NCBI GenBank assembly: GCA_002633005.1
Contig: NMRA01000052.1
Location: 1,043,235-1,107,234, forward strand
Reading direction: 5' to 3'
DNA length: 64,000 nt
From: Phoronis australis
Lineage: Eukaryota; Animalia; Phoronida
Shown one piece after another: positions 1 through 64,000 of the stretch (the stretch's first letter is position 1; the number at the start of each line of letters is the position of its first letter). A program made the translations under genes and the position numbers. A model generated the notes under the pieces. The model was not told the origin of the DNA. It did no database searches and saw only the letters and a list, made by a program, of their open reading frames with translations.

Positions 1-437
1 AACCATGTTTTGGCCGGTTATATTTGGTGTGCACCATTTTGTGAGGCAGCATAGGACACTTCTTATCGTTGTTCACTTTCTGAGAATTTGGCCCCATTTC
101 CTCAAAGCTAAATTTTTGCCGTTGTTCTGTTGCACCACAAAGTGCGTCCAGTAGCTTAAGTTATTTCATGTTATTTATACAATTTTGAATTGACTGTTTT
201 TCATTACAAAACTGGTGTTTATTTAGATTGTAAAAGTTAAGTAAATTTTAGGTGAAGTGAAAAAAAATTATTAAAAGTTGCTGAGGGTGTGGGAATGAGC
301 TCTAATTGGTTTGTTAAACAAGTCATAAGTTAAAGCTGGAGTCTCCAGCATAACACATAAGTTGTGTGAGGAACTGGGACTGATGCTCCTTTGTTTGATC
401 TGCCTCATCCGCCCATGTAACAAGACTCTCTCAACAG

Positions 438-512
438 ATCGATGAGGACCTGGCTAAGATAAACATTGACGACCCGCGCTACCAAAAGGGCAGCAATCTC
501 GCTGTCAACGGG
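438..512 (+). CDS. Candidate alternative (cassette or terminal) ILK exon, degenerate copy of the IDEDL exon
   Basis: Acceptor ctctctcaacAG at 436-437, then IDEDLAKINIDDPRYQKGSNLAVNG; possible donor GG|GTACGG at 513 (75 nt, phase 0-0) or read-on to TGA at 522-524; N-terminus resembles [10 protein letters not shown] of exon 1528. Confidence 0.4.
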
Positions 513-1527
513 GTACGGGCATGAGACATCACGTGACATGCCAATCGTTATCAGTTCTACTAACCTCTTGCTCAATGACTGTGAATGAGTTACGAACGTT
601 GAACTAACTGTGTACGTTAGACTGTCATTGACTGAAATGTCACTAAGTTGTGTGTATCATGATTTACCCCACTTGTATTTCCACCGCGCTTTTGTGTTTT
701 TCCGTAGTCCGAGATGTTTTTAGACTGGCATTATTAATAGTGTTTCACCTAGTCAGATATATAGACTGCTGTCTCTGCATGCCATTCATTAACAAATCGA
801 GCCTTGTTTTAATGTTTGTGTGAAGGAATTTAACAAAGCCCCCCTCCCGAAAAGCTCTATTCATTTTTAACTGTAAACAGTTTCATGACACTGCATGCTG
901 TTCTTGTTTTTTGCCAAAATGTTTCTTTTTCCTTTTTTGACACTCTGTTTGATGCCATTATTCAAAGTAGATTTTATTTTCATTCACGTCATGTATTAAA
1001 TTACATTTCTTCATTATGTTTCATTAATTAACTTCTCTTTGTTTTCATATCGTGAAGATACCAAAGTCACGTTTAATCATTCTGTTTTTGTTTTTCTTGA
1101 AAAAATGATTAATTTTTTGAGATCTCTTTATTTTACATCATTATCTCAAATATCCTTGTTAAACACCACAGCCAGTCAAATGAAACAGTTATGGCAAGCA
1201 CGTCCAGAAATCAAATTTGTTAAAGTTATTAGTATTATTATGCCATTCCTGCTGTACGCATTCTAATATTCAAAGTCAGTTGTCCAAGTTAAAGAGAAGA
1301 TTCCACATCAGGCGTCCAAATTGTGGATCTTGCATAATCACAGCATATTTCCTAGAAATTGCGTTAGCTGTGTTTTGTTTCGATGTCTAGATTGAAATGT
1401 TACATTTATTGTTGATTACTTGGTTTAGTTCTTTTGGATCAATCAGTGGTTGAGTTGTCCAAAGGTGTAGTTTCAAGGCATCCATTGTAATATTGTACCA
1501 TACAAGTGGTTCTTTTCTCTGCCGTAG

Positions 1528-1627
1528 TTGGACGAGGATCTAACGGCCAGAATAAACATGGGCGACTACAACTTCTCGTTTCATGAGAAAGGGAAGATGT
1601 TCTCACCAGCCTGGCTGGCACCTGAAG
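1528..1627 (+). CDS. ILK: Integrin-linked kinase, internal exon (pseudokinase domain)
   Basis: AG/GT-bounded exon encoding [33 protein letters not shown], matching ILK IDEDMTARISMADVKFSFQ...APAWVAPE. Confidence 0.95.
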
Positions 1628-1927
1628 GTGAGTTGACTATGATATTGAACATGATTGGGATGAACATGGGTACGTCAGGAAGGCCTTTGTGGTATTTTTA
1701 GCTGTAATTAAATTTGTTTTGATGTGACCAACTGAATTTAGAGTTATGTGGTTTCTTGCTATTCACTGAGACTGTTACAAAGTGCTTGTGAAGCTCAGCT
1801 TTGTTCTAAATTAATACAATAGGAGGGTCTGTTTTACAGAAATTCTGCCGTGGACAATTTTTAGTTGCATTTCGTTCCTATTATCACCAAGAAATACTTT
1901 GTAACCATGTTTGTCTCATGTCTCTAG

Positions 1928-2058
1928 CCCTGCAAAAGAAGGCTGAAGACATTAACGTACGCGGTGCCCACATGTGGAGTTATGCTATACTGCTGTGGGA
2001 ACTGGCGACACGTGAGGTTCCGTTCGCTGAGATGGAACCCATGGAGATCGGAATGAAG
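1928..2058 (+). CDS. ILK: Integrin-linked kinase, penultimate coding exon
   Basis: Phase-compatible exon [44 protein letters not shown], donor GTAAGT at 2059. Confidence 0.96.
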
Positions 2059-2578
2059 GTAAGTAGATAGCTGACTAGATATGGTTTTTAAAGTTCCGCA
2101 ATAGTTGCTTTTTATCTTTTTTGAGTGGTAAATCGGCAAGTATGACTTTTCTTTGGAGTTTCACGAGGAAGATCACCCAAGTTCATTACTTGAACATTGC
2201 GCATTTCAGTGATTTTTGGTCTCTCTAGGCATGTACTAAATTGAACGAGAACACCAGTTTTGAGTGCAAGCGCCCAAAACGGGTTTAGTCTCTTTCAGCG
2301 AAGTGTGAAAATGCAGTGCAGGAATACTTTATCACAAGTTATAGAAAATGTGTGGTGTTCGACAAGTTTGTGGTATTTGTATAGAAGAATTGGATAGGTT
2401 CACACAAAGTAAAGATTTGTCAAATTGAAATAGCTATTTATTTGACTTTTGTTTACGATGTGGAACGAGTGACCAAAGAAACTGTTGGAACTGGTTATGA
2501 GAGTGTGAAGTTCTTGAGTAGTTTTGTTTGAAAAGTTTGATAAGTTATGTTGATACACTCCTCTTTCATTGGTAACAG

Positions 2579-2731
2579 GTTGCCCTGGAAGGTCTACGCA
2601 TTACCATCCCGCCGGGTATATCGAGTCACATGACCAAGCTCGTCAATATTTGCATGAACGAAGACCCTGGCAAGCGACCCAAATTTGACATGATTGTCCC
2701 AATTCTGGAGAAAATGAAACAGTCCACCTAG
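2579..2731 (+). CDS. ILK: Integrin-linked kinase, last coding exon
   Basis: [50 protein letters not shown]-stop, the ILK C-terminus. Confidence 0.96.
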
Positions 2732-5018
2732 GTGCCCGCTGTTGTCATGGCAACACACACCGTAATAGTTGCAAATCTCGTTACTGTCAAAGGCGCTGGA
2801 GAGCAAACTATGCGATGGCTGTAGATGTCCCAAATTGTCGGGGATGGTGTTTATTTTGTGACATATTTTCAAATTACCATGCCGTCAATATTTACTCTCC
2901 AGTGCTTTTTGATGTATTTGAAACCATTTGCTGAGCTTCTGTGCTTGAAAGCTGTGTTGATACAGGTGAATTGAAAGTTGGACGTGTTGCTAGATTTCCA
3001 CTGGCATTGGAGAGATCGAGTCCGTCTCCTCAGGTGAAAACTACCACGTAGAAGATAGAACAGTTCATTAGATTTGTTGTCACAGTAGACAGAAATACAA
3101 TTATTTATCCAACTATTCAATTTTAGTGAGCTTGCATTCCACTTTAGAAGTGGAGTCATTCACTGTCAGTAGAATTTTGCTTTTAGAGAAATGATGCAGC
3201 TTTTATATTATCTATACATTTATATGTAGTTTATTTATTTATATTTTTGTTAGCCTGTTTTGTTTACACGACTGTAAGCTGCGTTCTCTCACTTACCATT
3301 TTGTGTAAAGTGGCGTGCGTTCCGTCTCAAAAACAATTTTCGATTTAGATCACTCACTGTTATGAACTTGGAGTCCAACTGTCGTTTAAAATGGATTTCT
3401 GGGCTTGAAAGAATGAAAGTCATTGTCTGAGACCAGGCTCTACAAATTAATCTGTCGCGGCGTGTCAGTTTATTCACCGAGCACAGTCTCGAAGAATAAC
3501 AGCCGAAACAAAAATCATTTTTCGCCTGCGTAAAGAATAAGATCTGACCAATTTTTTAGTAGTAAGTGGTCGAAATCAAAATATGGTTTCTTTGAAGGAA
3601 CCGCCACTTTAACGCAACCATTACTTCGTGAAGTTGCTGATGCATGCTGTAAATTTCTCTGTATAAGGATCACGGCATTAGCATTGAAGTTTGCATGAAA
3701 GTCATGTTGCTTTTTACATAATTAATGCCCGACTGGAGTTTTAATTGGAGGAAATTCCTTTGTCCTCAGCACTGAAATTTACAGAGTGTAGAGCAACTAA
3801 GGTGATGGAGACGGCAGATTATTTAAATCCTTCTATCTATATGTTGGCTAGGAGAGGGTCATAATAATTCAATTGCCACATTATTACCATTTTTGCATTG
3901 TTGGGCAATTTGTTTTGAATGAGTCAAACTGCTGAAATGTTCAGCCAAAAAACATTCAGTTTATCTGAGTATGCCAACCGGCCATTGACCATATTCTACA
4001 TGTGTCTACGAATTTGAGTTATTGAGTTATAGTACTAGCCAAAAGCATTCAGACAAAATGACTCGGAATTCCCCGTCATGACGGTTGGGTCTGTACCGAA
4101 TTCGTCATCAGACTAGCCTTCTCTCATGACAAAAATGAAAGAGAATTAACAGGAAAGTCAGTATAGGTGGCTAAATTATTTTGTAATAAGAATTTGCTCC
4201 CTAGGTGGTTAGTGCCATTCATTTGTTGTTAACAGTATTAGCCGTCATGGTGCAGAAATAGCATTTTTCCAGTTCTCTTGTTTTGTAGTGTAGCTTGTCA
4301 TGTTTGTTAGTTGTTCATCAGTCATTTGCGACTGAGAATATTTGTGCATACACAACATGTGTTCAATGTAGCATTAAGGGGTTTTTGCAAAATTGTGTCT
4401 GCGTGAACATGTACTGCGAGACGATGATTTTAAAACTGAGAGATGCAAAGCTGAGTAACTCAGAGAACATTGGAGCTCTCAGGTGCTTAACACTTTTGAA
4501 GGGGCATTTCAAAGGAACTGGTTTTGATGGTACTTTTTATAGAAATATAAATTTCTTGGAAAGATATTTTTCAGCGTTGTTGCAAACACAATAATCGAGA
4601 CTGGCTGTATTGAGTAGCAAAGGGACATCGGGTTTGCCGAATGAAAGTGAATGCTGAAAACATCTGTCCAAGATAACCTGGGATTGTTTTATCTCTATAA
4701 AAGGTAACAACGAAAAATGTTTAACTTTTCTCTTTAAGTTACTGTGACCTTTTGATGATGATCTTCTCATCAAGAAAACCCTCTTTACAGAAACAAATAA
4801 TTTTTGCTAAATTCCTTATTAGATTGAATTTTGTCTTCCTTTAAATGGACAGCGTTTCCTTGTTACACATAATCACAGATTATATAACCAGGAACTTGCA
4901 TTGCATGTTAACATGCAACGAAAGCTGTATGCTTCCACATTGGTTTTGTGGATTTTTTGGTAATAATTGAATTTGTAATCACCTCTTTGATGTAGGTTTA
5001 TGCATTGTGCCTATATAA

Positions 5019-5024
5019 AATAAA
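5019..5024 (+). terminator. Candidate ILK polyadenylation signal
   Basis: AATAAA followed by a GT-rich tract after ~2.3 kb of T/G-rich 3' UTR-like sequence. Confidence 0.4.
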
Positions 5025-5826
5025 GTTTGTTTCCTCTTGTGCGACTCAAGAAGTGTGTGTAGAGGAAAAACACTTTTGATTGACATGTGCTTGAATTTTA
5101 TACCCAAGTAAGTTTGTGGACCCATGTTGTCATCATATCTTGTGTTTGCTGCTCTTGCAAGATCTTGAAATCTTGACATTGTGGTTCATTGCAAAGTAAA
5201 ATTGAATTAAAACAGCAGTCGTAAAACTGGTAAAATGTGTAATTGAATATTTTTATGGTTTTTATTTCGTTGTAGCTCTAACCAATATCACAGCCTTATC
5301 TTTACCACTGGCATTGGAAAGGAGTTATGCAATTTGTGGAAATTGTTTAGCAAGTGTTAACATTATGAAGAAAATTGTGGCTAGCTAACTATAGTAACAT
5401 TGAGGAACTATCGTAGCATGTAACACAGCGTCACTGCTGCATTTACTCTATGTATTGAAGGTAGTGTCGTGTAAATTATTTACCTTTCCGTCCTGATGTT
5501 GACTTTCTATTCCACGTAATACCGAAGTTCATCACTAAGATATGTGGGTTTAGCAATGTACGCCACATTACATCAATTCTTCCGTTATTATACGCTAGAA
5601 CAATGAAGTTTCTCAAAGTCTGTTTTTTATTTAGAAATTTGTCATGATTCCAAAATGCTGGTATGTGTGCTAAGCAAGAACTGAAATGCGGTAATTATCA
5701 AATTTTACCAACTTTTGTGCTTCTCAGATTACTGTAGTTGGTTGTGGGATATGCCAGATTTGTTTGCTTGTTAGTATAATGTCCTTTTCCTCATTAGTAA
5801 CACACGTTTTAGTTACAAAACTCTCA

Positions 5827-5832
5827 TTTATT
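5827..5832 (-). terminator. Candidate minus-strand polyadenylation signal
   Basis: TTTATT on + (AATAAA on -) at the left end of an A/C-rich (minus-strand T/G-rich) tract ~5.8-7.1 kb. Confidence 0.3.
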
Positions 5833-7590
5833 ACATTTACAAACTGCATACAAATTACAGGCAACAGATGCAATTACAAATCATTTCCTTCCAGTTTTCA
5901 TATTGGTAGAAGATATTTACTAAGTATTCAACATCACATTTCAACCTTGCTGTCTGTTATTTCCTTTGGTGTTCCCTGTCGTACAAGTTGGCTACAATTG
6001 GGCTGCCTGCAGGGAAACGTACTTCTTTATTGAAGAAGGCACATGGACCATACCAACAAGTTTAACATACATAAGCAAGGGCGACTGCTGGAGATCTAAT
6101 TTTTTCACAGGAAGATTTGCAATAATTTCATGCAAGTGAATTTCTTCTACCAATATCCTGGCAAAGTACAATTGACAGAATTGGTACATAATTTTATTCA
6201 TGTGAACAAACTTAAGAATTATTTTTAAAACATGTACTATGTACTCTTTGGACGATTATAAAACTGACTGCTAACTATTGGAATCTTAATGTATCGAGGA
6301 GTATAAACTGAAAATGTGGACAAGTGATAACACCAATGCAAAATTCAAAGTTAATGTGTAGAGTGCAGCTTTAGTATGTTAACTAGGGTCAAGTACAATA
6401 CAAATGAATTGACATTTCCAGCCAAAATAACAGGTACGCATGTGCTCCACATAACAACAGCAAACAACAATGTTAACTTGCCTTATTGCCCAACTATTTT
6501 CGTGAGGAATTACAAATTTTAAAATTAAACAAAATCTTTCAACACTAAACAATGATTCATGCTATTTTCAGGTTCTGCACCATAAATACCATAAAGCAAT
6601 GTTTTGAACAATTGTGGACATTTACAATGTTTAACACCCTTCGAAAAGTGAAAAATTAACAGTTTTGTCCAAAACAGGTGAGCTTATATACAGTACATTT
6701 TCAGAACCAATCCACAATCATGACTAGTGTGTTATGCTCAACTCGAAACACATCCTCATCTCAATTCTTTGAAGAAATACAAACAAATTTGTCCAGATAA
6801 AAAAGAATTGATGAGGGTGTGTTCGAACCTTATACACCAGTGTGCTTCACAACGGGGCAACAAAATAAGTTGAATGCTAAATATGTTAATAACAGTGGGT
6901 GAGGTCTTGATAATAAATAAATTCACCAATACCAAACATAGTATTTCACAAATGTCCTACAAGCAAAAGACACAATGTGAAAAGGACAATCATCTTAAAA
7001 TCTCAAAGGAGATACTCGAGTTCTCATTTATAAGTATTGCTTGCCTAAGTCAGTAAAAGTTCAAGAGTGACATAACATAGGCCAAAATGCAAACTTCCAT
7101 ACAAATTAGTACTAAAACATGTTTCAAGTTCTTAACTGATGAGTTTCATCATTTTAAAACTATGTCTAAGCACCCTTCAATTGATTTTGAGCGAGTTGGT
7201 CAGTAAAGTTCTAAAGAGTGCACACCAGCCATGGCAACAGAGTATGTCGAGGGATTTAATGTTGTTCATCTCCGCCCCAACAAACACATGATCGTGTTAG
7301 GTGAAGAAAACTAGGTCAACTGGGGTCACCATTTTCAGGATGGACGCCACACTTGTAGTGCACAAGCGATCAAAAATAGATTCCACCAGGAATGGGAAGG
7401 AAGCACAATCGAGAAAAGTGTCTGGGAAGAAAGAGTATTTGGGTTTAGTATCATCATTTTTAGGTGTCAAGATTATGATTCGCGCCTCCCAAAATACATC
7501 AGTCAGCCTGGCCTAAAGATCAAATAAAGAATCTCACTGCATCATTTCCTATGTCCACTCATGCCATAAAGAAAGCCAATCTCCTCCCAG

Positions 7591-8305
7591 TAGGAGAGAG
7601 TGGGGCAACTTGTGCCACGAAGCAAGTTGAGCCACCCCCTCTAAATGCCGAGACTTTTCAGCTGACAACTAGCGCCATCTGTGGATAGGTGATGAGTCAT
7701 CTTACTATCTCATTCATTGAAGACCTCTGCCAGAAGCAAGAAGGTTGTGAAGAAGCACAAAAGGTAATTTTGCAAGCCAAAAGTGAAAATTCAGCAAACT
7801 AATAAGTCGTCTTCGCATACCCTTGCCGCAGGGAGTAGTGGAAAGACAACTGAATCACAAACTACCTTTGATATAAGTTGTTGTATTCCAAATGACAAAA
7901 ATCTGTCCAACAAGTGCCTGTGAAACCAAAACCAGAGCACTAAAATAGGTCACAGTGGGGCAAATTGTGCCAGCCTATGAGGGGTAAGTCTAGCTGACCC
8001 CTTCTGATACGGTATTATTCCTTTACCAAAAGTTGTGTCGAAGAGAGCTAACAACAACACAAGAAAGAGGGGAAGAACTGCAATTCTTACAAATACCCCA
8101 AATCGTGACGAGATTGCTGCAAAGAAGTCCAAAAATGCTGTTAAAGGCGATCAAGCGAAACGTGATCTGTTTTCAAGTAATCAGAATCACGACGAAAGTG
8201 ATTCAGATTCAATATCGGAAACGGACTCTGAAATGAGCTTTGAATCTGACAGCGGTGAAAGCGAAACATCCGCAGATGACCTGGAAAATACTTTCGACAC
8301 CTTTT
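7591..8305 (+). mobile_element. pogo/Fot1-like (Tc1-mariner superfamily) remnant: terminus and transposase C-terminal tail
   Basis: TA then GGAGAGAGTGGGGCAACTTGTGCCA terminus-like motif with related subterminal copy at ~7955; IIPLPK...RKRGRTAILTNTP plus acidic tract typical of pogo/DDE_1 C-termini. Confidence 0.55.
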
Positions 8306-8427
8306 GAGGACTTTCAAAAAGAACTATTAACAAAAGGAAAAGGGCACTCTATTAAATCAGTAATTGAAAAAGAGCACAAAACAGTAAGTGCATTGTGGAT
8401 ACAAATTCATGACTTGTGTAATGAGTT

Positions 8428-8775
8428 ACTTACTCGCGAGACAAGGAGCCCACCGCCGCATAATCACGAAACTGTTTTCAGAGACTGAACAACTCATGAG
8501 CGATATGGACTATGACGGTGTAAAAACAAACCTTGATCTGATAACACAAAAATGGACTTAATAGCAACTCTAGACAATAGCGTCATTGACTTCGTAGAGG
8601 GTGACGACATCGAACATACAATCGAGGAATTGGACAATTATAACACAGGCGCTTATAAACAACGGGCAAAAATTATTCAATTCCTCGAGCAGACCTCTTC
8701 TACAACAGGTAAAAATGACAAATCTACCAAAACTACAGCTACCGAAATTTGGTGGTGATATTAAAAACTGGTCTG
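8428..8775 (+). mobile_element. BEL/Pao gag N-terminal fragment (DUF1759 start)
   Basis: Frameshifted ...TNLPKLQLPKFGGDIKNW; near-identical to 13486-13840. Confidence 0.8.
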
Positions 8776-10686
8776 AGTGATGATGAGGACTCGCCACCAT
8801 CACCATCACCACCACCTATGCGTGCTCTCTCTCCAGATGTTGATAACTTTCAGAGTCCCACATTTACTGAACTGAGTCCAGTCGTCTTGCCTCCAGAGCA
8901 TGCAAATGGTAAGAAAGTTAGTTCTTTTCTCTAAAACAACCCTGATCTTTGTAAATAATCGTATCCATCTAGACGTAATTGGCGTAGAAATGTCACATTT
9001 GTCCGTTCGTTGCCACTTATCAAAACTTATTTGAGAGACTTGATCACTTGGCTTAAACCACAGCTTTGGCAAGTCTAAGTTTTGCATTGCTTACATTTAC
9101 TGTATTTCAATGCTTTGCTGGACTGTTTTGTAAGTTTTATATTTGTTGCAGTTAATTCAAAAGGTCACCCCACCGTAGGTGGCAAGGTGCCACGACAAAA
9201 CCCGTGGCGTGCGCCAGCTTGTTCAAGTTGTGATCAGCTTCGAGAACAAAAAGCTGAAGGAAGAAGTTGCGCGCCTGCAATGTAGTGCGAAAGGTGAAAA
9301 TGTACATTTAGGCAACTAAAAAATTACAAAAGTGATTGTGACGTTATAGTTGTACTTGTTACACCAGACTTAAGTTATGGTTTTGTAGTTCATAAAGAAC
9401 TAAACTGTTTGTCATCTTGATCATTTATTAATTGCTTTTGTGTTAGCTTTGACAGTGAGTGGTACGTACATTTGCTATATATTTTTCAATGATTTGTTTT
9501 AGAACAAGCTTGTACTTCATCATGGGCACTGCCACCTGCTGGCTTCATGAATGAAGACGAAGCTATTTGCTTCCATGTAAGTATAAAGGAGTGCAGAAAA
9601 TTTCTCCAATTTATTCTCAATGTATGGTGACATTCATTGATTGAGCACTTTTGCTTATATGGTAACCAAACAGTGCAAGCAATTTTAATGCATTCCCATG
9701 TATAATTCAAGAAGAATTGTCCAACTAAGGGCAATGAAACTGCAAACAATTTGGTGTTCTTACATTAATATACAAACTTGTATACGTAACATAAACAACA
9801 ATTATTTCAGATGACTCCAATCGGCCAGGGTGCATACTTGCACCAGGATCAGGTGGCCTGTCTGAAAAACGTCAGCCATAGTGGGCCGTCAATGGGACGG
9901 AAGATGCAGTCAATGCTCTTCCCAAACGCGTCATCAAGAGAAGACATTGACAGCAACCTCCTGCAGATAGCAGTTAGTGAGTATAGCTGTTATGATTGAC
10001 ATGCAACTATTTTATCTTGCTGCTTTAACTATTCTTAACTTTACTACTAAGCATAGTTGATTTTCAATTTACCACTGGTCAGTCAAAGAAGTGCAACATT
10101 TTTAAATCCTTGACATGCCCTTCCAAAGGACATCTTGGTGACTGTTAAATAACTTGAACATTATCTTTATTAATATCACGATGCTTTAACTTTCATATGA
10201 TAGAACATAAGCATGAAACATTGCATCGTGCTCATAGTCTGTAATTTGTTACATTTTATTGTCTCGTGTTGAGGAACGTTTTGTATGCACAATTATTAAT
10301 CGAGCACTGAGCATAAGCAATGCTGTAGTTGTTGTTGACCTATTGTACATGTGAAGACTTCCCGTTTTCAGACTGGATAATGGCAAATAAACTGGATTCG
10401 TCCACCAGAGGCGCAGTGAATGCCAGTGTAACTTGGGCCATTTCATCGAAAAAGTGCTATAAGAAAAAGAAGCTTCTTGGATGTTGACTTGTGAAATATT
10501 AAGAGTTCCATCGCAAAATCAAATATCCACCAAATTTCAAATGTTAGAACAACTTAATACCTAAAATTTCAGATAGACGCTCTCTATGACTGGAGTGTCA
10601 AGTCATTTTTCAGTCATGACTGAACAGACGCTGTAAATGTGACTGAAAGGTGACTGAATCGTGACTGAATGTTGACTGGTCTAGGG
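8776..10686 (+). mobile_element. Intron-containing coiled-coil/BEN-like accessory gene fragment and right terminus of a DNA transposon (EnSpm-like)
   Basis: GT-AG exons (CSSCDQLRAENKKLKEEVARLQ; MTPIGQGAYLHQDQVACLK...MGRKMQSMLF...IDSNLLQIAV); subterminal GACTGAA repeats 10610-10680 ending ...CTAGGG. Confidence 0.5.
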
Positions 10687-10687
10687 T

Positions 10688-10990
10688 AAGGGATGGCCAC
10701 CTAACACCCGAATAGAAGTCGTTCAACTATAAGCAAACGTGCTACCAGAGTGGACATTGAACGATGCTTTGGTTGTGTTCAAGGAAAGTTTAGGAAACTA
10801 AAGTTTCTTGACATGAAAAAAGCAGAGGACATGTCTGGAGTCATTGTTGCCTGTTATGTACTCCATAATCTCATCATTAATGAGGACGTGGAATAAGACA
10901 ATGAGGAAGTTTATGTTTGACATCAACCTGCTGATGCTAACCCAGAATTAAGAGCAGTCACCAAGAGAAAAGGGGTTGATTTGCTTTAGG
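10688..10990 (+). mobile_element. Harbinger/HARBI1-like transposase C-terminal fragment
   Basis: GHLTPE*KSFNYK / ATRVDIERCFG / GKFRKLKFLD / VIVACYVLHN motifs with frameshifts. Confidence 0.8.
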
Positions 10991-11569
10991 AATGTGGCTG
11001 AACAATTTGTATGAAATCGAACTAGAGATCCTGCATGCCTTCCATGATTACACGCCATCTGCAACTGCGACCTCGTCTGCATTCCCTGCGTATACATAAC
11101 GCCATAAACTACCACCAAAGTCATGTTTCTACTGTGCCGACAATTCCCACAGGACTATTTTACTTTGACACAATAATTCATTACATAAGCCATGGCTAGG
11201 TTGGTTTGGCTGCAACATGACAGAAGAGTTTGTGTAAGCATCGATTGATATATGACAAACCCACTAGGGGGCGTCTCGATTGGTCACTTCAGTTGAGACA
11301 CATGTGAGCACGCAATAGTTAGACAGGTAGGACATATGCCCGTTAAAACAGTTTCGGTCTGTGAACTCGAAGGGGCCTGTGGTACCGCTGATCATTAAGA
11401 TGTAATGGAGATGCCTTGTTGTGTAGTAACTATTGAAAGGTGTCTATTTCTAGTAATAGTAATCCGTAACAGTTTAGGATGGATGATTGTAAACAGTTAC
11501 TTGTTTGATAGTTTACCTTATGTATAATACAACTTACAAAGAATCTTCATGGCTCAGTTTTAGTGTACG

Positions 11570-11730
11570 ATAAAGAGACCATGATTGGTAAAAGCACTGT
11601 GGGTATAAACCATATGAAAACTGGTTAAATTCCAGGTATGGATGAAATCTTGTTAGAGTTTTTAAATACAGCACCCTTTTTGGACAATCACTCCACTGTT
11701 GCTGTTCTATCGTATTTTGAAAGAGAGGTA
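11570..11730 (+). mobile_element. LINE ORF2 (pre-RT) fragment
   Basis: INHMKTG*IPGMDEILLEFLN...LLFYRIL resembles the LKxGKAPGxDGIxxEFLK...LFNxIL motif. Confidence 0.55.
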
Positions 11731-12254
11731 TTTGTTAATGTTTATGTTAGAATCCCCGCACCTGACTGCAGCTAATGGGATGGGTGCAGTGTGTGGGTTG
11801 ATGACTCTAGGAGACATGGCTTATTATGTAATGTTACTCATAGGGTACCAGATAAATTCTGAATGTCAAGGGATTTTACAGCAGTTCAGAACAGAGATGT
11901 AAACGAGTTAAGACGTATTGTAGCAGTTGAAAGTTAGTAGTGAAGCAGTTTATGAAGTTGAAACCAAATAGAATGTAGCAGGACTTTGATTCCACCACAG
12001 AAGTAAGCAGTTATTTACTATAATTCGTGTTATTATGTATTTGCATTTTTAAAGTAAAATAAGGTTTATTTAGAATTATTGTCAAATAGAAAACTCAGAA
12101 ATATATTTGACTATTATGAAAAATAGAATGAAGAAGAAATAACGAAAGTTTAACCCAGCGCCAAACATGCGCATCCTACATACGCAGCTTGTTTAATGAA
12201 GCCTTGAAATTACGGTATCCTACAGACACCTTAATGCGCTACAAACTGCCCCTA

Positions 12255-12790
12255 CGGTGAACCGACTATCGCCTGAGGAACAGCAAGCTATAAGATATGT
12301 TGCTGGTGCAATGTGTAGTAAGCTGCTACAGCGTGTGTCTTATTTGAAGTCCAGGAAACACTCAACATATGTAGGATGCATCCAAAATCTCACAGGGGAA
12401 GGTACCAGGGAGGATTCTTGGACTGTTCTTCATTTCACATGAACTGTATCTGTTTGCCAAAGAGCTAGAGAACGTTGTCCCTAGTGAAGTGTTCAATGAC
12501 AGTACCATTGTAAACTACCATGGGGAAGATGTACGGATGGGTTTGATGGATTCCTTTCAGTCGTCCAACCCTTCTTGATCTTTGGGACCAGGTAACTCCT
12601 GGATTTTCACAAGCAATTAAACTGGATGTGCTGTTCATGTTTGTGAAACTTTACTTAACAATAAGGGGGTTTTCCTTTCAAAAGAAGATAGTAAGCTTGT
12701 TTGAAGAGAAGCAGTATTGCAATGTTAAGGGGCAGAAAGGATTGTGCAAATCATTGAAAGCTATGAACCAACTTTTATCATCATAGAAGA
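12255..12790 (+). mobile_element. Degraded transposon ORF fragment (P-element C-terminal-like YVAG motif)
   Basis: EEQQAIRYVAGAMCSKLL and LFMFVKLYLTIRGFSF; family assignment tentative. Confidence 0.45.
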
Positions 12791-12995
12791 TGCGCAATGT
12801 ACAAATGACTTCCTTTAACTTGTCACCTTTGAGACTGCAAAAAACAATGACTTGGCCAAGTAAATATTTACAAAACAGTAAGTTCATTGTGGATACAAAT
12901 TCATGACTTGTGTAATAAGTTAAGCTAGGTCACTTGTACTGTTCAAAAACGTTGTGAATATTGTTTATGCTAAGAATCACTCTATAATAATTCCG

Positions 12996-13190
12996 AACAG
13001 TGGAGCCTAACAAAAACTGAAACCATAACCAGCTTCGAGGCCTGGCGACTAAATTTCCTGGCGACAAAATTTACTTTAAATTTTGTCCCTCGATGCCAAT
13101 TTTGTGCCGTTCCTGGCAGAAAAATTCACCTGAGAAAAGAAGAATCACCCCATCAGAGGCTTCACGGACGACCCGCCCGGAGCCACAAAC
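12996..13190 (+). mobile_element. LTR-retrotransposon (Gypsy-like) gag N-terminal fragment
   Basis: QWSLTKTETITSFEAWR / NLL*ILSLDANFVPFL / FT*EKK / PIRGFTDD; contains a ~16-bp tandem duplication cctggcgac(t/a)aaattt. Confidence 0.65.
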
Positions 13191-13191
13191 C

Positions 13192-13840
13192 TGTCAAGAA
13201 TGACTTCTTGACATTTTATCTATTCTGAGAATTGTGCCTTATTTGGGCCCACCTACATGTTTAATACTATTGGTTAGTTTAACTCCTCCTACTCATACCA
13301 CGTGATTACAACACGTGGCTGTATAACTGTATTATTATATTGTAGTTTCAGTGCAAATAAAATCAGTTGTTCTTTTAACCCTACACAAACCAGTTATCAC
13401 TTTTGCTCTCCCACCTCATTCCACACAATTTTCTGGTGCCGAAACCTAATCAATGTAATGGAATCTATGACAGCGCAACAGAAACTTACTCACGAGACGA
13501 GGAGCCCACCGCGGCATAATCACGAAACTGTTTTCAGAGACTGAACAACTCATGAGCGATATGGACTATGACGGTGTAAAAACGAACCTTGATCTCATAA
13601 CACAAAAAATGGACTTAATAGCAACTCTGGACAATAGCGTCATTGACTTCGTAGAGGGTGACGACTTCGAACATACAATCGAGGAATTGGACAGGTCAAT
13701 TATAACACGGACGCCTATAAACAACAGGCAAAAATTATTCTATTCCTCGAGCAGGCCTCTTCTACAACAGGTAAAAATGACAAATCTACCAAAACTACAG
13801 CTACCGAAATTTGGTGGTGAGATTAAAAACTGGACTGAGT
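13192..13840 (+). mobile_element. BEL/Pao 5' end: LTR, tRNA-Phe PBS and truncated gag
   Basis: TG(13192)...CA(13427) with internal AATAAA; TGGTGCCGAAACC at 13434-13446 complementary to the tRNA-Phe 3' end; gag to LPKLQLPKFGGEIKNWTE. Confidence 0.75.
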
Positions 13841-15017
13841 GATGATGATGACTCGCCACCATCACCATCACCTATGCGTGCTCTGTCTCCAGATGTTAGT
13901 CCCACATTTACTGAACTGAGTCTAGTCGTGTTGTCTTCAGAGCATGCAAATGGTAATAAAGTTAGTTCTTTTCTCTAAAACAACCCTGATCTTTGTAAAT
14001 AATCGTATCTATCTAGACGTAATTGGCATAGAAATGTCACATTTTTCCGTTCCTTGCCTCTTATCAAAACTTATTGGTGAGACTTGATCACTTGGCTTAA
14101 ACCACAGCTTTGGCATGTCTAAGTTTTGCATTGCTTACATTTACTGTATTTCAATGTTTTGCTGGACTGTTTTGTAAGTTGTATATTTGTTGTAGTTAAT
14201 TCAAAAGGTCACCCCACCGTAGGTGACAAGGTGCCACGACAAAACCCGTGGCGTGCGCCAGCTTGTTCAAGTTGTGGTCAGCTTCGCGCAGAGAACAAAA
14301 AGCTAAAGGAAGAAGTTGCGCGCCTGCAACGTAGTGCTAAAGGTGAAAATGTACATTTAGACAACTAAAAAATTATAAATTTAAAAGTGATTGTGACATT
14401 ATAGTTGTACTTGTTACACCAGATTTAAGTTGTGGTTTTGTAGTTCATAAAGAACTAAACTGTTTGTGATCTTGATCATTTATTAATTGCTTTTGTGTTA
14501 GCTTTGACAGTGAGTGGTACGTACATTTGCTATATTTTTCAATGATTTGTTTTAGAACAAGCTTGTACTTCATCACGGGCACTGCCACCTGCTGGCTTCG
14601 TGAATGAAGACGAAGCTATTTGCTTCCATGTAATTATAAAGGAGTGCAGAAAATTTCTCCAAATTATTCTCATTGTATGGTGACATTCATTGATTGAGCA
14701 CTTTTGCTTATATGGTAACCAAACAGTGCAAGCAATTTCAATGCATTCCCATGTATAATTCAAGAAGAATTGTTCAACTAAGGGCAATGAAACTGCAAAC
14801 AATTTGGTGTTCTTACATTAATATACAAACTTGTATACGTAACATAAATAACAATTATTTCAGATGACTCCAATGGGCCAGGATGCATACTTGCACCAGG
14901 ATCAGGTGGCGTGTCTGCAAAACGTCAGCCATAGTGGGCCGTCAATGGGACGGAAGATGCTGTCAATACTCTTTCCCAAACGCGTCATCAAGGGAAGACA
15001 TTGACAGCAACCTCCTG

Positions 15018-15960
15018 TGTAGTAGTATCGTGTAGTGATTCTCTCTCACTAGCCAAGTAGAATACATGTGTTATATGTCAGACTCCAGTCGTCGTTTTAT
15101 ATACGCTTATAACGGCCAGCTATTACTACATGGTGGCAGCGGTAAACCTGTACGCCTTTCAACATCCGTGCATCGACCTGCAACCTGAACTAACGTCCAG
15201 AAAGTCACCAACCTGCGGACATTCTTCTTTCGGACTGAACATTCTGCTGACCTCGCCGAGAGACATTGTTCTGCAGTCAGACGGCACTCGCTCGCTCAAC
15301 TGACATAACTGCGACGAGATCAACAAAACCGTAAGCAAAAACAGTGCATAATTGTCTTACGGACATACTGTCCACGGATAGAACGCGGTGATCGCCATTA
15401 GCCGCGCCATACTCGTGTGTATTTACTTGTGACCTATTTTACCTTCTCACGGCGGACTAACACTGTCTTGTGCCGTAGTAAAGTGTTCCGCCTAACTCGC
15501 CTCGCTGCTGTATAGGAACTCCTTTCCTGGTGAAAATTAGTTTCGCCTAACTAGTGGACACCTACAGTAAATTCCAAAATGGCCGCCCATTTCCCAATTA
15601 TGCGGTGGGACGGCGATGATCTGAGCGAAAACCTACTGCTATTTAAGCAGAAAATGACTCTCTATCTCGAAGATGAGGCAATTGAAGATGAAGTTAAGCA
15701 GGCTAAGAAAATCTGCCGTGGTATTGGTGATGAATGGCTTAAGCACCTGAATGTCAGTGGGCTCAGCGATGCAGACAAGAAAGACCCCAACCAGCTGTGG
15801 ACACTTTTCGAGTCTCAACTCAAAGTGAGCGTCAATTTTTGGATACACAGACTGCACCCCATGCAATTACGGCAAAAATCACAAGAAAGCCTAGATGATT
15901 TCGTCACCGGAGCACGCACTGTGGCCCTCAAATGTGATTTTGGTGACGACGAGCTTAGTG
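15018..15960 (+). mobile_element. Gypsy 5' end: short LTR, tRNA-Leu PBS, 5' UTR, truncated gag
   Basis: TGTAGTA(15018)...TACTACA(15130) inverted LTR ends; TGGTGGCAGCGGT at 15131-15143; ORF 15579 MAAHFPIMRWDG...LRQKSQESLDDFV...KCDF; absent from the paralogous site at ~9963. Confidence 0.88.
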
Positions 15961-17063
15961 AGTATAGTTTTCACAATTGACATACAACTATTTTATCTTG
16001 CAGCTTTAACCATTCTTACCTTTACTACTAAGCATAGTTGATTTTCAATTTACCACTGGTCAGTCAAAGAAGTGCAACATTTTTTAAATCCTTGACATGC
16101 CCTTCCAAAGGACATCTTAGTGACTGTTAAATAACCTGAACATTATCTTATTAATATCACGATCCTATAACTTTCATGTGATAGAATATAAGCATGAAAC
16201 TTTGCATTGTGCTTATAGTCTGTAATTTGTTACATTTTATTGTCTCGTGTTGAGGCACGTTTTGTATGCATAATTATTAATCGAGCACTGAGCATAAGCA
16301 ATGCTGTAGTTGTTGTTGACCTATTGTACATGTGAAGACTACCCATTTTCAGACTGGATAATGGCAAATAAACTGGATTCGTCCACCCGAGGCGCAGTGA
16401 ATGCAAGTATAACTCGGGCCATTTCATCGAAAAAGTGCTATCAGAAAAAGAAGCTTCTTGGATGTTGACTTGTGAAATATTAAAATGGTTCCTGTTCAGT
16501 ATTTTGCTGTATTCTCATAATATTCTGCGTTGAACCATAATTGTCTCGCACATTTCACAAGTGTTTTAAACATCCCTTAAAAAAATTTATCTCCAAAACA
16601 AATGATTCAGTTCTTACTTGATATTTCCATTGGTTAATTTTTCAATTTTAACTAATTTGCTATGTTCACAGAAATAAAATAGATTCGTACTACTTGTGAA
16701 CAATTCTATCAATTTCTTATAAGTGTTCCCTCGTTTCAAGTTGTAAACACTGAGAAAGGGCAAGAACCGATACCTTAGCTTTTTTAAACAAATATACCAA
16801 CTCTTAACTGTCATTATTGTTTTATCGTTTAAGAGTAGACTACCGATAAGTCGGAATGTCTTGGACATTTTCCTATGAAACAGTTGATAACATACACTCC
16901 TTGAAGTCAAATACATTTGTCGGATGAAGTTGTGTAGTCCAATCGAATTCACCTTATTCATTTTCAGTTGGTAATGGCAGCATTCCTTTAAAAGATGTGT
17001 ACGTACACTTTAACATGTAACTTATCGCATTCTGTTTTACATGATGCTCTATTTTAATTTTCA

Positions 17064-17600
17064 GAAAATCATAGATGAGGATACTCCTGTTGAGACCGGC
17101 TATGTTCGACTGGTGGAGGATCACCCAGTCATCGTTCCAACAACAAAACCAATTTTCATTAGCAACAGAAAAAGCTATCGCCTTAAGATGATGATGAATG
17201 GATTCTACCAGTCGTCAGAAGTTGTTGGGTTGACTGGTAGTCAACTGGCCTCCACAACTTTAGGCCAAGCGTTGAAAGGTACATATTTTTCTCTAAATTT
17301 TTTCAACAAAAAATTAACAATGAACTTCATCTGAAATATGAAAATATTGAAAACAGAACAACTCAACTGGTTTCCTTATTTCTTTCACCAATTCCATTGC
17401 TTTAACAAACATCTTTTGGCTAAGATGGCACAATTAGACTATTGAAATTGATGTAGGTTTCATCTTCAATGACCTATTGTTTTTTTCTTTTCAGCCTACA
17501 TTCAACCTCAGCAGCAAAGACTTTATTTTTGCTCTGAATATCAAAATTGGCACCATGACCAGAGCATTGAAACACATTCAAAAATAAGTTCTGATCAGAG
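17064..17600 (+). mobile_element. Spliced EnSpm-associated (SAMD3-like) ORF fragment
   Basis: Exons with AG/GT boundaries (KIIDEDTPVE...DHPVIV...; ...TFNLS...); assignment from remembered similarity only. Confidence 0.3.
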
Positions 17601-18264
17601 TAGTTATGTAGTGGTGTTAAACTATATTGTCAAAGTACAGTACATTGCAAGTTGTAATTATATCGGATGTTTGAAGTGTTTAGTTTTAAGTTTATTATTA
17701 TATGATTCTATGTCATAGGCAAAAAGCTTTACAAATTCTCTTGTCATCTGTTGGTTCACTTTGTAAAACTGATGTCCGCAGCTGGGAGTGGGAGGGCCCG
17801 CTATTAACTAGACGGGGTGCTGATTTGTATATTTTTGTGTAAGAAGAGAAATTTTCGTCTATGACAAAGAATTCTATAATGATTAACACTAGACTGATGT
17901 AAATTTTAGGACATGTTTAGTTAATCATGGCATACTTCGGAAAATTCTGGCTTAACCGATTCGAACTCACACGGAGTCTACTGTAGGTGTACTTTGTTGC
18001 CTGTGATCTTTTTAAATACTGTGAAAGTAGTTCTGTATTATCTTCCAGTTGTAATTCCATTATTTGTACATGTAATTAAGTGGCTCTTGGGAACATAAAA
18101 ATGTGAAATTCATTGCTGGTTTTTATTAAAACTGCTTCCCACGTTTTAATTTTTTTAATGCCAACTTGTAAGGTTAAATTATTAATTTGACGACATAAAA
18201 ATATAGGCACTGTGTTCACAGCAATTTTCAGCAGTCAGTGAAAGCACTGTATGTATTCGCAGTT

Positions 18265-18412
18265 ATGTTTGTGGCAAGTTCCGGGTAGTCCCTGTAAGAT
18301 TAAATGGATGTTCGCAGCAAGTTCGTGGCAGGCCATATAAGGTTACATAGAAGTTCACGGCAGTCCATGTAAGGTTGCATGGATGTTCGCAGCAAGTTCG
18401 TGGCAGGCCACG
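18265..18412. repeat. Subterminal-type direct repeats
   Basis: atggatgttcgcagcaagttcgtggcaggcca twice plus interleaved gtaaggtt variants. Confidence 0.7.
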
Positions 18413-18422
18413 GAAAAACGCA

Positions 18423-18615
18423 ATGGCAAATGCACGGACAATGTGAGGTATATAACGCGGACGCTGAAAACTGGAAACACTATGTGGAGAGGCTGAACTT
18501 TTATTTCGTAGCAAACGACGTGAAATCTGATGAGAAAAAGAGGGAAATTTTTCTATGTGTGGCTCAGCCACTTACCAAACCATACGGGATCTGATACAAC
18601 CAGTAAAACCCAGAG
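18423..18615 (+). mobile_element. Gypsy gag N-terminal fragment
   Basis: YNADAENWKHYVERLNFYFVANDV...KKREIFL / CGSATYQTIRDLIQPVKP. Confidence 0.8.
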
Positions 18616-19315
18616 ATATTCAAGAGATTTACGACAATGAAACCTACATCACGGAAGTGCAATTATCCACAGGACAATACCTTCCGTCTCCATCCACAAC
18701 CGCCGCACCTAAGACTTCATCGCCGACAGCACATTTACGGAAACTGGAACTCCTTAAATTCTAGGGCGATTGCCTGGAATTCCTTGGTTTTTGGACATGT
18801 ATATTGCTGCCGTCCACAACAATCCACACCTAACGGATGTTCAGAAATTTCAGTACTTACACTCGTCTTTAAAGGGTGCAGCAAAAGAAATTATCAACGG
18901 CCTGCTTTAACGGTTCCGTCTCATCCCGGACACTTTCGACAATTTTTTGACTCCCTGGAAGTGCTGCTAAGGACACTTTACACCATCGACCCAACGGACA
19001 TCAAGGACCTGCTCGTTCTGATCATTCTGGACAAACTTCCAGCTGACTTCCAAAAGAGCATTGCTCACCAAAACCACAGCGACATGCACATGCCTGTCGC
19101 CACTCTTCGTGACTTCTTAAAGACAGAAGTTAAGATTCTAGACGCTGGCTGTGGATCCACCGACAGCCCTATCGCGACATGTACCAGTCCTCCACAGCGG
19201 CATTTCAAACTAGTGCCCGACATTACTAGAGCAGCAAATCATGTAAGTTATGCTTTTACTGTTCGAGGGTCCACATTTCCACTCACTGCCCAGCCCACGT
19301 ATCTTACGATTCTCG
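18616..19315 (+). mobile_element. BEL/Pao gag (DUF1759) fragment
   Basis: LRKLELLKF*GD / VHNNPHLTDVQKFQYLHSSLKGAAKEIINGL / LIILDKLP. Confidence 0.8.
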
Positions 19316-19316
19316 C

Positions 19317-21790
19317 TTAACTCTTTCACTGCCACTGTCGCATTTCTGCGACTTCCAGGTAGACTGCCAATGTCGGATTTATGTGACTTGAGTACACACA
19401 TACTTAAAACCTATTTTTAGCTTTCTTTCAGGGGAGTTAATGTCGTTAAATTGACATCATTCGACCACTTTACGTTAGTGTCGTCTGCGGATCAAAAATT
19501 TGTTGACTTCGGAGTTTTTTTGAAAGAAATTGGGAGTACTTTTGTTGTTTTGTTTGACGTTCAGAGCGGGAGAAATGGCTAACAGGCTTTCACTTGGCTA
19601 TAATTTAAAAAGAATAGCTAAATATTCTGATTCAGAATCGGATGTTGACTTGTATGACGGGGTACGTTTGTGTTAGCAAATAAATTCTACTTCCGTGCTA
19701 GCCTTCGATACCTGATTTTCAATGGTATTTTCAGCTAGAATCCTGCATCATGGGTTATGAACAGATACTCCTATTACAAATATTAAGAAAAATTTGAAAG
19801 GCTATTTACACGACCCTCGTCTTTCACTCTAGGAAGACACTCTTGCACTGCCCAAAGATATATGTCGCGGTGTTGATGATCAAAGTGATGATGGGAACAT
19901 GTCAGTAGATTCTGTTCCTGTATCTGTTGATAATACAGAAAATCAGCAGTCGGTGCCTATGGTGAGAGCTTCTTCATCTGTACACAGATGTAGGCGAGTT
20001 ACATCTTTATCGCGTGGGTGTTGGCGTGGCACAACAACATCAGCCTCCATAAGAATTCACCTGGAGACCTGTAGATTTTAGTGATGATTTCGATTTGCAA
20101 TGGCTTGGAGAACCTCGTAGATCAGGAGTCACGTCAGGATTCGAACCCGTTAATTATTTCAAGTACTTTTTTCCAGTTTTCGATATCGTGACTGTTCACA
20201 CAAACATATATGCCAACCAGTATTTGCGTGATCGTGAGCTACCAGTTGACTCGCGGTTTAGAAAATAGACGGCACCATCAATAAAGGAAATGCAAGCTTA
20301 TGTTGCTTTGCAGATTGCAATGGGTTTAAACTCAAAGCCTGATTTAGCTGACTACTGGGGTTCGTACTGGTTGACAACAACTAGATTCCACGAGGTGATG
20401 CCAAGGAATCGATACCAGTTGTTGAATGCATTTCTTCATTTCAATAATAACAACTTGCGCGGACCAAGGGTCAAGATGGCTATGATCCCATGTTCAAGAT
20501 ACGCCCTTTGATCAGTGTTACAGATGAAAGGTACCTCACTGTATATTCCCCTCAAAAAGAACTGTATGTAGATGAATCGATAATTAAATTCAAGGGCCGT
20601 ATTTTTTCAGGCAGTATCTACCTGCCAAGCCAACTAAGTGGGGGATCAAAACTTTCGCTCTCTGTGAAAGTAACTCTGGTTATGCCTTGGGATTTGTCAT
20701 TTACACTGGCAAAACAACATTCCAAGTTGATGACATTTCAGACTTAGGCAAAACAGAGCAAGTTTGTATGACAATGCTCAGAGGATTTGAGAATGATGGT
20801 TACCATGTTTATGTTGACAACTTTTATTCGTCGCCCAGACTTTTTCCAGAGCCAAAAGCACACGGTATTGGAGCATGTGACATCGTCAAGGATAACAGTA
20901 AGTACATGCCCGAGAGCTTCATCACACAGTCCTGCCACTGAATAAAGGTGATGACCCTGTTATGTGTTGTTCGAATATGATCACGTGTGTGATGATGGAC
21001 ACGAAACGTGTTCATTTTCTGAGCACTATTCACAGTGACTGTTGGTGTTAAGCTTTGTATTAGCCGCCAGGCGTCTCTGGTGTTTAACCTCTCCCCACTG
21101 GCTGGAGGAGCGTTCCAGAGCATCCATGTTGGTGGACTGTTGACGTTTATTGTGCTGGCAAATATAATCACTTGTTAGGGACATTTGTGTTGTCTTTGAG
21201 CAAACTAACAAATGGTAGCAGATTCATAAAGATCTTCAGGTACAGGTGAATAGCATTCAGAATGTCAATGCGTATTAACCCACCGGAATTTAGCGGGACG
21301 AAGTCCTATGAGCGTTACAAACAAGAACTCTTAGCAAAACTGTAAGAGATAGAAAAGCTGACGGAGGTCAGAGGAATGTCGTCCGTCCTGTTATGTGTGA
21401 TGCATACAATAACCACATGAATGGTGTTGATGTTGTCGATCAAAAGTTAGGATCCTATAATTATCCCCATAAATGTGCGAAGTGGTATATGACCATTTTC
21501 CACCGGTAAGTAGCGTTAGTAAATGCCTACATTGTTTAATGCAAATCATTGCATGAAGGTGAAAGGCCGTTGGATGTTGTGCCGTTTCGTGAGAAAGTAA
21601 TCGATGGGTTACTCCAAGGCTGGGATTTGTCAGTCAGTAAGCGCGGTAGGCCCTCCATCACTGAGAAGCCTGACAGGTTGATTGGTCGTCATTTAGCTGC
21701 TCGCTATGCAGATGTCAACACAGACCCGAATGTACTGTGTGCAGTGACAGGCTTACAAAGAGACTGCAGACAAGTTTTTATTGCATAGTC
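19317..21790 (+). mobile_element. piggyBac (PGBD4-like) degraded element
   Basis: TTAA+CTCTTT left end; MPRNRYQLLNAFLHF, FKIRPL, VDESIIKFKGR, PTKWGIK, VYVDNFYSS, YNNHMNGVDVVDQ motifs; many stops and frameshifts. Confidence 0.92.
21040..21337 (+). mobile_element. Copia (GalEa-like) 5' end nested in piggyBac: LTR, tRNA-iMet PBS, gag start
   Basis: TGTTGG(21040)...CTAACA(21210); TGGTAGCAGA at 21213-21222; MSMRINPPEFSGTKSYERYKQELLA. Confidence 0.7.
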
Positions 21791-22599
21791 GTATCATTTT
21801 ACATTCAGAGGCTAGTTGGGGTTTCTGGGTTTGTGCCTTGTCCTTGGTACTAAAAGTGATCAACTTGTCTTTGAAGTAGTTTCAGTTAAGTAGTATACTG
21901 GCCATAAACTACATTATAGTCTGTGGTACTTATTTGTTGATACTATAGACAGAAACTGTTGGTCACAACATTAAAGGCACGTTACATAATCATTGGAGGT
22001 TGTACAGTCTGTCTTATATAACAAGGCATCTGAGCTGGTGTGCCTGCTTGACTGTGTTGTTTTTTTTTGGTAGCAGATCAGCTGATTTGAAATTAATGAT
22101 ATTGACTTCTTGTTATATACAAGCATAACTAAGGACTCAATTTTTTACTCTGTGTGCCTGTTTACAGGAGAGTAATAATTTTGGATTCAAACTTGATATA
22201 GAAGACCAGGTTCTCTTAGTTTTGATGTGACTCAAACTTAATTTATTATGTGATGGACCTTTGCCGGAGATTTTGGGTTTGAAAAACTATGACGTGCAGA
22301 GTTTTCAATTCTTGGTTACCAATTTTAGCAGATAAATTAAAAGATCTGGTGTGTTGGCTTCAACGAGAGACCATGCAGTCAAGTATGCCATTAAAGAAAA
22401 TTATCTAAACACAACATGCATAATTAACTGCACATGCAGAAACGACCATCCAATCTCAGAGGTAGGGGTGAAACCTATAGCCAGTACAAATCGCACAATA
22501 CTGCAAAGTATATGGTGCAATTGCACCAAATGGGTACACCATGTACATATCTAAAGCATTTGGGGGAAGGTATAGTGACAAATACATTGTAGATTGGAA

Positions 22600-22960
22600 T
22601 ACCTTCAACCCAATGATGAAGTTATGGCAGCAGAGGTTTTAATATTGATGACCTACTGTTTCCAAGACGAGTTAAGTTTAACATACCAGCTTTCACCAAA
22701 GGTAAATCACCGCTTACATCAAAAAGATCTGACAAAGTAACAGCGCATAGCCATAGTAAGATAGCCATAGTAAGATAGCCATAGTAAGATAGCCATAGTA
22801 AGATAGCCATAGTAAGATAGCCATAGTAAGATAGCCATAGTAAGATAGCCATAGTAAGATAGCCATAGTAAGATAGCCATAGTAAGATAGCCATAGTAAG
22901 AATCTATGTGGAGTGAGCAATACGAAGACTTTAAGTTTTCAAAATTTTGAGAACCATTAT
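22600..22960 (+). mobile_element. DDE_Tnp_4 (ISL2EU/Harbinger-type) transposase fragment
   Basis: LQPNDEVMA.RGFNIDDLL...NIPAFTKGK...RIAIVRIYVE*AIRRL; related copies at 35050-35290 and 58195-58430. Confidence 0.8.
22747..22900. repeat. Perfect 14-bp minisatellite (ATAGCCATAGTAAG)x11
   Basis: 154 bp of identical head-to-tail units inside the transposase fragment. Confidence 0.97.
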
Positions 22961-23799
22961 TCTAGCGTCAAGCACAAAATCAGTGGATAACTGCTTTTTT
23001 GCTTGTCAAATTTTTTCACACCCGTGTAATCTTAAACATTTTAATTGCCTTCGGGCAGTCAATTCAATACCATTTTTAAGTGTGAAAGAAGCTAACTAAA
23101 GCAAAACAGTTTTAGCAGTATGAACTTTTGACACACTGAGAGACGGGTTCAGAATAATGGGAGGGGAACCCAAAATTCATGAGCAATGATGGATCTAGTA
23201 TGCTTAAATGGCACGTTGTAGACAGGGTAACTGCATTCACGAAAAGTGTGCCAAGCACATAACGTTATATTGTCGTGATGGACTGTCCAGCAGTATGAGG
23301 CAGGCTAGTCCGGACAGTCAGAAACCGCAGGTCTTTCCGCTTGATTACCGTTTATAGCACTTTAATCAGACTGTGTTAAGATAAAAGCTGCCGTTTGATT
23401 TCATTTTTCACACTTTTTGTAGATGGAAACAGAGTCCATATTTGAATTTCTAATAAAAATTGAGTAAAGACCATTTTCTCCCACAAAAATCTGTGTAGTT
23501 TTGTGGGAGATTGTTATTCGGATCAGCTAATTTGCTTGTCTATCCAGTATTACTACACGCCTCCGTGTTTGTAAAAGAGATATTTTTGATATGTCTTAAA
23601 CTGACAATCAAAAAAGTTGCACATTAAAGTCTGTGGGAAAATTAAATTGATTAAATTTTGAACTTGAGCAAAAACAATAAATGCTATGATTTGTTTTGTA
23701 ACTCGACGACGTTCTATTTCGCGCAATGGGCCGAGTGCTTAGCTTCCAGCGCTCATCATGAGTTATATGTATCAGGTTTTTTCTACAAGCATTGACCAT

Positions 23800-23980
23800 T
23801 TTAAAATGAGAGTTGGAAACAAAGTACAAGCAGTGGACCAGAACGGCCACTGCAGTGATGGTAAGATGGAGCACATTTACGAAGATAGAGTGAGTGTGTC
23901 ATTTCGAGGGTGGTCGTCGGAGTTCGACCAGTCAGTGGGTTATGAAGAGGTGCGGGAACAACTAGGACCTGTCGAAAGTG
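23800..23980 (+). pseudogene. Tudor/chromo-barrel-like domain fragment
   Basis: VGNKVQAVDQNGH...GKMEHI...VSVSFRGWSSEFDQSV. Confidence 0.4.
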
Positions 23981-24739
23981 CGTCAGTGCCCATGTTGCAG
24001 TGTGAACAGAACAACTGCTTACCTCTGCAAGGGACATTTAGTGACTGTTGTGGCTGCATTGAAGTAAGAGCACACAATGACCTAGCTTTAGGCACTGTGT
24101 CAGACTGACTGGGCAATAGTTTCATTGTTTTCAGGACATGTTTGATCCTGTCACTCTGATTGTCACGTAGGGTTTAGATAAAATGTTTAAAATGACACCC
24201 AACAGCTGCCAGCTCTAGTCCAGTTATGAAAGGTTTACTGTGTACGCTCAAGTTTCCACCAATATCAAGAACACAATGCTTCTCCCTGAGTTTGTTTTCA
24301 AAGGAAAAGGTTGCGAGCACATGTAAACCTCCAGATGCTGTTAACATTCACTGCTCACCAAAAGGCTCCTGCAGACAAGACACCATGCTGTAGACTATTG
24401 CTAAGTTACCAAACAAACACAACTTGTTTTCCACAAAAAGCTACGATTAATATATTTTAGATGACTACTTAGTCAACACAACTGCAGTCTGCAGAGCACT
24501 ATTTGAAAAGAGGTACATTTTGGTTGAGTCACGTGACGTACAAGTTAATGACACCCATATTCACCACAACTCAAATCTGCATATCGAGAAATGGAAGCTA
24601 TCCACATGTTGGATCTTTTGAAGGAGAATCAACACAAAGTGCTTTCTCTCACCTGTGATGACATCATACGAATGGTCATTGAGAGCTAGTCATGCTACTG
24701 ACAAACCTACGTTAATTGTACGTAGTACATTGTGCTTCA

Positions 24740-25235
24740 GGTGTGTACTGTTTGATTGAGTACACCGAAGATGGTGTGTTAGAGGTAATGACCTTTGATG
24801 AGCTGTCGCCATCAGACATTGCTCCCTTAGATATATTTTGTCGCGTGGAAGATATAGAAGTTGGCAGCAAGGTCATTGCCACGTATGTCATGGATGGCTA
24901 TGAAGCCATGGTCCTGAGTATATCTGGTAAGACTATAAAACTTTTATTGCTGGTTTGACATGACATAGTTGTACATACACTCTAAAAATGTTTCTATGTG
25001 TTCCGAAATTATAAAAGCGAAACTTGAATCTGAAGCATTAGATTTTAATGTAAAGTAAAACACTTGATTATTAATTGTTAATTATGATTTATGTATCACT
25101 TTTCGTGTAGAGGACAGAACAACACTGGTGGCAGAAATGAAGAGAAGAAAAAAGACACTGCCTACAGGAAAGACGGCCACTGAGAAGGTTGTAAAAGAGC
25201 CCAAAAAGAAAGTGGCAAAAATGCCAACGGAGCAG
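24740..25235 (+). mobile_element. Spliced TE accessory gene fragment (unassigned)
   Basis: Exons VYCLIEYTEDGVLEV...YEAMVLSIS|GTAAG and a basic KKTLPTGK exon; duplicated at 48485-48980. Confidence 0.4.
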
Positions 25236-25399
25236 GTATATATATCGCACTACAAGCAAATCTTGCCTCACATGGATCCAAATGGACCGACAACCTGTCA
25301 GTTAATAAAAACATTCCATTAACTGCTTTGCATGGACGTTGGCTTCCATCCATACACAGGTCAAGTTTTGTTTTAGCTATTTTTCTGCTTATATTAAAA

Positions 25400-25880
25400 C
25401 AAGACCATGATAGCGTGCAGTTCAAAGGAGTGGTCAGCGCAAGTCACTCATTAAAAAAGTACTCTGTGGTTGGCGAAATTTAAGGACATGGTGTAGATGC
25501 AAAATTCAAGTGCATTGCAGGGGCAAAGGGCGTTTGCAAGCATGTTGCTGCCCTCTTATTTAGACTCCTTGAATGCAAGGAAAGTGGGTTGCCAACTATT
25601 CCTGAGCACATTGCGTGCATGTCCCAGGAGCGAGCATGGGGTCTAAGGAAGAGTTCTGTCAAGGTGTCTGAAAAATTCTCAGACTTGGTATTTGTGAACT
25701 ATGTGGATGGAAAGGACTCGGAAAAATCAATAGCAAATTCAAGAAAAAGAAAAGATTATAATTGCCTTGCTTCAAGTAAACAGTTCTTACCAACAGCTCG
25801 ACTTCAGGAACAGGGAAGAAATTTAGAACCATATCAGCCAGTGTGGACCACATTGCTAGACCGAGTAAGTGTGTCACCTA
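25400..25880 (+). mobile_element. SWIM zinc-finger ORF fragment (ISL2EU/YqaJ-type accessory gene)
   Basis: KCIAGAKGVCKHVAALL...ACMSQERAWG; duplicated at 49145-49620. Confidence 0.7.
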
Positions 25881-25999
25881 ACAACAGTTTGAGGCCTCAT
25901 TACATTATGCTGAAAAAATGTGTTGCAGCTTTACTAATGTTTGGTTATCATTCACTTATTGCCCTATATATTCTAATGTTGTGTGTTCTCTTACTTTGA

Positions 26000-26490
26000 G
26001 GAGGTAATTTGACTGACAAGCATGAGGCATATGTTTGTCACCTTGACGACGATGACCAGTATGAAGCAGAGGCACAGTGGCTGGAAATGATGCACAGAGT
26101 ATTGGTAGACCATGAAATACGAGTGTTACAGCTGTGCAGCTTTAAGGAGGAAAACAACGAGACAACCGAGCCAACCGATGGGATGACGGAGACTGGGGCG
26201 ACAGCAGCGACTGTGATAAGAGATACAGCAGCGACCGAAGTGATGGCAACGACCGGAGAGATGCCAGCGACAGATGCAAGCAGTGTAAAAATTGTGACTG
26301 ACAATGATAAACACTCAGTGTTTAAGTTGGAAAAGCATCGACTCCCGAAGTTTGGAGGTGATGTACGCGATTATTTAAGCTTTAAGGATGATTTCCAGTA
26401 CATGGTTGGAAACAGGCATAGCAAGAGGGATAGTATAGCAGTATTAAGGAATACCTTGGAAGGTAAGCCTCTTGATCTAATTAAGGGCCT
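26000..26490 (+). mobile_element. BEL/Pao gag (DUF1759) fragment
   Basis: KLEKHRLPKFGGDVRDYLSFKDDF...LRNTLEGKPLDLIKG; duplicated at 49745-50225. Confidence 0.8.
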
Positions 26491-26526
26491 AGGTTTTCTG
26501 TTTTGTAACTTGTATATTTGTTGCAG

Positions 26527-26945
26527 TTAATTCAAAAGTTCACTCCACCGTAGGTGGCAAGATGCCACGACAAAACCTGTGGCGTGCACCAGCTTGTTCA
26601 AGTTGTGATCAGCTTTGTGCTGAGAACAAAAAGCTGAGAAGTTGTGGGCCTGCAATGTAGTGCTAAAAGCGAAAATGTACATTTATTAAACAATTAAAAA
26701 ATTACAAAATTGATTGTGACTTTATAGTTGTACTTGTTACGCCAGATTTAAGTTATGGTTTTGTAGCTCATAAAGAACTAAACTGTGACCTTGATAATTT
26801 ATGAATTGCTTTTGTATTAGCTTTGACAGTGAGTGATACATTTGTTCAAATATTTTCAATGATTTGTTTTAGAACAAGCTTGTACTTCATCACGGCACTG
26901 CCATCAGCTGGCTTCGTGAATGAAAATGAAGCTATTTGCTTCCAT
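26527..26945 (+). repeat. Third copy of the coiled-coil/BEN-gene exons
   Basis: Diverged match to 9150-9580 and 14195-14630; fourth copy at 50260-50800. Confidence 0.85.
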
Positions 26946-27269
26946 GTAAGTCTAAAGAAGTGCAGAAAATTTCTCCCAATTGTTTTACTTTAAACATGTT
27001 ATTAAATAACCATAATATTATGAAATGTTATTCAAAGGAAGTTGATGCAATACGGCAGTTGTTTAAGACTGCAGTAATTACTACAAACTTGGTTTCGGGA
27101 TTTCATCACTGACTAATGAATGTTTCCAAATTTCCTAACTTGTAGTTGGTGGTTTTGCAAACAGTTATTGAAAACACCATAATAATTTGATCAAATAACC
27201 ATCAATTTTTGATATCAGCATATCACATTTGTTAAGGTCATCGACCAGTTGGAAAATCAACTTTTTTTT

Positions 27270-27880
27270 TCAAGATCTGGAAGGAACATGCGCCGTTCAT
27301 AGTTGTAGGTCGCCATATGACAGATCTGTGCTAGAAGTGAAAAGAAAACAATGAGAGAATACACAGAAGTGCTAACCTCACTGAGCAACAGAAGCTGGCA
27401 CTGCTAGGGGAACAATTAAAAATTATAGAAAACGAGAGGAAATTCTACGACGATCTTGTCAAGACTTGCAAAGCTGTTGCAGCGACTGAAGGGATTTCCA
27501 GTCTGGGGCCACATCAGCAGAACTCGGGTGAATTTAGGTTTCACTATTCGTTTGATTTTGCCCAGCAGGTGCATCTCCCAAACAGTCCTCTACAGCCTGG
27601 GCCACTGAACTTCCTTGTGCCTCGCTAAGTTGAGATTTTTGGAAGGTGCTGATGGACTGCCGCAACAAGTGAACTACCTCATAGACGAGGGGACGAGTTC
27701 AGGAAAGGGATCGGACATGTGGTTTCCCTCCTACATCATTTCTTTGAGAACTATGGCATTGGCGAGAAATGTATGGACCTGCATTGCAATAATTGCAGTG
27801 GGTAGAAAAAAACAAGTATGTATTGTGGTATATGGTGTGTTGTACACTTTGTGAACTTCACAGTGAAATCACAATAAATT
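27270..27880 (+). mobile_element. Sola-like transposase fragment
   Basis: HYSFDFAQQVHLPNSPLQPGPL, GLPQQVNYLIDEG, GKGSD, LLHHFFENYGIGE, LHCNNCSG motifs. Confidence 0.7.
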
Positions 27881-28819
27881 ATTATGAATGTGGACGTTAG
27901 TTTTGTAATTCCAGTCAAGTTTGACTTTTCTGTTGTGCAGTCTGTGTTCTAAAGCATCACACTTATTTTTTGGCTTCGGCACGTGTTGATTTGAAGGCAT
28001 ACTTAGTGTAAGAGTTTTTGTAATTTAACCATGTTTGCAAGGTAGCATTATTTAATTTTGTTTGCTACATGAGTCATTTTAAAGTACGTCAGCCACTGTC
28101 CACAGTTTTTGCAGCAATGCAAAAATGCCACAAAGATGTGAACACTGAACATTGCAAAAAACATCCAAGAAAATGTCACTAAACTGTGAAATTGTTTGAT
28201 GCACTATGTATGGTGGAAAGTTATATTAAAATTGGTTCATGGTTGCTATGGAAATCTTGACTTTGAATTTCTGTTAACTTTGACCTCAATTATCTCAAAG
28301 TCATAGTCCCAGACGTCTGCATATAATCCTTCGTAACTTTCATTAATATGGTCCGATCTGAAAACGGTTTTCACCATTAAAAAGAGCATGAAAATTTCTC
28401 CCAGAAAGTGTGAAAAGTAAAAATATAAATTTGGTGCATTACGACTCATATTGTGGTGGAGGATCACAACTTTAAATTGACCTGGAGGACAGTGAACTGA
28501 CATTAGAATTCATTTATAATATATTAGAATTATTGTACCAAAATCTATTGTTCCCATAGCTCATTGACAATAATTTTGACAGGAAACTGTAAAAAATGTT
28601 TAGGTACGGACTTGACATGTGAATAAAAGATTAATTTCTCTTGTGACTTCAATTCTTCAACCAGTATGAAAGAAAATTTGTGTGCGATTTTCTAGGAATT
28701 CAATTTATAGTACAGTCACTTTACAAAGAACCTTAGTCCAGTCACTCTAAAAGCTAATAATTAAATGCTTAACATTTAGTACTCAAAATTGGTGTCATAT
28801 GCATGCTTTTCATGAACAT

Positions 28820-29110
28820 TAGGTCACTGATTTTAGAGGAAATTAGTGCCAGCAAACCAAATGACAGTGATCAGCAGTCGCTTGTTCTTAGCCAGTCTTG
28901 GTGGATTTATACTGAGATGAGCTTTCTGGGATTTATTGGATACGTAATGTCAGGCACCAGGCTTCAAGTTCTTGAGACAGAGTATGCACCAAACGTATGA
29001 TCCATATGTTAAATTGAAAACGTGTGGACAGAGCAGTGAGGGGGCATATGTTGGTAGACTCAGCACTGAATGCTATCATAAAAGCCAAAACATTCAACAT
29101 CCCACTTCCA
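28820..29110 (+). mobile_element. Academ-like transposase fragment
   Basis: LGGF(H)TEMSFLGFIGYVMSG...YAPN...HML...RAVRGHMLVDSALN; second copy 53180-53460. Confidence 0.55.
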
Positions 29111-29879
29111 AATACTGACAGATCAAGTAACGCCAATCCAGAACCAATGACTTAAGGATTTCAAGAGAGAAATTCCGGTTCTTCAGATATTCAAGGAGTC
29201 CCGAGTGTCACCAACACAGAACACAGAACACACAGATTCCCTGCCAAGAGGTGGAGCAATTCAATGCTTGTACACAAACGTTGGCTCGTCATAATATATG
29301 GAGACAGATTCTTCAGATATCTCAACTGATCACATAACTAGACTGCATGGGACATGCAATGCACAGGCAGCGTCTTCCGATTCTGAACCTTGGATTACAG
29401 TGGAAAACACTCGCAAGAGTTCACTTCTGGTTTCCGACATACTGCCACTGCATGGTATATTCAAACAGGACTGAATAAGGGTCTTTTGAATTCGCAGTGA
29501 CAGAATGGTTTGTCAGGAGAATCAATGGCCACCTTGTAACTAGTAAACTACACATCAAATCAATATGAAATCTCCATTTGAGATATTCATTTACATTCAA
29601 AATTTTCTATTAAACCCCATCTTGTCACACGACGCCATCCAACATCATTGAAGTAGAACAAATGTATTATACATCAGCGCACTAGATTTCTTCACTGAAG
29701 AAATCGAGATTAACAAAGGTAATGATTTCTAGGTTAAAAAGCATGATTTCGAACCATCAAGTATTAAGTCGACCCTAGTAAGTGCCCATTCATACTTCAG
29801 TTATAAAGAGTAAGTTGATTTCATAATAAACGATACAGTGTGGTAAATAAAGTATTCAGAATCTTACAGTTGGATCTAA

Positions 29880-30060
29880 GTAAAGACTTTGATGAACCAA
29901 TTAAAAAAAAGATAAAATACAGACAAGCTGGAGGAAGAAAGCCTGCTACACCCACGGTCAGAAATGTTGCTTTCCAATGGTTTATTGATGTAAGGGGCTC
30001 ATTAAAAGGTAGATTGCCATGAAAACCTTTTCGCCTGGAATGCCAGAACTATATCAAAAT
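29880..30060 (+). mobile_element. pogo-like CENP-B HTH fragment
   Basis: YRQAGGRKPATPTVRNVAFQWFIDVRGSLKGRLP; second copy 54260-54440. Confidence 0.6.
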
Positions 30061-30510
30061 TATCTAAACTTCTTGGTTATGATGTTCCAGTAGTTGAGGT
30101 TTTCTAACAAATTAAATTTAACTTGTTAAATGCATTTATCGTCATTATTTTGACATTTGTTTCTTTATTTTGATATCAACCCTTAGAGTTTATTTTGCAT
30201 TACTCATTTCTATTTATAGCTTCAAGGGCCTACTTTTGTATTCACACATTTCTCTATGCGACACCTGATTGGTCCCCACATTTTCTTTGTTCAGTTCAAC
30301 GTGGTCTCATTCAGCCACCTACCTCGTCTTCTACAAGACCTACGTTCGTTCTCTGCATTTTTTTGCATTTTTCGTTACCTTTTGACTCTTGACCCCTTAC
30401 TCCGTTCGGGTGTGATGCTCAGCCTCTTCTCGTTCCTCTGCTTTACTTCGTCCTTTTCGAGGTAAGTCCCGTTTTTGATTTTAACCCTCCGTTTCATTTA
30501 CGTTATACCT

Positions 30511-31101
30511 CATGTCGCCCCATGTACTCATCCTTGGCAGTTTGTATGTTTGTTGGCTGGACAACTTCGTGTCCGACCTTCCCCAGGACCGCTACCTCCA
30601 TAACTACGGCTTCTGACCTTCAGTGGTCACCATTTCGTCCCTGGGCATCTCTGGCGGGACACATTTCCCCGGCCCGAAGTCCATCCAACCGGCCACCCGT
30701 TCCCTCCCTCGTTCCCCTCCCGACAGATCGGAGGGAATGACCTCCACTCCACCTACATCGAACCACATGCCTTGGCCACGCATCACGTTTCTTTCGCTCG
30801 TTTTTTGTTAATTGCCTACGACATCCGACGTGTTTTAGTCAGACAGGCGTTTCATCGATTACACGAAGGGAAGCGCTTTCGTTCTCGCCTTCTAGCCTCC
30901 AACTCATCCCTTAAATCCCTCCCGTCCCACGAGCCTCACATTTATTTTTGGACTCACAAGGAAGATTTTTGGGCTAACCCCAACCACCTCTACCGCCCGG
31001 ACGGGGTCTACTTTAATCACTCAGGCCTTCATAAACAAGCCTTCAGCGTTCGCGTGGCCATTGGTCACCACCTTCGCGAACTGGGCCTGATGGATTCGTG
31101 A
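30511..31101 (+). mobile_element. SGNH/GDSL-hydrolase-like ORF (as carried by Ngaro/DIRS-type retroelements), frameshifted
   Basis: VLILGS, LGISGG, IGGNDL, RPDGVYFNHSG blocks; second copy 54894-55483. Confidence 0.6.
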
Positions 31102-31513
31102 TTGTATGCTAAAGTATCGAGTGAGTCTAAACAAACCAAATGAACACTTTAGACAAATGAAGAACGCATCATCTGAATAAGTGAATTTATAAAGAAAGTG
31201 TGGTATCTCCACCAAGGTGTGAAGTTAAAGGCAAGAGTCTCTGAATGTGTTCCAGAAGATGAGGGGTATTTTAAGAGTCCACAGCATCACAGTGTATTTC
31301 AAGTTGCTTGATGACAACTGGAGTATGAAATTTTTTGTTGCACTGTATTGTAAGAATTGGCAATAGACAACTAATCTCAATTCATATTCATGTCATTTTA
31401 CTAATTTGCAACACAAAAGATCTATCAAGTATAGCCATATGGTGAATAATAGGCAATAAGACGATAAGACAAATAAATTAGGATGCTTCTTTTAATTGTC
31501 ATTTTTCATTTTA

Positions 31514-34110
31514 GATACATTTTACATAAAGGTATGAAAACCACCTTCTTGAAAATGAAACGCATTGCACATGGGACTGCTGATGCCATTTACCAAACAC
31601 TTCTAAGTGTTTTAGAAGAGTATGAGGTGCCACTAAGGAAGGTGACAACTTTTGGCTCAGATGGAGCAAGTGTAATGGTTGGTCAGAATAATAGTGAGGC
31701 ATCCAAGCTTTGTACTTGTCAGCCTTTTTGTGTGTGTGTTCATTGTGCATGTCACAGACTGCACCTGGCAGTAAGTCAAGCATGCAGAAACAACAGAAAC
31801 ATGAATGTATGTAAAGCAGTTTCAATTGCTGCATGTAATTTGATTTTTAAATTTTACTACATTTCGAAATCAAAATGACAGCATTTAAATTTAAATTTTC
31901 CAGACACTGGAACGGACTCTTGGATTAATTTACTCTTTTGTCCAGTGTTCAGAAGTCAAGGGCATTGCTGACATCCTAAACAGTGAAAGTGTAAAGTTCA
32001 AAAGATTGTTTGAGATCCGATGGTTGTCTATGAGTGAAAGCTTTATAGCCTTAATAAGAAACACGGAGCCTCTTCTGGTTTTGTTGAGCCATGAAGCAAA
32101 TAACAGGGATCCAGTGGCGCAAGCAATCCACACAAGCCTATCGAACTACAAAAGTGTTGCTCTTCTATTCTTAGTTGAAGATATCATGGATGCCATGTCT
32201 CATTTATCCAGAATCCTGCACTTTAGAGATGTATGCTTTGGTACACTTANNNNNNNNNNNNNNNNNNNNNNNNNNNNNNNNNNNNNNNNNNNNNNNNNNN
32301 NNNNNNNNNNNNNNNNNNNNNNNNNNNNNNNNNNNNNNNNNNNNNNNNNNNNNNNNNNNNNNNNNNNNNNNNNNNNNNNNNNNNNNNNNNNNNNNNNNNN
32401 NNNNNNNNNNNNNNNNNNNNNNNNNNNNNNNNNNNNNNNNNNNNNNNNNNNNNNNNNNNNNNNNNNNNNNNNNNNNNNNNNNNNNNNNNNNNNNNNNNNN
32501 NNNNNNNNNNNNNNNNNNNNNNNNNNNNNNNNNNNNNNNNNNNNNNNNNNNNNNNNNNNNNNNNNNNNNNNNNNNNNNNNNNNNNNNNNNNNNNNNNNNN
32601 NNNNNNNNNNNNNNNNNNNNNNNNNNTTCATGTCATTTTACTAATTTGCAACACAAAAGATCTATCAAGTATAGCCATATGGTGAATAATAGGCAATAAG
32701 ACGATAAGACAAATAAATTAGGATGCTTCTTTTAATTGTCATTTTTCATTTTAGATACATTTTACATAAAGGTATGAAAACCACCTTCTTGAAAATGAAA
32801 CGCATTGCACATGGGACTGCTGATGCCATTTACCAAACACTTCTAAGTGTTTTAGAAGAGTATGAGGTGCCACTAAGGAAGGTGACAACTTTTGGCTCAG
32901 ATGGAGCAAGTGTAATGGTTGGTCAGAATAATAGTGAGGCATCCAAGCTTTGTACTTGTCAGCCTTTTTGTGTGTGTGTTCATTGTGCATGTCACAGACT
33001 GCACCTGGCAGTAAGTCAAGCATGCAGAAACAACAGAAACATGAATGTATGTAAAGCAGTTTCAATTGCTGCATGTAATTTGATTTTTATTACTACATTT
33101 CGAAATCAAAATGACAGCATTTAAATTTAAATTTTCCAGGCACTGGAACGGACTCTTGGATTAATTTATTCTTTTGTCCAGTGTTTAGATGTCAAGGGCA
33201 TTGCTGACATCCTAAACAGTGAAAGTGTAAATTTCAAAAGATTGTTTGAGATCCGATGGTTGTCTATGAGTGAAAGCTTTATAGCCTTAATAAGAAACAC
33301 GGAGCCTATTCTGGTTTTGTTGAGCCATGAAGCAAATAACAGGGATCCAGTGGTGCAAGCAATCCACACAAGCCTATCGAACTACAAAAGTGTTGCTCTT
33401 CTATTCTTAGTTGAAGATATCATGGATGCCATGTCTCATTTATCCAGAATCCTGCACTTTAGAGATGTATGCTTTGGTACACTTAAAAGCGCTGTACGGT
33501 GAAGTTTTGTGTTGTATTCATATCTTGTATTAGTTTTTGAGCAATCAAGACATGCATTAAACTATTCCATGACACATTGCTTAGGCTTTCAAGTTATGCA
33601 GTCAGGATGTGAATATGGTAATGACATATCTTGATTGTTTCATTTCGGGTCCAAGCTTGTCGTGATACATTACAAGACATGGCTTTTAATGATGGGCCTG
33701 ACTTGACAGATTTTAAAGCACAACTGACTGCAGGAAACAGTGTCTTCAAGGGCACCGTTATCAGTAACCACACTCTAACAGGTGATGTAGTCTCACAGCA
33801 ACAATTGTTTGAGCACTTGGCTGTCATTGTGGAGAAAATCAACAACAGATTTCCTGACGTGAACTCGTTGGATGCCATGCAGGTAATGATGTTCATCAAC
33901 AAAAATTTGTTAGATTTCGATTTGAACACGACATGGACAAGAATAAGGTAAAACCTCTTTATTTATAGATATTTGATCGAAGAGCCTACCCTTATGCCCT
34001 TCACAACTGCTGGGTAACAAACTACCTTGATGTTCCTTTGGGACACTATGGTGTTTCAAAGGACGGACATCCCCCTATGGTGGACCCTGATGAAACTATA
34101 CTATGTGCAT
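31514..34110 (+). mobile_element. hAT (ZNF862-like) transposase fragments with introns
   Basis: FGSDGASVMVG, HCACHRLHLAV, EIRWLS motifs; GT-AG introns retained; further copies 36355-36460/40909-41740, 55898-57260, 59145-60095, 61141-61296. Confidence 0.9.
32250..32626. other. Assembly gap
   Basis: Run of N. Confidence 1.
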
Positions 34111-34197
34111 GCAGGTGTTGATTAAGAAATGTGCGTCATAGTCTCTTGACAAAACTAGTGAACTTGATCAACTAAATGAAAAACTTCATTCTCATTG

Positions 34198-34600
34198 CAG
34201 GTGCGGAAAAGATGCGAGAGACCATCTGGTCAACAATTTTTCACTGCATGTCAACAGACGAAGTTCTGAGGCATCACCGTTGTCCAATTGGCAAGGAAAG
34301 CTGGTGTGTTTTTCAGCACGCGAAGGTGGAAGGAAAACTTGCACTTAAACACCAACATGTCATCCATAATGACTTATCCATTAAGTTTTGAGAGAAATGA
34401 TCACCCTCTATGAGAGGTTGTCTGATTTAAGTCTATTGAAAAAATGGAGCATGGCCAAACAGAAAATTCAAACAAATGTTCGAACAATCTCAATTGGATT
34501 CAATGCCCCAAAGCAGTGTTTGCTGGTAAGAGGAAAGTTGTGGCAACTGTGGCTTCGGTTGCACCAGTTTTAACGAGGGTGCTGTGTATTTGACCAAACT
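34198..34600 (+). mobile_element. Mutator-like transposase C-terminal fragment
   Basis: MRETIWSTIFHCMSTDE..RHHRCPIGKESWC, LYERLSD..LL, HGQTENSN, CPK; second copy 57346-57750. Confidence 0.8.
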
Positions 34601-34609
34601 TAAGACTAA

Positions 34610-35050
34610 CTTGCTCTTTGCGGAGATTTGCTCCAGTGACGCCAGTCTCAAAAACAAAGTCGGGGTGATCCACCTGTGTGAATCTCTGGCAATCCCCGCC
34701 TTGAGGAAAGCTATGACTTTGTATTTGACCATCTGAAGCATCAGTGTGGCAAGGACTTGGGTTTGCATCACCATTGTTTTGGAGGTGCGCCCAAGGAGGT
34801 GCTGTGGTGCACTGCTTTTTTAAGAACTGCTACTTTGGCCTTGCCAGTCATGTGAAACGGTTTTTGAAATTCCTGAACAAGGGCTGGCGGAGGTGTCAAA
34901 TGAATCAACTCTTACTTGAGTCTGATTCCCTGCACCTCGCAATTAAGCAAGCCCCAACGGCGCCCCAATACCTGGGGGAGGTAGCTGCCAGGAGGTTGCA
35001 AAGCATTCTCATCATTCGATGCACGAGCTGCTGGCTGCGTCCACCAGGAA
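34610..35050 (+). other. Unassigned coding-like repeat (three copies)
   Basis: LFAE(I/V)CSSD.SLKNK.GVIHL...SGNPR...DFVFDHLK.Q.G.DLG.HHHCFGGAP; copies at 45300-45590 and 57760-58195. Confidence 0.5.
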
Positions 35051-35734
35051 TTACCTTTTACCCAATGACGAAGTCATGGAAGATGGAGGTTTTACTATTG
35101 TTGACTTACTGTTTCCAAGACGAGTTAAGTTTAACATACCAGCTATCACCAAAGGTAAGACACAGCTTAGCCAAAAAGATCTGACAAAACACGGCGCATT
35201 GTCACAGTAAGAATCCATGTGGAGTGAGCAATACGTAGAAAAGTTTTAAAAAATTTGAGTTCCATTATTCTAGTGTCAAGCACAAAATCAGTGGATAACT
35301 ACTTTTTGCTTGTTAACTTTTTTCACACCCGAGTAATCTAAACATTTTAATTGCTTACAGGCAGTCAGTTTAATAAGATTTTCTAAGTGTGAACTAGGCT
35401 AACTAAAGCAAAACAGTTTTAGCAGTATGATTTTTTGACACATTGAGAGGCAAGTTCAGAATTATGGGGGGGAGCCAAAAATTCATGAGCAATGATGGAT
35501 CCGGAATGCCTGAATGCATGTTGTGGACAGGGTAACAGCATTCATGAAAAGTGTGCCAAGCATAGATTGTCCATCACTGAAAGACAACTTTAAAAATGCT
35601 AATAATAGTCCATTACGATCAATTGTAACTCTATTTTGTGTTGATATGTAATTGTTGATCATTTTCTAAAATGAAAAGTTTTAAATTATTCCTTCCCAAT
35701 ATTCAAGCAAATTTCTAATTTCAAGTGTAGATGT

Positions 35735-36130
35735 GGCAATTGCCAAGTAACTCTTCTGCTGGCTGAAAGAGTCTGTTGCCAAGAGATGGCATAAGTGGTG
35801 GCAAAGCTCCAGAAAGAAGTGGAGAGAGGAGTCATCTCTCAACCTAGAAAGTGCGTCAAGGACCACGCACGTTTTGACCGTTTGGTTAGACCCAGGCGTT
35901 CTAGAGACCAGCTGGGAGCAGTACAAATTTCACAACCCTGATGGGTATGAGTGGCCATACGACAAGAAAATGCGGCACAGCGCGTATCGCTAATTTCAGC
36001 GATGGATTCATGGCTTTTTGGGACGGCGGGTCAGAGGCGTTGCGCCTGCATGTGCTGTTGCAAAGATCCAGGCACACTATCCACCACTTGGGAATGAAGA
36101 GGATTTTGTTTTCACTGGTTTTACTTTTGA
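35735..36130 (+). mobile_element. P2RX7-C-terminal-like (nanor-like) ORF fragment, a Kolobok-type accessory gene
   Basis: ERVCCQE, RHSAYR*FQRWIHGFLGRRVR, PACAVAKIQAHYP, FTGF; second copy 58520-58910. Confidence 0.7.
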
Positions 36131-36812
36131 TTGATTATTACAATGTGGAACAGAGTGTCCATGATAAACAGTATCGTATTGTATATTAAGCTTGTGTAAA
36201 AGCAAAACACTTTCCACAGTATTTTTATAGTACGTAATCCCTTCTATTTTAAATTATCAACCAGCAGCTCTACAAAACTCCAACATCAGCGTACTAGATT
36301 TCTTAACTGAAGAAATAGAGTGCACTGATGTATAACACGAAGATTACCAAAATATAAGGTGTCACTAAGGAAGGTGACAACTTTTGGCTCAGATGGAGCA
36401 AGTGTAATGGTTGGTCAGAATAATAGTGAGACATACAAGCTTTGTACTTATCAGCCTTTCTGCCTTGAAATCTGTGACATTCATGATACAAGTATATAAT
36501 TCTTAGTATGTTAGTTTGATAGTGTTATTACTTATTGATATTATTTCTTTGCTAGCCAGTTGTTTGTGTTCATAGAAACTTGGTTTGGCTGTCAGCTGAG
36601 TCAGCGACCAACCCATCCGGTGCATCCACACATGTTTTGATGATCTCTGTAGTAAACAAGATTGCGTAATGGTCATTCACAGAAACATTGCCTAAAGACA
36701 GCTGACCATTACCATATATGGCAAACACAACAGAGTAGTTCAGATGATTGTTGTGAAAGTTTTTAGAGTTGCTTCCTGTTATTTTCCTGTAGAATATTGA
36801 ATCATAAAGTTT

Positions 36813-37453
36813 NNNNNNNNNNNNNNNNNNNNNNNNNNNNNNNNNNNNNNNNNNNNNNNNNNNNNNNNNNNNNNNNNNNNNNNNNNNNNNNNNNNNNNNN
36901 NNNNNNNNNNNNNNNNNNNNNNNNNNNNNNNNNNNNNNNNNNNNNNNNNNNNNNNNNNNNNNNNNNNNNNNNNNNNNNNNNNNNNNNNNNNNNNNNNNNN
37001 NNNNNNNNNNNNNNNNNNNNNNNNNNNNNNNNNNNNNNNNNNNNNNNNNNNNNNNNNNNNNNNNNNNNNNNNNNNNNNNNNNNNNNNNNNNNNNNNNNNN
37101 NNNNNNNNNNNNNNNNNNNNNNNNNNNNNNNNNNNNNNNNNNNNNNNNNNNNNNNNNNNNNNNNNNNNNNNNNNNNNNNNNNNNNNNNNNNNNNNNNNNN
37201 NNNNNNNNNNNNNNNNNNNNNNNNNNNNNNNNNNNNNNNNNNNNNNNNNNNNNNNNNNNNNNNNNNNNNNNNNNNNNNNNNNNNNNNNNNNNNNNNNNNN
37301 NNNNNNNNNNNNNNNNNNNNNNNNNNNNNNNNNNNNNNNNNNNNNNNNNNNNNNNNNNNNNNNNNNNNNNNNNNNNNNNNNNNNNNNNNNNNNNNNNNNN
37401 NNNNNNNNNNNNNNNNNNNNNNNNNNNNNNNNNNNNNNNNNNNNNNNNNNNNN
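36813..37453. other. Assembly gap
   Basis: Run of N. Confidence 1.
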
Positions 37454-39614
37454 ACCTACATCCGGGGGCTGAGGACCCTGGGTAAAACAGAAGACTCCTA
37501 TGGTGACCTCTTGGTGCCCATTATATTTGAGAAAATCCCTGGAGGTGTGAAAACACAGATTTGTAGAGATCATGGTCAAACTACCTGGACGCTGAACGAC
37601 CTTCTTGCGGCACTGTCCCGAGAGATTTCTGCCAGCATGGAAGGGGACTCTTCCATGGCCCTTTCAGGTGACGCACATTACACGTCCACTTCAAGTTTTG
37701 CAGTGAGCGACACACTGCGACCAGCGAAACATTTTCCTCAGAAGAAACATGTACACCCACCGACCAGACGACCTTCGCCAAGATGTGCCTTTTGCAAGCA
37801 GAGGCATGCGTCACACACCTGCAGAATCTTCAGCGACCCTATAAAGCAACTAGAGATTGTCCGCCGAGACCGCCTGTGTTTCAATTGTTTAGGCGCTCAC
37901 CAGGCCAGGGACTGCCCGTCTATGCACACTTGCCGATCATGACATCGCAAGCACCACACCACGTTATGTGCCACCTTTTCGCAAGAAAATTCGAAGCCCA
38001 ACAACAGATCAGAAGCCAGCCAACCGAAAAACGAAGTCACGTCCACTGTATACCCACCGAGTACTACTCGAGATGCCCAGGTGAACCTGGCACCCACAGC
38101 AGGGCCAGTTTTGTTGAAGACTGCCGCTGCCACAATTGAAAGAGAGGGGCATTGGACTAAGGTAAATGTTTTATTTGATGAGGGTTCACAACAAGCGTTT
38201 CTAACTGTCAGGGCTGCCCAGCGCCTCAATGTCGACACAGACCACGCTCCTAAAGAAACGCTCAACCTATCCACTTTCGGAGAGTCTAATGCCCAACTTC
38301 AGGTACTTCCAATGACTACATTCGAGCTGAAAACTCAACATGGTAACGCACAACTGTCTACTGTCATTGTCCCAACAATTACTACGCCTGTGAAGAATTA
38401 CGTGCCAACTACTGTTAACTGCTTTGACTATTTACAATGTTTGCCCATTAACTCCCCTGCTGAGTCGATGATTGAAATTGATTTGCTGATTGGTGCCGAC
38501 CATTACTGGTCAATTGTTGGCGACACCACAATCAGAGGTTCAGGACCAACGGCCGTCGCTTCAAAACTGGGCTACCTATTGTCAGGTCCCACCCGTCTAA
38601 AATGCAATGGAACGCCGATCACTCACACGAACATCACCTGTATGAAAATTCTCCAAGAGGAGCCAGACCCTGCCACCCAATACTAGGACCTTGAAACGAT
38701 TGGAATCAAAGACCCTACGACAGAGACGCCCTTTGATTTCAGTAGCTACCGTAACCATGGTATTACTCACGATCCTGACGGAAAATACACTACGAAACTA
38801 CCATGGAAGGACGATCATCCACCATTGCCTACTAATTACTACATTGCCCGGAACAGAACTCGTTCCATGGTGAAACGTCTTGATGACAATACCCGACAGA
38901 CGTACGACAAGATAATTGTCGACCAACTTGCCCGCGATTTTATTGAGCCTGTACATCATGATAACTACACAGAGGGACATTACATACCTCATCATTACAT
39001 GGACAACGCTAAAAATTCTGGCTAAATATTCAGCTTTCTTGCGGCGCGGGAGTGTCATGAAATCTGTGACATTCATGATACATATATAATTCTTAGTATT
39101 TTACTTTGTTAGTGTTATTACTTATTGATATTATTTCTTTGCTAGCCAATTGTTTGTGTTTATAGAAACTTGGTTTGGCTGTCAGCTGAGTCAGCGATCA
39201 ACCCATCCGGTGCATCCACACATGTTTTGATGATCTCTGTAGTAAACAAGATTGCGTAATGGTCATTCACAGAAACATTGCCTAAAGACAGCTGACCATT
39301 ACCATATATGGCAAACAGTAGTTTAGATGATTGTTGTGAAAGTTTTTAGAGTTGCTTCCTGTTATTTTCCTGTATAATATTGAATCATAAAGTTTGGTGC
39401 ATGCAACCCACATATTTGTAACTTGTATATAAATCTGTTCACTTGTCTAACGAGAGCGCTCGGAGGAGCGACACTTGGCGGAATTAATCGAAAAGACGAC
39501 GATGAGAAGGACGGGGATAATCATGACGATCAAGACGGCAATTATGAATAACACGATAACATTCATGTGACTAGCGAAGAAATCAAATAGAGAGCATACA
39601 ATGAACTACAATTA

Positions 39615-40745
39615 AGAACAAGAGATGGCACAACATGGCGGACGAGCCATGTCTTNCAGACAATCAACTACAATAAAGAACAGTAGATGGCCCAGCATGA
39701 CGGACGAGCCATGTCTTTTCCCACATTCTAAAATAGGTGGCGCTATGTGACAGTCTACAAAGCAAAGTTATGTTTACAATAAGTATTTGGCCTGAAATTG
39801 TAGTCTACAGAGCGCTATTCAGCCACAGTAGGACAGTGCTGGCTGGGTCAGTCTGGGTCAACTAGGCATAACCAAAACAAAGTGAACTGAAAGCCAGCCA
39901 GCTGCGTGCATACGTGACCGAAGGAACAACGGTATCCGAAAATCTCGAATAATTCAAAAAGTAGACGTCGTAGCGCAAAATGGAAACTATCTCCTGAAAG
40001 CCCGTTGAAAACTCTATCTAAAGTGGTAGTTTGGCAAAAATCAAAAAATTTTGAGAAAATTGAAAATTTGCCGTTTTTTTGAATTTCAAAGTCAAATAAC
40101 TTGAAAACGGTAACTCTTAGAAATACGTTCTCGCAGACTTTTTGAAAGGCCATACTTCAAGGAATCCACATGCAAAAATTCACGTCATTTGCTCTTCCCA
40201 TAAAAAATGCGACACCAGAGCGATTGAAACCGTGTGAACATGCCCCACAGCCGCCATCTTGAAAGTGATTTCTGGTTCAATAATTTTATATAAAAGCTTA
40301 TTAAACTCAACAACCACGTGACCAGTTTGAAAGTAATTGGTTTACAAATACGCCCTCTATAGGAGAAAACGTTTTTGGCCATATTTCGGGGTGCGCATGC
40401 GCCACGTCCAATATTTCCGCCATCTTTAACCGAAAGTCAACGATTTTGTGCACAATTGTAGCACATGCGTTCAAGTATATTCGTACCGAATTTCAGCCAT
40501 GCAGGTCGAAAAATGCGGCCTCTGCGAGTATTTGAATGTGAAATCGGATACAAAATGGCCGCCACCTCCGCCATTTTGTATCCGATCATGACCAAAAACA
40601 ATAGCGTTCTAGCAATTCCCGATCTACACGTTGTGTGCAAATTTCGTGAAAATCGGACGAAAATTGCCACCTGTAGAGAGCGCACAAAAAAAAAAAACTT
40701 GCTGTCAGACCAACATACTTGGCGGAAGAATTCCGCCAAGTAATA
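39615..40745. mobile_element. Non-autonomous element, probably Helentron-associated (HINE-like), inserted in the BEL 3' LTR
   Basis: No coding signal; terminal hairpin TACTTGGCGGAA-GAA-TTCCGCCAAGTA at 40716-40742; AAAATGGCCGCC/GCCATTTT motifs. Confidence 0.5.
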
Positions 40746-41749
40746 AAGACAGTCCTCATCTTGCTACTGCCAGTTGCTTTACTAGTGTAATTGAGTGTTC
40801 CACACTTAGTTACTGAATACAACCATCTCACTGACGGACCGAGACAGTCCACAACACAACACAACGCTGCTACTAAGTCGAGTTATTCCACTATTCTACT
40901 ACACTTTCCGTGTGTGTGTGTGTGTTCATTGTGCATGTCACAGACTGCATCTGGCAGTACATCAAGCATGCAGAAACAACAAACATGAAATGTAAGTAAA
41001 GCAGTTTCTAGTTTTTGTGTTCAATTGCTGTATGTAATTTGATTTTTAAATTTCACATTTTGAAAACAAAATGACAGCATTTCAATTGAAGTTTTCCAGG
41101 CACTGGAACGGACTCTTGGATTGATTTACTCTTTTGTCCAGTGTTTAGAGGTCCACCTACAACTGTTCAAGGGCATTGCTGACATCCTAAACTCTGAAAG
41201 CGTAAAGTTCAAACGATTGTTCGAGATCCGGTGGTTGTCTATGAGTGAAAGCCGTAATAAGAAACACGGAGCCTCTTCTGGTTTTGTTGAGCCGTGAAGC
41301 AAATAACAGGGATCCAGTGGCGCAAGCAATCCACACAAGCCTATCGAACTACAAAAGTGTTGCTCTTCTATTCTTAGTTGAAGATATCATGGATGCCATG
41401 TCTCATTTATCCAGAATCCTTCACTTAAGAGATGTGTGCTTTGGTACACTTAAAAGTGCTGTACGTTGAAGTTTTGTAATGTATCTCTTGAATTTATTTT
41501 TGAGATATCACACATGCATAAAACTATGCCATGACACACTACTTTGGTTTTAAAATTGAAAAGTGTTTTGCAGTATGATGTGAATATGGTAATTACTTAC
41601 TTTGCTTGCTTCATTTCAGGTCAGGGCTTGCCGTGATACGTTACAAGACATAGCTTTTAATGATGGGCCCAACTTGACAGATTTTTAAAGCACAACTGAC
41701 TGCAAGAAACAGTGTCTTCAAGGGCACCGTTATTAGTAGTCTGTAATAC

Positions 41750-42475
41750 AGATGAATTCTCACTATTCTACACAACGTCAGCGTCAAACTAGAAATTACA
41801 GAGTAGCTGATATTGTCAACGCACTAGACGAAATCGACCCAAATGACAGTGATATTGAGGAAGATTCCACAGACGATGAAGATTATGAAATACCTGAAGA
41901 CCAGTCCAGAACTACAGTGCTAAATGAATCTTCTGATGAAGATGAACCTGTGCCCCAACCTGCTGCACCACAGCCTTCTACGTCCAGGAAGAATGCTTAT
42001 AAATGGACCAAATCTCAGTTCGTGTCACCCGATGCTATCTTCAGACTGAGGGAAGTTGTTAGATTGGCCTGATGATTATCAGTTACCATCGCCTATAAAT
42101 TTTTGTATGATTTCCTAACTGATGATATGCTGGACTTGCTTGCAGAGATGTCTAATCAGTACAGTGTCGAAAAAACTGAAAAGTTTGTTGACACTGATAA
42201 AACTGAACTGAAGAAAATGATTGGTATGTTTTTGAGGATGGGTCTGACAAAAATGTCAGGTAATCGCAGTTAATGGGAGTCTGACACTAGATATTATTGA
42301 ACCCGTGGCAAGTGTGATGAGCCGAAATTGGTTTCAGTTACCACTAACATCACTACACTTTGTCAACAACACTGCTAGCAATGAGGACAAGAAGGATAAA
42401 CTGTGGAAAGTACGCCCTTGGCTTGAGAAATTTAGACAGAATTGCCAGAAACTTGTTCCCGAGGATATATGTAAG
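41750..42475 (+). mobile_element. Second piggyBac family, transposase N-terminal fragment
   Basis: Acidic N-terminus, FLTDDMLDLLAEMSNQYS, VMSRNWF, SLHFVNN, DKLWKVRP; copies 47348-47625 and 60105-60840. Confidence 0.85.
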
Positions 42476-42529
42476 ACATAGCTGTTGTAGATTGTGTTGG
42501 AACTGGGAAGCAGGGACTTGTTCTCAATT

Positions 42530-42625
42530 TGGCTGTGAAACAGTTAATGATAGTCAAGAAAAAGAAAGCCTGTTTTAATTGTCTTGGCAATCATAGAATA
42601 GCTGACTGCCATTCCCACAACACCT
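42530..42625 (+). mobile_element. BEL gag zinc-knuckle micro-fragment
   Basis: IVKKKKACFNCLGNHRIADCHS. Confidence 0.6.
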
Positions 42626-43604
42626 AGCACTAATCTGGAGGCCCTGTGGCAATGATGCCCAATGTATTATTTGGACGCCCTGTCAATCAGAATTGCTCCC
42701 GTTTACTGTCAATCAGAATTTCTCCGGTTTGGACACCCACATTGTAAGATTACAAGGACTCCCAGTTAATGAAAAAGAGAAGTTGTCCCTTTCCACTCAG
42801 ACAGAAATATACACTGTATTTAAAATGTTGCAATGTTCAAACTATTTTCAAAGTATTTGGTAGACCTGTTAATCATTAGCAGGTGTTTGGTTGCCAGAGT
42901 GTCTCTGCTTTCAGTGGTCTCATATCCCACTGCAATTCTGACTGAGTACTTAATATGAGGACACCGAACTTGGCTAACTCCAAACTGATGATTCAGAGCT
43001 GTAGTTTCATGTTTTTCATCCTTTTTAAAAACATCAAAAGCGAAATAAATGTCATTACTTTAATAACATGATGTGCCACAAGAATATCCCCATTTAAAAT
43101 GTTTGAGTTTGCACCCATTTCATGCTTTTCTATGTGCATCTTAATATGGACCAGCAGTGACACCTGTTGCCAAAATATAAACTATACATCATCTGTGCAA
43201 TTTTCTTATGTTGGTAACTGCAGCTTTAATGACTCATTGTACAGAATATAAAGCTAGTAAAGATGATATGATAACCTTTATAACAGCAATTTGACTTGAG
43301 ATCACCAAAAACAGTGCACTCATCATTCAACCAATATCAGATTCTGTAATATCTGTAACACCTGTTTGGTAAGCTATTTGGCTGCTTTCATAAATTTAGA
43401 CATAAAAGTCTTGATCCACACATTTTTTTTAGTAAAATTCTCACTACAAAGGAGTTGTTTTTGTGAACTTAGGTTTAAAAGCCTTGTTCAACGTATTTTT
43501 TGTAAAAAAACCTCACTGCGTATGTGGGGGGAAGGGTTACTGGTGAATGGTGGTGGGGAATGGGGGTAATGCGTCGTTGGAATCATGGATGCCCTGGAAT
43601 ATTG

Positions 43605-43653
43605 GGAGCCCCATTTTGGACACCCTACTTTCGAAATGCTGGATGAAGCCCTG
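43605..43653. mobile_element. Probable hAT right terminus
   Basis: ...ggacaccctactttcgaaatgctggatgaaGCCCTG (CAGGG-type end). Confidence 0.35.
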
Positions 43654-45594
43654 AAGTACACTGTAGTTCATTATCCGCGTCACCTAGTAACACAGTGATT
43701 CGATATAACACGTATATTAGTTGAAGAGACGGTAACTACATATAATATTCGAATACTAGCAACTAGGTCTATATAATATAGTTAGAGACTAGAGAGTCCA
43801 TAGCCACACTGAGTGGAGAGATCAGATGAGTCACATAGACAATTAACACATGATTTTAATGATGTGTGGTTGGCACACCAGCACAGCAAACAACAGATCA
43901 ACGCTACGCTCCGCCCACATGACAGCCATATTTGTTTTGGTCGTCTGTTGTGCTTCACAAGTTCGCAAAAAATCATTTAAATTATGCAGTAAACAAACAG
44001 GTATGTCATATTTTCTAAACATAAAGTAAATATCAGCTTTATTTCAAGTACATCAACAGAAATTGGAATATTATGACTGCACATTCTGAACAAAATTTGA
44101 CCTCAAGTGGCAATCGATGCCTGCTCAACTTCAAAGCCGCTTTTCTCGGCTTGTGATTTCAGGGTGGTTACAAGATTCCTGGGCCCATTTTACCGCAGCA
44201 TGTGGGTCAGTTTTTTTACAAAATTTGCAAATTTGAAATCCACTATTACTGAACTAAAATCGTGTGCCAGGGTTTATTGATACATGGATCAGATTTTTAC
44301 TTAATAGATGGAAAGTGACCAAATGACAGAAAGTGGCGTGCTTGCCACAACTCACATGCAAAAAATGCTACAAAACCAATTTTTTTTTTAAATTAAAAAA
44401 TATGATATTTTAAACAAACTTTTTTTTCAATTTTTGTCATTTTCAGAATCATGTCGAACTAGTTAAAACCCCCTTTCCACTTATTTCAGATAAGAACCTG
44501 GAAATCTGGCAAGTGTATACAAAAGCACATTAAATATTCTAAAGTTGATGGCTAATTAACTCAGAAAGCGTTCATGTATTTCCTAAGCGACAAGCTCGAT
44601 ACAAAATTCAAATTTACTTACTTTTAAATTACTTGATACACTCTAACTGGATATCTATTAACTTTTTTAGTATAGAAGAAGACTTTGAAAACATGCATGA
44701 TGAAGTAAAAAGACTATAATTCTTGGGTGCTAATGCCCACTCATACCAACACTGTGCCAATCATCAATTCCTGTTGAGGACAGATACTTAAAATTAATGG
44801 ATTATAACAAGTCTCAGTACTCTGAAAAGTGCAGACTCCCGAGTTCTGCGGAGACTTTGAAAGGCTGTACAATGCCGACATTTATAGATTTGGTGTCACA
44901 TGTGGACTGTGCCTTTCAGACACCCAATATTTTGCTGCTATAGCTCTGTATGCCTGAAATTCTTTTTTTATTGCCAACATTTATTAAGCTAACTGGATAA
45001 AAAAATACTCATTTACCTTCAACAAATGGGATCTACTGTAATATGTGTTCAAAGAAGGTCACAGTGACATATGATTTAGTTCATGTACGAGGCTCAGCAT
45101 ACAAATGTTGTAAAAACAAAACATTGTACATTTAGTCAACATTTAAGAGATTCTTCAAAATGTTTACAAAGGCTGCTTGCTACATTTCAATGATGCCACA
45201 AGGGTCCAACAAACATCTGAGGCACTATTTTTGCTTGTGTTTGTTTAATGCTGTATGATAACAATACTTGTACAAGTTTTGATTTAAGGAGAGGAGAATA
45301 GAGTTAAAGGAGCCCATTGTAGCTGGATTAGGTGAAGTCGATCTAGAAGATAGGGATGACTTGCCAGCCTAAAAAGAGGCTGTGGAGGTGCTGGAGCGGC
45401 TCTTTGCAGAGGTCTGCTCCAGTGACCCCAGTCTCAAAAACAAAGACGGGGTGATCCACCTGAGTCTGTGGATCTCTGGCAATCCCCGCTTTCAGGAAGG
45501 CAATGACTTTGTCTTTGACCATCTGAAGTGTCAGTATGGCCAGGACTTGGGTACGCATCACCATTGTTTTGGAGGTGCACCCGAGGAGAAACTG

Positions 45595-47090
45595 AAGATA
45601 TTTTAGTTGAACTTGTTAACGGTGTAAAAGCTCAGTGCAAAGCCTTTCTTCTGTGTTTCACAGCTGACTTACCTGCCAAAATTGCAGTGTTAAACATGAA
45701 TCAATACAATGGTGCCCATTCTTGTGTTTTGTGTTTACAACAAGGAAAAAATTTTCGAACGCAGAAAGGTGGTAACATTAGGATATTCCCCTTTGACTGC
45801 AGCAATCCGGATGGTCCAAAACGATCAATGGAATCTGTACACCGTGATGCCAAAACTGCATTCAGTACCAATAAGGTTACTAATGGCATTAAAGTACCAT
45901 CATTTTTGATGAGTGTCAACTCCTTTTCGTATTTCCAGAGCAGTATTGATTATATGCATGGTGATCTTGGAGTAGTAAAAACCTTAATTAGTTTGTGGTT
46001 TTCACCATCCTTTTCTAATCAGAACTTCTCCTTGTATAAACACGTTGGCATCATTGACCGTCTCCTCACTCGCATAAGACCATGCTCTACAATAAATCGC
46101 TTGCCTCTCTCTATTTCTGAACATTTTAAATATTGGAAAGCAGCAGGTCTTGGCTACTGTTTTATTCAGTTCCACTTCTGTGTGATATCATGAAACCTAA
46201 GTTTTCGTATCATTATTGTACTTTTGTAGAATCCATTTATATTTTATGTCAAGAAAATATTTCAGACAGTGACTTAGATAAGGTTCATTCACTGTTATGC
46301 TACTATGTTTACATGTTCAGTACTCTGTACGATGAAAAGTTTGTCACCCTTAATGTGCATGGGCTGTTACATCTGGCGCAGACAGTTCGTAATCTCGGTC
46401 CTCTTTGGGCTCACTCTTATTTTTCTTTGAGTTGGCCAATGGTGACTTGTTGAAATTCTTCCATGGAACGCAGTGTGTTGATATGCAGATAATGAATGCA
46501 GCTCACATTCTTCAGAATCTTCGCAATACACACAAAGTATCCCTGTTAATTCTGCTGCTTACAGTTTTGTGATAGCTCTAAGCCCTGAATGAAATGTCCA
46601 GAGTCATACATTACATATTACAAAAGTATTAGGTAAAGGCTAAAAAAAAAAAGAATATCTGATGAATTATTTGGAAAAGTTATCCATGTCTGCCGAATTA
46701 TGGTACAAAATTTAAAATTCTTCAACCGGTTATGTTTGAGGGGAAGAGTTTTTCACTCAACCACATATGTCAGAGTTCAGCGAAGAAATTCCTATACTGT
46801 TAAATTTTTGGACAATGAAAGACACGTTCACTTTGGTTTTGTATGCTGGTATGCCATGAATGAGAATTGCCACAATGAAATTGTTGCATGTGTCAGGAAA
46901 CTGCAAATAACTGACTTTGAGCCATGCAAAGAAATTTCAAATGAACTGAAAGTCAATGTAAAACACATCCATGTCTTCCAAACTAATTTGGTTGATGAAA
47001 TTATTATTTTGGCAGAAAATATAATAGCGCTTTGTCTTTGACTGGTGAGAAGCGTTTTGTTTGTGAAGAACCAAACTACAAGGAAATTAA
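45595..47090 (+). mobile_element. EnSpm/CACTA transposase fragment
   Basis: ADLPAK..LNMNQYNGAHSCVLC, IDYMHG, KYWKA, WLLFYSVP, NVHGLLHL, LGPLWAHS motifs with frameshifts. Confidence 0.9.
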
Positions 47091-48129
47091 TTTGTGAATA
47101 CATATGTGAATTCTGTTTTTGACAGTTTTTGTGAGCAAAATTAGCTGATGACCATGTTGCATCACGTCTATAATATGTGATGCTTTTATGAAACTAGAAA
47201 GAATGGTTATGTTAATTCGGCTCTGCCAACTGGCACAATTTTGCTGTTCAGTTTTCGAGACTAAGTCATGACCTCATGGTTTGACACTGCAGTTTCAGTC
47301 TTAAGCATTGCATTGGTCAAAAATGAAGAATCAAAACCAAAATTGCNTTGGTATGTTTTTGAGGATGGGTCTGACAAAAATGTCAGGTAATCGCAGTTAA
47401 TGGGAGTCTGACACTAGGTATTACTGAACCCGTGGCAAGTGTGATGAGCCGAAATCGGTTTCAGTTACCACTAACATCACTACACTTTGTCAACAACACT
47501 GCTAGCAATGAGGACAAGAAGGATAAACTGTGGAAAGTACGCCCTTGGCTTGAGAAATTTCGACAGAATTGCCAGAAACTTGTTCCCGAGGATATATGTA
47601 AGACATAGCTGTTGTAGATTGTGTTGTTGTGGGTTCTCAATCATTCGCTGATTAGCAAGGAATTGTATTTATGAATAAAGAACGCTGTTAATGACAAAGC
47701 CTGTACGAGTCGTGAGGAAAACTGACTAGTCAAATGTTGTGAAAAATGTGGCAACCCTGCCGTGCAAAATAAAACTTTTTTGAAACTTACATATACATTA
47801 TATGTGGGTGTGATAAGGTTCAAATCTGTATTGAATTATTTATAACGTTGCATTATTTGTAGTAACAAGTGGAATGTTGAATAGTTGACTATTTGTATTA
47901 TGCTATTAAACTAATTATGCTTATGTTGTGGAAAAATATTTCATTTTTAATAGTTTTTGTCATGTGAAGAGATTGAAACTGAAAGAATCATTTTCAAACC
48001 CTCAATTAGGACTTCTTGACGGAAACGTGTGACAGGCCACATGCAAATGGTTTCCTTTTGACTACAGTCAAGCATATTACATTGAAATTTCTCTAACTCT
48101 TGAGATTCTGAACAGCCAAAAAAATTTCT

Positions 48130-48310
48130 AAGTCCTGAAATTCAATAGCCGTTCAATAGACATTCAATTCACAGCACAATCTGGTTGGAGGCAGTGCCAA
48201 TTGAATTTTCATTCAATAACCATATTCAATAGAAATTCAATTTTCTATAGAATTTCAATTGAATTTCAATTGAATCTCAATTGAATCTCAACGTCTCCTT
48301 TTCGTATGGG
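48130..48310. mobile_element. EnSpm-like right terminus with subterminal repeats
   Basis: Repeated TCAATTGAA/TTCAATAG units ending TTTTCGTATGGG. Confidence 0.55.
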
Positions 48311-50804
48311 AAGCTCAAATCTGCATATCGAGAAATAGAAGCTATCCACATGTTGGATCTTTTGAAGGAGAATCTACACAAAGTGCTTTGTCTCACCTGT
48401 GATGACATCATACGAATGGTCATTGAGAGCTAGTCATGCCACAGTGAAACCTATGTTAATTGTACGTAGTTGATTGTGCTTCAGGTGTGTATTTTTTGAT
48501 TGAGTACACCGACGATGGTGTGTTAGAGGTCAAGACGTTTGATGAGCTGTCGCCATCAGATGTTGCTCTATTAGATACATTCTCTCGTGTTGAAAATATT
48601 AAAGTTGGCAGCAAGGTCATTGCCATGTATGTCATGGACGGCTATAAAGCCATGGTCCTTAGTATATCTGGTAATACTATAAAACTTTTATTGCTGGATT
48701 GACTTGATATAGTTGTACATACACTCTAAAAATGCTTCTACGTGTTCCGAAATTATAAAAGCGAATTTTGAATCTGAAGCATTGGATTTTAATATAAAGT
48801 AAAACACTTGATTATTAATTGTTAATTATGATTTATGCATCACTTTTCGTGCAGAGGACAGAACAACACTGGTGGCAGAAATGAAGAGAAGAAAAAAGAC
48901 ACTGCCTACAGGAAAGACGGCCGCTGAGAAGGTTGTAAAAGAGCCCAAAAAGAAAGTGGCAAAAATGCCAACAGAGCAGGTATATATATCGCACTACAAG
49001 CAAATCTTGCCTCACATGGATCCAAATGGACCGACAACCTGTCAGTTAATAACAACATTCCATTAACTGCTTTGCATGGACATTGGCTTCCATCCATACA
49101 CAGGTCAAGTTTTGTTTTAGCTATTTTTCTGCATATTAAAACAAGACCATGATAGCGTGCAGTTCAAAGGAGTGGTCAGCGCAAGTTACTCATTAAAAAC
49201 GTACTCTGTGGTTGGCGAAATTTAAGGACATGGTGTAGATGCAAAATTCAAGTGCATTGCAGGGGCAAAGGGCATTTGCAAGCATGTTGATGCCCTCTTA
49301 TTTAGACTCCTTGAATGCAAGGAAAGTGGGTTGCCAACTATTCCTGAGCACATTGCGTGCATGTCCCAGGAGCGAGCATGGGGTCTAAGGAAGAGTTCTG
49401 TCAAGGTGTCTGAAAAATTCTCAGACTTGGTATTCGTGAACTATGTGGATGGAAAGGACTCGGAAAAATCAATAGCAAATTCAAGAAAAAGAAAAGATTA
49501 TAATTGCCTTGCTTCAAGTAAACAGTTCTTACCAACAGCTTGACTTCAGGAACTGGGAAGAAATTTAGAACCATGTCAGCCAGTGTGGACCACATTGCTA
49601 GACCGAGTAAGTGTGTCACCTAACAACAGTTTGAGGCCTCATTACATTATGCTGAAAAAATGTGTTGCAGCTTTACTAATGTTTGGTTATCATTCACTTA
49701 TTGTCCTATATATTCTCATGTTGTGCGTTCTCTTACTTCGAGGAGGTAATTTGACTGACAAGCATGAGGCATAGGTTTGTCACCTTGACGACGATGACAA
49801 GTATGAAGCAGAGGAACAGTGGCTGGAAATGATGCACAGAGTATTGGTAGACCATGAAATACAAGTGTTACAGCTGTGCAGCATTAAGGAGGAAAACAAC
49901 GAGATAACCGAGCCAACCGATGGGACGACGGAGACTGGGGCGACAGCAGCGACTGTGATAAGAGATACAGCAGCGACCGAAGTGATGGCAACGACCGGAG
50001 AGATGCCAGCGACAGATGCAAGCAGTGTAAAAATTGTGACTGACAATGATAAACACTCAGTGTTTAAGTTGGAAATGCATCGACTCCCGGTGGTGATGTA
50101 CGCGATTATTTAAGTTTTAAGGATGACTTCCAGTACATGGTTGGAAACAGGCATAGCAAGAGGGATAGTATAGCAGTATTAAGGAATAGCTTGGAAGGTA
50201 AGCCTCTTGATCTAATTAAATGCCTAGGTTCTCTGTTTTGTAACTTGTATATTTGTTGCAGTTAATTCAAAAGTTCACCCCACCGTAGGTGGCAAGATGC
50301 CACAACAAAACCCGTGGCGTGCACCAGCTTGTTCAAGTTGTGATCAGCTTTGTGCCGAGAACAAGAAGCTGAGAAGTTGTGGGCCTGCAATGTAGTGCTA
50401 AAGGCGAAAATGTACATTTAAACAATTAAAAAATTACAAAATTGATTGTGACTTTATAGTTGTACTTCTTACGCCAGATTTAAGTTATGGTTTTGTAGCT
50501 CTTAAAGAACTAAACTGTGACCTTGAAAATTTATGAATTGCTTTTGTATTAGCTTTGACAGTGAGTGGTACATTTGTTCAAATATTTTTCAATGATTTGT
50601 TTTAGAACAAGCTTGTACTTCATCACGGCACTGCCATCAGCTGGCTTCGTGAATGAAGATGAAGCTATTTGCTTCCATGTAAGTCTAAAGAAGTGCAGAA
50701 AATTTTTCCTATTTATTCTCACTGTGTGGTGACATTCATTGATAAGCACTTTCGCTCGTGTGGTAACCATACAGTGCGAATAATTTTAATGCATTCTCAT
50801 TTCA

Positions 50805-51062
50805 GAAAATAGACAGGGCAGTCCCAAATGCTCATATAAACAATTTCAACCAAAATGAAAAAGAAATTATAGACAAGGTCAAAGCTGCTTACAGAAAAAT
50901 GGATCCAGACTTGGGGGAAAATGATCCGATAGATATTCTGGTTTCGTTGGACGGCCCATGGCACAAGCGAGGTTATACGTTGAAGTATGGTGTCGGGACA
51001 CGTATTGATGTTTTGACAGGTTATGCCCTAGATTTCGAGGTATTGTCAAAATATTGCCATGC
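50805..51062 (+). mobile_element. Mutator-like transposase catalytic-region fragment
   Basis: IDILVSLDGPWHKRGYT..YGVG..IDVLTGYALDFEVLSKYC. Confidence 0.85.
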
Positions 51063-52230
51063 AGAGAGAATTGCCCACTTCCTGCTGCAGTTTGCAGAGG
51101 ACCATGCATTGGTCTTACCTGGTGGAGTCCCTGGCTTCAAAAGGACAGATATGCCCATCCTGCCGTCCGAGCACACTAAAATTTCCCTGTGGCGGTTTTA
51201 TCGTGACCTTGCTATACGGAGAGGTATGTGAATCACAACATTGAGCCAACATTTGCTGAGCTATGTGCTGTAACGGTGTGACATCAGCAAAATTTTATCT
51301 GATGTTTAAGCATCAATTGTTCTACTTTAAACATGTTATTAAATAACCATATTATAAAATGTTATTCAAAGGAAGTTGATGCAACACGGCAGTTGTTTAA
51401 ATTAAGACTGCAGTAATTACTAGAAACTTGATTTCGGGATTTCATCACTGACTAATGAATGTTTCCAAATTTCCTAACTTTTAGTTGATGGTTTTGCAAA
51501 CAGTTATTGAAAACACCATAATAATTTGATCAAATAACCATCAATTTTTGATACCAGCATATCACATTTGTTTAGGTCATCGACCAGTTGGAAAATCAAC
51601 TTTTTTAAAGACCTGGAAGGAACATGCGCCGTTCATTGTAGAAGGTCGCCCTACGACAGATCTGTGCTAGAAGTGAAAAGAAAACAATGCGAGAATACAC
51701 AGAAGTGCTAACCTCACAGAGCAACAGAAGCTGGCACTGTTAGGGGAACAATTTCAAAACCTAAAAATTGTAGAAAACGAGAGAAAATTCTACAACGATC
51801 TTGTCAAGACTTGCAAAGCTGTTGCAGCGACTGAAGGGATTTCCAGTCTGGGGCCACATCAGCAGAACTCGGGTGAATTTAGGTTTCACTATTCGTTTGA
51901 TTTTGCCCAGAAGGTGCATCTCCCACACAGTCCTCTACAGCCCGGGCCACTGTACTTCCTTGTGCCTCACAAAGTTGGGATTTTTGGCATTTGTGCTGAT
52001 GGACTGCCGCAACAAGTGAACTACCTCACAGACGAGGGGACGAGTTCAGGAAAGGGATCGGACATGTGGTTTCCCTCCTACATCATTTCTTTGAGAACTA
52101 TGGCATTGGCGAGAAATGTATGGACCTGCATTGCAATAATTGCAGTGGGTAGAAAAAAAAAAAAGTATGTACTGTGGTATATGGTGTGTCGTACACTTTG
52201 TGAACTTCACAGTGAAATCACAATAAATTA
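51063..52230 (+). mobile_element. Sola-like transposase fragment (longer copy, with intron)
   Basis: FAEDHALVLPG.VPGFKR...LPS plus the HYSFDFAQ/QPGPLYF block. Confidence 0.7.
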
Positions 52231-55200
52231 TTATGAATGTGGACGTTAGTTTTGTAATTCCAGTCAAGTTTGACTTTTCTGCTGGGCAGTCTGTGTTCTA
52301 AAACATCACACTTATTTTTTGGCTTTGGCACATGTTGATTTGAAGGCATACTTAGTGTAAGAGTTTTTGTAATTTAACTATGTTTGCAAGGTAGCATTAT
52401 TTAATTTTGTTTGCTACTTGAGTCATTTTACAGTACGTCAGCCACTGTCCACAGTTTTTGCAGCAATGCAAAAATGCCACAAAGATGTGAACACTGAACA
52501 TTGCAAAAAATATCCAAGAAAATGTCACTAAACTGTGAAATTGTTAGATGCACTATGTATGGTGAGTGTGGAAAGTTATATTAAAATTGGTTCATGGTTG
52601 CTATGGAAATCTTGACTTTGAATTTCTGTTAACTTTGACCTCAATTATCTCAAAGACATAGTCCCAGACGTCTGCATATAATCCTTCCTAACTTTCATTA
52701 ATATGGTCAGATCTGAAAACGGTTTTCACCATTAAAAAGAGCATGAAAATTTCTCTCAGAAAGTGTGAAAAGTAAAAATATAAATTTGGTGCATTACGAA
52801 TCATATTGTGGTGGAGGATCACAACTTTAGATTGACCTGGAGGACAGTGAACTGACATTAGAATTCATTTATAATATATTAGAATTATTGTACCAAAATC
52901 TATTGTTCCCATAGCTCATTGACAATAATTTTAACAGGAAACTGTAAAAAAATGTTTAGGTACGGACTTGACATGTAAATAAAAGATCAATTTCTCTTGT
53001 GACTTCAATTCTTCATCCAGTATGAAAGAAAATTTGTGTGCGATTTTCTGGGAATTCAATTTATAGTACAGTCACTTTACAAAGAACCTTAGTCCAGTCA
53101 CTCTAAAAGCTAATAATTAAATGTTTAACATTTAGTACTCAAAATTGGTGTCATATGCATGCTTTTCATGAACATTAGGTAACTGATTTTAGAGGAAATT
53201 AGTGCCAGCAAACCAAATGACAGTGATCAGCTGTCGCTTGTTCTTAGCCAGTCTTGGTGGATTTCATACCGAGATGAGCTTTCTGGGATTTATTGGATAC
53301 GTAATCTCAGGCACCAGGCTTCAAGTTCTTGAGACAGAGTATGCACCAAACGGTATGATCCATATGTTAAATTGAAAACGTGTGGACAGAGCAGTGAGGG
53401 GGCATATGTTGGTAGACTCAGCACTGAATGCTCTCATAAAAGCCAGAACATTCAACATCCCACTTCCAAATATTGACAGATCAAGTAACGCCAATCCAGA
53501 ACCAATGACTTAAGGATTTCAAGAGAGAAGTTCCGGTTCTTCAGATATTCAAGGAGTCCCGAGTGCCACCAACACAGAACACAGAACACACAGATTCCAT
53601 GCCAAGAGGTGGAGCGATTCCATGCCAAGAGGTGGAGCAATTCAATGCTTGTACACAAACGTTGGCTCGTCATAATATATGGCGACAGATTCTTCAGATA
53701 TCTCAACTGATCACATAACTAGACTGCATGGGACATGCAATGCACAGGTAGTGTCTTCCGATTCTGAACCTTGGATTACAGTGGAAAACACTCGCAAGAG
53801 TTCACTTCTGGTTTCCGACATACTGCCACTGCATGGTATATTCAAACAGGACTGAATAAGGGTTTTTTGAATTCGCAGTGACAGAATGGTTTGTCAGGAG
53901 AATCAATGGCCACCTTGCAACTAGTAAACTACACATCAAATCAATATGAAATCTCCATTTGAGATATTCATTTACATTCAAAATTTTCTATTAAACCCCA
54001 TCTTGTCACATGACGCCATCCAACATCATTGAAGTAGAACAAATGTATTATACATCAGCGCACTAGATTTCTTCACAGAAGAAATCGAAATTAACAAAGG
54101 TAATGATTTCTAGGTTAAAAAGCATGATTTCGAACCATCAAGTATTAAGTCGACCCTAGTAAGTGCCCATTCATACTTCAGTTATAAAGAGTAAGTTGAT
54201 TTCATAATAAACGATACAGTGTGGTAAATAAAGTATTCTGAATCTTTCAGTTGGATCTAAGTAAAGACTTTGATGAACCAATTAAAAAAAAGATAAAATA
54301 CAGACAAGCTGGAGGAAGAAAGCCTGCTACACCCACGGTCAGAAATGTTGCTTTCCAACGGTTTATTGATATCAGGGGATCATTAAAAGGTAGAATGTCA
54401 TGAAAACCTTTTCGCCTGGAATGCCAGAACTATATCAAAATTATCTAAACGTCTTGGTTATGATGTTCCAGTAGTTGAAGTTTTCTAACAAATTAAATTT
54501 AATTCGTTAAATGCATTTATCGTCATTATTTTGACATTTGTCTCTTTATTTTGATATCAACCCTTAGGGTTTATTTTGCATTACTCATTTCTATTTATAG
54601 GCTCAAGGGCCTACTTTTGTATTCATACATTTCTCTATGCGACACCTGATTGGTCCCCCATATTTTCTTTGTTCAGTTCAACGTGGTCTCACTCAGCCAC
54701 CTACCTCGTCTTCTACAAGACCTACGTTCGTTCTCTGCATTTTTTTGCATTTTTCGTTTCCTTTTGACTCTTGACCCCTTACTCCATTCGGGTGTGATGC
54801 TCAGCCACTTCTCGTTCCTCTGCTTTACTTCGTCCTTTTCAAGGTAAGTCCCGTTTTTGATTTTAACCTTCCGTTTCATTTACGTTATACCTCATGTCGC
54901 CCCATGTACTCATCCTTGGCAGTTTGTATGTCTGTTGGCTGGACAACTTCGTGTCCGACCTTCCCCAGGCCCGCTACCTCCATAACTACGGCTTCCGACC
55001 TTCCCTGGTCACCATTTCATTCCTGGGCATCTCTGGCGGGACACTTCTCCCTGCCCCGAAGTCCATCCAACCGGCCACCCGTTCCCTCCCTCGTTTCCCT
55101 CCCGACAGATCGGAGGGAATGACCTCCACTCCACCTACATCGAACCACATGCCTTGGCCACGCATCATGTTTCTTTCGCTCGTTTTTTGTTATTTGCCTA

Positions 55201-58200
55201 CGACATCCGACGTGTTTTAGTCGGACAGGCGTTTCATCGATTACACGAAGGGAGGCGCTTTCGTTCTCGCCTTCTAGCCTTCAACTCATCCCTTAAATCC
55301 CTCCTGTCCCACGAGCCTCACATTTATTTTTGGACTCACAAGGGAGATTTTTGGGCTAACCCCAACCACCTCTACCGCCCGGACGGGGTCTACTTTAACC
55401 ACTCAGGCCTTCATAAACAAGCCTTCAGCGTTCGCGTGGCCATTGGTCACCACCTTCGCGAACTGGGATTTATGGATTCGTGATTGTATGCTAAAGTATC
55501 GAGTTAGTCTAAACAAACCAAATAAACAATTCAGACAAATGAAGAACGCATCATCTGAATAAGTGAATTTATAAAGAATGTGTGGTATCTCCACCAAGAG
55601 GTGTGAAGTTAAAGGCAAGAGTCTCTGAATGTGTTCCAGAAGATGAGGGGTATTTTAAGAGTCCACAGCATCACAGTGTATTTCAAGTTGCTTGATGATT
55701 ACTGGAGTATGAAATTTTTTGTTGCACTGTATTGTAAGAATTGACAGTAGACAACCAATCTCAATTCATATTCATGTCATTTTACTAATTTGCAACACAA
55801 AAGATCTATCAAGTATAGCCATATGGTGAATAATAGGCAAAAAGACGATCAGACAAATAAATTAGGATGCTTCTTTTAATTGTCATTTTTCATTTTAGAT
55901 ACATTTTACATAAAGGTATGAAAACCACCTTCTTGAAAATGAAACGCGTTGCACATGGGACTGCTGATGCCATTTACCAAACACTTCTAAGTGTTTTAGA
56001 AGAGTATGAGGTGCCACTAAGGAAGGTGACAACTTTTGGCTCAGATGGAGCAAGTGTAATGGTTGGTCAGAATAATAGTGAGGCATCCAAGCTTTGTACT
56101 TGTCAGCCTTTTTGTGTGTGTGTTCATTGTGCATGTCACAGACTGCACCTGGCAGTAAGTCAAGCATGCAGAAACAACAGAAACATGAATGTATGTAAAG
56201 CAGTTTCAATTGCTGCATGTAATTTGATTTTTAAATTTTACTACATTTCGAAATCAAAATGACAGCATTTAAATTTAAATTTTCCAGACACTGGAACGGA
56301 CTCTTGGATTAATTTACTCTTTTGTCCAGTGTTCAGAAGTCAAGGGCATTGCTGACATCCTAAACAGTGAAAGTGTAAAGTTCAAAAGATTGTTTGAGAT
56401 CCGATGGTTGTCTATGAGTGAAAGCTTTATAGCCTTAATAAGAAACACGGAGCCTCTTCTGGTTTTGTTGAGCCATGAAGCAAATAACAGGGATCCAGTG
56501 GCGCAAGCAATCCACACAAGCCTATCGAACTACAAAAGTGTTGCTCTTCTATTCTTAGTTGAAGATATCATGGATGCCATGTCTCATTTATCCAGAATCC
56601 TGCACTTTAGAGATGTATGCTTTGGTACACTTAAAAGCGCTGTACGGTGAAGTTTTGTGATGTATTCATATCTTGTATTAGTTTTTGAGCAATCAAGACA
56701 TGCATTAAACTATTCCATGACACATTGCTTAGGCTTTAAAGTTATGCAGTCAGGATGTGAATATGGTAATGACATATCTTGATTGTTTCATTTCGGGTCC
56801 AAGCTTGTCGTGATACATTACAAGACATGGCTTTTAATGATGGGCCTGACTTGACAGATTTTAAAGCACAACTGACTGCAGGAAACAGTGTCTTCAAGGG
56901 CACCGTTATCAGTAACCACACTCTAACAGGTGATGTAGTCTCACAGCAACAATTGTTTGAGCACTTGGCTGCCATTGTGGAGAAAATCAACAACAGATTT
57001 CCTGACGTGAACTCGTTGGATGCCATGCAGGTAATGATGTTCATCAACAAAAATTTGTTAAATTTCGATTTGAACACGACATGGAAAAGAATAAGGTAAA
57101 ACCTCTTTATTTATAGATATTTGATCGAAGAGCCTACCCTTATGCCCTTCACAACTGCTGGGTAACAAACTACCTTGATGTTCCTTTGGGACACTATGGT
57201 GTTTCAAAGGACGGACATCCCCCTATGGTGGACCCTGATGTAACTATACTATGTGCATGCAGGTGTTGATTAAGAAATGTGCGTCATAGTCTCTTGACAA
57301 AACTAGTGAACTTGATCAACTAAATGAAAAACTTCATTCTCATTGCAGGTGCGGAAAAGATGCGAGAGACCATCTGGTCAACAATTTTTCACTGCATGTC
57401 AACAGACGAAGTTCTGAGGCATCACCGTTGTCCAATTGGCAAGGAAAGCTGGTGTGTTTTTCAGCACGCGAAGGTGGAAGGAAAACTTGCACTTAAACAC
57501 CAACATGTCATCCATAATGACTTATCCATTAAGTTTTGAGAGAAATGATCACCCTCTATGAGAGGTTGTCTGATTTAAGTCTATTGAAAAAATGGAGCAT
57601 GGCCAAACAGAAAATTCAAACAAATGTTCGAACAATCTCAATTGGATTCAATGCCCCAAAGCAGTGTTTGCTGGTAAGAGGAAAGTTGTGGCAACTGTGG
57701 CTGCGGTTGCACCAGTTTTAACGAGGGTGCTGTGTATTTGACCAAACTTAAGACTAACTTGCTCTTTGCGGAGATTTGCTCCAGTGACGCCAGTCTCAAA
57801 AACAAAGTCGGGGTGATCCACCTGTGTGAATCTCTGGCAATCCCCGCCTTGAGGAAAGCTATGACTTTGTATTTGACCATCTGAAGCATCAGTGTGGCAA
57901 GGACTTGGGTTTGCATCACCATTGTTTTGGAGGTGCGCCCAAGGAGGTGCTGTGGTGCACTGCTTTTTTAAGAACTTCTACTTTGGTCTTGCCAGTCATG
58001 TGAAACGGTTTTTGAAATTCCTGAACAAGGGCTCACGGAGGTGTCAAGTGAATCGACTCTTACTTGAGTCTGATTCCCTGCACCTTGCAATTGAGCAAGC
58101 TCCAACGGTGCCCCAATACCTGGGGAGGTAGCTGCCTGGAGGTTGCAAAGCATTCTTGTCGTTCGCTGCACGAGCTGCTGGTTGCGTCCACCAGGAATTA

Positions 58201-61200
58201 CCTTTTACCCAATGACAAAGTCATGGAAGATGGAGGTTTTACTATTAATTGATGACTTACTGTTTCCAAGACGAGTTAAGTTTAACATACCAGCTATCAC
58301 CAAAGGTAAGACACAGCTTAGCCAAAAAGATCTGACAAAAACACGACTCATTGTCACAGTAAGAATCCATGTGGAGTGAGCAATACGAAGAAATGTTTTC
58401 AAAATTTTGAGTTCCATTATTCTAGTGTCAAGCACAAAATCGATGGATGACTTCTTTTTTGCTTGTCAACTTTTTTCACACCCGAGTATTCTAAACACTT
58501 TAATTGCTTACAGGCAGTCAATTGCCAAGTAACTCCTCTGCTGGCTGAAAGAGTCTGTTGCCATGAGATGGCAAAAGTGGTGGCAAAGCTCCAGAAAGAA
58601 GTGGAGAGAGGAGTCATCTCTCAACCTAGAAAGTGCGTCAAGGACCACGCACGTTTTGACCGTTTGGTTAGACGCAGGCGTTCTAGAGACCAGCTGGGAG
58701 CAGTACAAATTTCACAACACTGATGGGTATGAGTGGCCATACGACAAGAAAATGCGGCACATCGGGTATCGCTAATTTCAGCGATGGATTCATGGCTTTT
58801 TGGGACGGTGGGTCAGAGTCGTCGCGCCTGCATGTGCTGTTGCAAAGATCCAGGCACACTATCCACCACTTGGGAATGAAGAGGATTTTGTTTTCACTGG
58901 TTTTGCTTTTGATTGATTATTACAATGTGGAACAGAGTGTCCATGATAAACAGTATCGTAATGTATATTAAGCTTGTGCATTGGTAAAAGCAAAACACTT
59001 TCCACAGTATTTTCTTAGTACGTAATCCTTTCTATTTTATAATAGCAACCAGCAGCTCTACAAAACTCCAACATCAGCGTACTAGATTTCTTAACTGAAT
59101 AAATAGAGTGCACTGATGTATAACACAAAGATTACCAAAATATAAGGTGTCACTAAGGAAGGTGACAACTTTTGGCTCAGATGGAGCAAGTGTAATGGTT
59201 GGTCGGAATAATGGTGATGCATCCAAGCTTTGTACTTATCAGCCTTTTTGTGTGTGTGTTCATTGGGCGTGTGACAGGCTGCATCTGGCAGTACATCAAG
59301 CATGCAGAAACAAAAACAAACATGAAATGTAAAGAAGGAAGTTTCTAGTTTTTGTGTTCAATTGCTGTATGTAATTTGATTTTTAAATTTCACATTTTAA
59401 AAACAAAATGACAGCATTTAAATTGAAGTTTTCCAGGCACTAGAACGGACTCTTGGATTAATTTACTCTTTTGTCCAGTGTTCAGAGGTCTACCTACAAC
59501 TGTTCAAGGGCATTGCTGACATAATAAACTGTGAAAGCGTGAAGTTCAAAAGATTGTTCGAGATCCAGCGGTTGTCTATGAGTGAAAGCTTTATAGCCGT
59601 AATAAGAAACACGGAGCCTCTTCCGGTTATGCTGAGCCGTGGGCACATAACAGGGATCCAGTGGCGCAAGCAATCCACACAAGCCTATCGAACTACAAAA
59701 GTGTTGCTCTTCTATTCTTAGTTGAAGATGATATCATGGATGCCATGTCTCATTTATCCAGAATCCTGCACTTTAGAGATGTATGCTTTAGAACACTTAA
59801 AAGCGCTGTACGTTGAACTTTTGTAATGTACTCATATCTTGTATATATTTTTTAGATATCACACATGCATAAAACTATGCCACGACACACTGCTTTGGTT
59901 TTAAAATTGCAAAGTGTTTTGCAGTATGATGTGAATATGGTAATTACTTAATTTGATTGCTTCATTTCAGGTCAGGGCTTGCCGTGATATGTTACAGGAC
60001 ATAGCTTTTAATGATGGGCCCAATTTGACAGATTTTTAAAGCACAACTGACTGCAGGAAACAGCGTCTTCAAGGGCACCGTTATTAGTAGTCAGTAATAC
60101 TATAACAGATGAATTCTCACACTTCTACACAACGTCAGCGTCAAACTAGAAATTAAAGAGTAGCTGATGTTGTCAACACACTCGACGAAATCGACCCAAA
60201 TGACAGTGATATTGAGGAAGATTCCACAGACGATGAAGATTATGAAATACCCGAGGACCAGTCCAGAACTACAGTGCTAAAGGAATCTTCTGATGAAGAT
60301 GAAGCTGTGCCCCAACCTGCTGCACCACAGCCTTCTACGTCCAAGAAGAATGCTTATAAATGGACCAAATCTCAGTTCGTGTCACCCGATGCTATCTTCA
60401 GACTGAGGGAAGTTGTTAGATTGGCCTGATGATTGTCAGTTACCATCGCCTATAAATTTTTGTATGATTTTGTAACTGATGATATGCTGGACTTGCTTGC
60501 AGAGATGTCTAATCAGTACAGTGTAGAAAAAACTGAAAAGTTTGTTGACACTGATAAAACTGAACTGAAGAAAATGATTGGTATGTTTTTGAGGATGGGT
60601 CTGACAAAAATGTCAGGTAATCGCAGTTAATGGGAGTCTGACACTAGGTATTATTGAACCCGTGGCAAGTGTGATGAGCCGAAATCGGTTTCAGTTACTA
60701 CTAACATCACTACACTTTGTCAACAACACTGCTAGTGATGAGGACAAGAAGGATAAACTGTGGAAAGTATGCCCTCGGCTTGAGAAATTTAGACAGAATT
60801 GCCAGAAACTTGTTCCCGAGGACATATGTAAGACATAGCTGTTGTAGAGTGTATTGCATCTCCACGTTGATTTAAAATGTTTTTGAAGACAATTTTTGAT
60901 CTCAAGTTGAAATAAAACTGATTATCTTCAACTGAACATTTGTTTTATTGTGACCAATATTTGGTCTTTTTTCGACCCTCAAGTCCCATTGGGTCACCGG
61001 TGGAACAATTAAGAAAAATTAATTAGCAAGCGTGAAAAATTTTTTGACCCTACTCTTTTGTTTTTAGGCCTATTAGAGAAATGTTCAAGTGGAAAATAAT
61101 ATTTTTAATCAATTTGAAATTAATTTGGGCCCCTGAGGGGTAATTACTTACTTTGCTTGCTTCATTTCAGGTCAGGGCTTGCCGTGATACGTTACAGGAC

Positions 61201-61389
61201 ATAGCTTTTAATGATGGGCCCAATTTGACAGATTTTAAAGCACAACTGACTGCAGGAAACAGCGTCTTCAAGGGCACCGTTATCAGTAGTCAGTAAATTT
61301 CATTTCTTCCTGCACCCCCTCCGTACCTCCCCCTTCCGCGCCACGCGCCTAAGAGTAGCAAGTTGCCTGACTCCTCATGAATATGGACC

Positions 61390-61760
61390 CCAACTTTTTC
61401 AATCCTAGATGAGTCCATGGTTACACGTCTCTACAAACATGTACACTTCAGAGGCATACACCCCTTTGCAGAGTGGAAATGTGTAAGTCAAGAAGATGAA
61501 GGCAGAGAAGACTACAAAAACAGCTTGAAGATAATCCATTTCACCAGTGTTTATCCTCTCTCCAATGCATGCTGGGAGAGAACTTTCTCAGCCATGAAGC
61601 ATACAAACAGTGATTGGAGATGAAGACAGGACACTGACACCTTAAACGGACATTTGAAAAGAAGTCTACTCTAAGTGGGCCAAAGTTCAATCATTTTGAA
61701 GCCATGACAATAGTGCAGAGATGGTGGCTTGCAGGCCAGAGAAGAAGATGGCCCAATACA
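61390..61760 (+). mobile_element. hAT C-terminal dimerisation-domain fragment
   Basis: VYPLSNACWERTFSAMKHTNSDWR. Confidence 0.75.
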
Positions 61761-62817
61761 CTGACATAGAGACCCAAAAACTAAGGAATGACATTAAAGC
61801 TGCTGGATCCTGGTTGTCTAAAATTTTTGATTATAAACTCTGACACATATAAAAATTCAAGGTGTATTTGAATTTTAGCCATCTGACGGGTATTTTTACA
61901 ACCACTGTCACTACTAGTCATGATACTTGCGCTTGCAAGATTGGGTTTCAGTGACAGTGTCAGACATAATGGCTGTGACGGTCTCTGTTCAATGTGATTA
62001 GAGGCATTAAGTCGATACACCCTCCAGATTGAATGGCACCAAGGCAATGTTCACATTAATGTATTTGCAGAAGAGGAAATGTGCTGCAATTATTGGACAG
62101 GGAATCCAGTTCAGGATTTACATTGTATTGGAGCGTATCAGAAGTAGGATGATTTTGATGCACAAGTCAGGCAAATGATTTGATGTCTTTGGCTCATAAG
62201 TCAGAAGTGGTCAAACTTGAGCGGGTTGGTGGGATTGGAAATGGGACAGCTATACTGACCATTGATTGTATTGACGATTCCGTGGCATTTCGAGTTGAGG
62301 GTGAGGAAAACACCATGGTAAGGGGAAGCGTATGGCTTAATATGGTTGATGTTAACTCATTTAGTGACAAGGCAAGCAACACCTCTAATTATATGGTACT
62401 GCAATTCATTGTGCAGGGCCCAGTTTTATCAAAGCACACACACACATGACACTGTTACACCTTAACTGGTTTTCACTGGCACACAGTTCATTCCTTACAA
62501 ACCACAAGCGCATTTCCAACAATGCTAAAACGCTCTCAAATCTAAAACCAGATACTGATGGTCTTACTTCAGTACACAACAGTATCAGTTACCAAAGCTA
62601 CACATACTTCAAACATTGTCAGCACTTTACTTCTGGTTTACATGACCAACTTTCTCACCTTAGAAAGTTAATCACTGACCAGCTGACCAGCATTTTCTCA
62701 AATACCTTCTGGCCAACATGCCAATGAAACCCTTTAAAACTATGTAAACCATCAATGACATTGCACAACTTCTCAAATCCTACTCCAGTACAGGTAACAA
62801 CTGACACACGCTGACTC

Positions 62818-63042
62818 TCACAGGTCTACCTCATTCATTGCGTCACCCCTACCACCAAGCATCTTCCTCAAGTCTACACCCGTTCTGTCCACCGCCATCA
62901 GAGGTTTCATGGCAGCCATAAGACTGCTGTAGAGATTCGGGAATAGAACTTCTTGAGCAGCCAACAGCTGCTTCGTACGGTGTCGCTCTTTGGGTGCCTC
63001 AAAGCATGCCGGGCAATTTTCAGCAATCACTGGCAGGCAATT
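62818..63042 (-). CDS. TtcA-like (PP-loop tRNA 2-thiolase) domain protein, last coding exon
   Basis: Acceptor tttcAG; NCLPVIAENCPACFEAPKERHRTKQLLAAQEVLFPNLYSSL...DL-stop. Confidence 0.85.
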   Translation of the reverse strand, partial: NCLPVIAENCPACFEAPKERHRTKQLLAAQEVLFPNLYSSLMAAMKPLMAVDRTGVDLRKMLGGRGDAMNEVDL

Positions 63043-63424
63043 CTGAAACATCATGATTTCCAGTACAAACAAAAACACTGTTGACTTTAACTGCTCCAGA
63101 TTTAATTGGACTGTCAAACATAAAATTATGAATTTGAAAATGACCCCCGTATGCTTTAACAGTAACTTGAGTTGGCAGCTGATTCGGCAACAATTCAAGA
63201 ACAGATGAGCGTGGTAATGTTCTTAAACCTGGCGATGCTTCAGTTAAGAATTCAACATCGACAGTTAAACAGCAGTGGAATGCCCCAATAAGTAACAGTC
63301 AAGCAAACAAGTAACGCCAAAAGACAATTAAGTAAACTTTCAACAATTCAATCCAAAATATTGAAGACTCAAAAACGACCTACAAAAGACTAATTAACAA
63401 CACTGATACATGACTAATACAAAC

Positions 63425-63497
63425 CTGCTCAGCAAAACTTCGCAAATCTTTTTCTCGCACATAAACAAAAGGCCTGATAACTCGCAGATCGCCTTCC
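63425..63497 (-). CDS. TtcA-like domain protein, penultimate exon
   Basis: AG/GT-bounded, phase-compatible; EGDLRVIRPFVYVREKDLRSFAEQ (IRP motif of the TtcA/PP-loop family). Confidence 0.88.
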
Positions 63498-63650
63498 CTG
63501 AAATAGACAATGATTACAACCTTTAATTCCCAACCCGCAGATATAACAAATCAAGCATTGAAACTGAGTTACAACCAACCAAAACCAAAAACCATAACAT
63601 AATTTTCAAAAGCCAACAATTACCTCGTAAGCATTCAATACAATACTTAC

Positions 63651-63713
63651 TCCACAGTGTAATTTGCTTTCATCGTCCTCAGTGCACCGTTGTGAAACAC
63701 GGACATCAGAAAG
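63651..63713 (-). CDS. TtcA-like domain protein, internal exon
   Basis: AG/GTAAGT-bounded; FLMSVFHNGALRTMKANYTVE, in frame with the next exon. Confidence 0.85.
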
Positions 63714-64000
63714 CTACAAAAATCAACAGTAGCCATTACTAATTCGAATGCAAAATTCTCACCACAAAGCAATGTCAGAGCCGCCAGTTGATTCGCTCAC
63801 TTGGCCTTCACTCAGCCCAGTCAATTGGCCAAGACACCTGTGTGGTTTGAGAGTCAGACGTACTGTAGTCATTGGCAAAAATCAAGTGTTCTGGACAGTT
63901 GTCCATACTAACCCGGCATATATTAGGAGAGTGAATCTAGTGTAGACAAAGTAAAATGTACAAATACATACAATCACCTCATGTCAAAGAGTACAACATA

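Follow-up and report, generated by a model that had tools for sequence, protein, structure and literature searches.

Core piRNA clusters of mosquitoes that arise by read-through are described as showing an RNA-seq signal that rises at the cluster end (10.1101/2022.08.22.504762). In mammals, the transcripts of the piC-DoGs are reported to exceed 50 kb and to end at a distal poly(A) site, and the piRNA clusters of the slug Arion are described as unistrand, with piRNAs antisense to packed fragments (PMC11615739). In the snail Lymnaea and the oyster Crassostrea, piRNA clusters show enrichment for Kolobok, hAT, Polinton, BEL, and Academ elements (PMC6128900). The Drosophila flam locus has its own promoter (10.1101/2022.08.22.504762), and the strand bias of flam-like clusters is attributed to Gypsy alone (PMC10643416), while antisense Tirant insertions in host 3′ UTRs are characterized as single, rare, and transient (PMC13226689). 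[quoted passage not shown]

The window analyzed here, a 64,000-nucleotide stretch of Phoronis australis DNA, holds an array of broken transposon pieces that starts directly behind an expressed gene of the same strand, encoding a TtcA-like protein; its dense fragments face one way, and the RNA over it is antisense. With moderate confidence, this array is viewed as a putative unistrand piRNA precursor formed by read-through or from a giant 3′ UTR, and not as a copy of flamenco. The stranded antisense RNA over the array is a new observation; literature on piRNA clusters with ILK or TtcA held nothing on this locus among the matches listed.

The array and its boundary genes

Table 1. Features of the window, in order of position
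Feature	Positions	Strand	Evidence
ILK (integrin-linked kinase), last exons and ∼3-kb 3′ UTR	437..5800	+	361 homologues, the named ones ILK
UTR-like tail of minus transcript	5827..7590	-	35.5% U; AATAAA on minus strand at 5827, 6026, 6193
Minus-strand RNA antisense to the pieces	6004..62817	-	6004-20000; thin with holes at 44001-62817
Mosaic of broken transposon pieces (array)	7591..61770	coding strand +	Pfam screen and targeted checks
Harbinger-type transposase piece	10705..10893	+	Plant_tran, E 1.3e-6; DDE_Tnp_4, E 4.6e-5
LTR-retrotransposon gag-like piece	15579..15959	+	Atlas feature matches 0.91-0.94, several with Retrotrans_gag; Pfam, none
BEL/Pao gag piece	18607..19317	+	DUF1759, E 5e-10 at 18758
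piggyBac-type transposase with stops and frameshifts	19966..21506	+	DDE_Tnp_1_7 in five segments, best E 8.5e-25
Harbinger/ISL2EU-type transposase piece	21748..23257	+	HTH_Tnp_4 and DDE_Tnp_4 (21748-22639, E 7.4e-6)
DUF7869-family piece	27236..27894	+	500 homologues; copy at 51575-52243
hAT-like transposase piece	31387..33950	+	Atlas 0.95-0.96 (unnamed clusters), 0.92 FAM200/GTF2IRD2 (best named); Pfam, none
P2RX7 C-terminal-like piece	35737..36340	+	P2RX7_C, E 7.8e-6 at 35751; copy at 58519
BEL/Pao gag-protease piece, longest coding remnant	37454..39022	+	DUF1758, E 2.3e-10 at 37943
Second piggyBac-type piece	41740..42499	+	DDE_Tnp_1_7, E 3e-7 (42076-42478)
EnSpm/CACTA-like transposase piece	45283..47100	+	DUF1258, E 4e-4, and DUF4218, E 8e-3 (45519-46450), both below curated cutoffs
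Colinear second copy (94-98%) of most of 24570-42499	48314..60856	+	self-blastn, breakpoints
Mutator-like transposase piece	50767..51063	+	PF20700, E 3.1e-7
Second DUF7869-family member	50959-51225	+	targeted check
Proximal 3′ UTR of TtcA-like gene	61771..62817	-	no AATAAA/ATTAAA on minus strand; seven weaker hexamer variants
Cysteine desulfurase (PF00266)-TtcA (PF01171) fusion gene, last exons and stop	62818..64000	-	196 homologues

The left boundary gene, ILK, is convergent with the array transcript (Table 1). Its GT..AG joints lie at 511-1527, 1625-1926, and 2056-2577; a fourth exon is matched only by mollusc ILK isoforms (9 of 120 proteins), and the best single-exon identity is to a nemertean, a lophotrochozoan-like pattern. 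Plus-strand RNA of ILK extends to ∼5800-6000, and the strand flips at ∼6004. The adjoining tail has no transposon coding matches and a minus depth of 2.0 to 6.6 per run in bins 6004-8004; it is likely the 3′ end of the minus transcript, at ∼5.8 to 6.0 kb, head-on with ILK.

On the right, the stop codon of the TtcA-like gene (62818-62820 on the minus strand) lies ∼1 kb from the array edge at ∼61770 and can be taken as the true C terminus, because 112 of 120 homologues end at most 15 residues from it; NCBIfam gave one weak TtcA match among 24 proteins (1/24 at E < 0.001). Behind this stop there is no canonical poly(A) signal on the minus strand until 60944, which would favor read-through. Introns of the flanking genes measure 0.15 to 1 kb. 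The original prediction had called the flanks free of transposons, and they contain no coding match, but short repeats occur at ∼4016-4089 in the ILK 3′ UTR and at ∼63182-63290 in a TtcA intron.

In three clams (Mactra, Mercenaria, and Mya), the accessions of ILK and the TtcA-like gene differ by 2 to 8, which would favor read-through; the two genes may thus be old neighbors with the array between them. Such proximity, judged from accession numbers and not from gene orientation, occurs in just 3 of the 14 species listing both genes and would to that extent count against read-through. Among 80 metagenome loci scanned with the TtcA exon, no ILK kinase domain and no array DNA were found; ankyrin-region matches only were seen, in two loci.

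Antisense RNA over the array

Strand assignment in three stranded RNA-seq runs with the same species label (X1 to X3) was calibrated on spliced ILK reads: ILK bins, with GT..AG joints, were 99% first-mate-minus, so the libraries are stranded. Within the ∼40 kb of the window that was examined, the array side (6004-20000 and 44001-62817) is transcribed mainly from the strand opposite to the pieces. With the runs pooled, minus-strand RNA exceeded plus-strand RNA in 40 of 44 array bins, which are not fully independent (three were reversed and one was empty); 24 bins had minus reads only and none had plus reads only. The minus strand made up 78% of the array depth, and the remainder lay mostly at short repeats. 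These bins count in favor of read-through, as does the rise in depth toward the tail. The original prediction of a long, stranded minus-strand RNA is thus borne out as far as the minus signal goes; there are holes in the signal, and one continuous minus-strand molecule over 6004..62817 is proposed.

The TtcA-like gene itself is expressed at low depth, with a splice joint at ∼63497-63651 in two X1 reads. Minus reads occur in 61771..62817 in X1 and X3 and are absent there from X2, and they cover 61343-62676 in X1 and X3; at this low depth, no RNA molecule joining TtcA exons to the array was found among the X1 to X3 reads. The right half has few reads, with only 35, 41, and 16 aligned whole in the three runs, which counts against read-through; most reads there fit only partly. 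Splicing from 8380 to a site inside the window was considered and is unsupported, as nothing else in the window matches the loose end that follows 8380 in X3. In one contig, the ILK UTR of the runs differed from the window in 33 of 641 letters. A further run (X4), consisting of strandless contigs that may be RNA, covers only ILK and short repeats.

No run has reads in bin 58675-59341, and in bin 60676-61342, at the junction of the array with the TtcA side, minus reads are thin and outnumbered by plus reads. Moreover, coverage of the array and of the TtcA end is uncoupled: X2 covers 45 to 60 kb and barely the TtcA end (mean, 0.04), and X3 covers the TtcA end and not 45 to 53 kb. These observations weigh against read-through and suit a putative unistrand piRNA precursor that, as in flamenco, would have its own promoter or promoters inside the array or at its edge, with the TtcA-like gene a mere neighbor. 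Transcription could then start at the steps in depth near 8.7 and 14.7 kb, and weak poly(A) hexamers lie behind the TtcA-like stop. However, per-run minus depth declines monotonically, from 3.7-5.3 (6.0-8.7 kb) through 1.2-1.4 and 0.5-0.7 to 0-0.4 (45-53 kb), as 3′ bias predicts. The TtcA end, at a depth of ∼0.4 in X1 and X3, resembles the adjoining array and has no 3′ peak of its own, and molecule starts or ends do not pile up within the array in X1 to X3, a result of little weight at low depth. A separate promoter is regarded as rather unlikely.

Orientation and copying of the transposon pieces

Both strands of the whole window were screened against Pfam as 381 stop-free segments of at least 50 amino acids (192 plus and 189 minus), from which later duplicate copies were excluded, except for one added segment, and as 111 low-stop stretches with X at stops (52 plus and 59 minus). 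All nine independent elements with transposon-type families lie on the plus strand (P = 0.004, copies removed) and consist of six DNA-transposase pieces, two BEL pieces, and one P2RX7_C piece, presumably transposon cargo; this orientation is counted for read-through. On the minus strand, the screen gave no transposon-type matches, the best hit in the array being Reb1_MybAD (E 0.001, below the cutoff), and no Pfam match was Gypsy-specific. Pfam is blind to some transposon families and to noncoding elements, so minus-strand pieces of those kinds are possible. Stop-free runs of at least 150 amino acids in the deduplicated array, which overlap the Pfam count and are not independent of it, numbered 10 on the plus strand and none on the minus strand.

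Targeted checks supported four more plus-strand pieces (15579, 33131, 27236, and 50959), for a total of 13 to 0. The piece at 27236, which we take to be Sola-like, had tblastn matches on the plus strand only, with 150 of its 500 homologues used, and DUF7869 was found in 14 of 20 scanned homologues (13 above the cutoff). About 14 further plus-strand pieces are assigned on our assumption from motifs alone (pogo-, LINE-, Copia/Gypsy-gag-, Academ-, SGNH-, and SWIM-like, among others); the spliced-looking plus-strand piece at 17065-17280 had no homologue among 35 candidates. The predicted one-way layout thus stands for the Pfam-supported and targeted pieces, with none on the minus strand, and for the rest it depends on such motifs. 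The odds of 2^-24 originally attached to it are too small, since a third of the array consists of local copies and the fragments are not all independent.

Elements inside genes are generally biased toward antisense, and the array could be a passive graveyard in a long 3′ UTR or noncoding RNA, in which sense insertions are lost because they disrupt the transcript, antisense ones are allowed to stay, and piRNA output is negligible. Orientation and antisense transcription would then need no small RNAs to explain them. The splice donor GTAAG is also skewed to the plus strand (53 versus 29, P = 0.011), meaning that insertion in sense would introduce splice sites; acceptor counts were set aside because two patterns conflict (66 versus 46 and 12 versus 24). 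Yet 9 to 0, or 13 to 0 with the targeted pieces, across DNA transposons appears to exceed tolerance, as does a 54-kb stretch almost entirely filled with pieces next to genes with short introns. The transcribed minus strand shows no shortage of AATAAA (30 versus 21 on the plus strand) and hence no avoidance of poly(A) signals, and the antisense strand is not U-rich (30.6% U); these counts and the seven weak hexamers in the proximal UTR weigh against read-through as well. For flies, it is reported that any 3′ UTR containing an antisense piece already triggers piRNAs (PMC13226689). On balance, a graveyard of this kind is improbable.

The window consists of five gap-free pieces (1-32249, 32627-36812, 37454-39655, 39657-47346, and 47348-64000) with a total of 1,020 N at four joins, one of which is spanned by an 863-bp repeat of 98.7% identity. 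By self-blastn, later copies of earlier array sequence make up 17,907 of 53,160 array bases (about one third), and the second copy at 48314-60856 could be either a local tandem duplication or a second haplotype. The hAT-like piece recurs at 36353, 40915, 55771, 59141, and 61139. The piece at 21748-23257 has an internal 14-nt tandem array and 85 to 87% relatives at 35047-35562 and 58194-58523. Copies of the second piggyBac-type piece at 47626 and 60856 share the same end base. Of the internal blastn repeats, 38 of 39 are direct, which is not counted as evidence of selection because tandem copying preserves orientation. No intact element is clearly delimited by any of the 25 longest inverted repeats, whose top pairs stem from a self-complementary 45-nt end, and an Rfam search gave no matches.

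A largely technical or neutral origin, with a few insertions amplified in tandem, haplotypes joined end to end, and reads coming from copies elsewhere, would fit the copies and N joins, the partly fitting right-half reads, and the 2 to 6% divergence of the large copies, which is like that of the ILK UTR in the runs, but it is very unlikely, as the nine elements were counted after copy removal, plus-strand pieces occur in all five gap-free pieces alike and the shared-end copies within one, and active elements elsewhere would contribute sense reads, whereas 24 bins are antisense only.

Proposed read-through and comparison with known piRNA clusters

In the favored account, a read-through precursor, polymerase would run on past the end of the TtcA-like gene without stopping and yield polyadenylated RNA of tens of kilobases, which the PIWI machinery would process into piRNAs antisense to a wide range of DNA-transposon and retroelement families; as products of a unistrand cluster, these would be PIWI-bound and phased, with a 1U bias and a length of 24 to 32 nt. 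New insertions would be retained by selection when antisense and lost when sense; deletions would trim the pieces, and local duplication would copy them. More speculatively, and only as a tentative suggestion, the whole archive may have grown within the 3′ UTR of a conserved tRNA modification gene. The tail at 5.8 to 7.6 kb would be the ancestral UTR end, split from the first kilobase by tens of kilobases of antisense insertions, the main mRNA would double as piRNA precursor, and a 3′ UTR trap, of a kind regarded as transient in flies, would have become a permanent, rapidly turning-over cluster that targets DNA transposons and retroelements alike; the ILK/TtcA gene pair could then be followed across clams.

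Stranded RNA supports the locus, and its two conserved flanking genes have near-adjacent accessions in three clams. An ancestral state lacking the array, and the array's later growth, could thus be compared directly across species and haplotypes. It also supports finding such arrays from sequence orientation alone. Should the locus make no piRNAs, it would still be a strong example of selection on insertion orientation within a long transcript, albeit of lesser interest.

Like the array, mosquito read-through clusters are unidirectional, lie right behind an expressed gene of the same strand, have antisense content, and show higher RNA at the end; they are defined by small RNAs and chromatin, with abundant viral pieces in Aedes (10.1101/2022.08.22.504762), whereas the array combines DNA transposons with LTR pieces, and its piRNAs and read-through are predicted. 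The piC-DoGs of mouse, human, and hamster share dense antisense transposon fragments behind a host gene, but they are described from mammalian gonocytes, with LINE-1 and ERV content and a distal site presented as new (PMC11615739); the tail here appears to resemble an ordinary host UTR.

The molluscan clusters are comparable as well: Arion shares the one-strand layout and packed antisense fragments (PMC11615739), seen here in orientation and RNA-seq, and Lymnaea and Crassostrea share the DNA-transposon and BEL content (PMC6128900). Those clusters are based on small-RNA data, and the accounts, in their parts on the clusters, name no upstream driver gene (PMC11615739, PMC6128900). Unistrand antisense clusters and clusters rich in DNA transposons are thus already known from molluscs, and the idea that the array is unusual in covering DNA transposons does not survive the comparison.

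The flamenco likeness holds for the layout, a long one-strand locus with same-orientation fragments read antisense (PMC10643416). The Drosophila loci are further characterized by expression in somatic follicle cells of the ovary. It does not extend to the promoter, which flam has of its own (10.1101/2022.08.22.504762), or to the Gypsy-specific bias of flam-like clusters (PMC10643416): the supported pieces are of mixed groups, mostly DNA transposons (6 of 9) or BEL, and the array begins ∼1 kb behind the stop of a gene on the strand of the array transcript. In the Tirant case, host gene transcription reads a 3′ UTR transposon antisense (PMC13226689), as is proposed here on a scale of tens of kilobases and for many families.

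Orientation and copying of the transposon pieces

The array, a mosaic of broken transposon pieces, was screened against Pfam with both strands treated alike, using 381 stop-free segments of at least 50 aa (192 plus, 189 minus; 113 of 493 were omitted as later copies, one of which was restored) and 111 low-stop stretches with stops read as X (52 plus, 59 minus). After merging of copies and of pieces belonging to one element, nine independent elements had transposon-type matches, all on the plus strand (P = 0.004): two each of the Harbinger/ISL2EU, piggyBac, and BEL types, one Mutator-like, one EnSpm-like (below the cutoff), and one P2RX7_C element, which we take to be transposon associated. The whole screen yielded no transposon-type match on the minus strand, and stop-free runs of at least 150 aa numbered 10 on the plus strand versus 0 on the minus strand. 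Targeted searches supported a gag-like and a weakly named hAT-like piece, both on the plus strand. A DUF7869-family piece has 500 homologues; tblastn with 150 homologues of this family found a second member, likewise on the plus strand, and nothing on the minus strand. Approximately 14 more plus-strand pieces resemble what we take to be transposon motifs.

The one-way array is thus real. The ∼25 plus-strand pieces of the original prediction are a plausible number, with tool support for only 13, but the independent count is below the one claimed, and the chance of 2^-24 was set too small because much of the array (17,907 of 53,160 bases) consists of later copies, including a large colinear one. 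Copies with a common end sit inside one gap-free piece, so some of this copying is real; the large copy may represent a second haplotype. The GC content of the window, which is animal DNA, is ∼39%, and 1,020 N are spread over four places.

Features of the window, in order of position
Feature	Position	Strand	Remarks
ILK fourth exon	∼437-511	+	Cassette exon; reads join one upstream sequence to 437 and also to 1527; matched by mollusc isoforms only (9 of 120 proteins)
Short repeats	4016-4089, 44001-44213, 44677-44727, 54490-54745, 63182-63290		Attract reads/contigs running into other sequence, mostly on both strands, flanking genes included; likely high-copy SINE or MITE pieces
ILK 3'UTR and minus transcript	5337-6200	both	Seem to meet or overlap
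AATAAA signals	6193, 6026, 5827	-	Behind the U-rich tail in minus-strand order
Array	7591-61770	+	
Exon-like pieces	16660-17530	+	Splice-like ends; no homologue found for 17065-17280; opposite strand has the best minus Pfam match (Reb1_MybAD, E 0.001, below cutoff)
14-nt tandem array	22747-22901		Perfect, 11 copies, within transposase piece; missing from related pieces at 35047 and 58194; recent expansion or assembly effect
Open frame	23743-24105	+	Weak chromo/Tudor-like match (MSL3_chromo-like, E 0.024); possible transposon cargo
863-bp repeat	31387-33485		98.7% identity, flanks 377-N gap at 32250; probably assembly overlap
∼45-nt self-complementary end	29664-29708, 36283-36338, 54044-54086, 59082-59127		Two of four stand behind P2RX7_C pieces; may be an element's terminal hairpin
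11-nt tandem repeat	48224-48291		Palindromic, AT-rich; directly ahead of large copy
Large copy	48314-60856		Colinear with most of 24570-42499
TtcA-like gene	62818-64000	-	Cysteine-desulfurase and TtcA domains; fusion widespread in invertebrates, mostly labeled uncharacterized; stop at 62818-62820

Flanking genes and antisense RNA

The left end of the window holds the last exons of the integrin-linked kinase gene (ILK, plus strand), in which reads show three GT..AG joints and single-exon identity is highest to a nemertean. With the fourth exon matched by mollusc isoforms only, this points to a host that is probably a mollusc or, at the least, lophotrochozoan-like. At the right end lie the final exons of a fusion gene of cysteine desulfurase and TtcA (TtcA-like, minus strand). 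It has 196 homologues, and 112 of 120 terminate at most 15 residues from its stop. Both genes are listed in 14 species; in 10 of these they lie on contigs of the same size, and only 3 give them close accession numbers (spacing of two in Mactra, three to four in Mercenaria, and eight in Mya). Accession order is an imperfect proxy and does not show orientation. From these three genera, we infer that the array may have grown between old neighbors.

The RNA-seq data are three raw runs (X1 to X3) that bear the same species label and diverge from the assembly by several percent; 18 to 19% of each run was compared with positions 1-20000 and 44001-64000, using likeness 93 and 94 in the two comparisons. 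ILK reads are 99% first-mate-minus, so the libraries are stranded and first-mate-plus reads represent minus-strand RNA. The predicted antisense RNA is seen at these positions: in the pooled runs, minus reads exceed plus reads in 40 of 44 array bins (three reversed, one empty), with minus-only reads in 24 bins and plus-only reads in none. Bins with both strands are mostly short repeats whose reads extend into other sequence. The strand switches at ∼6004; minus depth per run is 3.7 to 5.3 at 6.0-8.7 kb, 1.2 to 1.4 at 8.7-14.7 kb, 0.5 to 0.7 at 14.7-20 kb, 0 to 0.4 at 45-53 kb, and 0.04 to 0.4 across the TtcA-like end, whole-fitting reads in the right half numbering only 35, 41, and 16. Bin 5337-6003 has reads from both strands in X1 and X2, and an overlap of the minus transcript with the ILK 3'UTR could yield double-stranded RNA.

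Nine X3 reads leave the window sequence behind 8380, which suggests that array structure differs between individuals. X3 also has nearly no reads at 8672-12006, and two reads link 13545 to 15796; these departures likely represent another haplotype.

Possible origin of the antisense RNA

On the minus strand, the TtcA-like exons and stop are followed by a 1-kb UTR, in which no AATAAA or ATTAAA was found on that strand, then by the array and by a U-rich 1.8-kb tail without transposon matches, which runs head-on into the ILK 3' end. Depth climbs with distance from the TtcA-like gene, whose UTR shows no peak; one long polyadenylated RNA would give this pattern. The likeliest mechanism, at roughly even odds, is that TtcA-like transcription passes through the array, that this run-on would provide an antisense precursor for piRNAs, and that selection would retain antisense insertions. 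Growth of the array inside that gene's own 3'UTR is the boldest reading and a less likely one.

Several observations count against the run-on mechanism: plus reads exceed minus reads in the junction bin (60676-61342), bin 58675-59341 is empty, coverage in X2 and X3 differs between the array and the TtcA-like end, and the TtcA-like stop is followed by weaker poly(A) hexamers. It is also opposed by the lack of AATAAA depletion on the transcribed strand (30 versus 21 on the plus strand) and of U-richness in the array antisense RNA (30.6%). A promoter of the array's own is an unlikely alternative. Passive tolerance of antisense pieces, without piRNAs, is slightly less probable still. Duplication and mapping effects, with the later copies on one side and the nine merged elements on the other, are a very improbable source of the pattern.

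Comparison with known clusters

The literature search found nothing on this locus, with most subscription papers outside its scope; supplementary cluster lists of the mollusc papers could already contain comparable gene-linked loci. Flam-like clusters are delimited by Gypsy specificity (PMC10643416), which the array lacks, so it should not be classed as flamenco. Nor is its breadth unusual, as had been claimed for the inclusion of DNA transposons: the slug has unistrand clusters that lie antisense to packed fragments (PMC11615739), and those of snail and oyster show enrichment for DNA transposons and BEL (PMC6128900). In flies, a single antisense 3'UTR insertion triggers piRNAs, a state regarded as transient (PMC13226689). 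With its presumed read-through and putative piRNAs, the array can be likened to the mammalian piC-DoGs (PMC11615739) and to mosquito read-through clusters, in which RNA depth rises toward the far end (10.1101/2022.08.22.504762).
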